A stretch of DNA of 64,000 nt from Deltaproteobacteria bacterium (lineage in GTDB: Bacteria; Myxococcota_A; UBA9160; JAJDAL01). The notes beneath the pieces were generated by a model, which saw only the letters and a list, made by a program, of their open reading frames with translations, did not search any database and was not told the DNA's origin. The stretch covers positions 85,066-149,065 of the forward strand of contig JAJDAL010000034.1 of NCBI GenBank assembly GCA_029261875.1. The letters are read 5' to 3'. Position 1 is the first letter of the stretch; each line of letters starts with the position of its first letter. The translations under genes were made by a program, and so were the position numbers. Below are positions 1 through 64,000 of this stretch, one piece after another.

Positions 1-1
1 T

Positions 2-553
2 GGACTAGAAACTGCGGACACCGCTGGCAACGGCCACGACGGTGACCTCATCGGTGGCGACACAGTTGCTTCGTGGGGCACCAATCCGCCTGGTTCGGGC
101 GCAGACTCGGATGGTGACGGCATCCTCGATGGTTTCGATAACTGCGTAGATGACGCCAATCCCGGCCAGGAAGACGCCGACTCCGACCAGGTCGGCGACG
201 CGTGTGACGAGTACCCCGACGACCCCGACAATGAGCAAGCACAGTGCGAAGTAGACCTTGATCAGTGCCTGCTGATCCCGCCGTTCGTGGATTCAGACCA
301 GGACGGTGAAGACGACTCCACGGATTCATGCCTCGACACCCCGGAAGCTGAGACTGTCGATGGCAATGGCTGCTCCATCGATCAGTTTTGTTCAGTCATT
401 AGTGCTGCAGATCGCACCGGTAGCCGGACCTGCAAGAAGGCGGATTGGCATAACGACGAACCACTCATGCGAGGTCGCGAGCGAGACTGCACGATAAACA
501 AGCAGGGTCGTGGAAGGGATGACGACCTCTGCGTTCCCAATCCCGAATCGTAG
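2..553 (+). CDS. Secreted TSP3-repeat protein (A-family copy A1), 5'-truncated by the window edge, ending in the conserved Cys-rich C-terminal module (A-CTD)
   Basis: The frame of listed ORF 287..553 stays open back to nt 2. The translation GHDGDLIGGDTVASWGTNPPGSGADSDGDGILDGFDNCVDDANPGQEDADSDQVGDACD is a close paralog of the middle of 6720..7877. D-x-D-x-DG-x-x-D-x-C TSP3-type repeats are present. The tail GCSIDQFC..CKKADWHNDEPLMRGRERDCT..CVPNPES recurs at 4751..5014 and 17414..17683. Confidence 0.8.
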   Translation, partial: GLETADTAGNGHDGDLIGGDTVASWGTNPPGSGADSDGDGILDGFDNCVDDANPGQEDADSDQVGDACDEYPDDPDNEQAQCEVDLDQCLLIPPFVDSDQDGEDDSTDSCLDTPEAETVDGNGCSIDQFCSVISAADRTGSRTCKKADWHNDEPLMRGRERDCTINKQGRGRDDDLCVPNPES

Positions 554-985
554 TTAGGAGTATCGATGCGTTCCTTTAGCAGAGCTGTTCTAGTGGTCGC
601 GACTGGGATCGTTGCAACGAGTGCCAATGCCATTGACCTACCGGTTGCCTACTTGATCGACTTCAAAGAGTTCAAGAAGAACGTCGTCGCTGGCGCACCA
701 TTGTCGTTTGATCTCCACGCCGAATCGGATTGCAGCGGCAGCGCGGTCTATGGCGAGATGAAGTTCGCCGGGGCCACGGATGTAATTGCCGAGAAGGTGA
801 CCCAACAAAGGGCGAAGGGACAAAAACCGTCCCCGCCCAGGGGTATCCGGCTTTCTACTACGCTGGCTCCTTCCTCGGTCGGTGAGCAGCTGTTTCTCAA
901 GGTGACCGGCGACGGCATCGTTCCGCTGGAGAGTGATTGCCAGCCGCAGGTTTCGGCTATCCCGGGACCGCCCGGTGATCCTTCC
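284..985 (+). repeat. Conserved 'hinge' copy 1: A-CTD, 12-nt spacer and B N-domain
   Basis: Long stretches align by eye at nucleotide level with 17414..18085. One example is gtcgcgagcgagactgcacgat in both copies. The start contexts tcgatgcgttcctttagc also match. Confidence 0.8.
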
Positions 986-1390
986 GAAGTGATGCACCTG
1001 TTCGACGGAGATGGAAACGACCTAGGAGTTTCCATAGGTGGAGGGTCGGCATTCTATGACGAATCCATCGATGCGATCGTCGCACTAACCCCAACGACGG
1101 GCGAGTACGGTGGCGGCGGAGGGGTGTGGTTTGAGTCAAATGACTGTACGGGGCAGGCGTACGTCAAAGCGTTTCTAGTCCAACAATTTATATTCTCTGA
1201 AACCGGCAGCGAATGGGTAGGTGATATTTCAGCCATAACAACCCGCCAATTTCAATCGCAGCTCTCAGGGTCTCCTCATGTTTGCATCCTCACTTCAAAC
1301 ATGGAAACCGTTGTTACCGCCACACCTGTGAGTTCGGGCTTTACGTTCCCTTTCCCCCTGCCGCTCTATCTCGCCCCCGGCACCAACTAA
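566..1390 (+). CDS. Secreted B-family protein P1: conserved N-domain, GPPGDP tract and variable Cys-containing head
   Basis: Leader MRSFSRAVLVVATGIVATSANA. The N-domain IDLPVAYLIDFKEFKKN..KGQKPSPPRGIRL..EQLFLKVTGDGIV..DCQPQ is shared with 1404, 7902, 12432(-) and 17696. The head ends in the Pro-rich TFPFPLPLYLAP. The gene starts 12 nt after the A1 stop. Confidence 0.85.
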   Translation: MRSFSRAVLVVATGIVATSANAIDLPVAYLIDFKEFKKNVVAGAPLSFDLHAESDCSGSAVYGEMKFAGATDVIAEKVTQQRAKGQKPSPPRGIRLSTTLAPSSVGEQLFLKVTGDGIVPLESDCQPQVSAIPGPPGDPSEVMHLFDGDGNDLGVSIGGGSAFYDESIDAIVALTPTTGEYGGGGGVWFESNDCTGQAYVKAFLVQQFIFSETGSEWVGDISAITTRQFQSQLSGSPHVCILTSNMETVVTATPVSSGFTFPFPLPLYLAPGTN

Positions 1391-1403
1391 GGAAGGACCT
1401 ACC

Positions 1404-2213
1404 GTGAGATTCCTAATGCTGATTCTGATCTTCGTTCCAGTAGTGGCCGCAGCCGCCGACATCCCCGTCGAGTACCTCGCCGACTTCAAGGAGTTCAAGC
1501 GCAACGCCATCGTGGGCGACTCGCTCTCCTTCGACCTCTACACCGACGCCACCTGCACCGGAGCTGTGGCTCACGCAGAGCTGAAGTTCGTGGGTGGTGC
1601 CGGGCTCACCGTCGAGAAGACGCTCCCCCAGCGGTCCAAAGGCGAGAAACCCTCGCCGACAAAGGGAGTGCGGCTTCACTCCACGCTGTCGCCGTCGGTG
1701 GTTGCCGAGCAGCTCTACCTCAAAGTGGTGGGCACGGGCGTTGTGGCGCTGGGTGGGGAGTGCCAGCCACAAGCCGCTGCGATCCCCGGCCCTCCGGGGG
1801 AGTCTGCGCAGGTGCTCCACCTCTTCGATGCCAACGATCTCGACCTCGGCATTCTGGTGGATCAGGAGCTGGGGTCTTACACGTTTTTTCGCGAGTCTGA
1901 AGGGGTGTTCCGTGTCAAACTTTCGGGGGCGCTGGACAACAAAACCTTCGTCGAGTACGAAACGCCGGACTGTACCGGGCAGGGTTACGTGAAGGAAAAT
2001 CTCACGGGATCGGTCGTAACCACTGGTGGGGCAGACCTGTTCTTGGTACAGGAAGCGCTTGGCGTTTCGATCGAGCGACAGTCCGAAATCGGCGACGGAG
2101 TCTGCTTTCCCCTCAGCATTGGTACGGCCACCGGAATGGTTCCAGCAGACCCGCTCACGACGGATCTCACATTTCCACTTGTGGTTCCATTCCGAATCGA
2201 ACTGGCGCCGTAG
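1404..2213 (+). CDS. Secreted B-family protein P2
   Basis: GTG start preceded by AAGGAAGG; an alternative ATG lies at 1416. Hydrophobic leader. The N-domain DIPVEYLADFKEFKRNAIVGDSLSFDLY..KGEKPSPTKGVRL..EQLYLKVVGTGVVALGGECQPQ is followed by GPPGES. The head carries the YETPDCTGQGY motif and the tail TFPLVVPFRIELAP. Confidence 0.85.
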   Translation: MRFLMLILIFVPVVAAAADIPVEYLADFKEFKRNAIVGDSLSFDLYTDATCTGAVAHAELKFVGGAGLTVEKTLPQRSKGEKPSPTKGVRLHSTLSPSVVAEQLYLKVVGTGVVALGGECQPQAAAIPGPPGESAQVLHLFDANDLDLGILVDQELGSYTFFRESEGVFRVKLSGALDNKTFVEYETPDCTGQGYVKENLTGSVVTTGGADLFLVQEALGVSIERQSEIGDGVCFPLSIGTATGMVPADPLTTDLTFPLVVPFRIELAP

Positions 2214-2242
2214 AGGCACCGCCCCCGGCACCGACTGATGCC

Positions 2243-2542
2243 ATGACGGAGCCCAAGAGTCTCTTCCTCGTCGCTTTGTCATTGTTGGTAGTTGGCTCTT
2301 CCGCCGCCGACACTTCAACGATTGATACATCCCGCTCCTCACTCGACGAAACTGTGCAACTTGCAAGCGGCTCCCCCTCAGCGTCCGTTGTGGAACAGAC
2401 CGCGCAGAATTGCACCCCCCGCGAACGATGCTGCCGCGTGTGTTCCAAAGGCAAAGCCTGCGGCAACAGTTGCATCCGCAGGAGCTACGATTGCCACAAG
2501 GGACGAGGGTGCGCGTGTAACGCGTACGAGGTCTGCCAATAG
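2243..2542 (+). CDS. Small secreted cysteine-rich protein
   Basis: Leader MTEPKSLFLVALSLLVVGSSA. There are 10 Cys in the last 44 aa (CTPRERCCRVCSKGKACGNSCIRRSYDCHKGRGCACNAYEVC). The stop is 3 nt before the next start. Confidence 0.7.
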   Translation: MTEPKSLFLVALSLLVVGSSAADTSTIDTSRSSLDETVQLASGSPSASVVEQTAQNCTPRERCCRVCSKGKACGNSCIRRSYDCHKGRGCACNAYEVCQ

Positions 2543-2545
2543 ACC

Positions 2546-3130
2546 ATGGAGAAACGTTTCCGACTACCGGTTGCCAGTTGTGACGAATGCCAGGCCGACC
2601 TTGAGCTCCGGGTGGTTCTCTCCGGTGTTCGGCTCTCGGCGTTGACCGTTGACTGCACGGCCTGCGAGTCTCACACGGACCTCCTGGAGGGTTCTCGCCA
2701 TCAGGTCGCCCGATCGAAAGAGAGCCTGAAGCGCGCCTCACGAGAGGCCGCTCGATCGATCAGGGAGGCACGTCGGTTCGTGCCGCGTGACCGAGAAGAC
2801 GTGAAGGAGGCGTTGCGGAACCCCAAGCATCCCTTCACGGCAGCCGTTCTAACGGGTCTTGTCATCGTTGCGATGGAACTGTCCGGCTTCGGAATCTACA
2901 TGGCGGTCACGACGCTTCTGGCGGCTTTGGTGCTGAACCCGGTCGGGTGGGTGGTGGTTCCTCTTGTGGTGGCCATTGCCTTCGCCTACAGGGGGAAGCT
3001 CAAGTCAGACCGGCTCGAAAAGTTGAAGGGCCAGATCGACGATCTTGAAAAGCAGAAGGAGGAAGGGCTGCTGACTCCGGAACAGTTCGAGGCGGCTCGC
3101 GACGAGCTTGTGACGAAGCTTCTATCGTGA
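2546..3130 (+). CDS. Membrane protein with a zinc-ribbon-like N-terminus and a SHOCT-like C-terminus
   Basis: CDEC..CTAC Cys pairs; two long hydrophobic helices (AAVLTGLVIVAMELSGFGIYMAVTTLLAALVL, VGWVVVPLVVAIAFA); a C-terminal GLLTPEQFEAARDELVTKLL that matches the SHOCT pattern. Confidence 0.75.
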   Translation: MEKRFRLPVASCDECQADLELRVVLSGVRLSALTVDCTACESHTDLLEGSRHQVARSKESLKRASREAARSIREARRFVPRDREDVKEALRNPKHPFTAAVLTGLVIVAMELSGFGIYMAVTTLLAALVLNPVGWVVVPLVVAIAFAYRGKLKSDRLEKLKGQIDDLEKQKEEGLLTPEQFEAARDELVTKLLS

Positions 3131-3672
3131 GGTTGATGGAGAGGGGTGTAGGTTCATCATCAACCATACTCCTGGTGGCTTTCCTCGCGACGGGCTGCGC
3201 GACAGCCCCTTCCGGGCCATGCCCGCGAACTGAGTGGGGTGGCGTCTTCAAGGCCGCTACTGGCAACGGCCAACCAATGTTCGGTCCCTGCACAGTCCCC
3301 TACGTCGTGGATGGAGACACCGTGGACGTTCGGTGCGGACGTGTGTGTGACCGCGTCCGGCTCCTCAGGATCAACACGCCGGAAAGAGGTGAGGCTGGGT
3401 ACCAGGAGGCCAAGAGTTCGTTAGAAGCGATGGTTCGCGAAGGAAACGTCTACCTCAGCTTTGAAGTCCCGGGCAAACCGAAACAGGGAGGTTACAAGCG
3501 TCTGTTGGCCTACCTGTACGTCGATGGTCGAAACCTCAACGTTGAGATGATTCGGCAAGGGTGGTCACACTTTTGGACCAAGTACGGGAAGGGAAGGCTC
3601 TTCGAGGCCGATCTCCACGAGGCCGAGCAGGAGGCCAGAAGAACCGGTAGAGGACTGTGGGCCAAACAGTAG
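3127..3672 (+). CDS. nuc: Thermonuclease (staphylococcal nuclease family) lipoprotein
   Basis: Lipobox LATGC. SNase motifs VVDGDTVDV, VRLLRINTPE, RLLAYLYVDGRNLNVEMIRQGW and GRGLWA. The GTG start overlaps the upstream stop as GTGA; an alternative ATG lies at 3136. Confidence 0.9.
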   Translation: MRLMERGVGSSSTILLVAFLATGCATAPSGPCPRTEWGGVFKAATGNGQPMFGPCTVPYVVDGDTVDVRCGRVCDRVRLLRINTPERGEAGYQEAKSSLEAMVREGNVYLSFEVPGKPKQGGYKRLLAYLYVDGRNLNVEMIRQGWSHFWTKYGKGRLFEADLHEAEQEARRTGRGLWAKQ

Positions 3673-3832
3673 GAGGCCTCACGGATAGGGAGTTTTCCCG
3701 ACCCTGCGAGCCTCGCGCGAGACATTTCGCCACCACACGGTGAATCATTGCGACATACGTGAGTGAAATGAGGGATGCTGGCGAAGTAACCGAGGCACAT
3801 TCCTTGTTCACGACAAGCCCAGGAGGAGACTC

Positions 3833-5014
3833 ATGCGTCTCGTTGTCTGTCCGGTGTCTGCCCGCGACATCACCATTGTTGTAGCTGCTCACCTCTGTGC
3901 TCTTCTACTTGGACCAGCGGCTTCGGCGCAAGCTCCGATCAACCTCGAATATCTCTTCAGTCAGTCGGACAACCTGCGGGGTTCTTCAAATAATATTCAG
4001 CTCCGGACGAGAGTGGACGGCGTCACCCAGCCGTTCAACAGCATGTCGATTCAGCACGACGACCTACTGGTAACGATCTCAACCGAGATCTCTGCCAACC
4101 GTAGAACAGCTTCATTCTCCTCGATCGAGTTCTTTGCGTCCTACGCGAGTCCTTCCTTTGACGGAGAGTTCGATCTTGGCTTCGACGGCAAGGTTCCCTT
4201 TCGATTGACGGTCAGGGAGCTGGAATTCCACTGCCTGAACATCAACGCAAATCTAGCCATCAACTTGAACTTTGATGAAACCTTTTCATTCTGCGATGGA
4301 ACACTCACCACAGTATTCGAGGTACTCGGAAACACCGAAACAGTAGTGGAGACTCATCAGTCGGGTATCAACTTGCGGGGCACTTTCATTCCGACGCCCG
4401 ATCTGTCTGAGGTCGCAATAGAGATCTATACAGAGGTCGCCGCTACCTTCGACAACGACGCGTTCAATCTCAATGCGCTCGGACACTCTTTGGAGTTGCA
4501 GCCGAATCTCAGGCTGGTGTTGGATCTTCGGGGCTCTGCTGAATCAGACGCTCCACCACCACCGATTCCGGATGCCGATGGGGACGATGTTCCCGATATT
4601 CGAGACAACTGCCCCGACGAGGCCAACTCAGATCAGTTGGATAGAGATTTCGATTTCGTAGGCGACGCTTGCGACCCCTTCCCCGACGACCGCGACAATG
4701 AACAAGCCGAGTGTGAGGCGGATCTCCTCCTCTGCCAGATCAGCCCCGTATTCGTAGACACCGACGGTGACGGCGAAGATGACTCCACGGATTCATGCCC
4801 GGCCACTCCCGCCGCCCAGGAGGTTGATGGCGACGGCTGCTCTCTGGACCAGTTCTGCGGGCTGGTTGATGCCTCAGACCGAACCGGTAGTCGCGTCTGC
4901 AAAAAGAGCGACTGGAAGAACGACGAGCCGATCATGAAGTCGCGCGATAGGGACTGCACTGTGGATCGGGGTGACAGGGGCAGGGAGGACGATCGATGCG
5001 TTCCGTCCGTCTGA
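3833..5014 (+). CDS. Secreted A-family protein A2: unknown N-domain, TSP3 repeats, short Cys-heptad segment and A-CTD
   Basis: Leader with AASAQA. TSP3 repeats DADGDDVPDIRDNCPDEANSDQLDRDFDFVGDACDPFPDD. Then DNEQAECEADLLLC, followed by the tail GCSLDQFC..CKKSDWKNDEPIMKSRDRDCT..CVPSV. Confidence 0.85.
   Translation: MRLVVCPVSARDITIVVAAHLCALLLGPAASAQAPINLEYLFSQSDNLRGSSNNIQLRTRVDGVTQPFNSMSIQHDDLLVTISTEISANRRTASFSSIEFFASYASPSFDGEFDLGFDGKVPFRLTVRELEFHCLNINANLAINLNFDETFSFCDGTLTTVFEVLGNTETVVETHQSGINLRGTFIPTPDLSEVAIEIYTEVAATFDNDAFNLNALGHSLELQPNLRLVLDLRGSAESDAPPPPIPDADGDDVPDIRDNCPDEANSDQLDRDFDFVGDACDPFPDDRDNEQAECEADLLLCQISPVFVDTDGDGEDDSTDSCPATPAAQEVDGDGCSLDQFCGLVDASDRTGSRVCKKSDWKNDEPIMKSRDRDCTVDRGDRGREDDRCVPSV
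4751..5014 (+). repeat. Partial hinge copy (A-CTD only)
   Basis: FVDTDGDGEDDSTDSC..GCSLDQFC..CVPSV is paralogous to 284..553. The start context gatcgatgcgttcc of the following gene resembles the B-gene start context. Confidence 0.7.
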
Positions 5015-6711
5015 GATGCGAGAGTTTCTGTATCTGCCTGGTTGCGACGGCGCTTATGCCGACAATGGCTGCAGGGTTTCCGTTGGTTCCGGGCGATATC
5101 TTGATTTCGCCGACAATTTACATCTCATGTGCCGCGAGCCGACCGATCCTCGTGAATCCTGTAACGGGCGCGCAGCAGCGCTTGGAGAGCATGCCGCCAC
5201 CTACATCAGTCGCGTTTGCGCCCAATGGCGACCTGTTCCTCACTGATGGAGATGTGCAACGCATCGACCCCGCCACTGGCCTGGTCCTTCAGACCTACCA
5301 AGGTGGCAACCTTCATTCGCCGTATGGAATTTCCGTTAGTCCGAATGGCGAGGTCTATGTGATGGATTCGACGGCCAACATCTGCTTTGACGCTGAAAAT
5401 TTGACCTTAGTGAGGATCGATCCTGTGTCAGGCCAACAGACGTTGGTCACGTCATTTGTCTCGACGCTCGTCGTGGACACTGCGGTCGAACCCACCGGCG
5501 ATATCCTGGTCCTAGACTTGAGTACAGGGGTGATACGAGTCGATGCGACAACAGGTGATCAACAACTGTTGGCCAGCATAACCAGCCCCTTTGGCATTAC
5601 AGTTGAAGATACGGGCCAGGCCCTTGTAGCCGGTGAAGCACTGGTTCGCGTTGATCCAGTTAGTGGAAGCCAAAGCACGGTCTGGTCCGATGAGTTTTCG
5701 CTAGCCGTGGCGGTAGAGCCTTCCGAGAACATCGTCGTTTTTGAAGCCAATGGTGCGCTGATTCGCGTCGCACCGTCAGGTGCGTTTAGTTCAGTGATAT
5801 CGTCCGGCGGATTCTTGCCGGACCTAGTGGGGTTCGTTGATCTTGCGATCATGCCGGGAACGGCTCCGGACGCTGACTCTGACGGAATTCGAGACGATTC
5901 GGACAACTGCCCCAATATTGCGAACTTCGACCAGTCCGACCTCGATGGCGATAGCGTGGGCGATGTCTGCGACAACTGTCCCCAAGTGGCGAATTCTATC
6001 CAGACGGACAACGACGCGGACGGTATCGGAGATTTGTGTGATGCCTGCACCACAACCGCCTGGACCAATCCTCCCACGAACCCGCCCGATCAGAATCCAA
6101 TCAAGTCCCAGGTGAGAGTTACTCATCTCAGCCGTGGACCCGGCGAGCAGCGGATATTGGCGAAGGGCTTCACTAACCCAGCCACGTTTCCATCCAGCGG
6201 TTTGGAAGCTATTGGGTTGCACCTCGCAATCGAGGACTCTGATGGACTGCTCTACGAGGCAAACGTTCCCCCCGGCTTGGTAGGTGCCCTCCAGTGTGGA
6301 TCACGGGATGGATGGCGCGTTTCAACCACCAACAGCGGAAGGACGACATCGCGCTACACCAACCGCACCGGGGCGTTTCCGCCAGGCTGTTTGCCTGGGT
6401 CCGCACAGGGCGTGACATCCATTGTGGTCAAGGACCTGACAACGACCAACAAGCAATCGTTCCAGTACATCGTCAAGACGAAGGACCACAGCCTACTTCG
6501 GGTCCCAACACTGCCGTTGAATCTCGTCCAGTTCGACATTTCCCTTGGAGCGCAGACAACGCCAGGGGAAGCAACTCCCGAAGCCATTGAGGGGCAGTGC
6601 GCGGAATCGAAGTTTGAGGGTGACCCGATTCCTTCCAGCTCCCCGAAACCGTTCTGCAAGGTGCGGACAAGAAGCGGTGAGCTTGATCGCATCGATTGCA
6701 AGGGACAGTGA
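4996..6711 (+). CDS. Secreted protein with beta-propeller-like repeats (NHL/YVTN type by eye), TSP3 repeats and an unknown C-domain
   Basis: Leader MRSVRLRCESFCICLVATALMPTMAAG. Repeated motifs SPYGISVSPNGEVYVMDS, VVDTAVEPTGDILVLD and SPFGITVEDTGQALVAG. TSP3 block DADSDGIRDDSDNCPNIANFDQSDLDGDSVGDVCDNCPQVANSIQTDNDADGIGDLCDAC. The start overlaps the A2 stop by 19 nt. Confidence 0.8.
   Translation: MRSVRLRCESFCICLVATALMPTMAAGFPLVPGDILISPTIYISCAASRPILVNPVTGAQQRLESMPPPTSVAFAPNGDLFLTDGDVQRIDPATGLVLQTYQGGNLHSPYGISVSPNGEVYVMDSTANICFDAENLTLVRIDPVSGQQTLVTSFVSTLVVDTAVEPTGDILVLDLSTGVIRVDATTGDQQLLASITSPFGITVEDTGQALVAGEALVRVDPVSGSQSTVWSDEFSLAVAVEPSENIVVFEANGALIRVAPSGAFSSVISSGGFLPDLVGFVDLAIMPGTAPDADSDGIRDDSDNCPNIANFDQSDLDGDSVGDVCDNCPQVANSIQTDNDADGIGDLCDACTTTAWTNPPTNPPDQNPIKSQVRVTHLSRGPGEQRILAKGFTNPATFPSSGLEAIGLHLAIEDSDGLLYEANVPPGLVGALQCGSRDGWRVSTTNSGRTTSRYTNRTGAFPPGCLPGSAQGVTSIVVKDLTTTNKQSFQYIVKTKDHSLLRVPTLPLNLVQFDISLGAQTTPGEATPEAIEGQCAESKFEGDPIPSSSPKPFCKVRTRSGELDRIDCKGQ
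5869..6048 (+). repeat. Thrombospondin type-3-like Ca-binding repeat block (coding)
   Basis: Four consecutive D-x-D-x-D-G-x-x-D-x-C-D-x-C-P units read directly from the translation. Confidence 0.8.
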
Positions 6712-6719
6712 GGGACAAG

Positions 6720-7877
6720 ATGAGGCACTGGATCATCGCCATGTTACTCGGGCTCTCGACCCTTGCAGGAAAATCCAGCGCATTCGACAACGACTTCCAC
6801 GTGGTGCTCAACGGAATTGGCCGAGAGGTGATCGCCAACGACAGTTACACCGGAATCCTGGACACCGATGCCCGCACGATCAGTTGGTGGTACCGGTCGC
6901 ACATAGGGACGTTTCCATCCGTCTGGGGAATCATCTACTGGGGACAGACATGGTCCATTCAGCTGGAAGGTTTTGATGGCGGAAGTATCAACTGCGAGTG
7001 CGGGGGGAACAAGATCGCATGGACAGCGAACAACAACCCTGCGATGGGCTCTCTCCAGAATTGGCAATGGCATCACATAGTGATGACCGCTCCAGCGGGT
7101 GGAACTTACGGCGACATCAGGCTCTACTTGGATGGTGTTTTGCTCCCGACCCCCTCAGTGGTCGGAGGTAGCTTCGCAAACAGCTACGACACGATTCCGT
7201 TCATTCCCTATCGGGCAGGAGCGCGGAACCTCGGCAACCACGCAGACGCCGACATGGACGAAATCGCGCTGTGGGATGCAGAACTTAACGCGTCGGCAGT
7301 AGCGGAGATTTTCAACGGTGGGATTCCAACCGACCTTGAAGTCAACGGTGCTTCCTACACCAACGCGGGAGACCTTCAGCTCTACTGGAGATTCGAGGAA
7401 GGCAGCGGGCTGGAGACAGCTGACGTAACGGAGAGCGGTCACGACGGTGACCTCATCGGCGGTGACACGGTTTCATCCTGGGGAACCAACCCGCCGGGCT
7501 CAGGCTCCGACTCGGACGGCGATGGAATCCTCGACGGTTTCGACAATTGCGTGGACGACGCCAATCCTGGGCAGGAGGACGCTGATTCAGATCTAGTTGG
7601 AGACATCTGCGATCCCTTCCCCAGTGACCCAGACAACGAGCAGGCGCAATGCGAAGTGGACCTGGCTGATGCCGAAGCCGCTGCGAATGCTTGTTTCGGT
7701 GCAGCCCCAGCGTGCAGCGACGGGGTTGACAACGACAACGATGGATTTATCGACTTCTCGGGAAACGACCCCGAGTGTGTCACGGCGTTAGACAACGCCG
7801 AGGGATGCGGACTTGGCGCTGAACTGGTTCTACTAATCCCGCTGTTGCAACGGATACGCCGCAAGCGATCTTTTTAG
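6720..7877 (+). CDS. Secreted LamG (concanavalin-A-like) - TSP3 protein with a GC-TM-RRR (MYXO-CTERM-like) tail
   Basis: Leader MRHWIIAMLLGLSTLAGKSSA. LamG_3-type motifs DARTISWWYRS, WHHIVMTA, GDIRLYLDGVL and DMDEIALWDAELNASAVAEIFNGG. TSP3 repeats. Tail EGCGLGAELVLLIPLLQRIRRKRSF. Confidence 0.85.
   Translation: MRHWIIAMLLGLSTLAGKSSAFDNDFHVVLNGIGREVIANDSYTGILDTDARTISWWYRSHIGTFPSVWGIIYWGQTWSIQLEGFDGGSINCECGGNKIAWTANNNPAMGSLQNWQWHHIVMTAPAGGTYGDIRLYLDGVLLPTPSVVGGSFANSYDTIPFIPYRAGARNLGNHADADMDEIALWDAELNASAVAEIFNGGIPTDLEVNGASYTNAGDLQLYWRFEEGSGLETADVTESGHDGDLIGGDTVSSWGTNPPGSGSDSDGDGILDGFDNCVDDANPGQEDADSDLVGDICDPFPSDPDNEQAQCEVDLADAEAAANACFGAAPACSDGVDNDNDGFIDFSGNDPECVTALDNAEGCGLGAELVLLIPLLQRIRRKRSF
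7797..7874 (+). other. Putative C-terminal sorting signal (Gly-Cys, hydrophobic helix, Arg/Lys cluster)
   Basis: AEGCGLGAELVLLIPLLQRIRRKRSF has the architecture of the MYXO-CTERM / GC_trans_RRR class of exosortase-type tails. This is pattern recognition only. Confidence 0.55.
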
Positions 7878-7901
7878 AAAAGAACGAAGCTGGAGGATCT
7901 G

Positions 7902-8756
7902 ATGCGCAGTCTATTCGCCCTCACTATTTTCTTTCTTTGCCAGTCTGCAGCTGTCGCTATTGACTTGCCGGTTGAGTACCTGGCCGACTTCAAGGAGTTC
8001 AAGCGGAACGCTATTGCGGGTGACTCGCTCTCCTTCGATCTCTTCGACAACGACACCTGCACCGGTCCCGTGACCCACGCGGAGCTTAAGTTCGTAGGCG
8101 GTGCCGGTCTCACCGTTGAGAAAACGCTCCCCCAGAAGGCCAAGGGGCAGAAGCCCTCGCCGACGAAGGGTGTCCGGCTTCACACCTCGCTGTCACCGGC
8201 GGCGGTTGAGGAGCAGCTCTACCTCAAGGTGACGGGTACGGGTGTTGTGGCGCTGCGGGATGAATGCCAGGTACAGATCGCGGGGGTTCCTGGGCCGGAA
8301 GGGCCGGCTGGACCGCCGGGCGACGCTGCGGAAGTGATGCACGTATTTGATGGAAGCGGGAACGACATTGGGATTCGGATGGGATCGCTGAACGACCTTT
8401 CCGCCTATCGACCATCTCTGGACGCCACGCTGCCAATCACGAAATTCGGAACGCTCGACGCAGGTCCCTCGCACGTGTACGAACTACCCGGATGCCTCGG
8501 GCAGGGGTACTACCAGGGCAGCAAGGCCCTTCTGTCCGCGAACGTTGTCTATGAGAGCAGGTTGGTGCCTGGAACTTACGTTATCGGCACCACCACCGTC
8601 GTTTCGAGCACCTACGAATCAGTGGCAGACCCTGGCGGTATTTGCCAAGCGACGGGGCCAGCGAACGATCCGTCCCTCATACCATTCGCTCCCATCGTTA
8701 TCGACCTAACCTTCCCTTTGCCGCTTCCGATGCGGATCGGGCCAGCTTCACCGTAG
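7902..8756 (+). CDS. Secreted B-family protein P3
   Basis: GGAGG RBS. Leader MRSLFALTIFFLCQSAAVA. N-domain IDLPVEYLADFKEFKRNAIAGDSLSFDLF..KGQKPSPTKGVRL..EQLYLKVTGTGVVALRDECQVQ. Five G-X-Y triplets. Head with YELPGCLGQGY and tail TFPLPLPMRIGP. Confidence 0.85.
   Translation: MRSLFALTIFFLCQSAAVAIDLPVEYLADFKEFKRNAIAGDSLSFDLFDNDTCTGPVTHAELKFVGGAGLTVEKTLPQKAKGQKPSPTKGVRLHTSLSPAAVEEQLYLKVTGTGVVALRDECQVQIAGVPGPEGPAGPPGDAAEVMHVFDGSGNDIGIRMGSLNDLSAYRPSLDATLPITKFGTLDAGPSHVYELPGCLGQGYYQGSKALLSANVVYESRLVPGTYVIGTTTVVSSTYESVADPGGICQATGPANDPSLIPFAPIVIDLTFPLPLPMRIGPASP
8283..8327 (+). repeat. Collagen-like G-X-Y tract (5 triplets) in P3
   Basis: GVP GPE GPA GPP GDA read directly. Confidence 0.8.
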
Positions 8757-9045
8757 CCCCACCGTCGATGGCGACCGTTTGCACCCCGTCCCCCGAGTAT
8801 GGGGGATTCCCGGCTATTCATTACTTAATGCCTTGCAGGGGCCTCGCGGACAGCGAGACTCCCAACGGCACCCCCTACCCCCACACACAGCGTCGCCGAC
8901 ATCGAAGTGTGAGCCCTCGCGCCGAGTGAATTCCTCGAAATCAGGGCTCCCGACATAGCGATTCCGTCGTTGGCCCCGACCTCTCGAATGGAAAATCCAC
9001 ATCGGCGCGACCTGATTCGACGCGGCCGCGCGCTACGCCGTGGCG

Positions 9046-9504
9046 ATGCCCACCGAACGCGAGCTGTACGCCCAGGTGCTCGAGCTGCGCCGCCTGCTCC
9101 ACGGCAAGCCGCCCTCCAGCGGAGGTGTCGATCACGCCACCGGCAACGAGCCCGATGAGCAGACACTACTGGGCGCCACTGCACTTGGGGCCCCGAACGC
9201 CGCCGCCCACGAACTTCACGCGAACATCGAGCGCACTCGGAACAACCTCCGCAGCTTCTTGCTTCAGGAGCGCCAACTGCTGAACGTGGCTAAGGGGATA
9301 TTTCGCCTAACCGTCATGCTTTGGATCCTGGGATTCCCAGTGCTGCTCAGCTTCTCAGAGTTAGAGGTTCGAAGCTGGAGCGATCTCGCGTTGGGCTTTT
9401 CCCTGTGGAGCGTAGTCGTGTGGCCGACGTATGGCGTTTCGATTTGGGTAGTAGCTGGATTCCGGTCTTCGGCTACTACTCCGAGAAACGACGATTCCAG
9501 GTAA
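9046..9504 (+). CDS. Hypothetical membrane protein
   Basis: ORF with a helical N-part and 2-3 hydrophobic segments (IFRLTVMLWILGFPVLLSF, LGFSLWSVVVWPTYGVSIWVVAGF). No recognisable family. Coding status is uncertain. Confidence 0.35.
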   Translation: MPTERELYAQVLELRRLLHGKPPSSGGVDHATGNEPDEQTLLGATALGAPNAAAHELHANIERTRNNLRSFLLQERQLLNVAKGIFRLTVMLWILGFPVLLSFSELEVRSWSDLALGFSLWSVVVWPTYGVSIWVVAGFRSSATTPRNDDSR

Positions 9505-9705
9505 AACCCTTGTACCGGAACTCCCCGCAACCGCGTTGGGCCGCACCTCGGACGCTGACTTACTTTTCCAACACTCCTGCTTGCGAGACCAGCCGCATGT
9601 AGATGCCGAGGACGCCGGTTCCTACGTCGGGCGATGCGGGTCCAGCAATGGCTTCGCGAGATGTCTCGCACTGATGGTCGTCGGCTGAAGCCTGTCGTTG
9701 GTCGG

Positions 9706-10713
9706 CTAGACAAGCCCGTTGAATCGCCAATCAACGAACTCGTGATCAGCGACCGGCAGCGGAGCCGAAGAAAAAAATCGCGTCAACCGAGCCAGTATGG
9801 TTTGACGTATCGTGGACTGCCAAAGCCACCAGTCACGTGAAAAATATACGTTCTCCAGGTAACCGAGACAGATCTGCGGAACCAAGCTCGCTATTCGGTC
9901 ATCCGGGCATTCGAGGACCGAACTGACGAACTCCGCTGGCCTCGAGTCGAGAACCCGCCATGCGAAGGCTAGGTATGTGATTTCCTTATTTGGTAGAAGC
10001 GAGACCGCAATTGTTTCGCAAGGTGAAGACTCATCACCTAGGTCTTGAAGCCGGTTGCACTGGAGGTCGAAGTCGGGCGTAAACACCCCGGCAGCGGCAA
10101 TGACTGGTGCACCTGAAAACTCGAGAACGCGATACTCGAGGACGGCGGGGTTGCGTTCCAGAAGAGCACGGTCTACTTCGGCCTTCAGGAGGGCCATATC
10201 TCGCTGGCCCAAATCGGATCCCAGCAGGTTTCCTTCAAGAGATTCTAGATTCGCCAAGGCAATCAGATTCTCGTCTCGACTGACCACCGAGGCAGCGTTC
10301 AGCATGGATCGCGCGTGGGCCGCCTTCCTGTAGATGTCGAACGATATGGCACGGAACGCCAGCAACATGCACTGGGATGGCGACGCAGTGAAGGGCTCAT
10401 TGTCGATTGGTGCGAATTCACGATCGTGAACCTCGCAGATACCTCGAAACGTTGAAGCGACTCTCAGGCCTACCTGCTTGGGTTGCGGGGTATCAACGAA
10501 CGGGTCCACAGGGTGGAAACTCAGCACGTGTCCGGTGTCGTCAGCGATGTGTGACAGGGTGGCCGCTCGGGAAAGACTATGGGCATCGATGATTCGCCCA
10601 CATTTCGATCCCGCTGATGGGTGGCGGCATTCTGGTCGTCGAAATTCGCGTACTAGGTCAGCCGTTAGCTGGCCTCGAGTGCGACGAATTAATCTCTCTC
10701 GGTCTCGGTCCAA
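9706..10713 (-). CDS. Hypothetical protein (orphan, Cys/His motifs)
   Basis: 335-aa ORF in a visibly less GC-rich patch. Motifs ECRHPSAGSKCGRIIDAHSLSR and GICEVHDREFAPIDNEPF. No family recognised. Confidence 0.6.
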   Translation of the reverse strand: MDRDRERLIRRTRGQLTADLVREFRRPECRHPSAGSKCGRIIDAHSLSRAATLSHIADDTGHVLSFHPVDPFVDTPQPKQVGLRVASTFRGICEVHDREFAPIDNEPFTASPSQCMLLAFRAISFDIYRKAAHARSMLNAASVVSRDENLIALANLESLEGNLLGSDLGQRDMALLKAEVDRALLERNPAVLEYRVLEFSGAPVIAAAGVFTPDFDLQCNRLQDLGDESSPCETIAVSLLPNKEITYLAFAWRVLDSRPAEFVSSVLECPDDRIASLVPQICLGYLENVYFSRDWWLWQSTIRQTILARLTRFFSSAPLPVADHEFVDWRFNGLV

Positions 10714-10913
10714 TCTGGCCGCCTAAACGTACTGGGCGCTGCCACAGGCGGGGCGCTCGCCCCCGGTGCGTGAACGCCTCGGACCACTGGAAGGTACCAG
10801 AGCCAGCAATAACCGGAATCGGGGGCATGGCGCGCAACGACGAGACGAGTTTTCGAGAATTCACCGAGTCCTTTTCGTTGAACTCAGTGAAGTCGCATCG
10901 CTGACAAGCGCAC

Positions 10914-11693
10914 CTAATTTTGATTCGTCTTACACGCCTTGCATACACACGCGTTCGGACACTCATCTGATAAGCCGCTTGCGCCTATGTGACAAGGGCC
11001 ACCGATGCCACCGTACGCCGGTCCACCAATTCCTGCATAACATGGCCCCCCGATTCCATCGTATGCCGGCCCACCAATTCCTGCGTAACATCTGTCACGC
11101 TTCCGGCGCCCTGATTGCTCCTCCGACGACCCCGCATCTAGCAACTCTACCAGCGCGCGAACATAATCATCGTTTCCGTAACGCGACATAAGTGTTTTCG
11201 ACATCTTTCGCCTAGTTTGCGAATCTATCTGGCCGGTCAAAGGTATTTGATTTTCGCGCTGGAAGGTCCGTATCGCTGCGATCGTGTTAGGTCCCTTCTT
11301 CCCGTCAATGACTCCGCATTCATATCCCAACAGCTTCAGTCCTACCTGGACCGCACTCGTCAATTCCGAAACAGACCCTTGTCGCACTCTCTCCGGATTC
11401 CGTCGAACTTTGACCCCGCCTGAGACAGGCGTAACTGACAATGATTTTCCGTTGACACGAAGCTCCCCTCGACTCGGGCAAATCACGACTGATGGATAGT
11501 ACTCGTACATGTACTGGTACTCGAACATCACCTTCCACAGCGATCCATCGGCGAGCTTGAATACTTCGTCATTTCCCATAAATGGTACGGGGCTAATAAT
11601 CGAAGATCGGTGGCACCGCTCGGCATACGCATCCGCTGAAACACCAACGGCAAAGAACGACGTAACTAGAAAAAGAAGGCGCGGGAATTCCAT
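10914..11693 (-). CDS. Secreted peptidoglycan-binding-domain protein with GIGGP repeats and a Cys-rich end
   Basis: Leader MEFPRLLFLVTSFFAVGVSADA. PG_binding_1-like LKLLGYECGVIDGKKGPNTIAAIRTFQRENQIPLTGQIDSQT. C-terminal (Y-x-GIGGP-x)x4 followed by CPNACVCKACK. The start overlaps the upstream stop as TAATG. Confidence 0.75.
   Translation of the reverse strand: MEFPRLLFLVTSFFAVGVSADAYAERCHRSSIISPVPFMGNDEVFKLADGSLWKVMFEYQYMYEYYPSVVICPSRGELRVNGKSLSVTPVSGGVKVRRNPERVRQGSVSELTSAVQVGLKLLGYECGVIDGKKGPNTIAAIRTFQRENQIPLTGQIDSQTRRKMSKTLMSRYGNDDYVRALVELLDAGSSEEQSGRRKRDRCYAGIGGPAYDGIGGPCYAGIGGPAYGGIGGPCHIGASGLSDECPNACVCKACKTNQN
10995..11090 (-). repeat. Four tandem 8-aa Y-x-G-I-G-G-P-x coding repeats
   Basis: CYAGIGGP AYDGIGGP CYAGIGGP AYGGIGGP read from the translation. 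Confidence 0.8.
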
Positions 11694-12034
11694 TACGGAT
11701 CGAAGCAACGAATCTTCCCGGTCCAGGGGGAGTAAATATTGATGTAGTACACAGAGGTTAATGCTGTGAGAAAGCCCTGCAGAAAGCTTCGTTCGGTCTC
11801 GATCTCTTGCACGTGACCCATTCCACACACATCACTCGCGTCAATCTCAATATCGCTCGGGACTAGGCCGAAAATCCAGAAGTTCTGCCAATCATTCTTT
11901 GACTCTTCCCGACCGGAGTGAGGCTGAGTCGGCTCAAATTCTTCCGCATAGAGGTTGATGTAGTGAGTACGGAAACAGCCCGACAACATCACACCTGCGA
12001 GAAGAAGACACATTACACATCGTCGCCAACGCAT
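11693..12034 (-). CDS. Bor/Iss-family-like lipoprotein (copy 2)
   Basis: Lipobox MRWRRCVMCLLLAGVMLSGC. FWIFGLVPSDIEIDASDVCG..VQEIETERSFLQGFLTALTSVYYINIYSPWTGKIRC parallels lambda Bor FFVSGIGQKKTVDAAKICGG..VKTETQQTFVNGLLGFITLGIYTPLEARVYC. Confidence 0.7.
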   Translation of the reverse strand: MRWRRCVMCLLLAGVMLSGCFRTHYINLYAEEFEPTQPHSGREESKNDWQNFWIFGLVPSDIEIDASDVCGMGHVQEIETERSFLQGFLTALTSVYYINIYSPWTGKIRCFDP

Positions 12035-12036
12035 CC

Positions 12037-12333
12037 TCAATTCTTCTCGCGACAGTAGTACGTTGATGAGCGCGGTGAATAGATACCTAGTGTCACTAGG
12101 CTCAGCAGAGCGTCCTCGGCCAACGTCGCCTCTTCGATAGAAGCAACTCCATCCGGACAATGCTCGCGAACGTCTACGGTTCTCGTTGGCGTCAGACCCC
12201 AAAAGAAGTAGTCCTTGCGTTCTTGAACTTCCTGAACTCTACCCGTTGGATCTTCTAGTTCAAAGATCATCGAGTTGCACGCCACGCATCCGGAGATAGC
12301 GAGCGCAAAATCTATTTGGTTGCCGATCTTCAC
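12037..12333 (-). CDS. Bor/Iss-family-like lipoprotein (copy 1)
   Basis: GTG start with AGGAGAA upstream. Lipobox LAISGC. FFWGLTPTRTVDVREHCPDGVASIEEATLAEDALLSLVTLGIYSPRSSTYYC. The stop is 2 nt before copy 2. Confidence 0.65.
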   Translation of the reverse strand: MKIGNQIDFALAISGCVACNSMIFELEDPTGRVQEVQERKDYFFWGLTPTRTVDVREHCPDGVASIEEATLAEDALLSLVTLGIYSPRSSTYYCREKN

Positions 12334-12431
12334 TATCAGGTTCTCCTCTTTCTAGCGACGACCCAGTAGTGTCGTGCGTGGCGCGCAACCCTCCGATCGT
12401 TGAGGTAAATCGAAAAGAGAGACACCGTTGC

Positions 12432-13343
12432 CTACTCAGCGCGCGAATGGATCGGCAGAGCGAGAGGTACAGGCATGCCGACCACCGTGCTCAGTACCTC
12501 TCGCGCAGTGACTGCTTCCGGCCTCACTCCGACTGTGTTCATACACCCTGGAGGCGAGAGCAGGTCAATAATCGACTCGAACGGAGCCGATGACACCAGT
12601 TCGTTTCCCCCAACGAAGAAACGGTCAGGTGCGGTAACAGGACCAGTGAAGACGAGCCGAGTTGCGAACTCGAACGGGAGGTACGCGGTCCCGACGCAAT
12701 TCGGAAGCTCAAAGACGATGGCTCCCACCCCGGTGGGTCCGATCAAGAGTCCATTGGACTTGTCGATGAGAACGAATGCATCGAGATCCTCACGGTACGC
12801 CGTAACCGTAGTCAGCGGCGAAAAGATGAGATCCTCTCGGATCAGCAGCCCCAAGTTAACATCGCTGCCGTCGAACACTCGGAGAGTCAGTCCACTCGCT
12901 CCGGGCGGCCCTTTCGCCCCTTCTGGGCCGGACGGCCCCGGTATCGCCGCAGTTTGAACCTGACACTCGCCGCCAATGGGTACGACACCGTCGCCGCTCA
13001 CCTTCAAGTAGAGCTGCTCAACCACAACAGGCGGCCCAAGAGTTGTCCGAAGCCGCACTCCCCTGGGCGGCGACGGCTTTTCCCCCTTGGCTTTCTGCGG
13101 GATGACTTTCTCCACTTGGAGGTCTCCACTCGCCAGAAACTTCAGCTCCGCGTGAAACACCGTCCCGGTGCAGTCCGCGGCCGCGAAGAGGTCAAAGGAA
13201 AGAGAGTTTCCGGCGACGGCCTCTTTCTTGAAGGTCTTAAAGTCCGCGACATACGAAACGGGAAGCTCGACTGCGCTTCCAGAACTTGCGAACGAGAGTA
13301 TGGCGAGTGCAACAATGCACATCCCGAAATCACTGAACTTCAT
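12432..13343 (-). CDS. Secreted B-family protein P4
   Basis: Leader MKFSDFGMCIVALAILSFASSGSA. N-domain VELPVSYVADFKTFKKEAVAGNSLSFDLF..KGEKPSPPRGVRL..EQLYLKVSGDGVVPIGGECQVQ. Six G-X-Y triplets. Head with FELPNCVGTAY and tail MPVPLALPIHS. Confidence 0.85.
   Translation of the reverse strand: MKFSDFGMCIVALAILSFASSGSAVELPVSYVADFKTFKKEAVAGNSLSFDLFAAADCTGTVFHAELKFLASGDLQVEKVIPQKAKGEKPSPPRGVRLRTTLGPPVVVEQLYLKVSGDGVVPIGGECQVQTAAIPGPSGPEGAKGPPGASGLTLRVFDGSDVNLGLLIREDLIFSPLTTVTAYREDLDAFVLIDKSNGLLIGPTGVGAIVFELPNCVGTAYLPFEFATRLVFTGPVTAPDRFFVGGNELVSSAPFESIIDLLSPPGCMNTVGVRPEAVTAREVLSTVVGMPVPLALPIHSRAE
12885..12938 (-). repeat. Collagen-like G-X-Y tract (6 triplets) in P4
   Basis: GPS GPE GAK GPP GAS GLT read directly. 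Confidence 0.8.
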
Positions 13344-13402
13344 CTCTGCTTCTCCTCCGCCGTGCAACAGTCACGGGACGTTTTTCCAGCTGACTTTCCG
13401 GC

Positions 13403-14026
13403 TCAAGAAGGCGGTGCACAGCACGCGATCGAACGGAAGTCATTGCAGTTCCTCAGGTCAAATGCCCCGTTCGATTCCACCATCAGCCCGGACTCGGCGG
13501 TAAGCCGCCTCCATGCGTCACAAGACATGGAACCTGTCGATCCGCTTGATGGCGTGAAAGCCCCGGACACGTCCGCGATAACACTGTTCGTCGTGCCCCT
13601 AGGGAGCACCACAAAAACAGGTCGGACCCATGCCTCGCCCGATAGGGTTGGGACGTTGACTGTTTCGAGTACTTCCTTACTGGTGCACATCCGGCTATTC
13701 GAGAACTCCGCGTGGCAAGCCGACGTATATTCCAGGACACCATCACCTCCTTTAAACGTCGCGGTGGTAAAGCCCACTAGCTCGTATCGCGGCGACACCC
13801 CCGCCTCGCCCTGTGGCCCCTGCGCTCCATCTTGTCCAGCCGACCCAGCCGGTCCAGGTGGGCCTTCCGATTCCCACGAAATCGCAGCCTCGTTCGACTT
13901 GCACTGGCCCGGGATCGCAACGACACGGAGCTTCCCTGACTTTTGGTGCACACAGCCATCGATGGTTTCGCCTGCAGCCGTTCCAGCTAAAAGAACCGCC
14001 GCGCCAATTGCGATTAGTTCACGCAT
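13403..14026 (-). CDS. Secreted Q-family collagen-like protein Q1 with a Cys-rich endostatin/C-lectin-like C-domain
   Basis: GGAGG RBS. Leader MRELIAIGAAVLLAGTAAG. ETIDGCVHQKSGKLRVVAIPGQCKSNEAAISWE. Eight G-X-Y triplets. C-domain ELVGFTTATFKGGDG..ACHAEF..MC..SCDAWRRLTAESGLMVESNGAFDLRNCNDFRSIACCAP. Confidence 0.8.
   Translation of the reverse strand: MRELIAIGAAVLLAGTAAGETIDGCVHQKSGKLRVVAIPGQCKSNEAAISWESEGPPGPAGSAGQDGAQGPQGEAGVSPRYELVGFTTATFKGGDGVLEYTSACHAEFSNSRMCTSKEVLETVNVPTLSGEAWVRPVFVVLPRGTTNSVIADVSGAFTPSSGSTGSMSCDAWRRLTAESGLMVESNGAFDLRNCNDFRSIACCAPPS
13793..13864 (-). repeat. Collagen-like G-X-Y tract (8 triplets) in Q1
   Basis: GPP GPA GSA GQD GAQ GPQ GEA GVS read directly. Confidence 0.8.
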
Positions 14027-14067
14027 TACCTGCCTCCGCTTAGGGGTTCCCTCCGCCACCGGGAAGG

Positions 14068-14367
14068 TCAATAACAGACGGTGTCCCACACCCAATTTCC
14101 GTATGCATCCTGCCGTCGCACCTGCGTGCAATTATCTGTCCCGATGGGCGGAATATTGAGCCGTTCGACCGGTCTCACTGAAGGCGGAACAATGGGCGTA
14201 ATAGACGGTGGTTGCGGTGGCACGATGTTGATAGTTGAATCACAGATCGGAACATTGGCGCAGTCGCCACTCTCGTCACAGATCCATTCCCAGGTGCATG
14301 ATGCCGCCGCCGGGTTGGCAACTACAATGCACCCGATCAAAGCCAAGATCGCGAAAGTTGATCGCAT
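14068..14367 (-). CDS. Small secreted Cys-rich, Pro-rich protein
   Basis: Leader MRSTFAILALIGCIVVANPAAA. Then SCTWEWICDESGDCANVPICD, a Pro-rich PPQPPSITPIVPPSVRP and the C-terminal CTQVRR..WVWDTVCY. Lies 41 nt upstream of Q1 on the same strand. Confidence 0.6.
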   Translation of the reverse strand: MRSTFAILALIGCIVVANPAAASCTWEWICDESGDCANVPICDSTINIVPPQPPSITPIVPPSVRPVERLNIPPIGTDNCTQVRRQDAYGNWVWDTVCY

Positions 14368-14873
14368 GGCACGCCTCCTAGTCACGGAATGCTGCACAAC
14401 CCGTGCCGACAGTCGCGCACTAGGGTTCGTGAGGCGAAGGCTCCTACGACAAGAAGTCACGCGCGGCCAAGATCATGGGTCGAAACGCAGCACCGGGTCG
14501 AGAATCGTTTTCCGCAAAAATGGACCGCTCGATGAATAAGAACCGTCTCGAACTCTCCGCGGTACAGAAGCGAATCATGTCGATACCTAGGGAATTTGAC
14601 CTATTCCTGGGAGGTGGTCGCGAAAGCATCCGCAGCCAACGTGAACGACGCATTTGAGGTCTATGAAACCGTGAAACGAGTTCTCGGGTGGGACGTTTAA
14701 GTCGTCTACTATGCGGCGTGATTCCTACGTAGTATGAAAAGGGAGCATCAGGGCTTCCTCTCTACCAGACTCAGCCTTGCCTGACGGATCGACACCGAGA
14801 CCCCCTCTCTGGTCCGTCTTAAGTGTCGCCGGACGAAAGAGCACAACACGCGGGGAAACAGTTCAGTCGTTCC

Positions 14874-15416
14874 CTAACGATACGTCGGCAGCAGAACGTA
14901 GCCCCCGTTCCACTCGGTACAGATGGTAGTTGCCACCGTCGCCGCCCTTACGCCTCCCTCGACCTCATCACACTTCTTCTTCGAGATGAATGGACCTACT
15001 GTTTCCTCCACATAATTTATGTGCAACCTACGCTTCACCCCTGAAGTCATTTCGTAGACTGTGAACACCCAAAGGTCTCCCATAAGACCGTCGCGGGAAA
15101 GGCTCTCGTTGAGAACGATCTCGCTTTCGGCCGCAGCGCGCTTGTACGCAGAGCACATCGCACGAGATCGTTTAGCCATGCTGGCAAATATCTCGCGGAT
15201 CATCTCATCTGCTTCATCGTCATTGTCATCGATCTTCCTGGCGCACCGCTCCTCCCTCCGGTCAATGTTTGCCGCGTACAGGCGTGCGAACTCAATCGAA
15301 ATAGGCTGCGCCCTCACTTCGGCCGTTGTTCTCTCGATAAATTGATCCAGAGGCTCTTCGCATCCCGAAACCAATATGACGAGAGATACTAGACCGAGGA
15401 AATCTCTAATCACCAC
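14874..15416 (-). CDS. Hypothetical lipoprotein
   Basis: Lipobox LVILVSGC. Visibly AT-richer than its neighbours. No family recognised. Confidence 0.6.
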   Translation of the reverse strand: MVIRDFLGLVSLVILVSGCEEPLDQFIERTTAEVRAQPISIEFARLYAANIDRREERCARKIDDNDDEADEMIREIFASMAKRSRAMCSAYKRAAAESEIVLNESLSRDGLMGDLWVFTVYEMTSGVKRRLHINYVEETVGPFISKKKCDEVEGGVRAATVATTICTEWNGGYVLLPTYR

Positions 15417-15830
15417 ATCCTCCTTTGGTTCCGCTTCCGTGAACTAGTGGACCACTCGAAAGGTTAACTCGCCTACACAAACCTGACTCAGAATCCTTCC
15501 CTAGGTACCCGCAGTCGGCATGTGGTTTGCGTTGTGAAGAAACTAGGGGGTGAGGAACGATGAACGAGTTCGATCGAGTGGCGATTCGCCGCGCCATGCG
15601 GATCGTGGATGGGTGTGACCCAGGACCCCACCCGGGCCTTAGGGTCTCACTGTTGTCAGAGGAAATGCAGGACGAGCTGCGAGGGCTGATAGGGCGCTTG
15701 CCCTATATCACAGGGCTTCCGGTAGCCCAGATAGTCCTCCTAGTCTTCTATAGCTTCGGCTTGCGACCCTGATTCCCACCGCACCGAGTTCCACGCGTAG
15801 AATGGCCTCTGGCTTGCACAGGAGTTGGAC

Positions 15831-16409
15831 ATGTTGAAACAGACTCTTGTTCTCTTGGTCATGTTGGTTCTAGTTCCTGGCATCGCGGCTACCGAGACGA
15901 TCAACGGCTGTGTCCACCAGAAGTCCGGGAAGCTTCGGATCGTCGGTATTCCGGGACAGTGCAAGAGCAGCGAAGCACCGATCTCTTGGGAGGCTGAGGG
16001 ACCGCCCGGTCCCGAAGGGGCGAAGGGAGATAAGGGCGATAAAGGTGACCCCGGTGATCCCGCACCCCAGGCACAGCCGGTGGAACTCGTAGGTTTTACC
16101 GCGGCGCAAATCGCTGGCACGGACTCGTTCTTCGCGCTCAACACAGCCTGCGTCGATGAATTCCCCGGTAGTCACTTCTGCACAGCCACAGACATTGCAC
16201 AAGTATCCGTTCTGCCTGCCGGACTCATAGGCGATGCGTGGTTTACGCCAGCGCCCGGTCCAGATCTCAACTTCTTGAGCAGTTCTCGTGCCTGTAGTGG
16301 CTGGTCGCCTGGTGGCTCAACTGGCCTCCGCATCAATCACATCGGCGTAATAGTTCAGGGTGTGTGTAACCAATCCTTTTCGGCATCGTGCTGCGCACCC
16401 GCACCGTAA
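15831..16409 (+). CDS. Secreted Q-family collagen-like protein Q2
   Basis: CAGGAG lies 7 nt before the ATG. Leader MLKQTLVLLVMLVLVPGIAA. ETINGCVHQKSGKLRIVGIPGQCKSSEAPISWE. Seven G-X-Y triplets. C-domain VELVGFTAAQIAGTD..ACVDEF..FC..ACSGWSPGGSTGLRINHIGVIVQGVCNQSFSASCCAP. Confidence 0.8.
   Translation: MLKQTLVLLVMLVLVPGIAATETINGCVHQKSGKLRIVGIPGQCKSSEAPISWEAEGPPGPEGAKGDKGDKGDPGDPAPQAQPVELVGFTAAQIAGTDSFFALNTACVDEFPGSHFCTATDIAQVSVLPAGLIGDAWFTPAPGPDLNFLSSSRACSGWSPGGSTGLRINHIGVIVQGVCNQSFSASCCAPAP
15999..16061 (+). repeat. Collagen-like G-X-Y tract (7 triplets) in Q2
   Basis: GPP GPE GAK GDK GDK GDP GDP read directly. Confidence 0.8.
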
Positions 16410-16411
16410 CC

Positions 16412-17683
16412 ATGGCGTTTCGATTCAGACTTCCCGAGGCTCCTATGAAATGTGTCCATGTATTCGTTCTCCTCAGTTCCATGTTCCTTCTCGCGCCCCG
16501 AGCTACAGCGGAGATGGTGCCGCTGTTGATTGACCCGGTTTCAATCTCCGTCTCTGTCAGGATCACACAAGGCGAAGGTGCGCCGGTCGAGACAGACAAT
16601 TCAGGTACTGCTTCGGCATCCGCGCAGCTACATAGGAACTTGCTTAGTAATTCTTTCGGCGAGGGCAGTTTAAGCGCAGCCGTAGAAGCCGACCGGATCA
16701 GTTTTGCGGGAGCCGCTAGTGGCTTTAATACCGCAGGGGTCGGTAGTAGCCTAGTTAGGATTGTCTTGAGTAGCGAACTGGAGGTTGCGTTTGATGTCCC
16801 CGATATCGGATTTGCGCTTACGCCGGTCGTCCTGCAGTTCGTCAATGTTTCTCCTCCGAGCGCAACAATATCCATCTCATTCTTCAGCACACTTCTGAAC
16901 GCTGAGCTAACTACCCTCAATCAGACGATAGGTTCTGAAGATGCAGTTGTCCTCGACCTCCTTCCCGGAGATCGGATTATTGTCTCCGGAACCGTACAGG
17001 CTGGTGCCTTGTTCGTTCCCCCTTTCAACGGATCGGGGTCATTCTCAAACTCGTCCCAGTTCCGTTTTCAGGTATCGGACAATCCGAACAACCTTGTCGA
17101 GTGCCAGTCGAACCTCACTCAATGCGTCTCCGATTTGGGGGGTTGTTTGACCAATGCCGCAACCTGCGAGTCCGATCTAAATCTGGCCTTGGGGGATCTC
17201 GCATCGTGTAACGCAACCCTCACCCAACTGGCAACAGATGTTGCTTCATGTAACGACAGCCTTACCGCGTGCTCCACCGACCTCACACAAACGACAACCA
17301 GTCTCTCCCAATGCAGTACCGCTCTCGATTCTACAAGCACGCAGCTATCTGAGGCGCAATCGAGTCTAGACGCAGCCCTCTCCGATTTGGCGCAATGCCT
17401 TTTAGATCCCGGACTACAAGACAGTGATGGTGATGGCGTTCCAGATCCAGGAGATCTATGCCCAAACACAGCCACTACCGATCTCGCCGACGCCCTGGGC
17501 TGTTCACTCCACCAATTTTGCTCGATGGTCAACGCTACGAATCGAGTTGGCAGTCGGGTCTGCAGGAAATCCGATTGGGTCAATGATGAACCTCTGATGA
17601 AGGGTCGCGAGCGAGACTGCACGATCGACAAACGCGGCCGCGGACGAGATGACGATCTCTGCGTGCCCAATCCAGAATTCTAG
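16412..17683 (+). CDS. Secreted A-family protein A3: unknown N-domain, about 100 aa of heptad Cys/Leu coiled-coil-like segment, one TSP3 unit and A-CTD
   Basis: The ATG lies 3 nt after the Q2 stop; an alternative ATG at 16445 gives MKCVHVFVLLSSMFLLAPRATA. Tail DSDGDGVPDPGDLCPNTATTDLADALGCSLHQFC..CRKSDWVNDEPLMKGRERDCTIDKRGRGRDDDLCVPNPEF. Confidence 0.8.
   Translation: MAFRFRLPEAPMKCVHVFVLLSSMFLLAPRATAEMVPLLIDPVSISVSVRITQGEGAPVETDNSGTASASAQLHRNLLSNSFGEGSLSAAVEADRISFAGAASGFNTAGVGSSLVRIVLSSELEVAFDVPDIGFALTPVVLQFVNVSPPSATISISFFSTLLNAELTTLNQTIGSEDAVVLDLLPGDRIIVSGTVQAGALFVPPFNGSGSFSNSSQFRFQVSDNPNNLVECQSNLTQCVSDLGGCLTNAATCESDLNLALGDLASCNATLTQLATDVASCNDSLTACSTDLTQTTTSLSQCSTALDSTSTQLSEAQSSLDAALSDLAQCLLDPGLQDSDGDGVPDPGDLCPNTATTDLADALGCSLHQFCSMVNATNRVGSRVCRKSDWVNDEPLMKGRERDCTIDKRGRGRDDDLCVPNPEF
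17093..17398 (+). repeat. Heptad-periodic Cys/Leu segment (coding)
   Basis: Cys-to-Cys spacings are 7,7,7,14,14,7,14,28 residues. Leu/Val sits 3 residues before each heptad end. Counted directly in LVEC QSNLTQC VSDLGGC LTNAATC ESDLNLALGDLASC NATLTQLATDVASC NDSLTAC STDLTQTTTSLSQC ...LSDLAQC. Confidence 0.85.
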
Positions 17684-18085
17684 ATAGGAAATTCGATGCG
17701 TTCCTTTAGCCGAGTTTCTTTAGTACTAGCCACTGTAACTTTCGCGATGACTGGTCATGCCATTGACCTACCTGTGACCTACCTCGCCGACTTCAAGGAG
17801 TTCAGGCGAAACGCCATCGCTGGCGATTCACTCTCCTTCGACCTCTACACCGACGACGCCTGCACGGGGGTCGTGGCTCACGCGGAACTGAAGTTCGTGG
17901 GCGGTTCCGGGCTCACCGTCGAGAAGACGCTGCCCCAGAAGGCCAAGGGTCAGAAGCCGTCACCGACGAAGGGCGTGCGGCTCCACACGACGCTGTCGCC
18001 CGCGGCGGTGGCCGAGCAGCTCTACTTGAAGGTGACGGGCACCGGCGTCGTCGCGTTGGGAGATGAGTGCCAAGTGCAGGTGGCG
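17414..18085 (+). repeat. Conserved 'hinge' copy 2: A-CTD, 12-nt spacer and B N-domain
   Basis: See 284..985. The flanks (A body upstream, B head downstream) are unrelated between the two copies. Confidence 0.8.
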
Positions 18086-18562
18086 GGGATTCCTGGACCG
18101 GAAGGACCCAAGGGCGATCCCGGACCCTTGCTGGATGTCGCGGCGCGAGTCTATAGCGCGAATGACATAACGGTGGCGCGGTTCTCCAGCCAAGCGCTGA
18201 GTTTTCCAGAGGAGCGATGGGATACGGCTGCCCTGCATGACCCAGCCCAGCCATCAAGAATCGTGATTCCAGCAAGCGGGAACTACCTGATCTATGCGAA
18301 TCTGGCCTGGAGCGCTGCGGACCTGTTTGGAACGGAGCGCTTTGTGATGCAGTTTCGAGTGAATGGGTCACAGATAACCGCCTCACAAACCAACAATGCC
18401 GACGGGCTCCCTTTGAACCCAACCCATTCTCTTAGTACTGCCGCGCTTTTAGTAGCCGGAGACTACTTGGAGGTTGTAGTAGAGCACAGTGCCCCGAGCA
18501 ACCGGCGCATCGTGGCTCTTCCCGACTACTCACCGGACTTCGGAATCGTTCGTCTCCCATAA
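17696..18562 (+). CDS. Secreted B-family protein P5 with a C1q/TNF-like head
   Basis: Leader MRSFSRVSLVLATVTFAMTGHA. Conserved N-domain. Tract GIP GPE GPK GDP GPL. The head motifs IVIPASGNYLIYANLAW..FVMQFRVNGSQI..STAALLVAGDYLEVVVE..SPDFGIVRLP match the C1q jelly-roll pattern. Starts 12 nt after the A3 stop. Confidence 0.85.
   Translation: MRSFSRVSLVLATVTFAMTGHAIDLPVTYLADFKEFRRNAIAGDSLSFDLYTDDACTGVVAHAELKFVGGSGLTVEKTLPQKAKGQKPSPTKGVRLHTTLSPAAVAEQLYLKVTGTGVVALGDECQVQVAGIPGPEGPKGDPGPLLDVAARVYSANDITVARFSSQALSFPEERWDTAALHDPAQPSRIVIPASGNYLIYANLAWSAADLFGTERFVMQFRVNGSQITASQTNNADGLPLNPTHSLSTAALLVAGDYLEVVVEHSAPSNRRIVALPDYSPDFGIVRLP
18086..18130 (+). repeat. Collagen-like G-X-Y tract (5 triplets) in P5
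   Basis: Read directly from the translation. Confidence 0.8.
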
Positions 18563-18668
18563 CTCTCGTCGGTGTGGATTCCATCGAGTTAATTGAGCGC
18601 GGCCGCCGTACCCCAAGGCACGGTACGGATTGGGGATGGTCATCTGAGATCATGGACGGGGTAGGTGA

Positions 18669-19009
18669 ATGGTAGACGAAACGACCGGGCGACTGATCAT
18701 ACTCTCCATTACCTTCGCGTGCGCAATCATCGTACTCGCCTACCGAGACTTTGCGCTCGCTAAGGGGTGGGCGATGGGAGAATGGAATCACTCGGACACA
18801 TCATGGCTGAAACTCCTGGCCGGGCTGTGCTTGCTAGGAGCACCAGTCGTGGGTTCATCGAAGGTCCGTGGTGGCTCGTTCTTCTAGTGCCTGTCTGCGG
18901 GTTCGCCATTGGGCTGCTCACCACGAGTATCCTTCGTAGTCTCATCCAGCCGGTCGCTATCGCCGGACTCGTGATAGGTTGGATTTGGTCTGTCGTTTGG
19001 TTGCCTTAG
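18669..19009 (+). pseudogene. Possible frameshifted small multi-pass membrane protein
   Basis: Two overlapping ORFs in different frames (18669..18887 and 18767..19009) each encode hydrophobic helices. A single +1/-1 shift near 18850 would join them. This is weak evidence. Confidence 0.25.
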
Positions 19010-19159
19010 GCGCTCATCCGGAGTGAGGAGTGGAGGCCCGCACATGCGCTTCATATCCGCTCTCGCGCTGATTCTCGCGCCGGCCTTGGCCGGGTTCTCG
19101 CAAGCGGTGCCCTACCCGTTTTCTCGAAGCGTGAGCTTCTCCGATCCAATGAGTAACGC

Positions 19160-19651
19160 ATGACAAAGGAAGGACGAGTAGTAGCTGGAACGTGTATACG
19201 CACGATTCTGAGAAACGAGCCGTGGCAAGACTTTGGTTATCCGAGGCGGCCTCGCCACGGCACATTCTTTCAAAGGTTGCGACCCCACTGGAAGGTCGAA
19301 CTTGAAAAGACGTTGCTCCAGGAGATGTTGATCGCACTCACTGCTGCGCACGTACGGGCGGGTGCAGTCTCTGCTGACGAAGTCTCAGAGATTATCGGGA
19401 TATACACATCGCACCCGATGGCAATTCAATCCTTTGGCTATGCGTCGCGAGAAGAAGCAGTGAGACACCTCACTGATTCAATCGCGGAATACCTGCAGGC
19501 TCCGTTAGATGAATGGGGCGGTTTGCTTTGCAGGAGAGTGGCCCCGGAATCGATCCCTAACGAAAAGATCTCCGTTCAGATCTTTGTTGGGTGTGCGGAG
19601 TTCGGATTGAACTTGCGCCAAATGGTCGGCGTAATTGGGCGTGGTACCTAG
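19160..19651 (+). CDS. Hypothetical protein
   Basis: 163-aa ORF with non-low-complexity composition and no family recognised. Lies just left of the XRE regulator. Confidence 0.45.
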   Translation: MTKEGRVVAGTCIRTILRNEPWQDFGYPRRPRHGTFFQRLRPHWKVELEKTLLQEMLIALTAAHVRAGAVSADEVSEIIGIYTSHPMAIQSFGYASREEAVRHLTDSIAEYLQAPLDEWGGLLCRRVAPESIPNEKISVQIFVGCAEFGLNLRQMVGVIGRGT

Positions 19652-19782
19652 TCTCGGAGCTAACCGAGGCCAGATGCGTCCCCCGAAAGTAACGATTCCT
19701 CCGGGCCAGCCCCCCTGCCCTAGCGGTTCTAGCGCCGCGTAACGTGCGTGCGCAGTGGGTTTTCTGTAGCAGTGGGTAACAT

Positions 19783-20316
19783 ATGGAGACGATGTCGAAA
19801 GGTGTCCCTTCAGGTTCTAGTGACTGCCGTAGACCTATTGAGCAATGGGAAAGGAGACCATTGGCCGATGTAGGACAGTTGGTCCGGGAACTGCGATCGA
19901 CATCCGGAATGACTCAGGCGCAGCTAGGTGCGGCCGCAAAACTCTCCCGGGTCCAGGTCTGTCGAATCGAGAAGGGAACGAGACGGACGCGGCGTTCGAC
20001 GCTTGAACGAATTTCCGCTGCGATCAGTGCGAAGCGGCCGTGGCTGGGAACACCCGCCCTTCTAACTCAGCGTCTTGTATCAATGGCAGGAGACGCCCTG
20101 GCGCCTGAGTCGAAGTTTCGAGAGCGAATCGAGCGTCGGCGGCTTCGGAGGATTCGGAAATCTCGACGCCAGGTAGAGAGCCGAACACCGCGGCCCGGCG
20201 AAAAGTCGCAGCACTATCTTCGCCGCTTGGATTCGCTCGGCCGATCACCGGCATCGGATGTGCCCTGCCCCACCTGCGGCCAGTTCAAGGCCCGCCGAAC
20301 GATCTGGGCAGATTGA
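19783..20316 (+). CDS. XRE/Cro-C1-type HTH transcriptional regulator
   Basis: LVRELRSTSGMTQAQLGAAAKLSRVQVCRIEKGTRRTRRSTLERISAAI fits the HTH_3 pattern. Basic C-terminal part with CPTCGQ. Confidence 0.75.
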   Translation: METMSKGVPSGSSDCRRPIEQWERRPLADVGQLVRELRSTSGMTQAQLGAAAKLSRVQVCRIEKGTRRTRRSTLERISAAISAKRPWLGTPALLTQRLVSMAGDALAPESKFRERIERRRLRRIRKSRRQVESRTPRPGEKSQHYLRRLDSLGRSPASDVPCPTCGQFKARRTIWAD

Positions 20317-20436
20317 TGCGCGTCCCGAAAGGTTCAGGTTTTGGGACCAATGGTCCGGTGTCGATTGCCGACCCAAGTACGGGAGCTTACGGACTCCCTT
20401 GTCCCGCGAATCGCGCACCCTTTTGGGACATGCAGT

Positions 20437-21036
20437 CTACGACGCAACGTTTGCCGCCTTTGGCTTGCTGACAACACGCCCCACGCTTGCCTTCGAGACG
20501 CCCACTAGGCCGGCGATCTCGCGGATCGTGCGGCCAGACTCACGCAGTCTCACGATTCGGCGCTGTAGCTCGCCGGTGACAGTCTTGGGGCGTCCTATGC
20601 GCGTTCCATTGCGTCGAGCGGCCCGCATACCCATCGCGATTCGATCACGAATCAGGTCACCTTCAAACTCCGCGATAGCCCCGAGAACGTGAAAGAGAAG
20701 CCTCCCCGTTGGCGTCGATGTATCAATCGCTTGATCAAGAACAATGAGGTCAATTCCGAGTGCCTCTAGCTCTCCCGCCAATGTTGTGAGGTGGCGAACG
20801 CTTCGGGCCAATCGATCGAGCTTCCAGACCAAAATAGCGTCAAAACGTCTCCGTCTGCCGTCCGCAATCATCTGATCGATCGCAGGCCTACGCTGAGCGG
20901 AGCCTGACACTCCATTGTCTATGTAGACCTCGACTACCTCAAGGTTTCGTACGGCGGCATATGACGTTAGTTCATCGATCTGGTTCTCGGCATGCTGCTC
21001 CTTCGTCGAAACACGACCGTACACGGCGACTCGCAT
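20437..21036 (-). CDS. Small serine recombinase (resolvase/invertase family)
   Basis: MRVAVYGRVSTKEQ catalytic Ser context, LVWKLDRLARS, GRLLFHVLGAIAEFE, and the C-terminal HTH GRTIREIAGLVGVSKASV. Confidence 0.9.
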   Translation of the reverse strand: MRVAVYGRVSTKEQHAENQIDELTSYAAVRNLEVVEVYIDNGVSGSAQRRPAIDQMIADGRRRRFDAILVWKLDRLARSVRHLTTLAGELEALGIDLIVLDQAIDTSTPTGRLLFHVLGAIAEFEGDLIRDRIAMGMRAARRNGTRIGRPKTVTGELQRRIVRLRESGRTIREIAGLVGVSKASVGRVVSKPKAANVAS

Positions 21037-21424
21037 GGCAATCCCTCCGGCTCTCAAATCTAGATGCAACGGTCTCGTTTGCATAGGAAACGAATTGAGA
21101 AAACGAAAGTACGGTCTTCCACTTTGGAGTCCCCGCCCTGGAGCCCGAAGCACACGTAGGGTCGCGCTTAACAGCCCCACGCAGAACATGCGGGGAGTTG
21201 AGATCGGACAGAGGCCCCCCACCCCCCTTCTGGGTAATGGGTCCCATCTAGCTGTCACTTGGGGCCCCAGCGGCGCTCCCCCAAAAAAAACTGTTCGCGC
21301 GCGAGGGAGCTCCGACTAAACTCTTGTGGGGCGCGGCTCGGCTCGGCCGGCCGAATGTCGGGATCCTGCAACCGACGTGCCGCGCCCTCCTTTTACGCTG
21401 CAGGACGCGCCAGCAGGAGGCGCA

Positions 21425-22216
21425 ATGGCTGTCACTATCGACACATTGCTCGCTCACCTCGAGCCCTTTGACCTTCTTTCGCGTGACGATGCAACGCAAC
21501 GAATCGTACACATCGACGAACACTTTCGACACGCGGTGACGACTGGGCGACCACTCCGATCTTCTGAGATCACGCGCGACCTTGATCTTGTAGTTCGCCG
21601 AGCGTCTGACCTGCGCGATGCGATGAACAACTTGGACCCCCGGATAGTTGTTACTCTTGGTACCCAGGACGGAAGGCGTGACCTTGGCGACCTGCGGACG
21701 CGTGCCGGAATTGATTCCCTTTGGAAGCGTCTCTCCGCGCCTTGGGAGCAAGACCCTTGGGTCGGGCGCTTGTCAGCACTTATCGATCTCTGCTCGTACA
21801 CCAAAGAGACGTTGGTCCCGGACGCAGGTGGCCCCACTGCCGGCCTCGGGTACTCCAAGTTCTGGCTTGCACAAGAATGTGCGTTGTTGTTTGGAATGGC
21901 TGGGCAACCTTTGATTTCTGGAACAGCCAGCGGTCCACTCCATTCCTTCGCGGAGGACATGCTCGAGTTTTGCGGCGAACCACCCGTAGAACCTCGGGAT
22001 CGGATGCACAAAGCGATCAAGCAGGCTGTTAAGCGTCTTCCCCGAAAGTTCATCCAAGAACAAGCCAACGAACTCCGAAGTGGGAAATCAGGCGGACATC
22101 CGGATGATGCGTTCCGGAACCAACTCTTGGATTTCCATACAGCAATCGAGCGCTCGCGACTCTTCCCAAGCGCGGTGATACCCGAGACTCCCACTGAGTC
22201 AGATTTAGGGAAATAA
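21425..22216 (+). CDS. Hypothetical protein (element cargo)
   Basis: 263-aa ORF from the ATG at 21425. No family recognised. Followed by a hairpin. Confidence 0.55.
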   Translation: MAVTIDTLLAHLEPFDLLSRDDATQRIVHIDEHFRHAVTTGRPLRSSEITRDLDLVVRRASDLRDAMNNLDPRIVVTLGTQDGRRDLGDLRTRAGIDSLWKRLSAPWEQDPWVGRLSALIDLCSYTKETLVPDAGGPTAGLGYSKFWLAQECALLFGMAGQPLISGTASGPLHSFAEDMLEFCGEPPVEPRDRMHKAIKQAVKRLPRKFIQEQANELRSGKSGGHPDDAFRNQLLDFHTAIERSRLFPSAVIPETPTESDLGK

Positions 22217-22242
22217 CCCCCCCCATTTTACTCGGGGTTATT
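22212..22242 (+). terminator. Stem-loop overlapping the stop codon of 21425..22216
   Basis: aataacccc (22212..22220) pairs with ggggttatt (22234..22242) across a 13-nt loop. There is no clear T-run, so its function is uncertain. Confidence 0.3.
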
Positions 22243-22323
22243 CCCCTAGTTCCAATGACGACGGCATGCGACCGTTCGCTCTCGAACGCAGTGGTTGCCA
22301 ATACCACGACGGGGGCACATCGA

Positions 22324-22575
22324 ATGCGAACTGAATCTCTTCCTCACCTCTTAACGCAACAAATTGTTGCTGACCTTCTCCACATCTCCGAACGAACGCT
22401 CGAAAGATGGCGGTGCACTGGCGTTGGGCCGCCATTTGCCAAAGTCGGTCGCCGATGCCTCTACCGGGTCAAAGACCTGGAGGAATGGGTCGAGAAATGC
22501 AGCCACACCTCCAGAGAGAGAGCCCTTGCGCCGATGGGCAAGCCGACGCCTGATGGCCAGTTCGGCGGAGCATGA
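22324..22575 (+). CDS. AlpA/excisionase-like HTH DNA-binding protein
   Basis: LLTQQIVADLLHISERTLERWRCTGVGPPFAKVGRRCLYRVKDLEEWV fits the HTH_17/AlpA pattern. The stop overlaps the next start as ATGA. Confidence 0.7.
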   Translation: MRTESLPHLLTQQIVADLLHISERTLERWRCTGVGPPFAKVGRRCLYRVKDLEEWVEKCSHTSRERALAPMGKPTPDGQFGGA

Positions 22576-25166
22576 GGATGGATGCTCACACTGATACCAG
22601 CACCTTCTCAGTCGAAAGTCACGGACCGATGGCAACAGCGATGCGGGGGACCCTCGAACTCCTCGTCCCGCACGGGTCAGTTAGTGAAATACGCATTCTC
22701 AATACTCGACAGGGAACTGTGTCGGGATACTTCGACGACCTCGACCTCATGGCGGCCGCCGCGGCGCAATGGGACGGAAACGCTACCGGTGTGTTCTTTA
22801 CCCTAAATCCCGTTACGTCAGATCTCCTCGCACGGTCGAGCAACAGGTTAAAGCCGTACTCGAGATTCACGACTAGAGACGCCGAAATTACGGGTCGCGT
22901 ATGGCTCCCTATTGATGTCGATCCAATTCGCCCACGTGGAATCTCCTCGAACACCGCGGAGCACCAAGCCGCCCTTGAGCAAGCGAAGAAGATACGGGAT
23001 TACCTGGCCGAACGGGGATGGCCTGCTCCTATATTCGCGGACTCCGGAAATGGGGGGCACCTTCTCTACAGAATCAAGCAAACCAATGACGCCAGCACCA
23101 CGGACTTGATTAACCGCTGCCTAAACTCAATCGCGTTTCGCTTTTCGGATGACGTTGTATCGATCGACACAGCAGTAGGAAATGCAGCTCGAATTTGGAA
23201 GCTGTATGGAACACTCGCCTGCAAAGGAGACAGCCTCCCCGATCGCCCACACCGTCGGTCGCAGGTCCTTTCTGCCCCAGCGTGCCTCGACGAGGTCAAT
23301 GAAGTGCAACTTGAAGCACTCGCTGCAGAAAGCCCGTCTTCGAAGCTATCAGTCGGAAATGGCATCGATGTGGACCGTTGGCTCGAAGACCGTGGGCTTT
23401 CGGGGGTTTTGAAGGTCCCTTGGCAAGGGGGTTTCAAATACGTCTTTGACGAATGCCCGTGGAACGCCGAACACACGAATCGATCAGCCTATATCGTTCA
23501 ATTTTCATCCGGGGCGATCGCCGCTGGGTGTCATCACAACAGTTGCAGCGACAACGATTGGCATGCGCTGAGAGATCAATTCGAGCCAGGATGGAGAGAG
23601 AGACGAAACAACGCCCAGACCCACACCGATGCGCCAGGTCCGTCGGATGATGGATGGCTCGCTCCCGCTCCCTTGCCTGCGCCCCACCCAGCCGTTCCGA
23701 GACTCTCAGTGGATCTCCTACCGGAGCCTTTTCGAGGATGGGTCGCCGACATAGCCGAGCGGGTCAACGTACCCCTTGAGTTCGTAGCAGCTCCCGCAAT
23801 TGTCGCAGCGGGTTCACTGGTGGGACGAGGGGTAGGTATTCGGCCAAAAAGTTGCGACGACTGGACAGTTGTTCCGAATCTTTGGGGGGGTGTCGTCGGT
23901 CCTCCTGGCGTGATGAAGAGTGCCGCGATAGCGGAAGCGACCCGCCCGCTACGTCTGTTGGCTATCGAGGCCGGAAAACAATTCGAACAGTCCCGTGCAA
24001 AACATGAAAACCTTCGCGCCATCTTGGAAATTAGGCTCAAGGCCGCTCATGAGCAGGGGAAGGCTGCGGCGAAATCAAACGACGAGAAGAAACTGGAGTC
24101 GATCCGCGAGGAGATGCTGACGATCCAGCAGGAGATTGAGCAAACAGAGATAACGGAGCGGCGTTTCCAGACACAAGACGCGACAACCGAGAAAATCGCG
24201 GAACTTCTCCGCAAGAACCCTCGCGGAATTCTGATCAACCGCGACGAACTCGCGGGCTGGCTCCGGACCCTCGACAAACCAGGGCGCGAGGGCGATCGGG
24301 AGTTCTATCTCGAAGCCTGGAATGGAAGCGGGGGATTTACTTACGACCGGATAGGACGCGGCACAATTCATGTCCCTGCCGTCACTCTGAGTGTTCTGGG
24401 CGGCATTCAACCTGGAAAGCTTCGTTCCTACATCAACGCCTCACTCGCAGACGACGCGGGGAATGACGGGCTTCTCCAGCGTGTCCAGCTCCTCGTCTGG
24501 CCCGACGACCTAGGAGAATGGCGCAACGTGGACCGATGGCCCGATCAGCTGGCGAAAAAACGAGCCTTCAGCGTCTACTCGGGACTGTCAGTCGTAGACG
24601 CCGAATTGATGGGGGCAGCCAAGGACCAATGCAGCGATGTGCCAGCCTTTCGATTCTCTCCCGAGGCCCAGGAACTATTTGACGAATGGCGGAGCGAGCT
24701 TGAACTGCGACTCCGCAGCCCCGAAGCGGCAGAAACTCCGGCGTTCACGGCTCACCTAGCCAAGTATCGCTCACTAATGCCGTCACTGGCGCTGATCTTC
24801 TCTTTGATCGAGATGCTGGATCGGAACGATGCAACCACGTGCGTTTCGCTTGAGTCTGCCAAGCTCGCGGCTGGGTGGTGTGAGTTTCTAGAGATTCACG
24901 CAAAGAAGGTATACGCGAAAGAGCTTCAGACGGGTGTTTCCGCAGCGCTCGCGTTGGCCGGGAAAATCAAAGGCGGAGCCGCTTCCCATGGCATGTCTAT
25001 ACGTGACATATCACAGCGAGAATGGTCGGGGCTCACCTCTCCGTCACTCGTTCACGAAGGCGTAGATGTTCTTGAGCGACATGGGTGGCTTCGTCGGACC
25101 ACCGTCCCGACCGGCGGTCGCCCATCTGGGATCATCCACATTCACCCGCAGCTGAGAAAACCATGA
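22572..25166 (+). CDS. Replication protein: AEP-type primase-polymerase N-domain, Zn-binding segment and DUF3987-like P-loop domain
   Basis: AEP motifs PIDVDP (DxD) and SGNGGHLLY (sGxGxH). Zn-binding segment CPWNAEH..CHHNSC. GPPGVMKS, and FYLEAWNGSGGFTYDRIGRGTIHVPAVTLSVLGGIQPGKL typical of DUF3987/YfjI-like proteins. Confidence 0.85.
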   Translation: MRMDAHTDTSTFSVESHGPMATAMRGTLELLVPHGSVSEIRILNTRQGTVSGYFDDLDLMAAAAAQWDGNATGVFFTLNPVTSDLLARSSNRLKPYSRFTTRDAEITGRVWLPIDVDPIRPRGISSNTAEHQAALEQAKKIRDYLAERGWPAPIFADSGNGGHLLYRIKQTNDASTTDLINRCLNSIAFRFSDDVVSIDTAVGNAARIWKLYGTLACKGDSLPDRPHRRSQVLSAPACLDEVNEVQLEALAAESPSSKLSVGNGIDVDRWLEDRGLSGVLKVPWQGGFKYVFDECPWNAEHTNRSAYIVQFSSGAIAAGCHHNSCSDNDWHALRDQFEPGWRERRNNAQTHTDAPGPSDDGWLAPAPLPAPHPAVPRLSVDLLPEPFRGWVADIAERVNVPLEFVAAPAIVAAGSLVGRGVGIRPKSCDDWTVVPNLWGGVVGPPGVMKSAAIAEATRPLRLLAIEAGKQFEQSRAKHENLRAILEIRLKAAHEQGKAAAKSNDEKKLESIREEMLTIQQEIEQTEITERRFQTQDATTEKIAELLRKNPRGILINRDELAGWLRTLDKPGREGDREFYLEAWNGSGGFTYDRIGRGTIHVPAVTLSVLGGIQPGKLRSYINASLADDAGNDGLLQRVQLLVWPDDLGEWRNVDRWPDQLAKKRAFSVYSGLSVVDAELMGAAKDQCSDVPAFRFSPEAQELFDEWRSELELRLRSPEAAETPAFTAHLAKYRSLMPSLALIFSLIEMLDRNDATTCVSLESAKLAAGWCEFLEIHAKKVYAKELQTGVSAALALAGKIKGGAASHGMSIRDISQREWSGLTSPSLVHEGVDVLERHGWLRRTTVPTGGRPSGIIHIHPQLRKP

Positions 25167-25543
25167 TGTCGGAGTTCATTTCTCGCTGGGCGACCTGGCG
25201 AGGTAGTCTCCAAACTACAAACGTTCCAGCGTGGGCACCCGCAAAACCTGCAAAAGAATGTTTTGAGGGTTTTGAGGGGCTCAATTCAGCCTCGGATTTG
25301 CTTACAGCGGCCTCCATCGTCGAAATCCGGCGGGACGTATCAGCTGTTCGTTTCCAGAGCAACGACTTCGACAGCTACTGGGTAGTCCGCGACGAAGATG
25401 CAGCGGCCAAGGTCGCCGCCGAAGGAAATGGCCTCCCGGTGTTTACTTTCGAGGAAGTCGCCAAGCTCCACGGAAAGTCACCGGAAATGCTGCGAGCCGT
25501 GCTCAACACCAAGGCCACGTTCCCGACGGCGAGGGTGCTGTAG
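25163..25543 (+). CDS. Hypothetical protein
   Basis: ATGA overlap with the primase stop. 126 aa. No family recognised. Confidence 0.55.
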   Translation: MMSEFISRWATWRGSLQTTNVPAWAPAKPAKECFEGFEGLNSASDLLTAASIVEIRRDVSAVRFQSNDFDSYWVVRDEDAAAKVAAEGNGLPVFTFEEVAKLHGKSPEMLRAVLNTKATFPTARVL

Positions 25544-25731
25544 TGAACGACCTCCGAGAGGCTCTACGGGCCACGATAGAGGCAGCCGACGACCTTCGCG
25601 CGCGACGCGACGCGTTGCGCACCGCGATCGAAGCGGGTAATACGGACGAGATCGTTCGGTCTGCCCGGCGACTACTGGGGTTGACTTATGGAGAGCCTGC
25701 GAAACGCCATCGCCCTGATCCGAGTCTCTAG
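25543..25731 (+). CDS. Small helical protein preceding and overlapping recombinase 1
   Basis: GTG start in a TAGTG overlap. LREALRATIEAADDLRARRDALRTAIEAGNTDEIVRSARRLLG has a paralog at 33009..33203 in the same position relative to recombinase 2. Confidence 0.45.
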   Translation: MNDLREALRATIEAADDLRARRDALRTAIEAGNTDEIVRSARRLLGLTYGEPAKRHRPDPSL

Positions 25732-27214
25732 CGACGCCCAGGCTGGGCCCGACAGACAGGGCCTCGGCGTGCAGCGCACGACCTGTGAGCAGGTGGCGGC
25801 CACCAACGACCTCAACATCATCGAGTGGGTCGAACTCGAAGGCGTCTCGGGCGCCGCCGTACTCGCAGACAGCCGATTCTCCGAATTGCTCCGGAGGCTT
25901 CAGTCCCCGCGGATCGATGCCGTGATCGTGGCCGCCTTCGACCGACTCTTTCGACGTGGTCGATTCTCGGATTACGCAATCCTCGACGCATTCGCCGAAA
26001 CTGGAACTCGGCTCTTCTCCAGCGATGGAGAGTTAGATCTCGCCGCGGAAAGCGGTGGGTTGCTCGGCGTCATCCGTGGTGAGCTAGCTGGCATGGAGCG
26101 GCGGCGGATCATCGAACGAACTACAGCGGGAAGGCGGCGCAAGCGCCGGATGAAGGGCGTTAGGGCAGAGGGACCCGTAGGCATGCCCCGGGGCGTTCAG
26201 TTCGACTACGACACAGAAAAGTGGAAATACGTGTGGCCCGAGGCCGAGAAGGTGCGCGAGGCGTTCCGACTGTTCCTCGCTGGGGTACACAACCTTCGCG
26301 AGATCCATCGACGCACGGGAATCGGGAGCCACAAGGATGCCTCGGCGTCCGTCGGTCGGGTTCTCCGCCAGCCTCTCTATATGGGGATCTATCGCGTTGA
26401 CCGCACCTGGGAGGGAAAGCGTGCGCATCCATTGCCCCCCGAGGAGATTCAGGAGCACGAAGTACTCAATCCCCCGTTGGTCCCGCGCAATCAGTGGGAG
26501 GAAGTCCAGCGGATCCTCGCGGCCCGCCACGCCAGCCGCCCTCCGCGGCGTGACCCCGAAACGCTCGGGGCGACCTATACCGGAAATTTGACCTGCGCTG
26601 CCTGCGGCAAACGAGTCCTAACGGCGCGCGACTCGCGCGAGTACACGGCATACGCCTGCCCGCGGAAGCGCGACCGCTGTGGCGCCGTGCACGTTTCGAC
26701 GCGTCTCGCGGATCCGGTGCTTGATGCCGAACTCGAACGCATCCTCGGTGATTTCGACACGCTCTCGTTGATCTTGGAAGCCAGCCAGAACGAGGAAGTG
26801 CGGGACGCAAGCCCGAGTGCGCGGGAGATCGGTCGGCGCTTGACTCATGTCGAGAACCGGCGGCAGCGAACGATCGAGTCCTACATCGAGGGTGTGATCA
26901 CCCGGGAGGAGCGCGACAAGCTGATCACCTCCATCTCGAACGAGAAGGCTGGACTCGAAGCCCTGATGTCCGCCGAAGACGAAATCGAGCTACCTGAAGG
27001 CTTCGTGGACGACGTGGTCATGGTCTTCGCCTCGTGGCGAGATCTCTCGCGAGAACGCAAGCGTGAGCTTCTGCGTGCGTACCAAGTTGAGATCGTTGTC
27101 GAGAAACGCGGCGCGCGCAAACGTTCCTGGCTCCATGTCGATCGGATTCGGCTCGGACTATTGCCTGCTCATGTGTGGCTGTACAAGAAGATGAAACGGT
27201 TGGGAATCGAGTGA
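25688..27214 (+). CDS. Large serine recombinase 1
   Basis: IALIRVSSDAQ catalytic Ser context, VAAFDRLFRR and GELAGMERRRIIERTTAGRR. Recombinase domain, Cys pairs CAACGKR..YACPRKRDRCG and a coiled-coil C-part. Confidence 0.92.
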   Translation: MESLRNAIALIRVSSDAQAGPDRQGLGVQRTTCEQVAATNDLNIIEWVELEGVSGAAVLADSRFSELLRRLQSPRIDAVIVAAFDRLFRRGRFSDYAILDAFAETGTRLFSSDGELDLAAESGGLLGVIRGELAGMERRRIIERTTAGRRRKRRMKGVRAEGPVGMPRGVQFDYDTEKWKYVWPEAEKVREAFRLFLAGVHNLREIHRRTGIGSHKDASASVGRVLRQPLYMGIYRVDRTWEGKRAHPLPPEEIQEHEVLNPPLVPRNQWEEVQRILAARHASRPPRRDPETLGATYTGNLTCAACGKRVLTARDSREYTAYACPRKRDRCGAVHVSTRLADPVLDAELERILGDFDTLSLILEASQNEEVRDASPSAREIGRRLTHVENRRQRTIESYIEGVITREERDKLITSISNEKAGLEALMSAEDEIELPEGFVDDVVMVFASWRDLSRERKRELLRAYQVEIVVEKRGARKRSWLHVDRIRLGLLPAHVWLYKKMKRLGIE

Positions 27215-27413
27215 ACTTCTCGGGAGTTGGTGCGGAAAGGTCTTGAATCACCACGGACGACTTGCTGGCAAGGATGCGCTTTCGCTGACGCTCTTTAGCA
27301 AGCCTCCTAGCCCTCGAATCGCTGCCGACGATCTTGTGGACGCGAAGAAGCGTTGGAGCTGAGTCTGGGTTGCGTTCCCCAAGCGACGTCCCGAGGCTTT
27401 ACAATTCAGGCGC

Positions 27414-28265
27414 CTACTCGGGGCAAGTGCTCCACTCCCAGCCGCAGTGACCGCTGTCATCACACACGCAGGCTCCGGGGCCGGAGAAACGGATGCCGTC
27501 TGCACAACTCGTAACGGGCGCACCGGGTGCTGGACCGCAAGGGCCCAGGTTCGAAACCGGTCCAGGACAGGTCAACCATTCCCAGCCACAATCGCCGCTG
27601 TCGGAACAAATGCATTCGCCAGGGCCGGAAACGTTCACGCCATCCGGGCACGTCATAATCGGCGCACCGGGTGCTGGCCCGCAAGGGCCAAAATTCGATT
27701 GCGGCCACACGATGTGATTGGCAAAGCCGTGGATGAGCGACTGGATCTTGCGCAGTCGCACATTGTCGGTGCTCGACAGGAAGGAAAAGGTATTGGCACG
27801 CTGGATGTAGCGGGATCGCGCGGACGCGCGCGAGTGCTTCGGTCGGAAAAATGTCATCGTCACGACCCGTGAATCCGTGTTCCAGTTGCGCGGGTTGACG
27901 AGGTCGCCGCCGAAGCGAAGCGCCCGGGCCCGAACAAGGGCTTCCTGAAGCGCCTGGACGTCCTGGCGCGAGACTTGCCCAATGCGGGTCGATGACGTCC
28001 CCGAGCCTTCCGTAAGGTAATCCGGCCCGGACAGGACCAAGCTCGGCGCCTCGGATTCGGTTACGAGGCCGTCGCTGTACACGGTCAGGATCGTCTGGGC
28101 GGTGGCGGGGTAGTTGTTCCCACTCATGTGGACGATCAGGGCGGGTGTTCGAAGAGTGGCGGCCCGTCGAGAATCGTCAGGCGTTTCCTCCGCACTGGCC
28201 GGGCCAGCGAAGCAAACGAACGCCAGGGTAGTTGTCAGACTCAAAATGGCGGAAATTCTATGCAC
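27414..28265 (-). CDS. Secreted protein with two tandem 6-Cys repeats
   Basis: Leader MHRISAILSLTTTLAFVCFAGPASA. The C-terminal units are NFGPCGPAPGAPIMTCPDGVNVSGPGECICSDSGDCGWEWLTCPGP and NLGPCGPAPGAPVTSCADGIRFSGPGACVCDDSGHCGWEWSTCPE. Confidence 0.75.
   Translation of the reverse strand: MHRISAILSLTTTLAFVCFAGPASAEETPDDSRRAATLRTPALIVHMSGNNYPATAQTILTVYSDGLVTESEAPSLVLSGPDYLTEGSGTSSTRIGQVSRQDVQALQEALVRARALRFGGDLVNPRNWNTDSRVVTMTFFRPKHSRASARSRYIQRANTFSFLSSTDNVRLRKIQSLIHGFANHIVWPQSNFGPCGPAPGAPIMTCPDGVNVSGPGECICSDSGDCGWEWLTCPGPVSNLGPCGPAPGAPVTSCADGIRFSGPGACVCDDSGHCGWEWSTCPE
27417..27695 (-). repeat. Two tandem ~45-48-aa Cys-rich coding repeats
   Basis: Read directly from the translation (aa 191-283). 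Confidence 0.85.
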
Positions 28266-28599
28266 TGTTCTTTCTCCAACGGCGGGTTAGTCTGCATCGA
28301 TCGGCCCAAATTTTTGCCGCGGACCCAACGGCCCCCCGGAAGGTGTGTTCAGCAGACAAGGTTCCGCAAACACATCGCTTACAATAGAAGTATCGAAAAC
28401 GGGTCGAATCAGTTGCGATCGTTCTACAACGATTTGACTGGCACGAATCACGGTTCAGGCGAAAAGTCACGGTGCGAGCAGATCGTTGGCTGACTACTTG
28501 CCGACGTTTGAACCTTTCCCCAGGGGCTCCCAAATCGAAGGGCTTTGCTCGTACTCGGCTTGATTGCGCTGCCGTGGCCGACCGCCTCCGACTTTCCCG

Positions 28600-29352
28600 C
28601 TAGGGCGTCGGTTCCTGAAACTGCGGAAAGCCCGGGTCCTCGGGCGGAAGATGGGTGGCACCCCCCAGAGATGCCTCATCGACGCCGCAGCGGGCGCTCG
28701 AGCAAATCCCCCAACACTGCAAACGGTTCGTCCCCAAAGAGACGCCGCATTGGGTGTTGTTGCCGGCGCGAACCAGGAAAGCGCCCCCAGCCTCGGCTAA
28801 GGAGCTCCCCGCGAGCACATCGCCATATCCCCAGCACACGGCGGAGTCGTCCATGCGAATCACACAGGCGCGAGTCGACGTCGATTCGAGGGACTTCACC
28901 GGCTCTCCCTCGAGGCCGTGCACGGTGACGGGAACGAAGGCCTCGCTCCCGCTCGACGGCACGGAGCTGTTTCCCAAGAGGCCCGAGGAATTGCTACCGC
29001 GACACCAGACGGTTCCATCGAGCATCTGGGCACACATGTGACTCTGGGCCGAATGGATGTCGGCAATTCCATCGGCCACCCAGGTGGCAAAGACGTCGCT
29101 GCTGTAATTACCGTTCACGTCGAGGGTGATGTTTCGATCGCGCCCTCCCCAGCACCACAACGAGTCGTCACTGCGAATCGCACAAATTGTCGCGTTTCCA
29201 AAGCCCGTATCGATTTCGACGACATCCGACAGGAACTCGTTCTCCGAAACCCGGATCTGCGTGGGCACCGGCGAGCAAGGAACGCACGGCCCCGTGACAC
29301 ATTCCACAATCCCCATCGTAAAACAAACGGTCGCGTGCGGACCCGGCGGCAT
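28600..29352 (-). CDS. RCC1-like repeat protein, probably 5'-truncated
   Basis: About 4 blades of the RCC1/BLIP-II pattern (ICAIRSDDSLWCWGG, MCAQMLDGTVWCRGSNSSGLLGN, ACVIRMDDSAVCWGYG, QCGVSLGTNRLQCWG). No signal peptide. The 5' 185 nt overlap the 3' end of the HTTM gene out of frame. Confidence 0.55.
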   Translation of the reverse strand: MPPGPHATVCFTMGIVECVTGPCVPCSPVPTQIRVSENEFLSDVVEIDTGFGNATICAIRSDDSLWCWGGRDRNITLDVNGNYSSDVFATWVADGIADIHSAQSHMCAQMLDGTVWCRGSNSSGLLGNSSVPSSGSEAFVPVTVHGLEGEPVKSLESTSTRACVIRMDDSAVCWGYGDVLAGSSLAEAGGAFLVRAGNNTQCGVSLGTNRLQCWGICSSARCGVDEASLGGATHLPPEDPGFPQFQEPTP

Positions 29353-30202
29353 TGGGAAGCGCTCCTCGGAGCCACCCGGGATTGAAGGTAAAGAGGTGGA
29401 GGATCACCATTCCAAAACTCAGGTCCGCAAAGTCGATCAACGCCAGGAGTCCCAGATGCATCGAAAGCAACGCGAGCCAAAGCCAAGGGCGTGCCCGACG
29501 GAAACACGCCAACGGCGCAAAACTGAGCTCCATGGCGAGAGCGGACCAAGTCATTCCCTGTAACAGCGGCCCTGGCAATGCGAGTAGCCATTCGCGCAAG
29601 AAACTCGGACGCGCCAAGGGATTTTCGAGGACATACCGGATGGCGCTTCCATCGACCCACGACGGACTTACGAGCTTCGTGTAACCGCTATAGGAGTATC
29701 CGAGGGCCATGAGGACCCAAGCACCGACGAAGAGAACTTGCGGAAGTTCCCAACCGCCTCCCGGGTCCGTCCGTCCCCGGGCCTGCCAGGCGCCCCATGG
29801 CGAGCGAGGGATGCAGGCGTGCGCCAGCAGAATCCAGCCCACGTAGGGGAGCGAAGGATTCTGAATCAGCGGGTTTCGATTGAACAAGCACGCCAGCACG
29901 AACCATAGACCGACGGCGGCAACGCGATCCCGGTATCCCGCAGCCAGGCAAAGGCTGAGCCCCGCGCCCGCGCTCAGAAAGGCCGCAACCATGAGTGGAG
30001 AATCCACGTAGGCGAGTGGATTCGGAAATACGCCGAACAACGGACTGCGGGCCGCATCCGCGAGCATGCCTTGATTCGAGAACACCTCGGTGCCATAGGG
30101 GAGGAGCTGCAAGAAGTGGACGAGGAGGTAGCCCCCAAGCACCCAGCGGAAGAGACTGTACTGGCCTCCGGTCCAACCGTTCGTTTCCCGTCGTGATCCC
30201 AT
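29168..30202 (-). CDS. HTTM (vitamin-K-dependent gamma-carboxylase-like) membrane protein fused to the start of a DCC-type thiol-disulfide oxidoreductase domain
   Basis: YSLFRWVLGGYLLVHFLQLLP plus multiple TM helices is typical of HTTM. The C-terminal LFYDGDCGMCHGAVRSLL matches the DCC/DUF393 CxxC motif. The remaining ~40 aa do not resemble DCC. The ATG overlaps the upstream stop by 1 nt. Confidence 0.75.
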   Translation of the reverse strand: MGSRRETNGWTGGQYSLFRWVLGGYLLVHFLQLLPYGTEVFSNQGMLADAARSPLFGVFPNPLAYVDSPLMVAAFLSAGAGLSLCLAAGYRDRVAAVGLWFVLACLFNRNPLIQNPSLPYVGWILLAHACIPRSPWGAWQARGRTDPGGGWELPQVLFVGAWVLMALGYSYSGYTKLVSPSWVDGSAIRYVLENPLARPSFLREWLLALPGPLLQGMTWSALAMELSFAPLACFRRARPWLWLALLSMHLGLLALIDFADLSFGMVILHLFTFNPGWLRGALPNAAGSARDRLFYDGDCGMCHGAVRSLLAGAHADPGFGERVPVGCRRNRYGLWKRDNLCDSQ

Positions 30203-30687
30203 CAGGGGCACCCTACTTCGAGAACCAGGGGTAGATCCGGATGGGTCCCCGCGCGCGGCGCGAGGCGAACACGCAGATTTCTTCGGTCTTCGGCTGGATC
30301 CAGCCCGAGTTCCCTCAGCAGCGGGGCCTCCCCGCACAGGGCGTAGCGGGACACGGATTCGAGCATGGGCTGGGTGGCGGGATCGCTGGCGAGCAGCGGA
30401 GCGTAAGCGAGTACCGCGCCATAGGTGTTCCGACGGTTATAGGGCCCCCGAACGCCCGCGTACATCTCGGAATCCAAAAGTTTGCTTTGCTCTCGACCCT
30501 GGGCGTCCGTCCATTCGAGAAAGAACCGCGAGGAATACGTCTCGAGTCCTCGTGAGGCCGAGAACACCTTGGGCGCCGGCGAAGCGCCCGTCGCTGCACC
30601 GAGCCCGCGGAGCGCGGGCACGCCGAGCACGTCCCCCGCCATTTGCAACAAGCCCAGCCCCAGCAGTGCGAACCCCAAAACTCTCAT
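30202..30687 (-). CDS. Hypothetical exported/membrane protein (161 aa)
   Basis: MRVLGFALLGLGLLQMAGDVLG leader. ATGA overlap with the hydroxylase stop, and its own stop overlaps the HTTM start. The longer listed ORF (to 31107) overlaps the hydroxylase and was trimmed. Confidence 0.55.
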   Translation of the reverse strand: MRVLGFALLGLGLLQMAGDVLGVPALRGLGAATGASPAPKVFSASRGLETYSSRFFLEWTDAQGREQSKLLDSEMYAGVRGPYNRRNTYGAVLAYAPLLASDPATQPMLESVSRYALCGEAPLLRELGLDPAEDRRNLRVRLAPRAGTHPDLPLVLEVGCP

Positions 30688-31400
30688 GCCCGGGTTTCCC
30701 GACCGAGCAAAAGCGCCCCAAGCTGCAGCTCCGCATCCTCCGCGAACCCACAACGCCCATCGAATTTTCGAGGATTGTGAAAAGTCCCGAACAAAATGTC
30801 CCACAGTGGAAGATCGCTGAAGTTGTGCGTGTGCGAGCCTTGTTCGTGATGAACGCAATGGCTCTCCGGGCGCTGGAAGATAAATCCAAGCCAATACGGA
30901 GTCTTCACATTCCAGTGATAGACGAGTTCGGCGACGCCGGTAATCCCCACGCTGATACTCGCCGCGAGGGGGCTCACACCGACCAGCGTGAAGAGGATCG
31001 CGCTGGAAAGTAGGCCGTTCAACGCGATCTCCAGCGGGTGTTTGTAGAAGCTCGTCACAATCTCGAGTCGCTGAGGGCTGTGGTGCACTTGGTGGACGAA
31101 ACGCCAAAGCAGCGGCACCTCATGCCGCCATCGATGCCACCAGTAATAGATGAAGGTGATCGCCAAATAGCCGACGAGAACCTGTGCGTTCAAGCCAAGT
31201 TCGGAACCGTTCCAAAGCCGATGCGTATCGAGAAACGGATCCCACAACTTCCCGACGACGAATACGATTGCCACCTGAAAGCCATTCAGCGCAATCACGC
31301 GCGCCCACCAAGTGGGCACGATCGGCCATTCTCGTGCGGCGCGAAGACGCTCGACGCAAAACATAAGAACCGCAAAAGCGAATACGACCGCAGCAACCAT
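30684..31400 (-). CDS. Fatty acid hydroxylase / sterol desaturase family membrane protein
   Basis: His boxes HRWRH, HQVHH and HCVHH with multiple TM segments. ATG at 31400; a TTG alternative lies at 31469. Confidence 0.85.
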   Translation of the reverse strand: MVAAVVFAFAVLMFCVERLRAAREWPIVPTWWARVIALNGFQVAIVFVVGKLWDPFLDTHRLWNGSELGLNAQVLVGYLAITFIYYWWHRWRHEVPLLWRFVHQVHHSPQRLEIVTSFYKHPLEIALNGLLSSAILFTLVGVSPLAASISVGITGVAELVYHWNVKTPYWLGFIFQRPESHCVHHEQGSHTHNFSDLPLWDILFGTFHNPRKFDGRCGFAEDAELQLGALLLGRETRA

Positions 31401-31651
31401 GGATTCTCCTTCGGACAAGTTCCGTGGAACGGTTAAATGCAGGACCGGTGCCAATCGGACACGATCCAAAAAAGACCTGCACCATCAGACACTTAACGGA
31501 TCAAGCAGGAGCAGCCGCCCACACCCCGCGCCAACATTCTCTGCACGCGACCCTCCAAAGAATGCCCATCCAAAGAGGACTGCAGTCACCGCAGTCGAGG
31601 CGGAATCGCCTAACCTTCCAACCCCCGAGAGCGACGAGGAGGACGCGTCCT

Positions 31652-32095
31652 ATGGCTGATTTTCGAGAGATTCCGTGGATCGCAGAGCACATCGCGCTCT
31701 ACCACACCGACCCCGCCAAAGCGCACATGTGGGATTCCACGCCCCTCGGTGGCCCGGGACTTCTTCCGACGCTTCTCCTCACCACAACGGGTCGCAAGTC
31801 CGGAGAACCGCGCGCACTGCCCCTGATCTACGGTGAAGCGGGCGACAGCTACGTCGTCATTGCATCCAAAGGGGGACTCCCGAATCACCCGATCTGGTAC
31901 CTCAACCTTCAGTCAAAGCCCGAGTGCGAACTGAGGGTCGGCGAGAAAGCAGTCTCCGCCCGAAGTCGCTTGGCCGAGGGAGAAGAGCGAACCCGCCTTT
32001 GGGAAGAAATGGTGAAGATCTATCCGCCCTACACGGAGTATCAAGAGCGAGCCGGCGACCGCACCATTCCCGTGGTGGTTCTCGATCCCGTTTAG
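31652..32095 (+). CDS. Deazaflavin (F420)-dependent nitroreductase-family protein (DUF385)
   Basis: LLLTTTGRKSGEPRALPLIYGEAGDSYVVIASKGGLPNHPIWYLNLQSKPECELRVG..GEERTRLWEEMVKIYPPYTEYQERAGDRTIPVVVLDP fits the family pattern closely. Confidence 0.88.
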   Translation: MADFREIPWIAEHIALYHTDPAKAHMWDSTPLGGPGLLPTLLLTTTGRKSGEPRALPLIYGEAGDSYVVIASKGGLPNHPIWYLNLQSKPECELRVGEKAVSARSRLAEGEERTRLWEEMVKIYPPYTEYQERAGDRTIPVVVLDPV

Positions 32096-32145
32096 TCCAC
32101 TCCCGAACACAACCCCCATGGCTCGAAAGGAGCGCAATGCCCCGC

Positions 32146-32193
32146 CTAAGACAAGTGCCCAAAGACGAGGCCCACCCGACGGCGCAAAGGCCA
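32146..32193 (+). pseudogene. 5' stub (16 codons) of a carboxymuconolactone-decarboxylase-family gene
   Basis: MPRLRQVPKDEAHPTA is identical at protein level to the first 16 aa of 50510..51151, with synonymous nucleotide differences. Similarity stops abruptly after codon 16. Confidence 0.6.
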
Positions 32194-32498
32194 ACAACGC
32201 GCCCATCGTTTCCTTTTTTCCCGATTTGTCGTGCCGACTGCATTCCACAGGTAGGCGAGCCATTCTGGCCACACTCGCCGTTGGTATTCAAGTGGACAGG
32301 TGTTTACGTATGGGGCGCGACGAGGCAAAGAGTCACACGCCACGCGGACTCCCGATTCTTCGACCCACAGGTGGTCCGAAACCCCCGGCGCTCTTAGTCC
32401 CAAGAACCCAGGGAAGTCCGCGAAAAAGAGCGAGGCTTCCGACCGTCATTTCGCGCTCCAAGACCGAACGTTTCTGGGGCATCGAGAGGAGACAGGAT

Positions 32499-32978
32499 AT
32501 GGCGTATGAGAAACGTGAGGGCGCGTCAGATGACACGGCTCAGACTAGGCTGATAAGCAGCCGTAGATCAGGGCACGCCGATCATCTGCGCGATTTTCGG
32601 TGGCAGAAGGGTCAGAGTGGGAATCCGGCCGGCCGACCTAAACGACCGAGCTTTGAAGCGCTGGTGCAGAGTGTGCTCGACCAGAAGCTTCCCGAAAGTG
32701 ACGAGTCCAACCGGGAAACGCTCGCCCGTCTCTTCGTCGGCGAACTGCTGGACGGGAATCGGACGCTTATGCGCGAGTTCTTATTGCGTGTGTGGCCAAT
32801 CGTAAACAAACATAACATCGAGACCACCACCGAAACGGCTGATCGGCCCGACTTGTCAAAACTCAGCAACGAAGAGTTGGTGACTCTAAAGCGGATCTTG
32901 ATGAAAGCGCAGGGATTGCAGCAGCCCGAGCACGAGATCTCAATTGGACAAGGGCAGACCGATGCCCACACGACCTAG
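32499..32978 (+). CDS. DUF5681-like protein
   Basis: FRWQKGQSGNPAGRPKRPS matches the signature of DUF5681, a family seen in phage and mobile elements. Confidence 0.7.
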   Translation: MAYEKREGASDDTAQTRLISSRRSGHADHLRDFRWQKGQSGNPAGRPKRPSFEALVQSVLDQKLPESDESNRETLARLFVGELLDGNRTLMREFLLRVWPIVNKHNIETTTETADRPDLSKLSNEELVTLKRILMKAQGLQQPEHEISIGQGQTDAHTT

Positions 32979-33008
32979 GACTATCAGAAAACTGACGACG
33001 CGGTGAAT

Positions 33009-33203
33009 ATGAACGACGGAATACGCGACGCCTTGCGGAGAACGACTCGAATCGCCGAAGATCGGCGCCGGAAGCTGCGTGAAGCCCTTGAATCCGGTAA
33101 CACCGAAGAGCTTTCAAACGCCGTACGGGCGTTTCTTGGAGATGAGCTTGCCGAACGCGATCGCCCTCATCCGAGTCTCGAGCGAAGCACAAGCCGGGTC
33201 TGA
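33009..33203 (+). CDS. Small helical protein preceding and overlapping recombinase 2
   Basis: IRDALRRTTRIAEDRRRKLREALESGNTEELSNAVRAFLG is a paralog of 25543..25731. Confidence 0.45.
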   Translation: MNDGIRDALRRTTRIAEDRRRKLREALESGNTEELSNAVRAFLGDELAERDRPHPSLERSTSRV

Positions 33204-34668
33204 CCGCGAAGGGCTCCCCGTCCAGCGCGAAGCTTGCGAGCGTATCGCACTCGCCCATGGCCTTACGATCGTCGAGTGGGTCGAACTCGACGGTGTGTCG
33301 GGCGCGGCGGTCCTCGCCGATCCGCGGTTCGCCGATCTCCTCGCCCGATTGCAGTCTCCGAACGTCGAGGCCGTCATCGTCGCGGCCTTTGACCGCTTGT
33401 TTCGCCGGGGCCGCTTCGCAGATTACGCGATCCTCGACGCCTTCGCCGAGACCGAAACGCCACTCTATTCAGCCGACGGCGAACTCGATCTTACTGCGGA
33501 GACAGGCGGGCTGCTCGGTGTGCTCCGCGGCGAACTCGCTGGGATGGAACGCCGGGCCATCGCCCGCCGAACAACGGCCGGGCGTCGCCGCAAACGCCGG
33601 GAGAAGGGTGTGCGTGCCGAGGGCCCGGTTGGAATGCCGAGGGGCGTACGTTTCAACTACGATGCCGAATGCTGGGAGTACGTCTGGCCAGAGGCCGAGA
33701 AAGTACGCGAGTGCTTTCGACTCTTTCTCGGCGGTGTCCGAAATTTCCGCGAGATCCACCGGCGGACGGGGATCGGGAAGGTGTCAGACGCGTCAGCTTC
33801 GATTGGGAGACTTCTCCGCCAACCCCTCTATGCTGGGATTTATCGAGTCGATCGGACCTGGGAGGACAAGAAACCTCACCCCCTCCCGGAGTCGGAGGTC
33901 CAAGAACACGCTGTCCTTGATCCGCCCCTCGTTTCACGCGCCGACTTTGACGAAGTCCAGCGGATTCTCGCATCGCGTCGAGCGATGCGTCCCCAGCGCC
34001 GAGACCCGGAACAACTCGACGCCACGTACACAGGTCACGTGGGCTGCGCAAGCTGCAATCGGCCAGTACTCGTCCAGCGGGATTCGCGTAAGTACCTCAG
34101 CTATGCGTGCACACGCCGATCTGCCCACGACCGCTGCGGCTGGAGCGTATCGACCCGATTGGCAGACCCAAGGCTTGACGCCCAATTGGGCCTTCTCCTT
34201 GGAGACGCCGACACACTAGCGATGGTCCTTGAGGCAAGCGTTACGGAGCAGGCTCGCACGGCCAGCCTCTCAGGGCACGAGATCGCGCGGCGACTGACCG
34301 ACCTGGGAAATCGACGTGAGCGCCTGATCGACCTCTACACGCAGGGTGATATCGAGCGGCGTGATTTCGAGAAACGATCGGTCACAATATCCGACGAGCG
34401 GACCGCCCTAGAACTCATGATTGGCCGCGGAGAGCAGATCGAGCTGCCGGACGCACTAATCGAAGCACTGGTAGAAGTTTTCGGCTCCTGGGCCACTCTC
34501 GCGCGTCACCAGAAGCGCGAGCTCCTCGCCGCTTATCGAGTTGAGATTGTAGTCACCAAGCGTGGCCCTGCGCGTGGTTCCTGGCTCCGCGTCGATCGGG
34601 TACGGCTCAACGTGTTGCCCCCCGATGTGTGGCTGTACAAGAAGATGAAGCGTTTGGGGATCGAATGA
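33142..34668 (+). CDS. Large serine recombinase 2 (paralog of 25688..27214)
   Basis: IALIRVSSEAQ, VAAFDRLFRR and GELAGMERRAIARRTTAGRR, with Cys pairs CASCNR..YACTRRSAHDRCG. The C-terminus VWLYKKMKRLGIE is identical to that of recombinase 1. Confidence 0.92.
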   Translation: MSLPNAIALIRVSSEAQAGSDREGLPVQREACERIALAHGLTIVEWVELDGVSGAAVLADPRFADLLARLQSPNVEAVIVAAFDRLFRRGRFADYAILDAFAETETPLYSADGELDLTAETGGLLGVLRGELAGMERRAIARRTTAGRRRKRREKGVRAEGPVGMPRGVRFNYDAECWEYVWPEAEKVRECFRLFLGGVRNFREIHRRTGIGKVSDASASIGRLLRQPLYAGIYRVDRTWEDKKPHPLPESEVQEHAVLDPPLVSRADFDEVQRILASRRAMRPQRRDPEQLDATYTGHVGCASCNRPVLVQRDSRKYLSYACTRRSAHDRCGWSVSTRLADPRLDAQLGLLLGDADTLAMVLEASVTEQARTASLSGHEIARRLTDLGNRRERLIDLYTQGDIERRDFEKRSVTISDERTALELMIGRGEQIELPDALIEALVEVFGSWATLARHQKRELLAAYRVEIVVTKRGPARGSWLRVDRVRLNVLPPDVWLYKKMKRLGIE

Positions 34669-34906
34669 CGACGGGCGCCCGCCAGAGTACGGATCCGCCG
34701 ACGAGCGGCGCAGGTCGAGTGGTTCGTCGACCACCGTTCACAATTTCTCTCCGCATCATCACCAGTCTTTCCGAATCGTTCCCGATCGAGTTTCGGGACC
34801 TTGCGGAGTGAGCGACAAGAATTAGCAACAACGGCCGAACCGAGGCAGAATGATTCATCGCTGGCTGGCGGAGAATGACCGCGGCGCCAGTGGAGAATCG
34901 CCCCCC

Positions 34907-36874
34907 ATGCTGCATACCCGACACCGCCCGGCCCTGTTTCTTGGCATTCTGCTGTCCGTGTTCGTCCAGAGCGGCTGCGCATCCGCGCCGTGGCAACAGG
35001 AATCCAGCAACGAGATCTCCAACGTCGCCCTGATGGGTGTGGACGCGATGGAGCGTCCGACCCATCGCCAAAGCTTCGCGATGGTGGCGTTCACGCCGGA
35101 CCCCTTGGAGGACTTCAATCGCTTCAGTCTTGGCGTCACCCAGGGCTTGCTGGATTGGCTGGTCGTGCCCGTGGCGAAGGCCTGGCGCTTCGTCGCCCCC
35201 ACTCCGCTGCGACGCTCGCTCGATAACTTCGCCTACAACCTGGGTTGGCCCATCCGCTTCACCAGCCTCTTGTTACAAGGCCGCCCGCGGGATTCCGCCG
35301 TAGAGACCGGCCATTTCCTCGTCAACAGCACGCTCGGACTGGCGGGCCTGATGGATGTTGCCAAAGAGTTCGGCATCCCCACCCACCGCGAAGACATCGG
35401 ACAAGCCTTCGGGAGCTGGGGCGTGGGGCCGGGGTTCTATCTCGTCATTCCCCTCTTCGGCCCGAGCAGCGGCCGCGACCTGGTGGGCCGCGTGTTCGAC
35501 ACCGCCCTCAACCCCAGCACGTATTTCCCGGGAACGGGTTTGCTCTTCAACCTCAATGCCCTGAGCGAACGCATCGACGGATACGAGGCGCTGACCGCCA
35601 GCGAAGACGACCTCTACCTGCCGGTGCGGGCCTTTTGGTCGATCCAGCGTGTCATCGAGATCGAGGACTATCGAATCCCGCCGGACGCCTACGCGAACAG
35701 CGACCCCGAACCTTCCCTGGGGGTGCTGTTGTTGCGCGTGAAGGACGAGTCCTTCCCGCGCCAGGCCCGGGAGGATCGCGTGGTTTCCCCCAACACGGGG
35801 AAGAAAGTTCCCTATTCCCTCTGGCTGCAAGAATCCGCAGCGCCGATCGTCTACATCCTCCCCGGCATTGGTGCGCACCGCGGTTCGAGCGGCCCCGTAG
35901 CGTTGGCGGAACTGGCGTTCGATCGCGGTTATTCCGTCGCGGTGGTCAGTAGCCCCTTCCATCGCGAATTCCTGCTGACTGGGCTCTCCAACCTCTACCC
36001 CGGGTACTCTCCCAGCGACGCCGGTGATCTGTACGCGGTTCTGTCGGAAATCCACACGTCCCTGCAAGCGCAACAGCCGGGAAAGATTTCGGGGGCGCAC
36101 TTGTTGGGTTACTCCCTGGGTGGCATCGAGAGCCTGTTCATCGCCGCCCAGCAAGAGGAACGCGCGGCCGAGGGCTTGCGTTTCGACTCCGTGGTCGCCA
36201 TCAACCCGCCCGTGGATCTACGCCACGCCGCCCGAAACTTCGAACGCTATTTCGACGCCCCCCTGCGCTGGCCCTTCTTGGAGCGGGACCGCCGGGTGCT
36301 CGAAGTCGGCCTCAAGTCGTTCATGGTGGGGATCGAGGGACTCGAAAGCGGCAAGCCTCTCCCCTTCGACCGCACCGAGTCCGAGTTCCTCGTGGGCCTG
36401 GCCGCGCGCAACACCATCATCAACACCCTGAGCGCCATCGAAGATCGCACGGGCCAGGGCCTTGGCATCAAGTCCGGGCGCCCCAAGAACCGCGGCCCCT
36501 TGCTCGAGGTGGTCAACCGCAGCTCCCTCGCCCGTTACGGAGAAGAGCTGGCGCTCCCGTACCTTCTCCGCCAGCGGCCCGAGGCGACCCGGGAAATCCT
36601 CGCGGATGAAGCCAACCTGGTGGCCGTCCGTCATGCCCTCGAAAACGACGATCGAATCCGGGTCCTCACCAACGCCAATGACTTCCTATTGGACGAAGGC
36701 GACCTCGAATGGCTCCGCGAAACCCTAGGAAGTCGGCTGACCGTGTTCCCCGACGGCGGTCATCTGGGAAACCTGTACCGACCGGAGGTTCAACAAGCCG
36801 TGTTGGAGGCGTTGGATTCGTTGCGCAACGCAGACTCTAGAACAGCCGCAGCCGGAGCCACCCGCCCACACTGA
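34907..36874 (+). CDS. MlaA/VacJ-like lipoprotein domain fused to an alpha/beta-hydrolase domain
   Basis: Lipobox FVQSGC. MlaA pattern FNRFSLGVTQGLLDWLVVPVAKAW..LDNFAYNLGWPIRFTSLLLQGR..VNSTLGLAGLMDVA..FGSWGVGPGFYLVIPLFGPSSGRD. Hydrolase motifs LLGYSLGG (GxSxG) and DGGHLG near the end. Confidence 0.85.
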   Translation: MLHTRHRPALFLGILLSVFVQSGCASAPWQQESSNEISNVALMGVDAMERPTHRQSFAMVAFTPDPLEDFNRFSLGVTQGLLDWLVVPVAKAWRFVAPTPLRRSLDNFAYNLGWPIRFTSLLLQGRPRDSAVETGHFLVNSTLGLAGLMDVAKEFGIPTHREDIGQAFGSWGVGPGFYLVIPLFGPSSGRDLVGRVFDTALNPSTYFPGTGLLFNLNALSERIDGYEALTASEDDLYLPVRAFWSIQRVIEIEDYRIPPDAYANSDPEPSLGVLLLRVKDESFPRQAREDRVVSPNTGKKVPYSLWLQESAAPIVYILPGIGAHRGSSGPVALAELAFDRGYSVAVVSSPFHREFLLTGLSNLYPGYSPSDAGDLYAVLSEIHTSLQAQQPGKISGAHLLGYSLGGIESLFIAAQQEERAAEGLRFDSVVAINPPVDLRHAARNFERYFDAPLRWPFLERDRRVLEVGLKSFMVGIEGLESGKPLPFDRTESEFLVGLAARNTIINTLSAIEDRTGQGLGIKSGRPKNRGPLLEVVNRSSLARYGEELALPYLLRQRPEATREILADEANLVAVRHALENDDRIRVLTNANDFLLDEGDLEWLRETLGSRLTVFPDGGHLGNLYRPEVQQAVLEALDSLRNADSRTAAAGATRPH

Positions 36875-37484
36875 CCGCGAGGCTTCCCGCGAGCGCGAGC
36901 GCCATGTCTTTCTGGGCGTCCCAGGGGTCCCCTTGGGCCCCCACGAAGGCAACGCCGATCCCCGGGTCCACCATCACCGCGGCCGCCCATTCCATCAGTT
37001 CGTACAGGCACGAGAAGGTGGCCACGTAGCAGAACGGGAGTGTCCAGGTGAGCAGCCGGTTTCCGAAGCGAACGGCGCACAGTTGCCAAAGGGGCCAGGT
37101 CAACAGCAAGCCGAACGCCAAGTGGACCGCGCGGTCGAAATGGTTTCGCTGGGCGGTCGGTTCGAAGCCCAGCAGGTCCCGACTCCAATCCGCCCACGGA
37201 ACGAGGGAATACGTGTAGTGGCTTCCCACTTCGTGCAAGGCGAGAAACGCGAAAATGCACAACCACGAAGCCGAAGAAAAGGGCAGCCGGCGGCGCGCCA
37301 GAAACAGTCCGATCGCGAACGGGATGGCGATCAGGTTCTCGAGCAACCAGTCGCCGCGGTTGTGCGGCGCCCAGGCCAGGACCACGCACTGGATCGCGAA
37401 AGCCACGAATAGCGCCACGGGCAGCTTCGTCGAGAACCCACTGGAATAGCCCGGAACCCCGGAAGCCATAGGACCCCCCTCCAT
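36837..37484 (-). CDS. DUF2238 (YjdF-like) inner-membrane protein
   Basis: FLALHEVGSHYTYSLVPW and RNHFDRAVHLAFGLLLTWPLWQL resemble the YjdF family pattern. Confidence 0.8.
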   Translation of the reverse strand: MEGGPMASGVPGYSSGFSTKLPVALFVAFAIQCVVLAWAPHNRGDWLLENLIAIPFAIGLFLARRRLPFSSASWLCIFAFLALHEVGSHYTYSLVPWADWSRDLLGFEPTAQRNHFDRAVHLAFGLLLTWPLWQLCAVRFGNRLLTWTLPFCYVATFSCLYELMEWAAAVMVDPGIGVAFVGAQGDPWDAQKDMALALAGSLAVSVGGWLRLRLF

Positions 37485-37819
37485 GGGAAGGTATGGGGAA
37501 TGGGCTGGGATTTCGAACTCGAGGCCGGCAGCGGCTGGGAATCGAGCGCTGCTCCCGGAGCCAATCCAGAATTCTCAATTCCTTCCCGATCCAGGGGTCC
37601 ACCTAGCGCGAAGTAGATCATGGATTCCGCGCACCTATCTCATCCCCTGCGGAAACGTTGCTCCACTCCGAACCCGACGCTTCTTGATCCGCCGTGCTGA
37701 CTCACAGACAGCCAGCGAACGCAATTCATGCGACGTCTTTTCCAAGAGAACCGGTCTGGGGCGGTCAACGACGCGGGCCCGATGGCCCATGCCGCGCCCA
37801 CCTCCGATGGAGCTTCCAC

Positions 37820-40800
37820 ATGCGAACGCCTACGCGAAACCGTGCACGCCACCTCTTCTGCCTCCTCGTCGTCCCCCTCCTCCTCGCTCCGCCCGTTAAT
37901 TCAATCGCGCAAACACACGCCACCGAATCGCGACACAAGACGAATGAGTTCATCGTCAAGTTCAAGAGCGAAGGCGATCATGCGCTTCATGAATGCGCGC
38001 ATTGCTTGTTGTCACACACCAATCGCTACAAACAGTTTCGACACGCCTTGGAGAGCGAATCCAAGTCCATCGACAGCCTGAACCGGAAGTGGAAGGTCAA
38101 GGGCGCGAGGAGCGTCTTTGTCGAGCGACATGGTTTGTCATCCCTGGATGCAAATCAACTGCAGAACGAACGGAACGAACAGATCCGATCGAAGTTTCCG
38201 AAACGGGCTGCACGTGGTACGGCTAGGCATTCCACTCCCGACTTGACGAATACGTATGTCTTCGAGGTACCGGAGGGATCCGACATCGAGACGATCGTGG
38301 AGCAATACAAGAACGACCCGCACGTGGAATTCGTTCAACCCAACTACCTCCTCGTTCCGAACGACGAGACCCCGGATGTCAATGCCGCCCCACATACCTG
38401 CCCGCTCACCCAGACGCTAGGGAACCTCTACGGACTCCAATTGGCGAACGTTCCCGCGGCCTGGAATTTCAGCCAGGGAGAGGGCATCGTCGTCGGTGTC
38501 ATCGACACGGGGCTCGACGTGCATCACGATGACCTGGCCGCGAACATCTGGGTGAATCCCGGCGATTCGACCTTCGATGGCATCGACAACGACGGAAACG
38601 GAAAAGTCGATGACGTACACGGTTGGAATTTCCTGGGAAACAACAACGACCTGACGGACAGCACCGGGCACGGCACGCACGTTGCCGGAACCGTGGCCGC
38701 TGCGGACAATGGATTCGGGGTGATCGGCGTTGCGCCCAAAGCCGAGATCATGGGTTTGCGGTGTATCGGAAGCGTCGCGCAGGCGGCGTCCTGCATCTAC
38801 TACGCGGCCCAGAATGGAGCCGACGTCATCAACAACAGCTATTCCCACAGCAGCTCCGTCGTCGTCGACCCCGCCATCGAATTGGCGGTCGCCTATGCGC
38901 ACAGTCAAAACGTCCTGGTGGTTTTCGGCGCGGGCAACACCCAAGACGCGATTTTCGACTTCAGCCCACAGAACATGGGCGAGTCGGTTGCGGTGATTGC
39001 AACCGACCAGAACGATGAGAAAGCGGCCTTCTCCAACTACGGATACCTGGGCGATGTCTCGGCCCCGGGTGTCGATATTCTTTCGACCCATCCAGGCAAT
39101 CTGTGCCGGGCGCTGAGCGGCACCTCCATGGCCGCGCCCCACGTATCCGGGCTGGCCGCATTGTTGGCGAGTCACCGACCGGACCTGACGATCGAGCAGA
39201 TGAAGAGCGCAATCCGAATCGCTTCGACCGACATGGGCCCGTCGGGAACCGACCCCTATACGGGCCACGGCCGGATCGATGCGTACAGTGCATTGACGAT
39301 GCCCGCTCCCTGCGAAGCTCTGATTCGCGGGGATACGCCGAAACTGCTGCCCGACTCCGCGACCGAGATGCGGATCTATGGAACGGCCACCTGTCCGTCC
39401 TTTTCCAACTACCGATTGGAATTCTCCAACGACTTGGAGCAGTGGGATGAATTCGCCTTTTCGAATTCCCCGGTGGCGAGTGGCGAGCTGGGCGTACTGG
39501 GCGGGTTGACCTGGATCGACGGAGGCGTGATTCGATTGACCGTCGAGAGTGCCCATGGCAAACGGTTCGAAACGTACCACGAGTTCGGTTGCGAAAGCGG
39601 AAGCTGCAACGTCCTACCCGATTGCCCGGCGGGTAAGGAGTGCACGTCGGCTCAGCAAAGAAGCTATCGATGCTCCGGAGCGCTGACCCGGGAAACCTGC
39701 ACCCGAAATCCGGGCGCGTCGACGGGTTGGTGTTGGCAACCCGCCCAGGATTGCCCAGCGGATTTTTCCTGTGTCGACAATGGGCGCTGCCAATGTCCCA
39801 CTTCTCTGGAATGCGATGCCGCTTCGGATGATTTTCAATGCGGTGGAGAAAGAACCGTCGAGCAATGTCTTACGGATCCTAATTCCGCATCCGGTGCATG
39901 CTGGTACCCGGTAGCCAGCTGCCCAGATGAGAAGGTATGTACTTTGGGGGCTTGCCAGGAACCCGAGCCCGCGACGTGCCCGGGCGGTTCGACCCGAGTC
40001 TGCAACGGACTGGTCGCCGGGGAATGCGTTGGCAGTAGCGCGTTCAGAGAATGCCAGGTGTTCGACCCGGCGTCGGGCCTGCGCTGCTGGACGGATGTGC
40101 AGAGTTGTCCGGGTGCCGAGGTGTGTGGGGGTTCCGGACAATGTGCCGCACCGGCGATCAACCGTCCGCCTGTGATCACGTGGGTCCAGAATTTCGCAAC
40201 CGGCGAAGACATCACCCACGAGAGCAGCATATCGGTGGACAGCGATTCGTTTTCTGTCGTTCTTGGTGCCACCGACGACAACAACCATCTTCAGTATCCC
40301 TTCTATTGGTTCAATACGACCACCGGGCAATTGGGTCCATTCGATGCCTGCTATGGGGGTTGCGTCGAAACCGGCATCCCGTTGGTGGAAGGCGCGAACG
40401 TGATCTGGTTCATCGTGACAGATGAAAGGCCCGGCCTCGCGGGCTGGGGACTGAAGGCCATGACGGTCGACTATCAACCCCAAGTTGCGGGCCCGCAGCC
40501 CCAATGCTGGGTCTCCAGTGACATGAGTAAGCGACGCGTGGAAGAGCGGTTCCGAGTGGATATCACGTGCACTCCGGAAACGGATCGATTCATCCTGGAG
40601 AAGACCTTCGATTATCCCCCGACCGCAAGCAACGCATTCGTTCCGCAGGGCGCCACTCGTCCGCGCCCATCCGGTTCGACGGGAAACTGGACCCGGGGCT
40701 GGGGGGGAGAGTTGAGAATGGTCAAGGCCTGGGTGGGCCAGCAGTTGAGGATCAAGGCCGAAAACAGTTTCGGTTCGCAATACTTCGACGTGGGCATTCC

Positions 40801-41185
40801 GAGTGCCAGAAAGCCACGGGTCGAGATGCGCGTGGAAACGGACGGTGTTTGGGGCGGTTGGAAAAGCGGAAACGTCCACGGTGTAGAACCCGGTAGCCGA
40901 GTGCAATTCCGGATCATCAACGGAATACCGGAACAGGGTTGCAACGATACCCAGGTGGAGATCAAGTTCATTCGTCCGGGAAACGTGATCGACTGGGCCC
41001 CGTGGAAAGGCGGACAAACAACCAACGCGCTGGGCCAGGCGATGAGCGACGCGTATTCCGCCCGACTGTATGGCTCCTATGATGCGTATGAAGTCAAGCT
41101 GCGGATGCGGAGTAAAGACGGCGAGTGCAACACACCGGTTCGACACGAAATCTTCAGCAGTTCCGTCTTCTACTACAAGGACTAG
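37820..41185 (+). CDS. Secreted subtilisin-like (S8) serine protease with I9-like propeptide, Cys-rich repeat modules and large beta-rich C-region
   Basis: Catalytic triad contexts VIDTGLD, HGTHVAGTVAA and SGTSMAAPHVSGLAALL. Propeptide EFIVKFKSEG. Leader MRTPTRNRARHLFCLLVVPLLLAPPVNS. Confidence 0.9.
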   Translation: MRTPTRNRARHLFCLLVVPLLLAPPVNSIAQTHATESRHKTNEFIVKFKSEGDHALHECAHCLLSHTNRYKQFRHALESESKSIDSLNRKWKVKGARSVFVERHGLSSLDANQLQNERNEQIRSKFPKRAARGTARHSTPDLTNTYVFEVPEGSDIETIVEQYKNDPHVEFVQPNYLLVPNDETPDVNAAPHTCPLTQTLGNLYGLQLANVPAAWNFSQGEGIVVGVIDTGLDVHHDDLAANIWVNPGDSTFDGIDNDGNGKVDDVHGWNFLGNNNDLTDSTGHGTHVAGTVAAADNGFGVIGVAPKAEIMGLRCIGSVAQAASCIYYAAQNGADVINNSYSHSSSVVVDPAIELAVAYAHSQNVLVVFGAGNTQDAIFDFSPQNMGESVAVIATDQNDEKAAFSNYGYLGDVSAPGVDILSTHPGNLCRALSGTSMAAPHVSGLAALLASHRPDLTIEQMKSAIRIASTDMGPSGTDPYTGHGRIDAYSALTMPAPCEALIRGDTPKLLPDSATEMRIYGTATCPSFSNYRLEFSNDLEQWDEFAFSNSPVASGELGVLGGLTWIDGGVIRLTVESAHGKRFETYHEFGCESGSCNVLPDCPAGKECTSAQQRSYRCSGALTRETCTRNPGASTGWCWQPAQDCPADFSCVDNGRCQCPTSLECDAASDDFQCGGERTVEQCLTDPNSASGACWYPVASCPDEKVCTLGACQEPEPATCPGGSTRVCNGLVAGECVGSSAFRECQVFDPASGLRCWTDVQSCPGAEVCGGSGQCAAPAINRPPVITWVQNFATGEDITHESSISVDSDSFSVVLGATDDNNHLQYPFYWFNTTTGQLGPFDACYGGCVETGIPLVEGANVIWFIVTDERPGLAGWGLKAMTVDYQPQVAGPQPQCWVSSDMSKRRVEERFRVDITCTPETDRFILEKTFDYPPTASNAFVPQGATRPRPSGSTGNWTRGWGGELRMVKAWVGQQLRIKAENSFGSQYFDVGIPSARKPRVEMRVETDGVWGGWKSGNVHGVEPGSRVQFRIINGIPEQGCNDTQVEIKFIRPGNVIDWAPWKGGQTTNALGQAMSDAYSARLYGSYDAYEVKLRMRSKDGECNTPVRHEIFSSSVFYYKD

Positions 41186-41393
41186 TGCGCGATGCCTCGT
41201 CTTGCGGCGCAGAGCGCATCCAGAAGTCTCAATTCTGTGCCGGATTCGAGGCCGCGGGAACCAATGAAACACCCGCGATTCCGCCCTCTTGCGCCATACA
41301 CAACACAACCTGGATTCGCGTGGCCCGAATTGGGAACTCGCTATTTCTCGCCCCCGGCGACTACGATTCCACAAGGGAACGGGGTAGACGAAA

Positions 41394-42422
41394 ATGAAGC
41401 GCCGCAACGCACGACATCGGTGGGTGGTTTCAGTCGGATACGGGATCGCCGTCTTGACGCTGCCGGTGTCGAGCGCGCGCGCCGACGCAGTTCATTTCTA
41501 TCATCCCGATGGGCTGGGCACGAATGTCCTTGTGACGGATCGTAGCGGTCAGGTGGTTCGTCGATCCGCACTGGCTCCGTACGGACGGATCGGGAGCTCC
41601 GTGGACGGCGACGGAGCCGCATACATTGCAAGCGCAGACGGCCCGCGCCATCTTTTCGTCGGCGAGGAGCACGACGACGAAAGCGACCTCTCCCACCTCA
41701 ACGCGCGCTACTACGACCCGGCGGTTGGGAAGTTTCTCTCCACCGACCCGGATCTGATCGAAATGGGTGCGAGTTTCGAAGGGATGGTCCGAAACCCGAC
41801 CTACCTGAACCCAACCGCGTATGCGCTCAATCGGCCGACCACGCTAATCGATCCTTCCGGGCGTTCCGCCCATGGGCCCGTCCCTCCCCTCGACTTGACC
41901 TCGCCCCGTCTCCAGGAGCAGATCCAGGAGACGCTCGACAACACCACTTCGGTCGAAGCGGGCTTGAAGATCGGCGTATACGGAGATGCAGGCCCTGTGC
42001 GCGAAGCCTTTTCGTTCCTGCGAGAAACCGAACCCGGTTCCGACAGGATCGACCAGGTCGCCTATGAATCCGGCTTTACGGTAATCCGGCCCGTGGGCGG
42101 CGACGCGCCCAATTTCGCGGTTTCGTTCCAGGTAAACGGAACCTGGGTTTCGGTGATCCAGTGGAATTCCGAGCGGGGCACGGTCAACGAGCGGGGCGAA
42201 GTGATTCCCAGCGCCTTGGCGCTCGCCCATGAGATGCAGCACGCCCTCGATCGTGCGGAAGGCGAATCCCTGCTGGCGCAAGACGCAGGCCCCTACGACA
42301 ACGCCTACGAATACGGCGGAGTCGAGTTCGGGCAGAACCCGATCGCCGTGAGTCACGGCTTGCCAACGCGGAGTTCCCACGAGGGTTTCCCGATCTCGCT
42401 ACCGTGCCCGACCTGCCAATAG
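41394..42422 (+). CDS. Sec-signal - RHS-repeat-associated core - HExxH (metallopeptidase-like) C-terminal domain protein
   Basis: Leader WVVSVGYGIAVLTLPVSSARA. Core pattern FYHPDGLGTNVLVTDRSGQVV..APYGR..FVGEEHDDESDLSHLNARYYDPAVGKFLSTDP. C-domain with ALALAHEMQHALD. Confidence 0.8.
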   Translation: MKRRNARHRWVVSVGYGIAVLTLPVSSARADAVHFYHPDGLGTNVLVTDRSGQVVRRSALAPYGRIGSSVDGDGAAYIASADGPRHLFVGEEHDDESDLSHLNARYYDPAVGKFLSTDPDLIEMGASFEGMVRNPTYLNPTAYALNRPTTLIDPSGRSAHGPVPPLDLTSPRLQEQIQETLDNTTSVEAGLKIGVYGDAGPVREAFSFLRETEPGSDRIDQVAYESGFTVIRPVGGDAPNFAVSFQVNGTWVSVIQWNSERGTVNERGEVIPSALALAHEMQHALDRAEGESLLAQDAGPYDNAYEYGGVEFGQNPIAVSHGLPTRSSHEGFPISLPCPTCQ

Positions 42423-42491
42423 GCGCGCGCGAGAGGAAGCCCCATGCGGGTGCACTCGCCAAGCATCGCCGCTCGAGATCCGGCCGGACCG

Positions 42492-43607
42492 CTATTCGTA
42501 GGTCACTTGCTCGAGGCGCATGTTCTTGAACGCGACCCCCAGATGGGCGTCCGCCGGGGCGGGTTCCAGGGACACGTGAATTTCGTTGTGAAGCACGAAC
42601 TCGACGATCGCGTAGTCCGCCGGGTTCGTCGACAATTCGGCTCCGGCTTCCACCGCGTCGAGCAGCGCTAGCTGTAGCTGCTCATAGGTCATGGTGACTT
42701 CGAAGTGCCGATCACCGGATCCCACGTATTTACTCGCGCGAGCCGATACCGCGTCGTCGAAGGTGACGTAATTCATGCCCGGCAGGAAGCTCGTCGCGAT
42801 GATGGCCTTGTCGCAGGCGTGATCCGGGCAATCCTGCGTCATCCCGTTGAAGCCTTCGGTGAGCTGATAACCGTCGAAGCCCTGAAATCCCCGCGCGTCG
42901 TAGGTTTGGGTGACCAACCAAATCCGTTTGCCCGGGAGTCCCGAGGTACGGTCCCAGAGCTGGGGTGAAACGCCGGAGTACGGAATGAAGCGACGCGTCG
43001 CGTTCTGAACGAACCCCGACATCGAATAGATGCGCTGGTCCACGGAATAGGCCAGCCCCTGGCCGGGTTCGGACCAAACGTCCTCGATCGGTTTCTTGAA
43101 CGCGATCCCGGCTCCAGCCCACGATTGGGCGCCAAGCGGAAAGTCGCCGGTACTGGGCACGTTGAGAACGCCGACGTATTCCCGGTACATCTGCACCGCA
43201 CTCGAGAACTCCGCTTCGCTGATCGCCCGCTCCGCGCGCTTGCGGAATTTCGGGTGATAGATTTCGATCCCGGTGAAATCCGAGAGATCCCAGGCCAGGC
43301 GCTTGCCGAGCTTTCGCCCCTTCACCGGAGCGGGCCAGATCGCGGTATTGAACTTGCCGCGATATCGGCGCTGGGAGCGCAACAGTTTTCGCTCGTCGAA
43401 CGGGACGCTGTCGAATCCCCGATCCACGTTCGTCTGGACGCGGCCCCCCGCTGACTTCGAGAAGGGTTGCTCCCAGAGCAGGCTTCGCCCGGTTTCCTCG
43501 ATCCCCGACGCCGGGAACGCGAGTCCAACCAACAGAAAACCCGAACCGGCCAGGCTCTTGAACCAACTCTTGCAGCGCATCATTCGAGGCGTCTCCTTCG
43601 TCCACAT
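42492..43607 (-). CDS. Hypothetical secreted protein
   Basis: Leader KSLAGSGFLLVGLAFPASG. 371 aa of globular composition. No family recognised. Confidence 0.65.
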   Translation of the reverse strand: MWTKETPRMMRCKSWFKSLAGSGFLLVGLAFPASGIEETGRSLLWEQPFSKSAGGRVQTNVDRGFDSVPFDERKLLRSQRRYRGKFNTAIWPAPVKGRKLGKRLAWDLSDFTGIEIYHPKFRKRAERAISEAEFSSAVQMYREYVGVLNVPSTGDFPLGAQSWAGAGIAFKKPIEDVWSEPGQGLAYSVDQRIYSMSGFVQNATRRFIPYSGVSPQLWDRTSGLPGKRIWLVTQTYDARGFQGFDGYQLTEGFNGMTQDCPDHACDKAIIATSFLPGMNYVTFDDAVSARASKYVGSGDRHFEVTMTYEQLQLALLDAVEAGAELSTNPADYAIVEFVLHNEIHVSLEPAPADAHLGVAFKNMRLEQVTYE

Positions 43608-43778
43608 GGGGGATGCCCCCTATCAATAGGTGCCCGCGCGACGCGATGCGGTTCGAGACTCGAGAAGAATGGACGATTGCGTCGATCGCTGTCACGGCCG
43701 ACGCACGATGAAAGACACCCCTTTTCCGGATCCTGTGGCAGAATCCGTCCGCACCGGACAGGGAGGGCTACGCGTTCC

Positions 43779-44792
43779 ATGACACTCTTCTTGATCGCAT
43801 TGGGCTGCACGGCCACCTGGTGGGCCTGGCAGAGCACGCGCCGCAAGCGCCACTCCGTAACCCCCGGGCTGCACGAAGAAATCGAACTACCCCACGAACA
43901 GGAATTCGAGCTCTATCACAACGTCTTGTCCCTGTGTTCCATGAAGACGCGGTTGTGTCTCGCGGAGCTGCAACTCCCCTACAAGAGCCACCACATCGAT
44001 CTGATCGAAACGGGCGTCTACGAGAACATCCGCCCCCGACTGCTGAAGGTGAATCCCGCGGGCACCGTACCGGTGCTCGTCCATCGCGGGCATCCCATCT
44101 ACGAATCCCACGAACAGATCCGCTACGCCGCAGAGCACGCTCCCGAGACCAGCCCCAAGCTGGTTCCCGACGACCCGGGGCTGCGGACGCAAATGCAAAA
44201 GTGGGTCGACCTCTCGTCCATCACCGAAGATCCGCTCGAACATGGAGACCGGAGCGCCGGAAACGCGGTCCCGGCACTCACGGTTCCGCTGTTCGCGACC
44301 ATGCTCGAAAAAATCGCATATTGGAAGATCGTCGAAGGCCTGCTGTTCCACTTCGACCGGCGCCGACCCCTGGCCTTTCTCGGACTGAAGGCCCGCGGGA
44401 TCGAGAAATTCGCGTCCCTCAAACCCGCGCTGCGAATCGTCGCCCGCGGCCGCGACCAGCTCGCCGTACACATGGACGCCCTCGAGAAACAGCTCACGCG
44501 CAGCGGCGGCCCCTGGATTCTCGGAGCCGAGTTGACGCTGGCGGACGTGGGCTGGCTCGTCATCCTCGAACGATTCCGACAGGCGGATTGCCTGCAGGTC
44601 TTCATCGGGAAGGGGCTGCGTCCCGCGTGCGCCGGTTATTGGGAGCGTTGGCAAAAACGGCCCAGTTATCACGACGCCATCCTCGGCCACCCCCACCCGA
44701 TCATCGACTACGGAACCCGACGCTTGCAGGAGACCAAGGCGGCCGACCCCGCGCTTCGCGAAGCCCTCGAAGGCGCCCCGCGATCCGCCTGA
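43779..44792 (+). CDS. Glutathione S-transferase-family protein with an N-terminal TM helix
   Basis: The thioredoxin-like N-domain ELYHNVLSLCSMKTRLCLAELQLPYKSHHIDL..VNPAGTVPVLVHRGHPIYESHEQIRY is followed by the C-domain LTLADVGWLVILERF. Confidence 0.8.
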   Translation: MTLFLIALGCTATWWAWQSTRRKRHSVTPGLHEEIELPHEQEFELYHNVLSLCSMKTRLCLAELQLPYKSHHIDLIETGVYENIRPRLLKVNPAGTVPVLVHRGHPIYESHEQIRYAAEHAPETSPKLVPDDPGLRTQMQKWVDLSSITEDPLEHGDRSAGNAVPALTVPLFATMLEKIAYWKIVEGLLFHFDRRRPLAFLGLKARGIEKFASLKPALRIVARGRDQLAVHMDALEKQLTRSGGPWILGAELTLADVGWLVILERFRQADCLQVFIGKGLRPACAGYWERWQKRPSYHDAILGHPHPIIDYGTRRLQETKAADPALREALEGAPRSA

Positions 44793-45300
44793 ATTGCGGG
44801 GGCGTCCAGCGCGACTCGGCTGCCCCGAAACGGACCGTCAGCGGCAACCGGGCCCGTCGCATTCGAGCGGAAAGGTGAGGCAGCGCGGCCCCTACGTATC
44901 CCGAATTGAGCGTGCCGATCGGCGAATCCTCGCCCTCGAAGGGCACCACCTGCTCGGGCGTCAGATGGGCGAAAAGGAATCCGCGACTGCACCGCGCGGA
45001 ACACACAGGAGCAACACGGATGCGAGCAGATCGAATCCGCGCCCATCGAAGCGCAACAATCCCACCCTTCCCTGACGGAAGACTAGCGGCACACCGGCAA
45101 TCAGCCGACCGTGCGCCGCCATCACGCCCGAGCGGAGTGCTCCCTCTACTTCGAATCCCCTACGCCCTCGAACTCGCGGCAGCGGAGTTCTCGCCCTACG
45201 CGAAGCCCTAGAGGCCACGAAAGCCGCGCTGGAGGACGCCTGAGAATGGATCAGAATTGTTGAATTGCGTAGCGAGGGCCCAGGGTGAGATGATTCCGCC

Positions 45301-46446
45301 GTGCACCCGGCATTGAAACTCGCTCTCGTGTTCGCTGCGTTGATCTCCATCGGCGGGTCCTGCGATCGCCCTTCGGTCCTCGTCGTTGGCCTCGATGGAG
45401 CGGATTGGCGCGTCATCGACCCGCTGATCGACGCCGGCTACCTCCCCACGCTTCGCGGGCTGGTGATTTCCGGAGCACGCGCGGATCTGTCCTGCGTCGA
45501 GGCCCATCCCGCGTCCGCGTGTTTCTGTCCACCGGTGTGGACTTCCATCGCCACGGGCCAGCCGTTGTCCGTACACGGTATCGGGGGCTTCGGGGCCCCG
45601 AGTACGGCGCGAAAGGCACCGGCGATCTGGGAAGTCCTGGGCACCGCGCGCGCGCAGAAAAGCAACACGCTGATCTCCTATCGCAATACCTGGCCTCCCG
45701 AAGACGTCGCGACCTTCGTCGCGACGGAGCCGGGCCTTCAAGCGCTGACGCTCACCCATTTTCAACCCGGTCCGCCGCCCACCCATCCGGGTATTCCGGA
45801 CGTCGGGACCCACGCGAAACCCGTCCACCTGTTCCGGCGCGCAGGACTCCTTCACCACTCTGGGCCCAGGCCGATTGTCTTCCAGTCCGCGGCACAGGAT
45901 CGCTTTGCCTTCGACGTTTTGAACTGGACCCCGAAGTCGAAACTCACAATGATCCTGCTCCACTCGCCGGACAAGAGTGAGCACTTGACGTGGTGCTCGA
46001 TCCAATCCACACCGGGTGGCCCCATCGACGAAGGCGCCCTGCTCGCACAGGCTGCGGCGTGGGCGGGCCCCATCGAGGGAACCGACTTCGGCACGGTCGC
46101 AAGCCAATACCTCGAAATGGACCACTTGCTCGGCCTGCATCTCGCTGCGCGGAGCTACGACACCATCTTCCTCGTTTCGGACCACGGGATGGACGTTGGC
46201 GGATTCTGTGGTGCCCACGGCGTCTTGAATCCCGCGGCGCACACGGGCGTGTTTCTGGTTTCGGGAGAGGGCGTCGCCGCGGACACGTCGATCGGACGGG
46301 CGACCGTCCTCGACGTGGCCCCCACCCTCGCCTATGCGCTTCGACTTCCCGTAGCCCAGGATCTTCCGGGCCGCGTATTGATCGAGGGGTTCACCGCCGA
46401 TCACCAATCCAATCGCCCGATCCACACGGTCCCCAGCTGGGACTGA
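45301..46446 (+). CDS. Alkaline-phosphatase-superfamily (nucleotide pyrophosphatase/phosphodiesterase-type) lipoprotein
   Basis: GTG start. Lipobox LISIGGSC. VLVVGLDGADWRVIDPLIDAGYLPTL and FLVSDHGMD. Confidence 0.8.
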   Translation: MHPALKLALVFAALISIGGSCDRPSVLVVGLDGADWRVIDPLIDAGYLPTLRGLVISGARADLSCVEAHPASACFCPPVWTSIATGQPLSVHGIGGFGAPSTARKAPAIWEVLGTARAQKSNTLISYRNTWPPEDVATFVATEPGLQALTLTHFQPGPPPTHPGIPDVGTHAKPVHLFRRAGLLHHSGPRPIVFQSAAQDRFAFDVLNWTPKSKLTMILLHSPDKSEHLTWCSIQSTPGGPIDEGALLAQAAAWAGPIEGTDFGTVASQYLEMDHLLGLHLAARSYDTIFLVSDHGMDVGGFCGAHGVLNPAAHTGVFLVSGEGVAADTSIGRATVLDVAPTLAYALRLPVAQDLPGRVLIEGFTADHQSNRPIHTVPSWD

Positions 46447-46641
46447 CCCGCGTGGAAACGCGCGCTGGCTGTCGCCAATGAAACGGGGCTCACGAAGGGA
46501 TTCAGCGCATCCGGTTAAACTTCCAGCGCCCATGGGGTAAACCCCCTAGTCAATCGCGTGCAACCGACGTGCGGAGGTCGAGGCCAGGTCCGCGAGTGAC
46601 GGCGTTAAAGCCCCGCGCGCATCGATCCGAAATCGCAAACG

Positions 46642-47460
46642 ATGAGGAGTGATCCGAGCCAAACGACCGTCGCGTCCTATTCTCGCTGTGCCGCGCACTA
46701 CGAGGACGCCGAGAATCGCGATTTCCTGTACGGCGACGTCACTCGAGAGTTCTTGACCGGAATCGAACTCCATCCCCGAGACGAACAGATCGTCGATCTC
46801 GGTTGCGGAACGGGCTTCGGCTTCGAGGTGCTCCGACACGCGATGGTCCCTTCCGCACGCGGTCTCGGAATCGAGCCGTCCGAGGGCATGATCGAGGTCG
46901 CCCGCCACAAGTTTCGCGACGACCCCCGTTTCGACTTTCGACTCGGTTCCTTCGAGTCGATCCCCGTGGACTCCGGATCCGTCGATCGAATCATCTCCAC
47001 CCTGGCCCTGCATTGGGTCCCTTCCATCGAAGTCGCCGCGGCAGAAGTGCGGCGCGTGCTCAAACCGACGGGGGGGCTCGATATTCTGATGGTGTCGCGC
47101 CGCGACGGGGAGCAATTCAAGAAGGCGGTGCTCCGGGCGCTGCAGCGGCATCTCGGCTTCGGCCAGATCATGCGCGCGACCGCGTTGGTTCAGCGTCTGA
47201 TGCCCAAGGACATCGAGAAGGCGTTCGCGGTCTTCGAATCCGATTTTCAGCTGGAGGTCGAGGAGTTTCGCCGAACGTTCTTCGGCGACTTCCAACAACA
47301 CCTGACCTGGTGGCGCGCACGTTCCGCCGCCATCATCGCCGAGGTCCAGGACCGCGCCGCTTTTCTGTGCGACCTCCAAGAGGAATTGGAGAAACTCTCC
47401 ACCGACCGCGGCATCCCCTTCGATGCCAGCTTTCTGAGGATACGTGCCCATGCCCGTTGA
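46642..47460 (+). CDS. Class I SAM-dependent methyltransferase
   Basis: Motif I IVDLGCGTGFGFEVL, VDRIISTLALHWV and LKPTGGL. Confidence 0.85.
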   Translation: MRSDPSQTTVASYSRCAAHYEDAENRDFLYGDVTREFLTGIELHPRDEQIVDLGCGTGFGFEVLRHAMVPSARGLGIEPSEGMIEVARHKFRDDPRFDFRLGSFESIPVDSGSVDRIISTLALHWVPSIEVAAAEVRRVLKPTGGLDILMVSRRDGEQFKKAVLRALQRHLGFGQIMRATALVQRLMPKDIEKAFAVFESDFQLEVEEFRRTFFGDFQQHLTWWRARSAAIIAEVQDRAAFLCDLQEELEKLSTDRGIPFDASFLRIRAHAR

Positions 47461-47701
47461 ACTGACCCGCGAAGCACTCATCGAACGATTCACGGGCCTG
47501 ATCGAGGAACAGAAAGTGGGCTTCACCCTGACGGACCCCAGTGCCCCCCTCGACCTCGACTCGTTCACCATGATGTTGATTCTCACCGCCGCGAGCGAGA
47601 TGTCCGTCGATCTCGACATGGAACATCTCGACTTCGATGATTTCTATTCCCTGGATGTGTTGGTCGACAAGGTTCTCGCCGAGGCGAAGACCGCCATCTA
47701 G
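47450..47701 (+). CDS. Acyl/peptidyl carrier protein-like (DltC-like)
   Basis: About 83 aa and acidic. LDLDSFTMMLILTAASEM fits the carrier-protein D-S-(L/F) phosphopantetheine site. Overlaps the methyltransferase 3' end and lies 2 nt before the MBOAT gene. Confidence 0.65.
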   Translation: MPVELTREALIERFTGLIEEQKVGFTLTDPSAPLDLDSFTMMLILTAASEMSVDLDMEHLDFDDFYSLDVLVDKVLAEAKTAI

Positions 47702-47703
47702 AC

Positions 47704-49134
47704 ATGCTGTTTCATTCGCTTCAGTTCGCGGTCTTCTTTGCGCTCGTCTACGCGCTGTACCGCATTCTCCCGCACCGCGCGCAGAATCGACTGCTGCTAC
47801 TCGCCAGCTACTTCTTCTACGGGAGCTGGAATTGGCGCTACCTGGCCCTGATCCTGCTTTCCACGGCCGTGGATTACGGCTGCGGCCGGGGCATTGCCGC
47901 GGCCGGCGCCCCGCGTCGACGAAGCGGGCTGCTCGCAATCAGCATCGCGACCAACCTCGCGATTCTCGGCACCTTCAAGTACTACGACTTCTTCGCCGAG
48001 AGCTTCGCGGACCTCGTGGGAAATTTCGGATTCGCCAGCGAGCCCTACTTCCTGAACCTGGCACTTCCCGTCGGCATCTCGTTCTACACCTTCCAAAGCA
48101 TGAGCTACTCCATCGACGTCTATCGCCGAAAGCTCGCCCCGGCGCGAAACTTCTGGGACTTCGCCCTGTTCGTGGCGTTCTTTCCACAACTGATCGCCGG
48201 CCCCATCGAGCGCGGAACGCGGCTCTTGCGGCAGATCGTGGAACCGCGAAACATCGAGCGGGAAAACGTCTTGAAGGGGGCGTACCTGTTTGGTTGGGGT
48301 TTTGTCCTCAAAGTCGTGTTTGCGGACAATCTCGCGCTGGTGGTCGACCCGATCTTCGCCGCGCCCCCCCCTTACGGGTCCCTCGACGTACTCCTGGGCG
48401 TCTACGCCTTCAGCCTTCAGATCTTCTGCGACTTCGCGGGCTATTCCTGCATGGCGATCGGAATCGCCCGCAGCATGGGGATCGAACTCATGGAGAATTT
48501 CCGCCGCCCCTACCTGGCGCCGAACATCGCGGAGTTCTGGCGCCGCTGGCACATTTCGCTTTCGAGCTGGTTTCGCGACTACGTCTTCTCGCCGCTTTTC
48601 CTCGCTCTCAAGAATCGCCGGGGCGTCCGTTCCCTCCCCCTCGCCTGGCGCCACGGGGTCAGCTTCGCCATCACGCTGATCGTTGCCGAGTTCCTGTTGG
48701 GAATGTGGCACGGCGCCGGTTGGAACTACGGCCTGTTCGGTCTCTACCACGCGGGTGCGATCTGGGGCTACTACTACACGCGTCGCGGGTGGGATCGAAT
48801 GCCCCGCTCGATTCAGATCGTGTTGAATTTCCATCTCGTTTGCGGCGGCTGGTTGCTGTTCCGGTCCGAATCACTCCCTCAAGCCGCCGCGATGTTCGCA
48901 GGCTTGCTCTCGGCACCGCTGCCTTCCCCCCCTTCCGTGGCGGCGCTTTCGATTCTGTTGTGCTGTGGGATCGCGATCTTTTCAGTCGAACGGATGCAAG
49001 AAAAGCAGCAACAGGGGCTTTGGCTGTTTCGCTGGCCTTCGCCCGTGCGCTACGCCCTGGTGGTGTTCGCCAGTTGCCTCGTTCTGGCCTTTGGCGAATT
49101 CGGAAATCGGCCGTTCATCTACTTTCAGTTCTGA
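47704..49134 (+). CDS. MBOAT-family membrane O-acyltransferase (AlgI/DltB-like)
   Basis: LLLASYFFYGSWNWRY, ISFYTFQSMSYSIDVYRRK, FFPQLIAGPIERG, FCDFAGYS and NIAEFWRRWHISLSSWFRDYVF. Confidence 0.92.
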   Translation: MLFHSLQFAVFFALVYALYRILPHRAQNRLLLLASYFFYGSWNWRYLALILLSTAVDYGCGRGIAAAGAPRRRSGLLAISIATNLAILGTFKYYDFFAESFADLVGNFGFASEPYFLNLALPVGISFYTFQSMSYSIDVYRRKLAPARNFWDFALFVAFFPQLIAGPIERGTRLLRQIVEPRNIERENVLKGAYLFGWGFVLKVVFADNLALVVDPIFAAPPPYGSLDVLLGVYAFSLQIFCDFAGYSCMAIGIARSMGIELMENFRRPYLAPNIAEFWRRWHISLSSWFRDYVFSPLFLALKNRRGVRSLPLAWRHGVSFAITLIVAEFLLGMWHGAGWNYGLFGLYHAGAIWGYYYTRRGWDRMPRSIQIVLNFHLVCGGWLLFRSESLPQAAAMFAGLLSAPLPSPPSVAALSILLCCGIAIFSVERMQEKQQQGLWLFRWPSPVRYALVVFASCLVLAFGEFGNRPFIYFQF

Positions 49135-50228
49135 TACGCGGACTGGGGCGCTTCGGCCCGGGCGCTGAGACGGGCGGTCAAGGCCTCCGCCATCTTGCGA
49201 TGACCGAGCCGATTGGGGTGCCAATCGTCGGGTAACAGAAAGTGGCTCGCCAGATCGAATTCCGTCTCCGGGAGATCCAGTTCCAACACACGCACGTCGT
49301 GGCGCTCGAGTTCGCGTCGCAGCGCCTGCTTCGTGCGTTGATGGTGGGGATAGAAGGCGACGTAGAATTCCTCGGAGTCGAACTGCTCGCGGTAGAGATC
49401 CGCGATGGCGCGGATTTCCCGAGCGGCGAGACGCAACGTGTCGTCCCCCGTGAGGTCGACGGGAAAATTGTCCGCCATGCGTCGCAGGAGCCGACTCGAA
49501 TTGAGTCCGTCCAGGACCGCGAAGCGACGCGGCCACACATGCTTGAAGATACCGACGTACCGAAGCGCATCGTCGTCCTCCTCCCAGGCGTACATGGGGA
49601 GTAAACCGCGGGACCAGTGAAGCGCGTTGAGGGAACCCGCAACGATTTCCAGATGATCGTCGAGGTAGGTGTAGATCGCGATGCCGTGGGGTTCGGAGAT
49701 CTCCTCGCGAAGGTTGCGGATTTCGAACAGGCGAAGCAGATGGGATGGCCCGTAACCGACGCCGCCGTAGTTGTAGACCCGTGAGTTGGGCATCTTCGAC
49801 TGAACCACCGCAGGCATGCTCTCCTCGGCGCGAACCCCGTGCCCGAGCGTGAAAGACCCGCCCAGAAACATCAGATAGTTGTCGCGGACGCCCGTAGCCG
49901 GGTCGTTCGCATCCGGATCCACCCGGCGCCCGTAGGTATCGAATTCGTAGTCGACGTCGAAGACCACGCGACCGCCCGCAGCGAGGCGACGGTGGTCGAC
50001 ACGGCTCGCCGCGAAATTCCAGCCCAGGTTGCGGGTCCAGGTCGCGCGAAAGGAATGGGGCCGCGCCTCCGCCACCTCGAAGAACTGGCCTCCCATGAAC
50101 CGCTCGACTCCGGCCAGGACCCCTTCGACGGCCGCCAGCATGGGTAGCGCGAGCAAGGTTCCGAACGCCATGGAGCCCAGGCGCTTCCACGCCTTGCGGG
50201 GCTTCGAACGGCTTGCTTCGGATTGCAT
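49125..50228 (-). CDS. SGNH/GDSL-like protein (AlgJ/AlgX/DltD-like partner candidate)
   Basis: TM/leader AFGTLLALPMLAAV. FLGGSFTLGHGV resembles block I. The C-terminal DDWHPNRLGHRKMAEAL resembles SGNH block V (DxxH). Convergent with the MBOAT gene, with a 10-nt overlap. Confidence 0.65.
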   Translation of the reverse strand: MQSEASRSKPRKAWKRLGSMAFGTLLALPMLAAVEGVLAGVERFMGGQFFEVAEARPHSFRATWTRNLGWNFAASRVDHRRLAAGGRVVFDVDYEFDTYGRRVDPDANDPATGVRDNYLMFLGGSFTLGHGVRAEESMPAVVQSKMPNSRVYNYGGVGYGPSHLLRLFEIRNLREEISEPHGIAIYTYLDDHLEIVAGSLNALHWSRGLLPMYAWEEDDDALRYVGIFKHVWPRRFAVLDGLNSSRLLRRMADNFPVDLTGDDTLRLAAREIRAIADLYREQFDSEEFYVAFYPHHQRTKQALRRELERHDVRVLELDLPETEFDLASHFLLPDDWHPNRLGHRKMAEALTARLSARAEAPQSAYQN

Positions 50229-50509
50229 GGCGCTGGGTCTCGATTTCGCCGCCGGGGCGGTTATCACAGGATCGAAATCAAAACAGCAAGCTCCATGCCG
50301 GAGTCGGGCTCCGAGGCAAGCCATGCCCCAGGAGCGCTTTCCAGATTGCAACGCGGCGCTCCGGAGACATTCATTCTGAAATCGCTTCGATCGGGACTCG
50401 CTTGGGCGCAAATCGGCGGTGTGGCCGCCTTTCCCGCCCCGGCATCGACTAACCTCCGATTTCCGAACCGCCCTCGAGCTGACCCCAAAACCGGAGGAAG
50501 AGAGACAGC

Positions 50510-51151
50510 ATGCCCCGCCTACGACAGGTACCGAAGGATGAAGCCCACCCGACCGCACGGACTCTGTATCGAATGCTTTTTGGCGAGCGCGATCCCGTCA
50601 CGTCGCCGGGAACGGCAACGGGCACGCCCGGAGATTGGTGGACGGTATTCGCAGGTGTCCCGGATTGCTTCGACCACGCGGTCCAGGGCTTCGGGTTCTA
50701 TCGCAGCCCCAACCGGAAATTGGATCCCCAGTTGCGCGAACTCGCACAGACCCGCGCCGGCTATGCGCGCGGATCGCGCTTCGTCTTCTCCCAGCACTGC
50801 AAAGCCAGCCGCGACGTGGGCCTCGCCGAGGAGAAGGTCCAAGGCATTCCCGCCTGGTCGACCGCAACCTGCTACTCGCCGAAAGAGCGGGCCGTTCTCG
50901 CCTATACGGATTGCCTGGTGCTCGAGGGCGGAAGGGTTCCCGACGCCCTGTTCGAAGTCTTACGCCGGGACCTCGACGACACGGAAATCCTCGAGCTCAC
51001 CTACATCGCCAGCCTGTACGAGATGCACGCCACCATGTGCCGGGCCCTGCGATTGGAATTCGACGACGTCGACGACCCCATCACCGAAGTCCCGGCGCCC
51101 GAAGGAGCTTCCAGCGACGTCATGGCCGCCGTCGACCGCGTCCAGGAATAG
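50510..51151 (+). CDS. Carboxymuconolactone decarboxylase (AhpD-like) family protein
   Basis: RELAQTRAGYARGSRFVFSQHCKASRDVGL..SPKERAVLAYTDCLV fits the CMD pattern. Confidence 0.85.
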   Translation: MPRLRQVPKDEAHPTARTLYRMLFGERDPVTSPGTATGTPGDWWTVFAGVPDCFDHAVQGFGFYRSPNRKLDPQLRELAQTRAGYARGSRFVFSQHCKASRDVGLAEEKVQGIPAWSTATCYSPKERAVLAYTDCLVLEGGRVPDALFEVLRRDLDDTEILELTYIASLYEMHATMCRALRLEFDDVDDPITEVPAPEGASSDVMAAVDRVQE

Positions 51152-51195
51152 ACCGCGTAGGCATTTACGGGCACGTTTGAGCCCCCCGGAATCGA

Positions 51196-52878
51196 TTGAG
51201 CTGCACCCCAATTGGTGGGATAATTCCGGGCGTGTCGGACGCCGCACCCAGCGCCCCTGATCAAGACATCTCGGACCTCCGCGACGAAATCGAGCGACTT
51301 CGCGGCATCGAGGCGGTTTGCCAGCAGCTCGAGGAAAGCCTCCGCGACAGCGAGCGACGCTTCGAAGAGATTTCCGACCTCACGTCCGACATCTACTTTT
51401 CCTTCCTCGTTCACCCGGACGCCACCGTCACCGCCGAATGGCTCACCGGGGCGCTCACCCGGGTCACGGAATATTCCATCGCCGAACTTGCGGAGGTCGG
51501 TTGGACCCAACTCATCCATCCCGATGAAGTGGAACGGACGGCAAGCTGGTTCATGGCCCTGACCGAGGGCGACCATCGATCGTTCTTGCAGCGGATCATC
51601 AGCAAATCCGGCGAGGCGAAATGGATTCGCGCACACATTCGATTCGATCGGACCGAGGACGGAAACAACCTGCGCTGTTACGGCGCCGGACGCGACATCA
51701 GCAATCAGATTCGGGACGTCGAGGCGCGACGCCTGCTCGAAGCGCGAATGCAGGAAACCCAGCGCTTGGAAAGCCTCGAGTTGCTGGCCCGTGGCGTCGC
51801 CCACGATCTCAACAACCTCCTGACCACGATCCTCGGGAACACGCGTCTCCTCGACGACGGTTTGCCCGAGGGCACACCCGGGCGCGCGCGGTTGAATCGG
51901 GTGCAGAGTGCGGCCCATCACGCTTCCGATCTCGCAAATCAACTGCTCCGCTATTCCGGACAGAGCGACCTCGTGACCGACACGATCGACTTGACGCGCT
52001 TGATCGTGGAGATCCAGGACCTGCTCGAGTCCGCAGTTTCCAATCGAACGCGCGTCGACTACAGCTTCCCCTCCGACCCCGTGGAGATCGAAGGCGACCC
52101 GACTCAGGTTCGCCAGATCGCCGTCAACCTCGTTACCAACGCGTCCGAGGCCCTGGGACAAGGCGGTGGGCGCGTCCACGTTCGAACCGGCTGGGGAGCC
52201 CCCCCGGCCGATCATCTCGCCTACCGCGGTGCCCCCACCTTCGACCCGAACGCAATTCACGCGTACTTGGAAGTTTCGGATACCGGTTGCGGCATCCCTC
52301 CGGAAACCCGCAATCGCATTTTCGATCCGTTCTTCTCCACCAAACTTTCCGGACGCGGCTTGGGGTTGGCCGCGGTCCTGGGAATCGTTCGAAGTCATTC
52401 CGGTGCGATCGCGGTCACAAGCGATTCGGGCGCAGGAACGACGATTCGCGTCTTCTTCCCCGGCCTCGACACCCAGCACCTCACACCCGTACGCGCCTCG
52501 AGCGAGACCCGAACCCCGGGCACCATCCTCGTCGTAGAAGACGATGAAGCCACTGCGAAACGCGCGCGCGCCGCGTTGGAAGGCGCCGGCTTCGATGTGC
52601 TGGTCTCCCGCGCAGGCCCCCCGAGCGCGCAACTGGTTCGGGAAATGGCGACCAAGATCGATCTCGTCTTGTTCGACGCCTCGCTTCCCGACCTACCCGG
52701 CGGGGACACCTTCGCATTGGTCTCCCAGGTGCGCGCGGGGCCCCCCATCCTACTGGCAGCCACCTTCCAGGATCCTCCCCCTCACCTTCCGAAAGCCGAC
52801 GCCTATCTCGCCAAGCCGTATTCCTCCGAGGCCTTGTTGGCATTGGTTCGGCGTCTGCTGGTCGGAACCCGCGAATGA
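51196..52878 (+). CDS. Hybrid sensor histidine kinase (coiled coil/PAS, HisKA, HATPase_c, receiver)
   Basis: H-box LARGVAHDLNNLL. N/G boxes LVTNASEAL, DTGCGIPPE and GRGLGLAAV. Receiver ILVVEDDEA..DLVLFDASLPDL. TTG start; an alternative GTG lies at 51232. Confidence 0.9.
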   Translation: MSCTPIGGIIPGVSDAAPSAPDQDISDLRDEIERLRGIEAVCQQLEESLRDSERRFEEISDLTSDIYFSFLVHPDATVTAEWLTGALTRVTEYSIAELAEVGWTQLIHPDEVERTASWFMALTEGDHRSFLQRIISKSGEAKWIRAHIRFDRTEDGNNLRCYGAGRDISNQIRDVEARRLLEARMQETQRLESLELLARGVAHDLNNLLTTILGNTRLLDDGLPEGTPGRARLNRVQSAAHHASDLANQLLRYSGQSDLVTDTIDLTRLIVEIQDLLESAVSNRTRVDYSFPSDPVEIEGDPTQVRQIAVNLVTNASEALGQGGGRVHVRTGWGAPPADHLAYRGAPTFDPNAIHAYLEVSDTGCGIPPETRNRIFDPFFSTKLSGRGLGLAAVLGIVRSHSGAIAVTSDSGAGTTIRVFFPGLDTQHLTPVRASSETRTPGTILVVEDDEATAKRARAALEGAGFDVLVSRAGPPSAQLVREMATKIDLVLFDASLPDLPGGDTFALVSQVRAGPPILLAATFQDPPPHLPKADAYLAKPYSSEALLALVRRLLVGTRE

Positions 52879-53684
52879 CCCTCCGTGTCGAGTTTCCCGC
52901 CCATCACCCCCATGTCGCCGTACTCACGCTGGACCGACCCGCGCAAGCGAATTCCCTGAACCCCGCAACGCTGACGCAGCTGGCAACCGCGTGGCGCCAG
53001 ATCGCCGCCGATCCGGAGATTCGCTGCGCGGTGCTGACGGGTCGCGGCGAACGTGTCTTCTGCTCGGGCATGGACATGAAGACCACGATCCCCGAGTCCC
53101 AACGTCTGGCGCGCGGCGAACGCGTCGACCCCGAAGTGTTCGAAGCCCTGCGCGACGTCCAAACCGCGCTGCTCGCGGGATTCGACCTCGCCACCCCGCT
53201 CATCTGCGCCATCAACGGCCACGCCCGCGCGGGCGGATTCGACCTGATGCTGGCCTCGGAGATTCGCTTCGCGGTTCCAAGCGCCACCTTTGCTCTGGAA
53301 GAGGTCGCATTGGGCCTGTATCCGACCGGGAATGCCACGGTTCTGTTGCCGCGACAGATTCCCTGGGTACACGCGCAGGCACTGCTGTTGACCGCCCGCC
53401 CGATCGACGCCGAGGAAGCGTTGCGGATTGGATTGATCAATCGGATCGTACCGCCCGAGAAACTCATGGACACTGCGCTGGCCTGTGCGGACGACATCGC
53501 GTCCAACGCGCCGTTGGCGGTGCGCGAAACGCGACGCGGCGTGCGGGAAATCCTCGCGCTCTCGCTACCGGAAGCCTACGAACGTCAAGAAGCCCTGGGC
53601 AGTCCTTTGCGGCGCTCCGAAGACGCGCGCGAGGCTCAACGCGCTTTCGTCGAAAAGCGCCCGGCGAAGTTTCGCGGGCGCTAG
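52875..53684 (+). CDS. Enoyl-CoA hydratase/isomerase (crotonase) family protein
   Basis: VAVLTLDRPAQANSL, VLTGRGERVFCSGMD and ICAINGHARAGGFDLMLASEIRFA. ATGA overlap with the kinase stop. Confidence 0.9.
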   Translation: MTLRVEFPAHHPHVAVLTLDRPAQANSLNPATLTQLATAWRQIAADPEIRCAVLTGRGERVFCSGMDMKTTIPESQRLARGERVDPEVFEALRDVQTALLAGFDLATPLICAINGHARAGGFDLMLASEIRFAVPSATFALEEVALGLYPTGNATVLLPRQIPWVHAQALLLTARPIDAEEALRIGLINRIVPPEKLMDTALACADDIASNAPLAVRETRRGVREILALSLPEAYERQEALGSPLRRSEDAREAQRAFVEKRPAKFRGR

Positions 53685-53701
53685 TTCCAGCCGAATCGAA
53701 A

Positions 53702-54043
53702 CTACTGGGGTCCGGGCGGCAGAACGTCGGGCGGGCCCGGCGGTTGGATGTCCGTGGGCGGTGGCAAGATGAAGCCCCCACCCGCAGCGCCGCCCGGGGC
53801 GCCGCCCAGGGATCCGCTGTCGCAGGCACCCGTTTCGCAGGGCCCGAAGGGGCTGCGAAGCGCTTCGAGCTGCAATTCCGGAAATGCGGGCGGACCTGCC
53901 GCGACGTCGTCGGGCGTAAAGCGGTCGCGAGCCGGGCCGATCACCACGCGATACGGAGGCGGGTCGGATTCCTCGGCCCCTGTTACCACCACACTTCCCA
54001 GCAGCAACGCGGCACCCAGGCCGAGGCACGCGGCCCGCCTCAT
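53702..54043 (-). CDS. Small secreted Pro/Gly-rich protein
   Basis: MRRAACLGLGAALLLGSVVVTGA leader. ATGA overlap with the upstream barrel-gene stop. Only the last 113 codons of listed ORF 53702..55420 are kept. Confidence 0.55.
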   Translation of the reverse strand: MRRAACLGLGAALLLGSVVVTGAEESDPPPYRVVIGPARDRFTPDDVAAGPPAFPELQLEALRSPFGPCETGACDSGSLGGAPGGAAGGGFILPPPTDIQPPGPPDVLPPGPQ

Positions 54044-55668
54044 CGCAGGCCACTTCCGGTTTGCACGTGAGACGCAGAGGAACGCACCGTGATGAACATG
54101 CCTACGGTCTCCCGACGGTAATCGAACGCTTCCACATTCGAGCGATTGTTCCAATGGCCATAGCGGGCGGACAGCTCCAACCAAGAGCGGACCGGGTACA
54201 CGATGGCCGCATCCATCCGCCAGGAATTGTCCGTTCGATCGCCGCCCCGCACCACGTCGCGCACTCCCGAATCCGAAATTCCGAAGGTCGATCCATGGCG
54301 ATAGGATCGATACGTGTAGCCCCCACCCAGGTCGATCTCGAAACCCCAGCCAATGGGCGCGCGCATTCCCGCGCGAACGCCGTGCCCGACGAAAGAGTAT
54401 TCGGATCCGCGCGCACTCAAATACTCGGCCGCGTAGCCCGCCGTGTAGCGCAACCCGCCTTCGAGCTCGCCCTCGTGTTCGAAACCGCCGCGCAAGGACC
54501 AGCTGTCGCGGTTGCGGGCGCTCGATTCGTCGCGCGCGGTCGTGGGGACGTCGTTGCTCGAAACGAAATAATTGCTGCGTTCGCCCGACACGAAGACCCG
54601 CGATGTGCTGCCACCCAACCAACGATGATAGTAAGACGGCGTCACACGCTGGTGGATGCGGAACGGATCGCCGCCCACGAACGAATAGTCCATGTCGTAT
54701 TGCACGCGCGCCGTTCCGTGTTTTCCCAGCCGGCGGTCCAGCCAGACCGATGCCCGCGGAACCTGAACACTGAACGCATGCAGGGTGTCGTGTGAGGTCC
54801 CCAGATACGAAGCCGCCGCGCCCAGGGACCACCCCTCGTTGCGCAACAATTCGCGCCCGACCACCGCAGACCACGAAAAGCGCGTATCGCCCTGGGACGC
54901 GATTTCTCCCGCGAGGGGAAGTCCTCCGCCGCGCAACACGACGTTGTCGTCGTATTCGTAGCCGGCACTCAATTCGTACCAGGGCGTCAAACGCGTGCGC
55001 TCCAGGGCTCGCTCGGCCGCGCGCGACCAGCGCGTATCCGGCGCTTCGCGGATCACGCGTTCGAAGGCTTGCGCCGCGCGCTCCCGCTCGGCGATGGCCG
55101 CCCAAGCGAGCCCCGAATAGTAAGACGCCACGGGCTCCACAGCGTCCGGGTCCACACGCCGCGCTTGTTCGAGACGCAGGGCCGCATCGCGCGACTCCGC
55201 GCTCTGCAACAAGAGCAAGCCGCTGTAGAGCTGCAATTCCGCCCGCGCCAGATTTTGGGCGCGTACGCGGGCCAGGGCTTCCCGCGCGGCATCGAACTCG
55301 CCCAGGTGGTAGCGCGCAATCCCCTGGTAGAGGGGCAGGTGGGGCTGGTCGAAGTCGAGTTGCGCGGCGGCATCGAGAAGCTGGACCGCTTCGGCGTAGC
55401 GATGGCGTTGGATCTCGCATTGTCCCATCAGAACCAGCAGCCGGGCATCGTCGGGCGCCTGGGCGTGCAACCGTTGCAGGTCAGCGGAGGCTTCTTCACA
55501 GCGTTGGGTGTTGGCGAAATCGCGCACCCGCGCCACTTCGTCCTCGAAGTCCGCCGCGTATGCGCGGGTCGCGAGGAGTGGGCTGGCTGCGATCAGGAAG
55601 AGGCCGAGCGCGAAGGCGAGAATGCGCGCGCCAGAGCGAGCGCCAACAACCCCAACCCGACGAACCAC
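54040..55668 (-). CDS. Outer-membrane protein: signal peptide, TPR region and beta-barrel
   Basis: Proposed GTG start gives VRRVGVVGARSGARILAFALGLFLIAASPLLATRAYA. TPR-like helices (YAEAVQLLDAAAQLD, LGEFDAAREALARV, ERERAAQAFERVIREAP). Then alternating amphipathic strands (WYELSAGYEYDDN, LRYTAGYAAEYL, WGFEIDLGGGYTYRSY, WLELSARYGHW). Confidence 0.7.
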   Translation of the reverse strand: MVRRVGVVGARSGARILAFALGLFLIAASPLLATRAYAADFEDEVARVRDFANTQRCEEASADLQRLHAQAPDDARLLVLMGQCEIQRHRYAEAVQLLDAAAQLDFDQPHLPLYQGIARYHLGEFDAAREALARVRAQNLARAELQLYSGLLLLQSAESRDAALRLEQARRVDPDAVEPVASYYSGLAWAAIAERERAAQAFERVIREAPDTRWSRAAERALERTRLTPWYELSAGYEYDDNVVLRGGGLPLAGEIASQGDTRFSWSAVVGRELLRNEGWSLGAAASYLGTSHDTLHAFSVQVPRASVWLDRRLGKHGTARVQYDMDYSFVGGDPFRIHQRVTPSYYHRWLGGSTSRVFVSGERSNYFVSSNDVPTTARDESSARNRDSWSLRGGFEHEGELEGGLRYTAGYAAEYLSARGSEYSFVGHGVRAGMRAPIGWGFEIDLGGGYTYRSYRHGSTFGISDSGVRDVVRGGDRTDNSWRMDAAIVYPVRSWLELSARYGHWNNRSNVEAFDYRRETVGMFITVRSSASHVQTGSGLR

Positions 55669-56345
55669 ACGCTTCGCGGCTCGGGTACGTTGACGAGCAC
55701 CGATACCCCAAACGTGGGAAACAGGAGGTTGTTGCCGATCTGCGGCAGCGTATCGGCCACCAGGTAGCGCACGTCGATCTGCGCCGAAGCTCCCGCGATC
55801 AGCTCCGGCAGGCCATAGGCGGAGAAGAAATAATCCGTACCGCCCGCTTGGTACCGGATGATGTCCACGAATTCTCCGCCGAGCCCCACTTCCTCGCTCG
55901 AAAGCCCCGGGTAGTCGCCACTCGAAAGGTCGGCTGCCGTGAAGACCAGGAAGGGATCCACCAGGGTCTCGCCGGAAATGTTCGTGACCGTGTAGCGGAC
56001 GTCGGCGATCAGGGGATCGACGAAACTCGGAGACGCACCGCGTCGCTGGGGATCTTGATGGACGAAGTTGAGGGTGACGGAAATCGAGAACACCGAGCTC
56101 GCGATGATCCAATCTTCCAACGGCGGCGCGTTGGCGATGATCGGTAGGCCCGCAGCGTCGACAGCTTCCCATGTGTGACCGAATCCCCCCGCCCCCGCGA
56201 AGTAAAGCGGGGATACGTCGTCGATGCCAAGGGCGTTCGCACGCACGGCTCCCGTCCCCACCAGAAGCGGGATTGCGCACGTCAGCACGATCCAATGGAA
56301 ACGTTGTATGGAAGACGACACGCTCACCCCCCGGAGAGCAACCAT
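55593..56345 (-). CDS. PEP-CTERM-tailed secreted protein
   Basis: Leader RFHWIVLTCAIPLLVGTGAVRANA. C-terminal VPEP, then the hydrophobic WFVGLGLLALALA, then R. The 3' end overlaps the proposed barrel-gene start. Confidence 0.75.
   Translation of the reverse strand: MVALRGVSVSSSIQRFHWIVLTCAIPLLVGTGAVRANALGIDDVSPLYFAGAGGFGHTWEAVDAAGLPIIANAPPLEDWIIASSVFSISVTLNFVHQDPQRRGASPSFVDPLIADVRYTVTNISGETLVDPFLVFTAADLSSGDYPGLSSEEVGLGGEFVDIIRYQAGGTDYFFSAYGLPELIAGASAQIDVRYLVADTLPQIGNNLLFPTFGVSVLVNVPEPRSVWFVGLGLLALALARAFSPSRSASS
55596..55688 (-). other. PEP-CTERM sorting signal
   Basis: VPEPRSVWFVGLGLLALALARAFSPSRSASS. Confidence 0.75.
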
Positions 56346-56413
56346 GGGCAATCTCCCCCTTTTTCGGCTCGATCGCAACCCTGAATCGCGATTCCGACGG
56401 TTACACTGCACGA

Positions 56414-57640
56414 ATGACGGAGGATCGAGCCGACGAACCCAAACCTCACCTGCCGAGCCCGGTCCTCGAAATCGTCGCCCGGATCCAATCCGCCGGGCAC
56501 CCAGCCTATGTGGTAGGGGGGTGCATCCGAGACTCCCTGCGCGGCGTGGCGGTGCGCGACTTCGACCTTGCGACCGGCGCGTCGCCCGCCGAGATCCTCG
56601 AACTCTTTCCGCGAGCCGTTCCCACCCATCCGCAGCATGGAACCTCGATGATTCCCAGTTCCGCGGGGCCCGTCGACGTAACGCCCTTTCGCGCCGGACC
56701 CGACATCGCGGCCGATCTGGCGCGGCGCGACTTCACCTTGAATGCCCTCGCCTTCGACCCGATTGCCGGCCGCTTGCTCGACCCCCACGAAGGCCGGGCC
56801 GACCTGGCCGCGGGCTGCCTGCGGGCCGTCGGTTCCGCGCGCGAGCGTTTGGCAGAAGATCCGGTACGTGGGCTGCGCGGCGCCCGCATCGCGGCGGAAC
56901 TGGGTCTCACGCCGGATGCGGAGCTGCTGGACGCCATGGGGTCGAGCGCCGGGCAGATTCGCCAGAGCGCACGCGAGCGCATTCGCATCGAACTCTTGCG
57001 TCTATTGGATTGCGAACAGCCGGGATCGGGCATCGCGCTGCTGCGCGCCACGGGGTTCGAGGCCGAACTGTTGCCCGGCGCCGAGCCCGACTCGGCGTCC
57101 ATCATCGACGCGCTTCCCAAGGGAATGCCAATTCGCCTGACGGCTTGGCTGCGCGGGACCCGCGCCGGTTCGTTGCTCGCACGCCTTCGCGTGCCGCGCC
57201 GCATGAGCGACCGGGTCCTCCGCATGCTGAGCCATCACCCCCTCGACCGACACCTGCCGTCGATCCGCCCCACTCCGCTGCGGCGTCTGTTGCACCGCCT
57301 GGGCGAAGAAGACTTCGCGCTGCTGCTGCGACTTCGACAGGGCGAACTCTTCGAAACGCCGGATCCCGTCGCACTCGAGGCCTTGGCGAAATTGGAAAAA
57401 ACGCTGGAAGTCGTGCGCGCGGACGGTGCCCTCGCGCTCCAGCGGCAGGATCTCGCGCTCCGAGGGGACGACGTCATGGCGATGCTCGATCGGGGCCCCG
57501 GCCCCCACATCGGCCGCGCCCTGGAATTCCTCACCCAGCATATTCTCGAGAACCCCGCCCACAACACCCGCGAGGCGCTGCAAAAGTTGCTGACGGATTG
57601 GCAGGACCCCGGCAAGATCGCTTCCTCCCGGCGCAAGTAG
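56414..57640 (+). CDS. cca: CCA-adding enzyme / poly(A) polymerase-family tRNA nucleotidyltransferase
   Basis: GGCIRDSLRG, DFDLAT, RRDFTLNALAF and ERLAEDPVRGLRGARIAAELG. Confidence 0.88.
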   Translation: MTEDRADEPKPHLPSPVLEIVARIQSAGHPAYVVGGCIRDSLRGVAVRDFDLATGASPAEILELFPRAVPTHPQHGTSMIPSSAGPVDVTPFRAGPDIAADLARRDFTLNALAFDPIAGRLLDPHEGRADLAAGCLRAVGSARERLAEDPVRGLRGARIAAELGLTPDAELLDAMGSSAGQIRQSARERIRIELLRLLDCEQPGSGIALLRATGFEAELLPGAEPDSASIIDALPKGMPIRLTAWLRGTRAGSLLARLRVPRRMSDRVLRMLSHHPLDRHLPSIRPTPLRRLLHRLGEEDFALLLRLRQGELFETPDPVALEALAKLEKTLEVVRADGALALQRQDLALRGDDVMAMLDRGPGPHIGRALEFLTQHILENPAHNTREALQKLLTDWQDPGKIASSRRK

Positions 57641-57943
57641 CTCCAAATAGTTCAACACTTCGACGCTCCCCGAAGGCACTTACCCGTATGGGACTCGCCA
57701 TCACCGCAGTCGGTACCGCCTGCACCCTGTATTTCCTGGGGTCGATCGCGCAGCTCGCGCGCTCCACGGGACAGGCCTCGACCTCCGGCCCCCGTGCCCG
57801 GGATGCGCGCACGGGACGCCCCCTGCGCATGCGCGTCGATCGCCGCGGACAAGCGCGCCGCACCACGGACAAGCGCTCCGCTCGCTGATCTATTTTTTCA
57901 GTTCGAATGGAGTGAGGCTAAACGGCGCGAAACCGCCGTCGCG

Positions 57944-58360
57944 CTAGCACCAGCGTTTGGCGCGTCCATTGGGTCCGACCAGACGGAAGTTCTCAAGGGC
58001 ACCGTAGCCGTGGATTCGTTGGCCGCGGCACCAGGACACCGACAATTCGTCGATCTCCTCCCAGAGGTCGTAGTAGTACTGAAGGTTCTGGTCGCCGGCG
58101 GTGTAGGCGTAGACGCGGACTTCCATCATGTGTTCGCCGTATTCGCAATCGACCAGCGATTGTTCGCCGCGGGCATGGGCGCCGTGCAGCTCGCGACAGG
58201 TCTCCCGGGCGCTGCTCAGCTCCCGACGGGCGTGGTCGCGGTTGGCTTCGATCTGGGCCCGCGCTTCGGTTGCGGGGAGCGTCGGATAACGGTCGAAGGT
58301 GTTTCCGCTGTGTCCGCAGCCCACGGCGATAACCAGCAGGAATGTGCAGAGCAGGCGCAT
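57944..58360 (-). CDS. Hypothetical lipoprotein
   Basis: Lipobox MRLLCTFLLVIAVGC. No family recognised. Confidence 0.6.
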   Translation of the reverse strand: MRLLCTFLLVIAVGCGHSGNTFDRYPTLPATEARAQIEANRDHARRELSSARETCRELHGAHARGEQSLVDCEYGEHMMEVRVYAYTAGDQNLQYYYDLWEEIDELSVSWCRGQRIHGYGALENFRLVGPNGRAKRWC

Positions 58361-58482
58361 CGATACCACGTCGTCTCCAGATCCCCTCCCCCTAGGAGTG
58401 AGTGGACTCGAAAGGCGAAACGTGTCACCGCAGCGACGATTGGAGGCAAATTCGCAATACTCGGCCCCGGGAGGCGCGAGAG

Positions 58483-59565
<1,083 letters not shown>

Positions 59566-59919
59566 AGCCCCGTCCCACTTCCGAGACGTCCCAAATCCGG
59601 GACCAACTCGGGGCCACAGCCCCGCGCTCTGACTCTCCTTGGTACCGGTCCCTGCAAAACCCCACCGGGGGTCCGACCTTGCAGAGCGGGTTGCGCGCGC
59701 CGGCGGACGCCCCCCCGCCGCAAGCCGTACGCAATCTGCGCACGCGCTTCCAAAACGCGCTGCCCGGCGTCTCGAACCCGAGAATTCAGCGGCCTCGCCC
59801 CCTTTCGAAGAAGTCTCCACAAGCATTTGGTTCTGTTCACTTTTCAAAATTTGACCCGCTTGGTACGGGACTTGATAGAGGGATCGGCGGAGCGTTGAGG
59901 GGCGCGCCAGGGGAGATCT

Positions 59920-61047
59920 ATGGCGACCCAGACGGTTCTCTTCGTCGATGACGAAGTCAACATCCTCAAAGCGCTCAAGCGGCTGCTGCGTCAGGAGCCC
60001 ATGAACGTTCAGACCGCTTCCACACCCGCGGAAGCGCTCGAACAACTCGATCGCAGCTCCGTGCAGATCGTCGTGTCCGACCAACGCATGCCGGAGATGA
60101 GCGGTGTGGATCTCCTCGCGGAGATTCGGCGGCGGCATCCCGATGTGGTGCGCATGATGTTGACGGGCTACACGGAGATCAACGTCGCCGTCGATGCCAT
60201 CAACCACGGCGAGATCTACCGCCTGATCACGAAGCCGTGGAACGACGAAGAGCTCAAGGCCACCTTGCGCCAGGCTTTCGATCATCACGCCTTGAAGCAC
60301 GAGGTCAAGCGTCTCAATCACATCACGCGCGACCAGAACCTGCGCTTGCACGACATGAACCGAACCCTCGAAGCCAAGGTCCGCGAGCGGACCAAGCAAT
60401 TGGCCCAGAAGCACGAGGAACTGCGCACCGCCTACGTTCAAACCATCGGGACCCTGGCCGAAGCCGTCGACGCCAAGGACCCCTATACCCGCGGCCACTC
60501 CGAGCGCGTGGGTGTCTACGCGTCGAAAATTGCGCGCGAGATGAGTTTCACCAAGGATCTGATCGAACGGGTCTATATCGCGGGCTTGCTCCACGACGTC
60601 GGCAAGATCGGAATCCGCGACGCCGTGATCCAGAAGCCCGACAAGCTCAACAAAGAAGAGTACGACGAAATCAAGAAGCACCCGGAGATCGGGGCGCGGA
60701 TCCTCGAACCCGTATCCTTTCTATCGGACGTCGTGCCCTGTGTTCGCCACCATCACGAGTGGTACAACGGCGGCGACCGAGGCTACCCCATGCGCTTGAA
60801 GGGCGATCAGATCCCGCTGCCCTCTCGCGTGATCCTGGTGGCCGACACAGTCGAAGCGATGACGAGCGACCGGCCCTATCGCAAGGCCATGCCCCTCGAG
60901 AACGTCGTTCAGCAATTGAACGAATATTCGGGCTCCCAGTTCGACCCCAAATGCGTGACGGCCTTCCTCGACATCCTCGAGCGCGAAGGCGAGACCTTCA
61001 TTCGCAAAGATCAGAAGTTCGACATCTACGAGTTCATTGGCAGCTAG
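59920..61047 (+). CDS. Response regulator with an HD-GYP domain (RpfG-like cyclic-di-GMP phosphodiesterase)
   Basis: Receiver VLFVDDEVNILKAL..VVSDQRMPEMSGVDLL. HD-GYP motifs HSERVGVYA, LLHDVGKIGI and HHEWYNGGDRGYP. Confidence 0.9.
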   Translation: MATQTVLFVDDEVNILKALKRLLRQEPMNVQTASTPAEALEQLDRSSVQIVVSDQRMPEMSGVDLLAEIRRRHPDVVRMMLTGYTEINVAVDAINHGEIYRLITKPWNDEELKATLRQAFDHHALKHEVKRLNHITRDQNLRLHDMNRTLEAKVRERTKQLAQKHEELRTAYVQTIGTLAEAVDAKDPYTRGHSERVGVYASKIAREMSFTKDLIERVYIAGLLHDVGKIGIRDAVIQKPDKLNKEEYDEIKKHPEIGARILEPVSFLSDVVPCVRHHHEWYNGGDRGYPMRLKGDQIPLPSRVILVADTVEAMTSDRPYRKAMPLENVVQQLNEYSGSQFDPKCVTAFLDILEREGETFIRKDQKFDIYEFIGS

Positions 61048-62060
61048 TGACGAACCGACTCACGACCCAGGAACCCCAGGTGTGCCTGACCGAAGAGGAT
61101 CTTTGCCTGCTTCGCGAACGGCGAAACATTACCGACCCGCGCAACATCGCGGCCATCGGAGCGCGCTGGCGAAACGAGCGAGGCGCCCCGGCGGCGGACG
61201 CCTGCTTGCTCCAGTTGGGCTTCGTTCACGGTTATCGCGATGCAACGGAAGTACTCCAGGACCGCTTCCTCAGCCGCCAATCGGACTCGGAGCCGGCCCT
61301 CCCCACGGGCACCTCGATTCGCGTTCTTTTCGGCGCGCTCTCGGTCGCGCCGGCGCCCGGCGGCGTCGAAGTCCCCGGTTCCTGGCCCGACCATCTCGAG
61401 GCCAGCTTGGGGGACAGCCAAGGCGGTGGCTGTCGCGTCAGCGCCGGGTACACCTCGGGCTGGCTTTCGGGGCTACTCGAAGCCGACGTCCTCGCGGTCG
61501 AAAACACCTGTTCCGCCAGTGGCGAGCCGAACTGCGAATTCGTCGCGCGCGAAGCCGACACCTGGTGGGCGCTTCAGGACGAACGCGCCCACGCGTCCCT
61601 CGCCATGTTGCCCTTCGCCCAACTGCGCGATTGGGTGAGTCGTGAATTCGTTCCAGAACCGGCTTCCGCAGACGCCCCCTACCCCGAAGAAGCGCAAGAA
61701 GCCGAAGCGCCGGTGGTTCAGGTCTGGGGCCCGGTGATGATCGTCCCCTTCACCGGCGGGCAGGATGCGGCGGGACTCGTCGACTTGATTGGAACCGACC
61801 CGGAAGCCCACGAGGTTTCCGTCGTCATCGTCGATCTTCAGGGTCAACCGGTCGATGAAACCTACGGCGCCATTGCCCTCGAACACCTTCTCGAAGCCAT
61901 CGAACGTTGGGGAGCCGAGGCGATGCTGGCGGGGGTGTCGCCGCTCGCCGAACGCGCTGTGGCGAGCCTCGAACGCGCCACCCACGTGATCCAGAAAGAC
62001 TTCCCCCAGGCGATCGCCCTCGCGTTCCAGATCGCCGAGGCGCAGAAGTCGACGGCCTGA
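61047..62060 (+). CDS. V4R-domain - STAS-domain protein
   Basis: Proposed GTG start in a TAGTG overlap with the regulator stop. V4R-like SAGYTSGWLSGLLEADVLAVENTCSASGEPNCEF. STAS-like VVQVWGPVMIVPFTGG..VVIVDLQG..AMLAGVSP. The listed ORF from 60237 was trimmed. Confidence 0.7.
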   Translation: MTNRLTTQEPQVCLTEEDLCLLRERRNITDPRNIAAIGARWRNERGAPAADACLLQLGFVHGYRDATEVLQDRFLSRQSDSEPALPTGTSIRVLFGALSVAPAPGGVEVPGSWPDHLEASLGDSQGGGCRVSAGYTSGWLSGLLEADVLAVENTCSASGEPNCEFVAREADTWWALQDERAHASLAMLPFAQLRDWVSREFVPEPASADAPYPEEAQEAEAPVVQVWGPVMIVPFTGGQDAAGLVDLIGTDPEAHEVSVVIVDLQGQPVDETYGAIALEHLLEAIERWGAEAMLAGVSPLAERAVASLERATHVIQKDFPQAIALAFQIAEAQKSTA

Positions 62061-62067
62061 ACGCGGT

Positions 62068-63486
62068 ATGGACTTCGATTTCGACTTCGGCGAACTCGAG
62101 ACCGATGCCACACTTCCCGATCTCCTGGTCGCCCTGTACCAAGGTCGCTTCACGGGATCCCTGCGACTTTCTCGCGATGAAGAGCTGACGCGAATCCGCT
62201 TCGAGCGGGGGTTGCCCACCTGGGTGGACTGCGAACCCGAACTGACGAGTCTCGGCGAAGCGCTGGCCCAGGCCGGGCGCTTCAGCCAACCCGAATTCGA
62301 ATCCCTCTCGAGCTACATGCGCCTGCGACACTGCCGCGAAGAAGTCGCGCTGATTCGCTTGCAAATGCTGTCGCCCAAGGAACTGCTGGTGGCCCTGAGA
62401 GATCGATCCCGGCAGCGAATCCTCGCCTGCTTCGGTTGGACTTCCGGGGACTACGAACTGGAAGGAACCGTTCGGACGGCTCCCGAGCACAAGAGCCCGG
62501 CCCTCGACCCCTTGCCGCTCGTCATCGACGGAATGCGAAAAGAGTGGGGAAGCGAGCGAATTCACGCCGCGCTCAAAGAACACCTCGACCGCTATCCGGT
62601 GCCAACGCCGACCGGTACGGAGTTCCTCCAGAAACGCGCCGACGACGATCCGCTGCGCCTGTTCGCCGAAGCCGTCGACGGCACGCGTTCCCTCGCTTCG
62701 CTCACACAGGAATCCGGCACCGCGGGTGCCCTCGCCAGCGCATGGCTGCTCCAGGCGTTGGGCTGGGTCCGGTTTCGCCCGACCCCGGTCATCGACCTCC
62801 ACGCGGACCCGACGGCGAACCTCGAGTTCGAGATCACCGTTGCCGATGGTTCGGACGCCAACGCACAGGCCCCGCGCGAGAAAGCCGCCGCGGACGACCC
62901 GACGCCCAATCGCGCGGCGGCGCTCGACGCCTTGGGTCAGGAGATTCTCGAGCGACACGCCCAATCCGCGGACGCGAACCACTACCAGGTCCTCGGCATC
63001 GCGAGCGACGCCGACATGCGCAGCGTCAAGCTCGCCTACATCCAGCTCGCCAAGCGCTTTCACCCGGACGCCCTCGCGACGGTCGAACAGCCGGAGATCC
63101 GTCAAGCCGCGAACCAGCTCTTCGCCCGCATCGCCAAAGCGCACAACACGCTCTCGAACGCGGCGCGCCGCAAAGAGTACGATGCGGCGCTCGGCGGATC
63201 CTCGGCGGAAGACGCCGATCGACTGGGCCAGGCGGAACTGGCGTATCGAAAGGCGGAGATTCTGATTCGAGCGGGAAACTTCAACGGGGCCGAAGAACTG
63301 TTGCGACCCGCCGTAGAACTCTGGCCCGACGAGTCGGCGTATTGGGCGGCCCTCGGATGGGTTCTCTACAAGAAGAGCCCGCCCGACCTCGACCAAGCGC
63401 GCGTTCACCTCGAACACGCCCTCGAACTCGATCCCGAGAACGCGGAGGCACGCGAGCACCTCGATCGCGTTCGCGCCTCCCGCTGA
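62068..63486 (+). CDS. DUF4388-like - J-domain - TPR protein
   Basis: LPDLLVALYQGRFTGSLRLS (DUF4388-like). J domain NHYQVLGIASDADMRSVKLAYIQLAKRFHPDA with the HPD motif. C-terminal TPR-like helices. Confidence 0.85.
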   Translation: MDFDFDFGELETDATLPDLLVALYQGRFTGSLRLSRDEELTRIRFERGLPTWVDCEPELTSLGEALAQAGRFSQPEFESLSSYMRLRHCREEVALIRLQMLSPKELLVALRDRSRQRILACFGWTSGDYELEGTVRTAPEHKSPALDPLPLVIDGMRKEWGSERIHAALKEHLDRYPVPTPTGTEFLQKRADDDPLRLFAEAVDGTRSLASLTQESGTAGALASAWLLQALGWVRFRPTPVIDLHADPTANLEFEITVADGSDANAQAPREKAAADDPTPNRAAALDALGQEILERHAQSADANHYQVLGIASDADMRSVKLAYIQLAKRFHPDALATVEQPEIRQAANQLFARIAKAHNTLSNAARRKEYDAALGGSSAEDADRLGQAELAYRKAEILIRAGNFNGAEELLRPAVELWPDESAYWAALGWVLYKKSPPDLDQARVHLEHALELDPENAEAREHLDRVRASR

Positions 63487-63491
63487 CGCGC

Positions 63492-64000
63492 TCAGTCCAG
63501 TTCGCGAACCAGCGCTGCCTGCATGCGGGATTCCGGAACGAAGGCAACCCGCTCCGGGTGACGCAAGGTCTCCTGAAGATTCACGACCTGGATCCCGTAT
63601 TCGCTCTGGCGAACCGTGCGCCAGAAGATGCGCGCCTGCAGGTCCCCCGAACGCACGAAAGGCCCGTCGAGCGCGAAGCGCTCGGCGAGTCGGTCCGCGC
63701 GCTCGGCGACTTTCGTGCGCAGCGTGGGAACTTCGACGCGACGAACGACAACGCCCGAGGGCAAGGCATAGAGGGCCTCGAGGGTTGAATCGGCGAACGG
63801 TTCCCCGGCAAGCACTCGCCGGCCGACGCGTGTGATCTCGCCCGGCTCGCGGCGCATGACGGTCGCTCCGCCCTTCGTATGGCCCGAGAATCCCAGGGCG
63901 TGTCCCATTTCGTGCAGCGCGATGCCCGCAATTTCCTCGGGACTCAGAGCGCGGTCCTGGTTGCGAAAATCCGGCGGCGTCCGGCGCGAGAGCGAGACAC
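63492..64000 (-). CDS. HExxH zinc metallopeptidase-like protein, 5' end outside the window
   Basis: The frame is open to the window edge. It reads ..SPEEIAGIALHEMGHALGFSGH.. . Confidence 0.7.
   Translation of the reverse strand, partial: VSLSRRTPPDFRNQDRALSPEEIAGIALHEMGHALGFSGHTKGGATVMRREPGEITRVGRRVLAGEPFADSTLEALYALPSGVVVRRVEVPTLRTKVAERADRLAERFALDGPFVRSGDLQARIFWRTVRQSEYGIQVVNLQETLRHPERVAFVPESRMQAALVRELD

Follow-up and report, generated by a model that had tools for sequence, protein, structure and literature searches.

The gene cluster at positions 1-18562 of the 64,000-nt stretch of DNA analyzed here (the window) is best explained, with somewhat better than even confidence in the reading as a whole, as the cargo portion of a compositionally distinct genomic island that adjoins recombinase genes in an uncultured diderm. 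At its core an undescribed family, N1, would have expanded locally to five copies, and the island would encode a repertoire of Sec-exported, Cys-containing modular proteins that are probably disulfide-bonded and from whose architecture we infer a function as adhesins or lectins. The original prediction had not recognized a described bacterial system in the cluster, and searches of Pfam, NCBIfam and PHROG models indeed returned no named protein or characterized system matching these proteins. What it missed was the organizing principle: neither the paralogous N1 core nor the recombinase-adjacent, compositionally distinct setting was part of it.

The N1 proteins and their heads

N1 is a conserved N-terminal beta-sandwich of ~105 amino acids that ends in CQxQ and is common to five genes of the window. 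In each product a signal peptide precedes N1, which is followed by a hinge of GXY triplets and a swappable head. Four of the five paralogues have the same type of head (head A). These are 566-1390 (forward strand; signal peptide SANA/IDLPV, alignment A1) and 1404-2213 (forward strand; identical to P0002 starting at residue 5), with two triplets each (GPPGDP and GPPGES, respectively); 7902-8756 (forward strand; P0001), with N1 at residues 22-126, five triplets and head A at residues 146-281; and 12432-13343, with six triplets, which is the only one of the five on the opposite (reverse) strand. The fifth paralogue, 17696-18562 (forward strand), has five triplets and a putative TNF/C1q-like head.

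N1 has no match among Pfam, NCBIfam or PHROG models. A search with the N1 profile, which matches 566-1390 with an E-value of 4e-65, recovered 623 clusters at E-values ≤1e-3 and 413 at ≤1e-10; judged by sequence, these clusters are a real, unnamed and undescribed family. The AF2 model of 7902-8756 (pLDDT 89.3) has two all-beta domains separated by a flexible hinge, and neither N1 nor head A in this model has a structural neighbour, eukaryotic, viral or other, in the PDB or BFVD. Each of the two domains, N1 and head A, has two conserved Cys, as would fit an extracytoplasmic protein.

The N1 copies are 53-89% identical at the amino acid level and are under strong purifying selection (dN/dS 0.07-0.23), whereas the heads are merely 22-33% identical. 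Nucleotide identity between the paralogues is 75-90% in N1 and becomes random exactly at the GXY hinge. The N1 modules of 17696-18562 and 7902-8756 are 89% identical, yet their heads differ. Because dS between the copies is 0.6-2, the N1 copies are old.

Tracts of two to eight GXY triplets are found in seven window proteins, as originally predicted. Pfam Collagen falls below its cut-off in these proteins; the tracts are not due to chance, because N1 homologues have long, Pfam-significant collagen at the equivalent hinge position (19 of 145 representatives, lowest E-value: 1.2e-15). The tract cannot be the oligomerization element in all members of the family, since two of the paralogues have two triplets and some relatives have none.

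The assignment of the 17696-18562 head to the TNF/C1q-like jelly rolls, also proposed originally, is moderately supported by a chimeric model of low confidence (pLDDT 50-75 in the head) and by weak profile matches. Foldseek returned 174 matches to this model at E-values ≤1e-3, and all 50 of those listed belong to the TNF superfamily (TNF, TL1A, TWEAK, 4-1BBL and CD40L; probability 1.0, E-values down to 3e-5). The profile matches are to CD40L (E-value: 0.11), BclA_C (0.05) and a domain of PDB entries 9eul/9euf (1.1e-5) that is annotated as 'GP-PDE domain-containing protein / ORF58'.

A second family, N2, has a distinct leader module on a collagen-plus-head plan like that of N1. Its two members, at 13403-14026 (reverse strand; up to 14131 in the longer version of the gene) and at 15825-16409 (forward strand; P0007 from residue 3), have a signal peptide, a 'ETIDGCVHQKSGKLRVV..C..E.AISW' module, eight and seven GXY triplets, respectively, and a Cys-rich head, which in 15825-16409 has eight Cys and CCAPAP at its end. 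The resemblance of this head to endostatin, C-lectin or DUF1554 folds that had been suggested found no support, and neither head had a match. N2 occurs with head A elsewhere: an HMM of head A made from N1 proteins alone matches N2-collagen proteins (E-values: 2.5e-11 to 2e-6), so the N1 and N2 modules recombine.

Outside the window, N1 is fused to Peptidase_S74-terminated beta-helix fibres, a phage Collar domain, FGE-sulfatase domains and pentapeptide repeats, and heads of the 17696-18562 TNF-like type are found on N1 in other organisms too. Most of the modules fused to N1 elsewhere are typical of proteins that are fibrous or trimeric, as is established for S74 chaperone domains and TNF/C1q heads. 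Among 17 other N1 loci, most are single-copy and two short ones have two adjacent N1 matches; no conserved neighbour gene was found across them, nor any N1-specific anchor, partner or secretion system.

TSP3 proteins and other genes of the cluster

As the original prediction stated, TSP3-type repeats are found in five proteins, each with one to three copies of the motif DxDxDGxxDxxD; Pfam TSP_3 exceeds its cut-off in 4996-6711 only (44 versus 25 bits), and two others score 18.8 and 17.6 bits. All five genes are on the forward strand. Position 1-553 is the truncated 3' part of a gene encoding Laminin_G_3, three TSP3 motifs, a short Cys coiled-coil and a Cys-rich tail (CysTail). Over 86 aa this part (repeat D3) is 87% identical to its paralogue 6696-7877 before switching to the CysTail. 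The full gene (420 aa; upstream Logan contig L031, 8726-9988) also has Laminin_G_3. The protein encoded by 3833-5014 has an N-domain of ~210 aa without a match, three TSP3 motifs, a CxxxxxxC coiled-coil stub and a CysTail. That of 4996-6711 has an NHL beta-propeller (E-value: 2.8e-6), three TSP3 repeats (Pfam TSP_3 E-value: 1.8e-11) and a C-domain of ~220 aa without a match. The product of 6696-7877 (start probably at 6720) has the predicted LamG_3-like domain (Laminin_G_3, above cut-off; E-value: 3.7e-11), two TSP3 motifs (matching TSP3 regions of NCBIfam models; E-value: 3.7e-9), a Cys coiled-coil stub, an acidic double-disulfide repeat and a C-terminal tail, GCGLGAELVLLIPLLQRIRRKRSF, in which a Cys motif is followed by hydrophobic residues and then by Arg/Lys, resembling a sorting signal. 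Finally, 16388-17683 (start probably at 16445) encodes an N-domain of ~190 aa without a match, one TSP3 motif, a CysTail and a Leu/Cys ladder in which the heptad Cys/Leu segments noted originally amount to 15 xxxLxxC heptads with a Cys spacing of 7, 14 or 28 residues. The TSP3 proteins combine LamG, NHL-propeller or unmatched heads with Cys-laddered coiled coils and end in a CysTail or a sorting-type anchor.

Three genes on the forward strand separate the first N1 paralogues from 3833-5014. They encode a small exported Cys-rich protein (2243-2542; 99 aa, 10 Cys, no family match), a leaderless product that is probably a membrane protein, with CxxC pairs, internal TM segments, a weak SHOCT-like C-terminus and a weak match to the PADLOC LeoBC region (2546-3130; E-value: 1.1e-5), and a staphylococcal-nuclease-type lipoprotein (3127-3672; Pfam SNase E-value: 7.2e-14, lipobox LATGC) which has another copy on L031 (7733-8206), to the left of position 1. 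Genes on the reverse strand encode an exported PG_binding_1 protein (10914-11693; E-value: 3.4e-11) with a C-terminal YxGIGGPx repeat (48-nt tandem repeat D7), two tandem Bor-like lipoproteins (11693-12013 and 12037-12333; Pfam Lambda_Bor, PF06291, E-value: 3e-11) and a lipoprotein without a family match (14874-15416; lipobox LVSGC). Most genes had been predicted to have Sec or lipoprotein leaders, and 16 of the 19 complete genes of 1-18562 do so by a home-made heuristic (n-region, h-region and AXA site or lipobox, rather than SignalP) that over-calls (18 of 35 genes in the remaining window), such that the enrichment is only semi-quantitative.

The modules on which an animal extracellular-matrix framing had been based are present. 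The framing is overstated: domains of the TSP3, Laminin_G_3 and NHL families are commonplace in bacteria, and for the TSP3 regions the strongest matches are to bacterial models (MtsC, Omp28-related). It is unlikely that the genes encode host-mimicry effectors, a eukaryote-like and possibly eukaryote-derived set with which a symbiont or pathogen would engage the matrix or immune receptors of an animal host. The module list does overlap with animal matrix and immune modules (collagen, TNF/C1q, TSP3, LamG, NHL and ankyrin), two large ankyrin-repeat or trypsin-like proteins are encoded just upstream of the window and the region appears to be horizontally acquired. However, no protein of the cluster is similar in sequence to an animal protein beyond an E-value of ~0.1, the TSP3 regions favour bacterial models, N1 and head A lack eukaryotic or viral structural neighbours, and N1 relatives from JGI metagenomes (presumably mostly soil samples, going by their ID ranges) are mostly single-copy among ordinary chromosomal genes in genomes with a GC content of 0.64-0.72.

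It is also quite unlikely that nucleases and proteases are the core of a scavenging or public-goods island in which the N1 and TSP3 proteins are accessories binding substrates or polymers such as eDNA or polysaccharide. The two SNase lipoproteins, the two trypsin-like proteins upstream and the PG-binding protein would suit such an island, and LamG and NHL heads are common among carbohydrate-binding proteins; however, few of the genes encode enzymes, no clear leader is present on the upstream proteases and nothing ties N1 proteins to enzymes at other loci.

Genomic setting

The cluster reaches leftward beyond position 1, with at least 1.7 kb more upstream on L031; the Logan assembly is collinear with the window and 100% identical. 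It lies inside a region of lower GC and GC3 that extends to ~34.7 kb, and from ~34850 (MlaA) onward chromosomal genes have higher GC3. Downstream of the last N1 paralogue, this region encodes an HTH regulator (19783-20316, forward strand), a small serine recombinase/resolvase 1.9 kb away from that paralogue (20437-21258, reverse strand; true start probably internal), a DUF3987 protein (22572-25166, forward strand) and two paralogous large serine recombinases (25688-27214 and 33079-34668, both forward strand) that flank ~5.9 kb of cargo (repeats D2 and D6), making three serine recombinases in all. The island was probably acquired horizontally; neither its left boundary nor any att sites were found in the sequence covered.

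Recombinases and Bor-like lipoproteins might also belong to a remnant prophage or tailocin, with the N1 proteins as a receptor-binding fibre cassette of collagen stalks and exchangeable tips. PHROG tail-fibre families match the GXY tracts, the TNF-like head matches the 9eul/9euf domain and the C-terminus of some N1 relatives is a Peptidase_S74 or Collar domain. This origin is very unlikely, as every member has a heuristically predicted Sec signal peptide, a feature absent from virion proteins, the PHROG matches are limited to the GXY repeats, neither the window nor the 9.4 kb upstream has a gene for a capsid, portal, terminase, tail or baseplate protein, and a search of 2.9 million IMG/VR contigs yielded no relatives of N1 or N2. 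Recombinase-driven switching of heads onto an expressed N1 gene (a shufflon or invertible cassettes), which the nearby small recombinase, the one inverted paralogue and a 30-nt GXY-coding match (12910-12939 and 15998-16027) might suggest, is scarcely credible given that all paralogues are complete genes with their own leaders, the N1 copies are old, the Logan assembly is collinear, and there are no inverted repeats ≥25 nt or recombination-site-like pairs beside the heads.

Proposed model and comparison with known systems

The proposed model for the exported N1 repertoire is as follows. After export, chains would trimerize, with either the head or N1 as the nucleus, and the trimer would be zipped along the GXY tract. 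N1 would be a constant base that docks onto a shared partner or other N1 domains, and the variable head would bind ligands, a scheme familiar from BclA, collectins and C1q. In this model the TSP3 proteins would be Ca-binding oligomeric partners at the surface or in a matrix. The original proposal of oligomeric adhesins, lectins or matrix proteins in a cassette-type organization fits all of the results as a candidate function.

Phage tail-fibre and receptor-binding proteins likewise have a constant N-terminal part and a swappable tip, and share S74 chaperone or Collar domains with some N1 relatives; the N1 proteins differ in their predicted Sec leaders, lack of phage context and absence from IMG/VR. 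Among the partners, the TSP3 regions of 4996-6711, 3833-5014 and 6696-7877 match that of myxobacterial MtsC ('cell-cell cohesion MYXO-CTERM protein', NCBIfam; E-values: 3.1e-20, 4.9e-7 and 3.8e-4, respectively). Only the repeats are shared, because the score is far below the equivalog cut-off (72 versus 350 bits). The tail of 6696-7877 has the order of parts of MYXO-CTERM and JDVT-CTERM, but matches no CTERM model even at E-values ≤5, and its hydrophobic stretch includes Glu and Pro, which are absent from that of MYXO-CTERM (bioRxiv 10.1101/2023.06.07.544157).

Animal collectins, C1q, CTRP and Cthrc1 have the same plan of signal peptide, N-terminal oligomerization region, collagen stalk and trimeric head. 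N1, head A and the Cys-rich head have no detectable homology to animal proteins and the stalks are far shorter here; metagenomes are reported to contain bacterial proteins in which a C1q-like head and a collagen tract were joined independently (PMC7058181). The likeness is most simply read as architectural and convergent.

The same order of parts (N-terminal non-collagen module, GXY stalk of variable length and C-terminal TNF/C1q-like head) is found in the Bacillus BclA type, which includes Scl1/Scl2, C. difficile BclA1-3 and Pasteuria collagen-like fibres; that bacteria place C1q-like heads on collagen stalks is already known (PMC7058181 and references therein). The 17696-18562 head resembles that of BclA in its weak BclA_C match and TNF-superfamily Foldseek matches, with no sequence homology beyond an E-value of 0.05. 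In BclA the N-terminus is a short exosporium-targeting peptide, whereas N1 is a folded beta-sandwich. Unlike the BclA type, the N1 proteins belong to a diderm, each with a predicted classical signal peptide, and have short stalks under the Pfam Collagen cut-off; four of the five heads are not recognizably C1q-like. The N1 proteins are probably exported binding proteins that form trimers of base, stalk and head, comparable to BclA or collectins, and would have the TSP3 proteins as Ca-binding partners; their constant base, short collagen hinge and variable head are a new arrangement of the known theme of bacterial collagen-like fibres.

N1 and N2 proteins with exchangeable heads

Islands of secreted proteins are common. 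By ORF listing, GC3 scoring and translation, positions 1-18562 contain 19 complete genes and a further one that is truncated. The original prediction that most of these genes begin with export leaders agrees with a leader heuristic, which looks for a basic n-region, an uncharged hydrophobic core and an AXA-type site or lipobox and finds leaders in 16 of the 19 complete genes. Signal peptidase I sites fit 12 of these leaders (e.g. SANA↓IDLPV, AAVA↓IDLPV and GIAA↓TETINGC) and four belong to lipoproteins with LATGC, LSGC or LVSGC boxes. Because the heuristic over-calls when applied as a control to the remaining window genes (18 of 35 positive) and so is too permissive for a clean enrichment statistic, the leader enrichment is real but measured in a rough way. 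MlaA, the lipoboxes and Bor-like genes suggest a diderm host. The CCA-adding enzyme, used for taxon assignment, has relatives in unrelated phyla only, at 40% identity or less, and no genome of a close relative was found.

Five of the proteins (encoded by 566-1390, 1404-2213, 7902-8756, 12432-13343 on the minus strand and 17696-18562) are paralogues that share N1, an N-terminal beta-sandwich. Each has a signal peptide, the conserved domain of ~105 aa with a CQxQ end, a hinge of GXY (collagen-type) triplets and a C-terminal head. Amino acid identity among the five is 53-89% in N1 and only 22-33% in the heads. The proteins encoded by 7902-8756 and 17696-18562 carry unrelated heads on N1 domains that are 89% identical. 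At the nucleotide level, identity is 75-90% over N1 but no better than random in the signal peptide codons and just past the hinge. N1 has a dN/dS of 0.07-0.23 and a dS of 0.6-2, and therefore the copies are old and N1 is strongly constrained.

N1 has no matching model in Pfam, NCBIfam or PHROGs, its profile matches no PDB sequence, and its proteins have no functional name in any source, the single label encountered being "hypothetical protein". A HMMER scan of 1.84 billion representatives with the N1 profile finds 623 clusters (at 50% identity) with E-values of 1e-3 or lower, 413 at 1e-10 or lower and 81 at 1e-30 or lower. A word-index homology search greatly under-reports the family, with six relatives only, and an early impression that N1 is extremely rare was dropped in view of the full scan. 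No relatives are found by a genome scan with patterns from the five window paralogues, which are too genome-specific. Among 145 N1 representatives, 19 have a collagen region above the Pfam cut-off (best E-value: 1.2e-15), two are fused to beta-helical repeats with a terminal Peptidase_S74 chaperone domain and two to FGE-sulfatase domains. Further partners are pentapeptide repeats, a phage Collar domain, SVSGG-type repeats and right-handed beta-helix-like regions. N1 is thus the constant N-terminal module of varied, mostly fibrous, exported proteins.

An AlphaFold2 (AF2) model of the 7902-8756 protein, built from an alignment of 51 sequences, is confident (mean pLDDT 89.3). In this model, N1 (residues 22-126) and head A, the commonest C-terminal head (residues 146-281), are both all-beta, and the hinge between them is of low confidence. 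Foldseek finds no significant neighbour of the model in the PDB (best E-value: 0.085, TM at most ~0.27), where the matches below significance are generic Ig/FN3-like two-domain proteins only, and none in BFVD (best E-value: 7e-3, probability 0.25). N1 is possibly a new fold, a description that is not claimed here as the structural comparison covers the PDB and BFVD only.

A second leader module, N2, is found in the pair encoded by 13403-14026 (minus strand) and 15825-16409. These proteins have a leader, the N2 module (pattern INGCVHQKSGKLRIV..C..E.PISW), seven to eight GXY triplets and a Cys-rich head. A search with N2 finds 13 further metagenomic proteins, and those inspected have the module in front of collagen and varied heads. 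Five of the 13 carry head A (E-values: 2.5e-11 to 2e-6 over the full model length), as detected by an HMM that was built from N1 proteins only; bases and heads are therefore combined freely. A 30-nt match (83% complementary) connects 12910-12939, in the GXY hinge of a minus-strand N1 gene, with 15998-16027, in that of a plus-strand N2 gene. The two hinges each encode GPEGAKG. This match could be due to chance or be a trace of hinge exchange.

The seven proteins for which short GXY tracts were predicted do contain them, with two to eight triplets each. Pfam Collagen (PF01391) is sub-threshold in the window, with matches in 13403-14131 and 15825-16409; the two highest scores, 20.3 and 17.3 bits, fall short of the 27.2-bit cut-off. 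The window tract is best described as a shortened collagen stalk, because 19 of the 145 homologues pass the Pfam cut-off at the equivalent position. Two paralogues have only two GXY triplets, and the collagen tract thus cannot be an essential oligomerization element.

The head of 17696-18562 had been predicted to be C1q/TNF-like. It was modelled in an artificial AF2 chimera, in which residues 128-288 of 17696-18562 are fused to 15825-16409, and has a pLDDT of 50-75 there, such that the model is usable with caution. With this low-confidence head, Foldseek returns 174 hits at E-values of 1e-3 or lower (E=3e-5, probability 1.0, TMt 0.4-0.5 for the TNF-superfamily match), and all 50 of those listed are TNF-superfamily ligands (TNF-alpha, TL1A, TWEAK, 4-1BBL and CD40L). 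A four-sequence profile of the head matches CD40L (E-value: 0.11) and a domain of PDB 9eul/9euf (E-value: 1.1e-5). Pfam gives no C1q or TNF family hit for this protein; BclA_C is found at an E-value of 0.051 (13.9 bits against a cut-off of 38). Foldseek, the head profile and BclA_C agree, at weak to moderate strength, on a TNF/C1q-type jelly roll. The same type of head is also present on the N1 relatives P0066 and P0042, with or without collagen.

The proposed resemblance of the Cys-rich N2 head to endostatin, C-lectin or DUF1554 finds no support in four tests. Pfam gives nothing for this head at E-values of 10 or lower, PDB searches by sequence and by profile give nothing relevant, and hhalign against human endostatin (sequence verified against 1bnl) gives a probability of 0.2%. 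The AF2 chimera gives no usable model of this head (pLDDT ~30).

TSP3 proteins and their tails

Five proteins were also predicted to carry TSP3-type repeats, and the motif DxDxDGxxDxxD is indeed present one to three times in five, including the product of the truncated gene 1-553. Only 4996-6711 is above the Pfam cut-off (TSP_3, PF02412; 44 bits against 25, E-value: 1.8e-11), and it has an NHL match as well. In 3833-5014 and 16388-17683, the motif is present and the Pfam domain is sub-threshold (18.8 and 17.6 bits). In 6696-7877 and 1-553, Pfam TSP_3 gives no hit at E-values of 0.01 or lower, though the motif is present; the 6696-7877 region is backed by NCBIfam TSP3-region matches. The NCBIfam matches of the TSP3 regions are to bacterial models only (MtsC, Omp28-related) and are far under the equivalog cut-offs. 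The predicted LamG-like domain is significant in 6696-7877 (Laminin_G_3, PF13385; 43.8 bits against 27.6, model positions 13-151 of 151, E-value: 3.7e-11), and PF13385 is likewise listed for an upstream paralogue on L031, the Logan contig that extends to the left of window position 1.

The heptad Cys/Leu segments of the original prediction are found in 16388-17683, where 15 consecutive heptads of the form xxxLxxC are encoded (window 17060-17400, residues ~226-340). Leu occupies position 4 in 12 of the 15 heptads and Cys position 7 in 10 of the 15, with Cys spacings of 7, 14 or 28. This ladder looks like a coiled coil with core or flanking cysteines. Shorter CxxxxxxC stubs follow the TSP3 repeats of 3833-5014, 6696-7877 and 1-553.

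The products of 1-553 and 6696-7877 are 87% identical over 86 aa, up to the sequence AQCEVDL. Past this point, 1-553 encodes a 93-aa Cys-rich tail, whereas 6696-7877 has an acidic double-disulfide repeat and a C-terminal tail of the Cys-hydrophobic-Arg/Lys type. The 93-aa tail is common to 1-553, 3833-5014 and 16388-17683 (window 1-553, 4790-5011 and 17400-17680), with the pattern GCS..QFC....R.GSR.C.K.DW.NDEP....R.RDC......GR..D..CVP. It is 56% identical between 3833-5014 and 16388-17683 and matches no model in Pfam or NCBIfam. Modules have been shuffled among the TSP3 proteins.

The C-terminus of the 6696-7877 protein (window 7800-7877) has the sequence GCGLGAELVLLIPLLQRIRRKRSF, which is tripartite (Cys motif, hydrophobic stretch and basic cluster). 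Cys-type sorting signals have been described for Myxococcota and others (bioRxiv 10.1101/2023.06.07.544157). The tail resembles the MYXO-CTERM/JDVT-CTERM class but differs in that Glu and Pro are found inside the hydrophobic stretch and in that no NCBIfam CTERM model matches at E-values of 5 or lower. No CPBP protease, a candidate for a cognate myxosortase, is seen within the window. This tail may be a lineage-specific sorting signal.

Genomic surroundings of the cluster

The window begins inside the cluster. L031, which is 100% identical in the overlap, adds 9.4 kb upstream (GC 0.52-0.59) with a full gene for a protein of LamG, TSP3 and the Cys-rich C-terminal module, another SNase lipoprotein and a pair of large proteins of the ankyrin-repeat or trypsin-like kind. 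These two (L031 1-7478, in the low-GC region) have no obvious leaders and end in related trypsin/HtrA-like protease domains; one is at least 744 aa with a long ankyrin-repeat array and the other is 847 aa. SNase, PG_binding_1 and Lambda_Bor families are also present in 1-18562 (Pfam), and a 48-nt tandem repeat at 10992-11087 (83% identical) gives the PG_binding_1 protein its C-terminal YxGIGGPxYxGIGGPC units. A PADLOC scan of the non-secreted island genes finds no defence system.

On its right, the cluster is followed by genes for an HTH regulator, a small serine recombinase and a DUF3987 protein and by a pair of paralogous genes for large serine recombinases. The island has a GC of 0.55-0.60 and a GC3 of 0.61-0.73, against 0.62-0.66 and 0.75-0.83 for the chromosome, and GC3 rises at ~34.8 kb, the point from which MlaA and further genes of the chromosome follow. 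The region thus has one small and two large serine recombinases, DUF3987 and a composition unlike the flanking chromosome, as is expected of an integrative element. The recombinases and the shift in composition therefore place the secretome cluster, as cargo, in or beside an integrative region of at least ~44 kb, the left end of which lies outside both the window and the 9.4 kb recovered upstream.

The large recombinase genes (25688-27214 and 33079-34668) are in direct orientation, 7.45 kb apart, and share 72% nucleotide identity over the first 300 nt and 82% over the last 92 nt (repeats D2 and D6). They may represent two nested or tandem integrative elements. Between them are encoded an RCC1-like protein, an SdpB-like membrane protein, a fatty-acid hydroxylase, an F420H2-dependent quinone reductase and a DUF5681 protein. 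The leader-bearing gene 27414-28265, which has no family match, contains a 134-nt direct repeat (27421-27698; spacing 144 nt, 71% identity). Two more exported proteins are encoded outside the low-GC region, at 37694-42422: an S8 subtilase of 1163 aa that has a fervidolysin-type prodomain and, after it, a protein of 342 aa that bears a leader and gives weak RHS and Peptidase_M91 hits.

Five N1 copies in 18.6 kb constitute a local expansion, because 17 other N1 loci (16 JGI metagenome loci and one ENA contig) are mostly single-copy, with two adjacent matches in two short loci. The four longest loci examined share no conserved neighbour of N1 and have ordinary chromosomal genes there. On the ENA contig (L002, with relative P0006), a 1065-aa leader-bearing ORF (6158-9355) is upstream of the N1 gene and a 155-aa GpA_ATPase (terminase-like) fragment is just downstream.

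Two other explanations of the cluster were rejected. The first is a prophage or tailocin. Scans of the island genes (Pfam, PHROG) and of the other genes in the window (Pfam, NCBIfam) find no virion structural or packaging genes, nor are any listed in the Pfam annotations of L031. The PHROG hits are confined to GXY tracts and one LamG region, and IMG/VR contains no N1 or N2 relatives. A shufflon or invertase, which would exchange heads by inversion, is contradicted by the lack of suitable inverted repeats, by genes that are complete and anciently diverged and by the collinearity of a second assembly.

Proposed model and comparison with known systems

The evidence favours modular exported proteins in which an exchangeable head is joined to a constant base through a spacer that varies in length. 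The proposed model is as follows. The proteins would be trimeric base-stalk-head molecules, after BclA, collectins and C1q, an analogy chosen because the partners of N1 elsewhere are S74-terminated fibres, long collagen and TNF-like heads. By this analogy, docking or oligomerization would fall to N1 and ligand binding to the heads. The TSP3 proteins, which have coiled coils with Cys ladders, would act as calcium-binding oligomeric partners, either on the surface or within a matrix. We infer all of these features: trimerization, location, the partner of N1 and the ligands. A stronger reading, which we consider improbable, is that N1/N2-hinge-head proteins form an undescribed secreted class of trimeric collectin/C1q-like recognition molecules, with N1 as the docking base and heads swapped through recombination at the collagen-coding hinge, and that the island is a mobile, expanded receptor repertoire. 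If so, the locus would correspond, in bacteria, to variable families of pattern-recognition proteins or adhesins.

If the modular description is correct, N1 is an unannotated family that is moderate in size, with 623 clusters at 50% identity, and both N1 and its commonest head are without a Pfam, NCBIfam or PHROG model and without a PDB or BFVD neighbour. It would provide a case of combinatorial base-stalk-head assembly in bacteria (two bases and many heads, joined by stalks with anywhere from 0 to more than 30 GXY triplets), a tractable model for domain-swap evolution of collagen-stalked recognition proteins and a source of short collagen scaffolds that trimerize naturally. The N1 finding has no bearing on any long-standing open question.

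Bacterial collagen-like proteins with C1q-like heads are a known theme. What is new is the undescribed N1 domain family together with head A, the way in which bases and heads are exchanged combinatorially, and the local expansion in a recombinase-bearing low-GC region. The independent pairing of bacterial collagen with C1q-like domains has been described previously (PMC7058181). Proteins of the BclA/Scl type carry an exosporium-targeting motif or LPXTG. No such surface-attachment signal is present in the window sequences, and the N-termini instead consist of a cleavable predicted signal peptide followed by the N1 domain.

Follow-up and report, generated by a model that had tools for sequence, protein, structure and literature searches.

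BclA of Bacillus anthracis and Scl1 and Scl2 of Streptococcus are composed of an N-terminal attachment or trimerisation domain, a Gly-X-Y triple-helix stalk and a globular head. The cohesin-dockerin pairs of cellulosomes consist of a small calcium-binding C-terminal tag that is carried by many bodies and of its beta-sandwich partner, and the dockerin itself is a duplicated calcium-binding F-hand (Pfam Dockerin_1). Phages Mu (G segment/Gin) and P1 contain invertible tail-fibre segments in which a constant N-terminal part is combined with alternative C-terminal heads. The MAT fibres of Bdellovibrio bacteriovorus are paralogous exported proteins about 600-1100 aa in length, with trimeric stalks that are long and not of collagen type; the invariant N-terminal domain of these proteins has no homologue in the PDB and is presumed to bind the cell surface, and their C-terminal tips are variable and swappable and include TNF/C1q-like folds and S74 chaperone domains (PMC10769870).

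The window analysed here, a stretch of 64,000 nucleotides from a Deltaproteobacteria bacterium, contains a cluster of paralogous genes that spans positions 1 to about 18.6 kb and continues upstream. Its A genes encode proteins that end in a module termed A-CTD, its B genes encode proteins that begin with a domain termed B-N, and at two places an A gene is followed directly by a B gene across a hinge of about 0.7 kb. This hinge is probably one ancestral operon junction, present as two diverged copies in a lineage-specific cluster of Sec-exported, matrix-like paralogues. The B family can be likened to the MAT fibres by its architecture, as it too consists of paralogues with a constant N-domain and variable C-terminal tips, and Peptidase_S74 is also found on two relatives of B-N. 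Unlike the MAT fibres, the B proteins of the window are 265-303 aa long without a long stalk, carry few Gly-X-Y triplets at most and have no known predatory context. The layout of BclA and the Scl proteins recurs in that B-N is directly followed by Pfam Collagen in 20 of 149 relatives and then by a head, whereas the N-domains of those proteins have no sequence similarity to B-N, the stalks in the window are very short, and the B proteins are secreted in diderm fashion, being neither exosporium proteins nor LPXTG-anchored.

The A and B genes and their two junctions

The features of the cluster are as follows, in order of position.

2..553, + strand: 3' part of A1; the remainder of the gene lies outside the window
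287..550, + strand: A-CTD of A1, a TSP3-type DxDxDG loop and a five-cysteine core (368-544), ending 2 aa before the stop
551-553 (stop TAG) and 566 (B1 ATG), + strand: A1/B1 junction (553/566)
554..565, + strand: A1/B1 spacer, 12 nt, TTAGGAGTATCG, holding the B1 Shine-Dalgarno motif
566..1390, + strand: B1, with signal peptide, B-N (629-955), GPPG linker and the head type of B1-B4
1404..2213, + strand: B2, with B-N (1452-1778) and the B1-B4 head type; 13 nt after B1, no A-CTD upstream
3833..5014, + strand: A2, a body without a Pfam match, TSP3 and A-CTD (core 4835-5008)
6696..7877, + strand: o6696, a paralogue of the A1 body without A-CTD; B3 is next
7902..8756, + strand: B3, with B-N (7956-8282), a GPEGPAGPPG collagen-like linker and the B1-B4 head type
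12432..13343, - strand: B4, with B-N (13274-12948), a collagen-like linker and the B1-B4 head type
13403..14131, - strand: first C family member, with the N-terminal motif IDGCVHQKSGKLR, a collagen-like run and a Cys-rich head; upstream of B4
15825..16409, + strand: second C family member, upstream of A3
16388..17683, + strand: A3, a body without a Pfam match, a Cys-spaced coiled-coil-like segment, a TSP3 loop and A-CTD (core 17498-17674)
17681-17683 (stop TAG) and 17696 (B5 ATG), + strand: A3/B5 junction (17683/17696)
17684..17695, + strand: A3/B5 spacer, 12 nt, ATAGGAAATTCG, the same as the A1/B1 spacer at 8 of 12 positions
17696..18562, + strand: B5, with signal peptide, B-N (17759-18085), a GPEGPKGDPGP linker and a different head type

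HMMs built in this analysis find exactly three A-CTD and five B-N in the window, at the positions listed, which agrees with the extra copies that the original prediction had placed at 4751 (A-CTD) and at 1404, 7902 and 12432(-) (B-N). The full-length A1 protein, taken from contig L053, has 420 aa and comprises a signal peptide, Laminin_G_3, TSP3 repeats and A-CTD. A LamG/TSP3-type body had been set against an unknown body with a Cys segment, and these are indeed the bodies of A1 and A3. The TSP_3 (PF02412) scores of A1-A3 are 16.5-18.8 bits, below the Pfam gathering cut-off of 25. A2 is followed by an NHL/TSP3 gene (4996-6711) that overlaps it by 19 nt and is not a B gene. A third copy of the junction at this place, A2/o4996, was rejected: the shared TCGATGCGTTCC stems from the RCVP codons of A2, and homology is absent beyond it.

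The o6696 protein is 69% identical to the A1 body over 323 aa. Where A1 has its A-CTD, o6696 has an acidic disulfide repeat followed by GCG, a hydrophobic stretch and RIRRKR, and the Cys motif, the hydrophobic stretch and the Arg-rich end are all visible in the tail GCGLGAELVLLIPLLQRIRRKRSF. One account of the MYXO-CTERM tail describes it as tripartite, with a Cys motif, a hydrophobic helix and an Arg-rich end (PMC11980579). Among the NCBIfam models no MYXO-CTERM model matched the o6696 tail at E values up to 0.1, and the acidic double-disulfide repeat was matched alone.

The five B-N are 52-77% identical to each other, and the heads behind them are 28-33% identical or unrelated. The heads of B1-B4 are mutually related (E 1e-10 to 1e-17), whereas the B5 head compared with that of B3, with the Gly-Pro linker taken out, gives E = 0.96, so the expected difference between the B heads is borne out. 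The B5 head had been called C1q-like; it has no C1q match in Pfam and no sequence match in the PDB at E up to 10, its AlphaFold2 pLDDT is 33-70, and the resemblance to C1q is a by-eye pattern only. Three to five Gly-X-Y triplets are present in B3, B4 and B5 and just GPPG in B1 and B2. In a Pfam scan at E up to 0.1 the A proteins gave weak TSP_3 matches only and the B proteins no match at all, Collagen included. The motif IDGCVHQKSGKLR is conserved at the N-terminus of a third paralogous family in the cluster, 'C', whose two members at 15825-16409 and 13403-14131 are 39% identical (E 2e-44).

At both A/B junctions the spacer is exactly 12 nt long and holds an AGGA Shine-Dalgarno (ribosome-binding) motif, and B1 and B5 share the start context tcgATGCGTTCCTTTAGC; the coordinates thereby confirm the spacing and start context that had been reported for the two sites. 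A1 and B1 share a reading frame, with one TAG between them, and fusion of A to B by readthrough was rejected, as TAG ends 7 of 14 genes of the cluster; it is further disfavoured because the signal peptide of B would be buried.

The earlier proposal of a long nucleotide alignment between 284..985 and 17414..18085 holds in part. The likeness is above chance, but only about 266 of the roughly 700 nt align, namely 430-695 with 17560-17825 (266 nt, 75% identity, blastn E 3e-29); globally the two hinges are 61% identical at the nucleotide level, and beyond the aligned tract their likeness is seen at the protein level only. The outer ends, that is the A bodies and the B heads, differ between the hinges as foreseen. 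The patch of highest identity lies at 464..583 (+) and 17594-17713, where 97 of 120 positions agree (81%) and identical runs of 23 and 18 nt occur; it takes in 29 codons at the end of A-CTD, the whole spacer and six codons at the start of B. This peak is above what protein-level selection alone would lead one to expect, and it is explicable only if a conversion or recombination event, later than the duplication but itself old, is assumed.

The 120 nt might also be kept as an mRNA structure that masks the start of B until ribosomes have finished A. RNAalifold does pair two perfectly conserved runs, 473-495 in the coding part of A and 563-588 around the B start, but single-sequence minimum-energy folds leave this pairing unused, and their stability does not exceed that of shuffled sequence (z = +1.5 and +0.6). 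Informative covariation is lacking because the paired runs never vary, and Rfam gave no match in the window. A regulatory RNA element at the junction is thus a most improbable explanation and was rejected.

A-CTD and B-N beyond the window

A-CTD and B-N are two unrelated module families, both unnamed in any library. A-CTD is a TSP3-type loop with a 58-aa core of five cysteines that stands at the extreme C-terminus of varied secreted proteins; in 26 of 30 full-length matches the domain ends 1-5 aa short of the stop. Outside the window 48 copies were found in 40 loci (39 metagenome loci and L003), on bodies that include subtilase, beta-propellers and TSP3. Pfam TSP_3 is matched in 16 of 36 A-CTD-bearing relatives (best E 2e-34) and NCBIfam MtsC in 14 of the 36; the MtsC match covers the TSP3 region, and every score is far under the equivalog cut-offs. 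The combination of a Cys-flanked coiled-coil-like segment, TSP3 loops and a C-terminal domain resembles thrombospondin/COMP and the MtsC and TraB proteins of Myxococcus (NF047638, NF033763), whereas neither TSP_C nor MtsC nor the OmpA-type anchors have a counterpart of the 58-aa Cys core. A profile search of the PDB with A-CTD gave no meaningful match. As the A-CTD model, with a pLDDT of 46.7, is unusable, the role of the module is judged from its position and from the tail swap only; these suggest that A-CTD serves for attachment or binding at the C-terminus in a general-purpose way. Since it is interchangeable with a tail like a sorting signal in the paralogue o6696, it may be a new module for C-terminal attachment.

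B-N is a domain of about 110 aa that lies next to the signal peptide and contains two near-invariant cysteines. The B-N of B5 is modelled by AlphaFold2 as a beta-sandwich (pLDDT 85-97), and no relatives were found in Pfam, NCBIfam, the PDB or by Foldseek. A profile search of 1.84 billion representatives yielded 546 matches, 361 of them below 1e-10, so that the family amounts to at least 546 clusters at 50% identity, and in nearly all of the matches B-N begins within the first 40 or so residues. About one third of the top 150 matches contain at least three Gly-X-Y triplets in a row, starting at about residues 125-165; among the 149 relatives with Pfam assignments sought behind B-N, Peptidase_S74 was found in the two mentioned above and a phage tail Collar in one, beside the 20 with Collagen. 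A scan of species representatives with a 16-sequence alignment as query found B-N in Polyangiaceae and 'Deltaproteobacteria' MAGs (L004-L006). B-N is the domain that stays constant at the N-terminus of these small secreted proteins, which make up a large family without a name. The B proteins may form short trimeric fibres, although the brevity of the collagen-like stretches in B1-B5 speaks against a trimer; B-N would then be the fibre base, anchoring and/or nucleating the trimer, while the variable head would bind a ligand. A phage origin of the modules was rejected, as viral contigs contain neither of them and PHROGs have no match for B-N or A-CTD; a Foldseek search against BFVD returned nothing below 1e-3.

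Proposed docking and recombination at the hinge

The original prediction suggested that the two halves of the hinge may be a co-evolving docking pair in which an A tail binds a B N-domain. A-CTD would then bind the B-N beta-sandwich as dockerin binds cohesin, and variable A bodies would be mounted on B fibres. A B gene stands behind two of the three A-CTD genes, each time at the same 12-nt spacing, which would fit coupled translation and equal dosage; both the A and the B proteins are exported, A-CTD has a calcium loop of dockerin/TSP3 type, and it is found on many bodies, as expected of a docking tag. A-CTD nevertheless lacks a duplicated F-hand and has instead one DxDxDG loop and a five-Cys core, and neither Dockerin nor Cohesin was matched in A1-A3 or B1-B5 by Pfam at E up to 0.1. 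The neighbourhoods of the modules elsewhere argue against the pair: B-N is present in the loci of 0 of the 48 outside copies of A-CTD (40 of which are followed by 500 nt or more of sequence), and A-CTD in 0 of eight distinct outside B-N loci from other organisms, all of which belong to the main clade and not to the subclade nearest the B genes of the window. These counts refer to neighbourhoods of up to 10 kb per side, not to whole genomes, and among the loci examined the two modules occur together in the window only. As they are apart everywhere else examined, nothing here shows docking, and the claim of a co-evolving pair gains no support; independent, non-adjacent occurrence in other genomes is one of the outcomes that the original prediction had itself named as refuting it.

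Within the window, too, adjacency is limited, as B2, B3 and B4 follow genes without A-CTD (B1, o6696 and the collagen-like C gene, respectively) and A2 precedes a gene that is not a B gene. Both A-CTD/B-N junctions derive from one ancestral junction, with shared ancestry across the junction itself, so that adjacency has been observed once and not twice. The B-N of B5 is at the nucleotide level 84% identical to that of B2 and 81% to that of B3, both values exceeding its identity to B1; it is therefore nearest to copies outside the A/B junctions, and pair-specific co-variation is not evident. Docking of A-CTD to B-N is accordingly unlikely, and the more particular version for this lineage, a dockerin-like tag, made of a calcium loop and a Cys-knot-like core, that plugs into B-N where short trimeric collagen-like fibres have their base, somewhat more so. 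If this version were true, fibres whose heads can be exchanged would display LamG-type and other bodies, and the cluster would encode a bacterial extracellular scaffold of two genes, mix-and-match in kind and without relation to cellulosomes; elsewhere A-CTD and B-N would have other partners.

It had also been suggested that the hinge is a recombination substrate that shuffles bodies and heads, which stands as history and fails as a present activity. A1 is a three-way mosaic in which aa 1-323 resemble o6696 (69%), aa 283-417 A2 (64%) and aa 322-419 A3 (63%), and over its last 130 nt A1 is 77% identical to A3 at the nucleotide level. Between the CTDs of A1 and A3 the first 58 codons are 52% identical and the last 29 codons 86%, and the A1-A2 comparison has the reverse pattern with 71% and 52%, respectively. 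In B5 the change of head falls exactly at the Gly-X-Y linker. The synonymous sites are however saturated (pS 0.63-0.93, with pN 0.08-0.32), the nucleotide sequences are 61-84% identical overall, and exact matches among the duplicates of the cluster reach no more than 19-25 nt. Furthermore, other duplicated segments of the cluster are conserved at least as well as the hinge (69-84% at the nucleotide level).

Shuffling by the ~0.7-kb repeat today, whether through homologous recombination or through programmed inversion, is therefore very unlikely. The candidate catalyst of an inversion would be the invertase-sized serine recombinase at 20437-21258(-). B4 has the opposite orientation to B5, the two have an exact match of 22 nt in common, and at distances of 2-15 kb there are a Resolvase + HTH_7 gene and two large serine recombinases, so that one B copy in opposite orientation near an invertase-sized recombinase recalls the segments of Mu and P1. 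Unlike those segments, the cluster shows no matched inverted sites: a scan of 1-26 kb for inverted repeats found no well-matched pair, the best being a 30-nt stretch coding for Gly-Pro at 83%. B4 and B5 are both complete, as is every B gene, and each is preceded by upstream genes of its own, so that no gene would be turned on or off by an inversion; viral contigs and PHROGs bear no B-N either. Programmed inversion by the nearby resolvase was rejected for want of matched inverted sites.

History and meaning of the cluster

The preferred reading, one old junction in two diverged copies, probably came about as follows. An A-to-B junction would have been duplicated long ago, after which the outer parts would have been swapped at module boundaries, which are the QCExDL/TSP3 linker for the A proteins and the Gly-X-Y linker for the B proteins. 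Both halves would have stayed recognisable through purifying selection on the proteins and not through ongoing recombination, and the 12-nt spacer would be an inherited ribosome-binding site that permits coupled translation of B after A. In o6696 the position of A-CTD is occupied by a tail of Cys, hydrophobic and Arg-rich parts that looks like a sorting signal of the cell surface. The cluster as a whole is best read as matrix- or fibre-like secreted proteins made by duplication and old module shuffling.

What had looked like a co-evolving docking hinge thus becomes an ordinary history of duplication and module shuffling, which saves follow-up effort. Neither module alone settles a long-standing question, but two sizeable modules without a name in the libraries, B-N and A-CTD, are now defined and both merit domain models. 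B-N often precedes bacterial collagen-like stalks, which makes it a candidate anchor or trimer nucleator of widespread small secreted fibres, and in its logic it parallels the MAT fibres of Bdellovibrio.

The gene cluster and its two A-to-B junctions

Within the window, the first 18.6 kb are densely packed with genes for exported proteins and most likely encode three or more paralogous families of matrix-like proteins, termed A, B and 'C'. The A family carries TSP3 loops, and the B family combines a constant N-terminal domain (B-N) with a short collagen-like linker and variable C-terminal heads. The two 'C' proteins are small and secreted (39% identity, E 2e-44), and both comprise an N-terminal IDGCVHQKSGKLR motif (family pattern I[DN]GCVHQKSGKLR[VI]V.IPGQCKS), a collagen-like Gly-X-Y run and a Cys-rich head.

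Members of the A, B and 'C' families
up to 553, plus strand, A1, ends in the C-terminal module A-CTD
3833-5014, plus strand, A2, ends in A-CTD
16388-17683, plus strand, A3, ends in A-CTD
566-1390, plus strand, B1, begins with B-N
1404-2213, plus strand, B2, begins with B-N
7902-8756, plus strand, B3, begins with B-N
12432-13343, minus strand, B4, begins with B-N
17696-18562, plus strand, B5, begins with B-N
13403-14131, minus strand, 'C' family, directly upstream of B4
15825-16409, plus strand, 'C' family, directly upstream of A3

HMMs built in this analysis find three copies of A-CTD and five of B-N and no others in the 64 kb, nor any in the 9.4 kb upstream of the window (contig L053). In both A1/B1 (within 284-985) and A3/B5 (within 17414-18085), a TAG stop leads through 12 nt that include AGGA to tcgATGCGTTCCTTTAGC. 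Copy counts and layout thus agree with the anatomy of the junctions and the additional copies described in the original prediction. TAG ends 7 of the 14 genes of the cluster and its presence at both junctions therefore carries no signal. The gene orders C-A3-B5, C'-B4, LamG(A1)-B1-B2 and LamG(o6696)-B3, where o6696 (6696-7877) is a paralogue of the A1 body, point to repeated duplication in which modules were gained, lost or exchanged.

Two different genes of the staphylococcal nuclease type (SNase), each with a lipoprotein-like N-terminus, also belong to the cluster and are accompanied by two further genes.

SNase genes and their companions
3127-3672, SNase gene 1 (same gene as L053 12571-13107)
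L053 7733-8206, minus strand, SNase gene 2, upstream of the window
2243-2542, small Cys-rich secreted protein
2546-3130, SHOCT-tailed membrane protein

The A-CTD and B-N modules

A-CTD consists of a TSP3-type DxDxDG loop and a 58-aa core (GCSxxQFC-x13-C-x-K-x-DWxNDEP-x7-DC-x~11-C-V-P), and a short Cys-flanked QCExDLxxC often lies ahead of the loop (A1, A2, A3, the related protein P0007 and locus L003). A word-index protein search returned four fragments from other metagenomes, and a metagenome scan returned 39 loci, which together with L003 contain 48 domain copies. Of 30 full-length matches, 26 have the module ending 1-5 residues short of the stop. The bodies to which it is joined are various, among them one that recurs and is unnamed, subtilase, several beta-propellers and DUF7948; TSP_3 is found in 16 of 36 A-CTD-bearing proteins. 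Its AlphaFold2 model was unusable (pLDDT 46.7, 7-sequence alignment). In o6696 the A-CTD of its paralogue A1 is replaced (7750-7877) by an acidic double-disulfide repeat followed by GCGLGAELVLLIPLLQRIRRKRSF, a tail composed of a Cys motif (GCG), a hydrophobic stretch and an Arg-rich end (RIRRKR), which resembles a MYXO-CTERM-type sorting signal and matched no NCBIfam sorting model. That A-CTD stays C-terminal on many different bodies, and that a sorting-tail-like sequence takes its place in o6696, suggests that it may be a general attachment or binding module.

B-N matched nothing in Pfam, NCBIfam, PHROGs or a PDB profile search. A profile of the five window copies and one metagenomic relative retrieved 546 proteins, 361 of them below 1e-10, from 1.84 billion cluster representatives; these are mostly 200-400 aa long, and in almost all of them the match begins no later than about residue 40. 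The family consensus reads A-x-A/ADLPVxY ... C ... LYLKVTGTGV ... CQxQ, its two cysteines being near-invariant. AlphaFold2 (68-sequence alignment) predicts a beta-sandwich plus a single short helix for residues ~22-130 of B5 (pLDDT 85-97), and the head was modelled poorly in the same run; Foldseek gave just generic immunoglobulin-like similarity, and no PDB or BFVD match reached an E below 1e-3. At least three Gly-X-Y triplets directly follow B-N in about one third of the top 150 relatives, with up to ~40 in some, and the Pfam domains among the relatives are Collagen (20), Peptidase_S74 (2), FGE-sulfatase (2) and phage tail Collar (1). The heads of B1-B4 are related to one another (28-33% identity, E 1e-10 to 1e-17) whereas that of B5 is unrelated to them once the Gly-Pro linker is removed (E 0.96), which bears out the proposed difference between B heads. 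Nucleotide similarity between B3 and B5 ends at 8302/18105, within the Gly-X-Y linker.

The closest outside relative of the window B-N domains, P0005 (219 aa, L001 10001-10660), has no collagen run and is encoded on a plasmid- or ICE-like contig beside ParA/ParB, Phage_rep_O, Replic_Relax and a TraG-like gene. At four loci, three of them nearly identical (L048-L050 and L052), a main-clade B gene (~230 aa) is followed by an ECH_1 enoyl-CoA hydratase and a Pec_lyase/SQHop_cyclase-like gene, with an integrase 3 kb beyond these in L052. 'Deltaproteobacteria' MAGs (L004 3635-4762, L006 9953-10599) encode B-N fused to Cys-rich C-terminal repeats (e.g. CARCATGKMCTVNGDCLSSICSGGTCQ), with neither collagen nor the window head types, and ordinary metabolic genes lie upstream on the opposite strand. 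Neither A-CTD nor B-N was found on viral contigs.

Age, shuffling and proposed docking

The two junctions had been described as aligning over long stretches at the nucleotide level. This holds for 430-695 versus 17560-17825, to which the blastn match is restricted (75% identity, E 3e-29), but not beyond, as 284-985 and 17414-18085 aligned globally reach 61% identity, with a peak of 81% (97/120 positions) at 464-583. Codon analysis of A-CTD pairs (pS 0.77-0.86, pN 0.24-0.27) and B-N pairs (pS 0.50-0.79, pN 0.15-0.32) shows that the copies diverged long ago while under purifying selection. B5 has a B-N nearer to its counterparts in B2 (84% nt) and B3 (81% nt), neither of which is preceded by A-CTD, than to that of B1. 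The A1 and o6696 bodies are 69% identical at both nucleotide and amino acid level over ~970 nt, reaching 77% at 31-258 versus 7436-7663. Since other duplicated pieces are as similar, the hinge does not stand out by its conservation among the parts of the cluster, and in itself it is ordinary.

The octamer TGCGTTCC occurs twice in A1/B1, ~35 nt apart (531-574), first as the C-V-P codons closing A-CTD and then within the B1 start ATGCGTTCC. In A3 (17661-17704) the C-V-P codons read TGCGTGCC and the exact match occurs only at the B5 start. In A2 it is the R-C-V-P codons, CGATGCGTTCC (4990-5004), that supply the start ATG of its downstream neighbour (4996), so that the two genes share 19 nt; no homology extends past CGATGCGTTCC at this junction. 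RNAalifold pairs 473-495 with 563-588 (17603-17625 and 17693-17718 in A3/B5); these hold the hinge's two longest stretches of perfect conservation (23 and 18 nt), which are partly complementary in the consensus. A conserved RNA structure was rejected because single-sequence folds skip this pairing, z-scores are positive against shuffled sequences and Rfam gave no match.

The suggestion that the hinge is a recombination substrate shuffling bodies and heads fits the past of the locus but not its present. Full-length A1 (420 aa, from L053) is a mosaic that matches o6696 (aa 1-323), A2 (aa 283-417) and A3 (aa 322-419), and its last 130 nt are 77% identical to A3. Between the CTDs of A1 and A3 the first 58 codons are 52% identical (pS 0.93) and the last 29 are 86% (pS 0.63), and A1 versus A2 gives the mirror image (71% and 52%). 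These alignments make it evident that modules were shuffled in the past. However, the longest exact match between any copies is 19-25 nt, the best-matching patch still stands at pS 0.63, and there are no matched inverted sites fitting the resolvase/invertase-type gene (20437-21258); the region is a poor present-day recombination substrate.

A mobile-element-like block (19783-34668) adjoins the cluster. GC content is 0.57 at 1-19 kb versus 0.63 at 26-64 kb, and the window contains no tRNA genes.

Genes of the mobile-element-like block
19783-20316, HTH gene
20437-21258, minus strand, Resolvase+HTH_7, invertase-sized
22572-25166, DUF3987 protein
25688-27214 and 33079-34668, large serine recombinases, 72% identical in nucleotides

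The two conserved halves had also been proposed to be a co-evolving docking pair in which A-CTD binds B-N, a reading that would be of substantial interest if true. In six-frame HMM scans of all gathered loci the modules occur together in the window alone. None of the loci of the 48 outside A-CTD copies contains B-N (at least 500 nt of downstream sequence in 40, at least 1 kb in 33; 272 kb in total) and the genes downstream are varied. Likewise, A-CTD is absent from eight distinct B-N loci of other organisms (L001, L004-L006, L047, L048, L051, L052; 110 kb in total), where unrelated metabolic or plasmid genes lie upstream. Within the cluster, B2 follows B1, B3 follows o6696, whose body is 69% identical to that of A1 but lacks A-CTD, B4 follows a collagen-like gene, and A2 precedes an NHL/TSP3 gene. 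The similarity of A1/B1 and A3/B5 runs through the spacer into the first six B codons (17/18 nt); they are thus copies of one ancestral junction and not two independent associations. With the modules apart at the other loci scanned and both junctions of one ancestry, what speaks for docking comes down to a single inherited adjacency, and such binding seems very improbable.

Proposed function of the B proteins and novelty

BclA-type collagen-like proteins serve as an analogy for the B proteins. A second analogy is provided by the Bdellovibrio MAT fibres (PMC10769870). We infer from both that B proteins may be short trimeric fibres, B-N being their putative base and the head a putative ligand-binding part. 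Anchors that stay constant while heads vary, C-terminal tags shared by different bodies and mosaics among paralogues are all known logic; what appears to be new is both domain families themselves, which are absent from Pfam, NCBIfam, PHROGs and PDB.

Follow-up and report, generated by a model that had tools for sequence, protein, structure and literature searches.

Two genes in the window analysed here (the whole stretch of 64,000 nt) each encode a short collagen-like tract followed by a cysteine-rich C-terminal head. What kind of collagen-linked protein are they? The initial annotation proposed that the heads are of endostatin type, and that the two proteins (hereafter called Q1 and Q2) are bacterial analogues of the multiplexin collagens.

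Two paralogous genes with one module order

Q1 and Q2 are paralogues, and the open reading frames of both are real. The two proteins, earlier taken to be a related pair, are indeed 41% identical over 198 columns (BLASTP, E 2e-42). Database proteins identical to Q1 (P0021) and to Q2 (P0001) exist, and an independent Logan contig (SRR15505512) carries Q2 together with A3. The start of Q1 is the ATG at 14026 and not that of a 242-residue ORF beginning with TTG; Q2 starts with the ATG at 15831, and a Shine-Dalgarno sequence precedes each. The window holds just these two copies of the head.

The surroundings are arranged as the initial annotation described them, with the small Cys/Pro-rich protein, Q1 and P4 on the minus strand and Q2, A3 and P5 on the plus strand (Table 1). 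The predicted lipoprotein gene does lie between the two arms and encodes a lipobox, but it is only mildly AT-richer (GC ∼0.53 versus 0.58–0.60). Family matches were sought for this lipoprotein and for the small Cys/Pro-rich protein, and none was found. No sigma-70-like sites turned up in a promoter scan, and matches in a terminator scan did not exceed chance level.

Table 1. Q1, Q2, their modules and the neighbouring genes, in window coordinates.
Feature	Position	Strand	Basis and remarks
P4, P-family protein	12432..13343	minus	ORF; own N-domain, 6 G-X-Y triplets, P-type head; downstream of Q1
Q1 gene	13403..14026	minus	ORF, 207 aa plus stop; ATG with GGAGG 6 nt upstream
Q1 head, predicted six-Cys C-type lectin-like domain, terminal CCAP	13406..13789	minus	AF2, Foldseek, family membership
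Q1 collagen-like tract, 8 G-X-Y triplets	13793..13864	minus	direct scan
Q1 N-module ETIDGCVHQKSGKLRVVAIPGQCKSNEAAISWESE, two Cys	13865..13969	minus	regex-defined module
Q1 predicted signal peptide MRELIAIGAAVLLAGTAAG	13970..14026	minus	hydrophobic N-terminus read from sequence; putative cleavage site
Small secreted Cys/Pro-rich protein	14068..14367	minus	ORF and translation; directly upstream of Q1, 41-nt gap
Predicted lipoprotein ORF	14874..15416	minus	lipobox LVSGC; between the two arms
Q2 gene	15831..16409	plus	ORF, 192 aa plus stop; ATG with AGGAG upstream
Q2 predicted signal peptide, leader MLKQTLVLLVMLVLVPGIAAT	15831..15893	plus	predicted from sequence
Q2 N-module ETINGCVHQKSGKLRIVGIPGQCKSSEAPISWEAE	15894..15998	plus	BLASTP with Q1 and module survey
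Q2 collagen-like tract, 7 G-X-Y triplets	15999..16061	plus	direct scan
Q2 head, compact variant of the Q1-type domain	16080..16406	plus	hmmsearch with family profile, E 1e-29
A3, thrombospondin-type-3-repeat protein	16445..17683	plus	Cys-rich C-terminus; downstream of Q2
P5	17696..18562	plus	ORF; P-family N-domain, 5 G-X-Y triplets, head with weak BclA_C match

Both proteins run from a predicted signal peptide through an N-module and a collagen-like tract to the head. All the elements that had been listed as common to them are present: the string ETI(D/N)GCVHQKSGKLR(V/I)V.IPGQCKS.EA.ISWE, the 7–8 G-X-Y triplets that follow it, and the CCAP with which the heads terminate. The spaced patterns quoted for the heads are one residue off at some places.

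The N-module is a 35-residue unit with two cysteines and has no match in Pfam. A regex search found it in 36 of 288 fetched proteins. In homologues it always starts straight behind the hydrophobic leader, and in nearly all 36 proteins it stands upstream of a G-X-Y tract (at least five triplets in 34) while the heads differ. The G-X-Y tract of Q1 and Q2 is a single, uninterrupted run of 21–24 residues that ends ∼5–8 residues before the head. Against Pfam Collagen (PF01391) it scores 17.6 bits in Q1 and 20.3 bits in Q2, where the cut-off is 27.2; PF01391 is annotated in relatives of equal architecture (P0027, P0196, P0220 and others). By itself, a tract this short may not make a stable triple helix.

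The head domain family and its predicted fold

The head is a member of a large, so far unnamed family of bacterial domains. A word-indexed search with Q2, which returned two truncated or chimeric relatives, had suggested an orphan, a view overturned by an exhaustive HMMER scan: 1,507 cluster representatives (clusters at 50% identity) were found at E≤1e-3, and 650 at E≤1e-10. None of 55 members matches a Pfam or NCBIfam model. The domain ends at most 5 residues from the C-terminus in 121 of the 151 top proteins.

What precedes the head varies. Among 226 family proteins, 45 have at least five G-X-Y triplets upstream of it (maximum 52), and the order N-module, collagen and head recurs with 5–44 triplets; 68 (∼30%) have only a leader and then a short linker, and tandem heads occur in 41. 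A scan of genomes with an 8-sequence profile returned five MAG loci. A shared stretch, ARPSLEGLQAQIDxL, probably helical as judged by eye, precedes both this head and at least four P-type heads in L010. Other family members carry the head behind 'NFP' repeats, or have PEP-CTERM-like tails.

We modelled the Q1 head alone with AF2 from a 55-sequence alignment. The best model has a pLDDT of 93.7 and a pTM of 0.88, and the five models span pLDDT 92.4–93.7. The C-type lectin-like domain (CTLD) fold is an α/β double loop with the order β1, α1, α2, β2, long loop, β3, β4, β5. The Q1 model follows the same order (E6-10, H21-31, H40-44, E55-57, loop hairpin, E103-108, E113-117, E122-128), and the database matches agree. 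In a Foldseek search of the PDB, the best 50 of 202 matches are all CTLDs (best E 3.4e-3, probability 0.97–0.99) and include snaclecs, tetranectin, MBP-A/C, human MBL, CD23 and NKG2D; the top matches in BFVD are a poxvirus C-type lectin-like protein, a phage DUF1566 protein (probability 0.95) and herpesvirus UL45. The head of Q1 and Q2 is thus predicted, with high confidence, to adopt a C-type lectin-like fold, and in this broader respect the initial annotation was right. TM-scores between the model and solved CTLDs reach only 0.35–0.44, so the head is a divergent CTLD. Profile searches of PDB sequences with the head and family profiles found nothing.

The cysteines are consistent with the predicted fold. 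CTLDs have two conserved disulfides, one from α1 to β5 and one from the β3 region to the loop after β4. Across 227 domains of the family, C28 and C126 are invariant, C93 is present in 224 and C118 in 225; C118 and C126 are separated by a median of 7 residues (range 7–9), which is the spacing typical of CTLDs. C28 falls in α1 of the model and C126 in the last strand, and these four cysteines occupy the sites of the two canonical CTLD/endostatin disulfides. At two further positions, C38 and C127, 209 domains have both cysteines, 17 have neither, and one has only one of the two. The head appears to hold three disulfides, C28–C126, C93–C118 and C38–C127. The canonical two would join helix α1 to the last strand and the pre-β3 region to the β4–β5 loop, and the third would join the cysteine of SRMC to the second of CC.

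The family comprises 1,500 clusters or more (50% identity); it lacks a Pfam or NCBIfam model, and all its members are annotated as hypothetical. It can now be assigned with confidence to a predicted fold, a CTLD with three putative disulfides. Its conserved polar positions are R36, E42, R/D59 and D76-x-S-G. The Ca2+ and sugar motifs (EPN or QPD, and WND) are absent from both the family consensus and the per-column conservation, so the family does not have the features of a true Ca2+-dependent C-type lectin. The segment from W57 to C93 is 35 residues long in Q1, 17 in Q2 and 27 in the family median, and Q2, with this short loop, lacks the D.SG motif. Both heads are net acidic (Q1, 10 K/R versus 13 D/E; Q2, 2 K/R versus 7 D/E).

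Endostatin, collectins and other collagen-linked heads

Could this CTLD be specifically of the endostatin/DUF1554 type, a homologue of the endostatin in NC1 of collagens XV and XVIII, with Q1 and Q2 as bacterial multiplexin analogues? We consider this improbable. Endostatin (PF06482; 1BNL, 1KOE, 1DY2) is likewise a collagen-attached domain of the CTLD superfamily, and the endostatin strings quoted in the initial annotation are correct. The first strand and the first cysteine are equally far apart (LVGF-18 residues-C in the head, LVAL-18 residues-C in endostatin), G-G stands at matching positions, and the third cysteine lies in a C-x-x-W (compare endostatin CETW) ∼10 residues before β3, which is its place in endostatin too, and not at the β3 start. 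The last two paired cysteines are 7 residues apart in both, and the putative Q disulfides would be nested as in endostatin, one joining α1 with the last strand and the other C-x-x-W with the strand before it.

A link specific to endostatin is not supported, however. In hhalign, C93, C118 and C126 align with endostatin C135, C165 and C173, and only 1 of 200 column shuffles attains the score, but P is 0.03–0.09 and the probability below 2%. Moreover, the lectin domains of collectins perform at about the same level (P 0.027; score attained by 2 of 200 shuffles). Since the collectin control scores like endostatin, we rejected endostatin-specific homology as unproven. The structural comparison points the same way: neither 1BNL, 1KOE, 1DY0 nor 1DY2 is among the best 50 of 202 Foldseek PDB matches, all of which are canonical CTLDs. 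Pfam Endostatin matches neither Q1 nor Q2 at E≤10, nor any of the 55 members at E≤1, and three profile searches of PDB sequences did not find endostatin.

The link to DUF1554 (PF07588) that the initial annotation suggested looking for did not emerge either. A motif of the myxobacterial subgroup, T..Y.GNLGG....A..C, presumably resembles the DUF1554 N-terminal motif, and one of 10 further, more divergent proteins has a single fragment match to profile positions 2–24 (E 0.27). Yet there is no DUF1554 match in the 55 members, nothing rises above noise for either Pfam model in these and the 10 further proteins, and of the 68 proteins retrieved with a profile of the myxobacterial subgroup (alignment A6, the most endostatin-like), none is annotated PF07588/DUF1554. 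The Leptospira Len proteins, which contain DUF1554, are lipoproteins described as 'endostatin-like', with host matrix and factor H as ligands (PMC2387172). In common with Q1 and Q2 they are bacterial, located at the surface or secreted, and predicted to resemble endostatin/CTLDs; unlike them, they have no collagen stalk.

The multiplexin analogy fails on architecture as well. Multiplexins have several interrupted collagen domains, a separate trimerisation domain in NC1, and a hinge, hallmarks that are missing in Q1 and Q2 with their single uninterrupted tract of 7–8 triplets. Endostatin itself is ∼180 residues long, with a Zn site, a heparin-binding Arg patch and no third disulfide, all unlike the Q heads.

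The closer parallels lie elsewhere. Legionella pneumophila Lcl is an experimentally established trimeric 'lollipop' adhesin, in which a collagen stalk carries a CTLD-like head (DUF1566) that binds glycosaminoglycans (PMC11162425). Q1 and Q2 are likewise secreted bacterial proteins in which an N-terminal module and a collagen-like stalk precede a predicted C-type lectin-like fold, and among the BFVD matches to the Q1 head the phage DUF1566 protein ranks second (TM 0.43/0.48). The two systems differ in detail. The Q heads (Q1, Q2 and the 55 members) have no Pfam sequence match to PF07603; the Lcl head is basic and without disulfides, whereas the Q heads are acidic with three predicted disulfides; Lcl has an amphipathic helix at its N-terminus, where the Q proteins have the two-Cys N-module, probably a β-hairpin; and the collagen region of Lcl is far longer. 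A collagen-like stalk and a predicted lectin-fold head are thus joined in bacteria other than Legionella, as they are in animal collectins.

Collectins (MBL, SP-A, SP-D) and tetranectin offer the second parallel: a Cys-containing N-terminus, then collagen, then a CTLD. MBP-A/C, human MBL and tetranectin rank among the best 50 of 202 Foldseek matches, the two core disulfides would be at equivalent places, and the probably helical stretch directly before the head in the L010 relatives recalls the collectin/tetranectin neck. Q1 and Q2 nevertheless lack an α-helical neck, the Ca2+/sugar motifs and significant sequence similarity to collectins; their heads have a predicted third disulfide, and their tracts 7–8 triplets versus ∼20–60. 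As Q1 and Q2 are bacterial, the likeness is one of analogy or very remote homology and not of membership. BclA and Scl1/2 also have a globular domain at one end of a G-X-Y stalk (trimerising in those proteins), with triplets rich in charged residues and without hydroxyproline. Both have far longer stalks and no CTLD; the head is a C1q/TNF jelly-roll in BclA, and Scl carries a helical V domain at its N-terminus. Overall, the architecture of Q1 and Q2 resembles that of collectins and Lcl more than that of multiplexins.

A putative trimeric lollipop and its alternatives

We favour, at slightly better than even confidence, a reading in which Q1 and Q2 are Sec-exported paralogues (signal peptide, N-module, collagen-like tract and a CTLD of 110–130 residues) that form a trimeric 'lollipop' and bind a ligand. 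Three chains would associate via the G-X-Y tract, as suggested by the tract itself and by the stalk-like stretches of relatives, and the N-module may register or cross-link them. The lollipop would then present three CTLD heads for multivalent binding of a glycan or protein, a working principle akin to that of collectins and Lcl. Specificity is likely to be set by the surface of the variable loop that runs from the conserved W to the third cysteine, and Q1 (long loop) and Q2 (short loop) could be two specificities of one scaffold. The acidic heads, unlike the basic head of Lcl, point to no particular ligand.

Alternatively, the G-X-Y tract could be a mere flexible Gly/Pro-rich linker, with Q1 and Q2 as monomers, secreted or periplasmic, in which the head works alone as a binding or toxin-like module. 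We think this unlikely. With just 7–8 triplets the tract does fall under the Pfam cut-off, but perfect G-X-Y periodicity and charged or Pro-rich triplets are retained in both paralogues despite divergence of the DNA, and the same module order exists with tracts of up to 44 triplets. The ∼30% of members with only a short linker mean that the head can do without a stalk, and the 41 proteins with tandem heads also suit the linker; other members nevertheless place alternative stalk-like stretches, short and probably helical or of NFP repeats, at the position of the tract. A full-length AF2 model of the Q1 monomer, from a 4-sequence alignment, is uninformative (pLDDT 35), whereas Lcl demonstrates such a design as trimeric.

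A further possibility, that Q1 and Q2 are tail-fibre-like receptor-binding proteins of a phage or mobile element, or cargo of an integrative element, and not chromosomal surface proteins, strikes us as very improbable. Recombinases are encoded in the window at 20437–21258, 25688–27214 and 33079–34668, along with a DUF3987 protein, and others lie close to homologues in L009 and L011; yet no phage structural genes were observed close by, and the genes alongside encode secreted proteins bearing thrombospondin-type-3 repeats, LamG domains and PEP-CTERM tails. PHROGs tail-fibre families do match Q1 and Q2 (E 2e-4 to 9e-3), but these matches are centred on the G-X-Y tract (residues ∼53–85) and none covers the whole head, so they are uninformative on it. 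A pattern scan of 2.9 million IMG/VR contigs found no relative of the head.

On the favoured reading, Q1 and Q2 belong to an island that encodes secreted proteins whose heads can be swapped. A bolder proposal, which we regard as speculative and rather improbable, is that Q-type, P-type and BclA-like heads are interchangeable cassettes on at least three unrelated stalks (collagen triple helix, short helical stretch and NFP repeats), carried by uncultured Myxococcota-like bacteria in islands flanked by recombinases, and together make up a prokaryotic, collectin-like toolkit for multivalent recognition of, or adhesion to, prey, kin or matrix. A stronger version still would make the Q-head family a bacterial sister group, and the source, of the metazoan collagen-linked endostatin domain; the present evidence on the Q heads does not touch the origin of endostatin. 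Such head-swapping islands would be a tractable system for asking how bacteria assemble multivalent binding proteins from modules, and for surface recognition by uncultured Myxococcota-like organisms. The head recurs in islands beside a second head type, and the head of P4 matches the P-type heads of L010 (E 4e-13).

Paired genes with collagen-like tracts

Q1 and Q2 represent a new family of predicted C-type lectin-like domains (CTLDs), probably rich in disulfides, in a collectin-like or Lcl-like arrangement. The two genes are paralogues on opposite strands, and their products align over 198 columns with 41% identity (E 2e-42). The true start of Q1 is the ATG at 14026, which has GGAGG 6 nt upstream and gives 207 residues; Q2 starts at the ATG at 15831, preceded by AGGAG, and has 192 residues. 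Both products match existing database gene calls exactly, Q1 as P0021 and Q2 as P0001. Each begins with a hydrophobic leader, followed by a two-cysteine N-module (ETI(D/N)GCVHQKSGKLR.V.IPGQCKS.EA.ISWE), a run of perfect G-X-Y triplets (eight in Q1 and seven in Q2 by direct scan) and a six-cysteine head that ends in CCAP. The initial annotation had described this pair from its shared strings and CCAP end, and both open reading frames (ORFs) exist. The window contains no further copy of either the head or the N-module.

The gene order proposed earlier is also correct: small Cys protein-Q1-P4 on the minus strand and Q2-A3-P5 on the plus strand, with a lipobox ORF between the two arms. That lipoprotein gene had been called AT-richer; its GC content is lower, though the contrast is modest (~0.53 versus 0.58-0.60). 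A search for a family match to the small Cys protein gave none. Q2 and A3 also occur together on an independent assembly (run SRR15505512).

Features of the window and of a similar island elsewhere
Feature	Positions	Strand	Remarks
P protein	566-1390	plus	one of five paralogues
P protein	1404-2213	plus	one of five paralogues
A-family protein	3833-5014	plus	thrombospondin-type-3 repeats, Cys-rich C-terminus
P protein	7902-8756	plus	one of five paralogues
ORF with peptidoglycan-binding domain	10914-11828	minus	PG_binding_1, E 3e-11
P4, P protein	12432-13343	minus	one of five paralogues
Q1 ORF	13403-14131	minus	ORF scan
Small Cys protein, secreted, 99 aa	14068-14367	minus	six Cys, Pro-rich middle (IVPPQPPSITPIVPPSVRPV); 41 nt upstream of Q1, same strand
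Q2 ORF	15825-16409	plus	ORF scan
A3, A-family protein	16445-17683	plus	thrombospondin-type-3 repeats, Cys-rich C-terminus
P5, P protein	17696-18562	plus	one of five paralogues
Serine recombinase	20437-21258	minus	in stretch ~19700-35000
DUF3987 protein	22572-25166	plus	in stretch ~19700-35000
Serine recombinase	25688-27214	plus	in stretch ~19700-35000
Serine recombinase	33079-34668	plus	in stretch ~19700-35000
Mycosin-type subtilase, 1,163 aa	37694-41185	plus	
Rhs-associated core protein	41394-42422	plus	
DUF4388-DnaJ-TPR protein	62068-63486	plus	
Island in another organism (L010, JGI metagenome 3300041024)	7237-14108		array of 150-250-aa genes

The predicted fold of the head

Modelled at full length from a four-sequence alignment, Q1 gave no confident fold (pLDDT 35). 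When the Q1 head was modelled alone from a 55-sequence alignment, pLDDT rose to 93.7 and pTM to 0.88, and each of the five models exceeded 92. The order of secondary structure in this model is that of a CTLD, and all 50 of the PDB matches listed by Foldseek are CTLDs, among them snake-venom lectins, tetranectin, mannose-binding proteins A and C, CD23, NKG2D/CD94 and mincle (best E 3.4e-3, probabilities up to 0.99). TM-scores to these domains reach only 0.35-0.44, and the Q1 head is therefore a divergent CTLD. In the viral structure library the best matches were again lectin-fold proteins, including a phage DUF1566 protein (probability 0.95).

The cysteines of the head were counted over 227 Q-type family domains. 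C28 in helix alpha1 and C126 in the last strand are invariant, C93 is found in 224 domains and C118 in 225; between C118 and C126 the median spacing is 7 residues (range 7-9). The two disulfides typical of CTLDs, and likewise those of endostatin, occupy these four positions, and the head cysteines would pair in the same way. C38 (in SRMC) and C127 (the second C of CC) occur together in 209 domains, are both missing from 17 and are split in one, a co-occurrence that argues for a third disulfide.

The initial annotation had inferred an endostatin-type C-lectin fold for the head, which behind a collagen tract would make the protein a bacterial analogue of the multiplexin collagens. The endostatin strings it quoted are correct, and there are likenesses to the Q head: the first strand lies 18 residues ahead of the first Cys, G-G is in register, a C-x-x-W motif comes after the third Cys and the last spacing is 7 residues. 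Every formal test for Endostatin or DUF1554 was weak, however. Neither Pfam model matched, bar one DUF1554 fragment in a single divergent member (E 0.27). Endostatin was absent from three PDB profile searches and from the 50 structural matches listed, and hhalign gave P 0.03-0.09 with a probability <2%. A profile built on the myxobacterial subgroup that most resembles endostatin (FAGFT..Y.GNLGGR...H..C..EF.GSHLCHA.EY) retrieved 68 proteins, none annotated DUF1554. The hhalign result was calibrated by column shuffling: endostatin scored 17.9 against a null of 11.6 +/- 2.0 (1 of 200 shuffles reached it), and three collectin lectin domains scored 16.8 against 10.7 +/- 2.3 (2 of 200). Because the two behave alike, the faint sequence signal belongs to the superfamily as a whole and is not particular to endostatin. 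The initial interpretation is borne out in part: the predicted lectin fold stands, and the endostatin or multiplexin reading finds no specific support.

A large head family on probable, exchangeable stalks

A word-indexed search with Q2 retrieved only two head relatives, on contigs shorter than 700 nt (L001, from GCA_044232445.1, 651 nt; L002, from ENA, 681 nt). Both contigs appear to be chimeric or to break off partway along the head, and L001 continues in another frame into what we take to be endonuclease-V-like sequence. The impression of an orphan head was overturned by an exhaustive HMMER scan of the head alignment against 1.84 billion cluster representatives: 1,507 proteins matched at E<=1e-3, and 650 still did so at E<=1e-10. 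Of the 151 top-scoring proteins, 121 have the end of the domain no more than 5 residues from the C-terminus. None of 55 members matched a Pfam or NCBIfam model; named matches are nearly all 'hypothetical protein', and one carries an unrelated name. The few organism names given are Polyangiaceae, Byssovorax, Minicystis, Haliangium and Myxococcaceae, and five loci in species-representative genomes belong to 'Deltaproteobacteria', Myxococcales and Acidobacteriota MAGs.

What precedes the head varies. Across 226 family proteins, 45 have an upstream collagen tract, 29 have 'VEVTNFPDPQNV'-type repeats, 41 have tandem heads and 68 only a short linker; about 30 have PEP-CTERM-like or hydrophobic C-terminal tails. 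A regular expression for the N-module found it in 36 of 288 fetched proteins, in 34 of them between the leader and a G-X-Y tract of 5-44 triplets (the other two have 3 triplets only), and behind it stand either Q-type heads or unrelated ones. Heads are thus exchanged between differing preceding stretches, at least one of which (collagen) is known to trimerise. No other indirect evidence speaks as strongly for the G-X-Y tract of Q1 and Q2 being a true stalk.

Tandem 'VEVTNFPDPQNV'-like decapeptides in front of the Q-type head would form a third kind of stalk (P0023, P0025, P0028, P0172 and L006 3716-4381). Six large, lipoprotein-like proteins (P0055, P0056, P0088, P0103, P0106 and P0113) have long collagen tracts interleaved with 'W.G.W....Y..D.V.F.G.SYI......G..P.....W' modules and end in two tandem Q-type heads without the putative third disulfide (ARMATS ... 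VACS). A VPEP/PEP motif and hydrophobic stretch follow the head at L004 3842-4606 and L007 3776-4534 and in P0031 and P0050; such PEP-CTERM-like sequences suggest exosortase-dependent surface anchoring in those organisms.

For Q1 and Q2 the analysis shows signals for secretion, the modules, membership of the head family and a predicted fold. Beyond this, we propose that three chains zip via the G-X-Y tract, that the N-module caps or cross-links the N-terminal end, and that three CTLD heads would be displayed for multivalent binding. The segment from the invariant W57 to C93 corresponds to the CTLD long-loop region, the site of ligand binding in canonical lectins, and may set ligand specificity. 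It spans 10 to 45 residues across the family; Q1 has 35, and Q2 has 17 and is missing the D.SG motif. The consensus of the Q-type family contains no Ca2+/sugar motifs, and the heads of Q1 and Q2 are both acidic.

The nearest working analogue is Legionella Lcl. In Lcl a collagen stalk joins an N-terminal helix to a DUF1566 head whose fold is C-type lectin-like, and experiments show the protein to be a trimeric, lollipop-shaped binder of glycosaminoglycans (PMC11162425). The modules of Q1 and Q2 come in the same order as in animal collectins, and tetranectin and collectins have a helix before the head, as is probably the case for heads at L010. The known bacterial 'endostatin-like' adhesins are the Leptospira Len/DUF1554 proteins (PMC2387172). 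By sequence, Q1 and Q2 belong to none of the Lcl, collectin, tetranectin or Len/DUF1554 families.

Neighbouring families and mobile elements

In each of the five P proteins a signal peptide precedes a conserved N-domain of ~130 aa (IDLPVEYLADFKEFKRNAI.GDSLSFDL...), after which come IPGPPG or 5-6 G-X-Y triplets and then a variable head. Four of the heads end in FPLPLPL..AP; by blastp (E 1e-4 to 4e-13) they resemble heads that in other organisms are carried behind a short helical stretch or the Q-type N-module. The remaining head weakly matches BclA_C (E 0.1). Neither the N-domain nor the common head is covered by a Pfam family. The secreted A-family proteins share the C-terminus CSL.QFC..V.A.NR.GSRVC.KSDW.NDEP.MK.R.RDCT.D. 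Two adjoining ORFs (4996-6711 and 6696-7877) also have thrombospondin-type-3 repeats, the second with a LamG domain. The peptidoglycan-binding ORF ends in a run of Cys-containing GIGGPxY repeats.

The island at L010 combines two Q-type and at least four P-type heads with PEP-CTERM proteins, a thrombospondin-type-3-repeat protein and a homologue (55% identical) of window ORF 2546-3130. Its P-type heads follow a shared, probably helical stretch (ARPSLEGLQAQIDxL), and one Q-type head follows a similar stretch that looks helical by eye.

Tail-fibre matches in PHROG might point to a phage source for Q1 and Q2. These matches lie on the G-X-Y tract, none of them spans the whole head, and a pattern scan of 2.9 million IMG/VR contigs found no relative of the head, so a phage origin is unlikely. 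Recombinases do lie near Q1 and Q2 and near two homologues (a resolvase at L009; a tyrosine integrase at L011, with RHH and HTH_17). The stretch ~19700-35000 looks like an integrative element; the window contains no tRNA genes. DUF4388, present in the DnaJ-TPR protein, is common in Myxococcota and would fit such a source.
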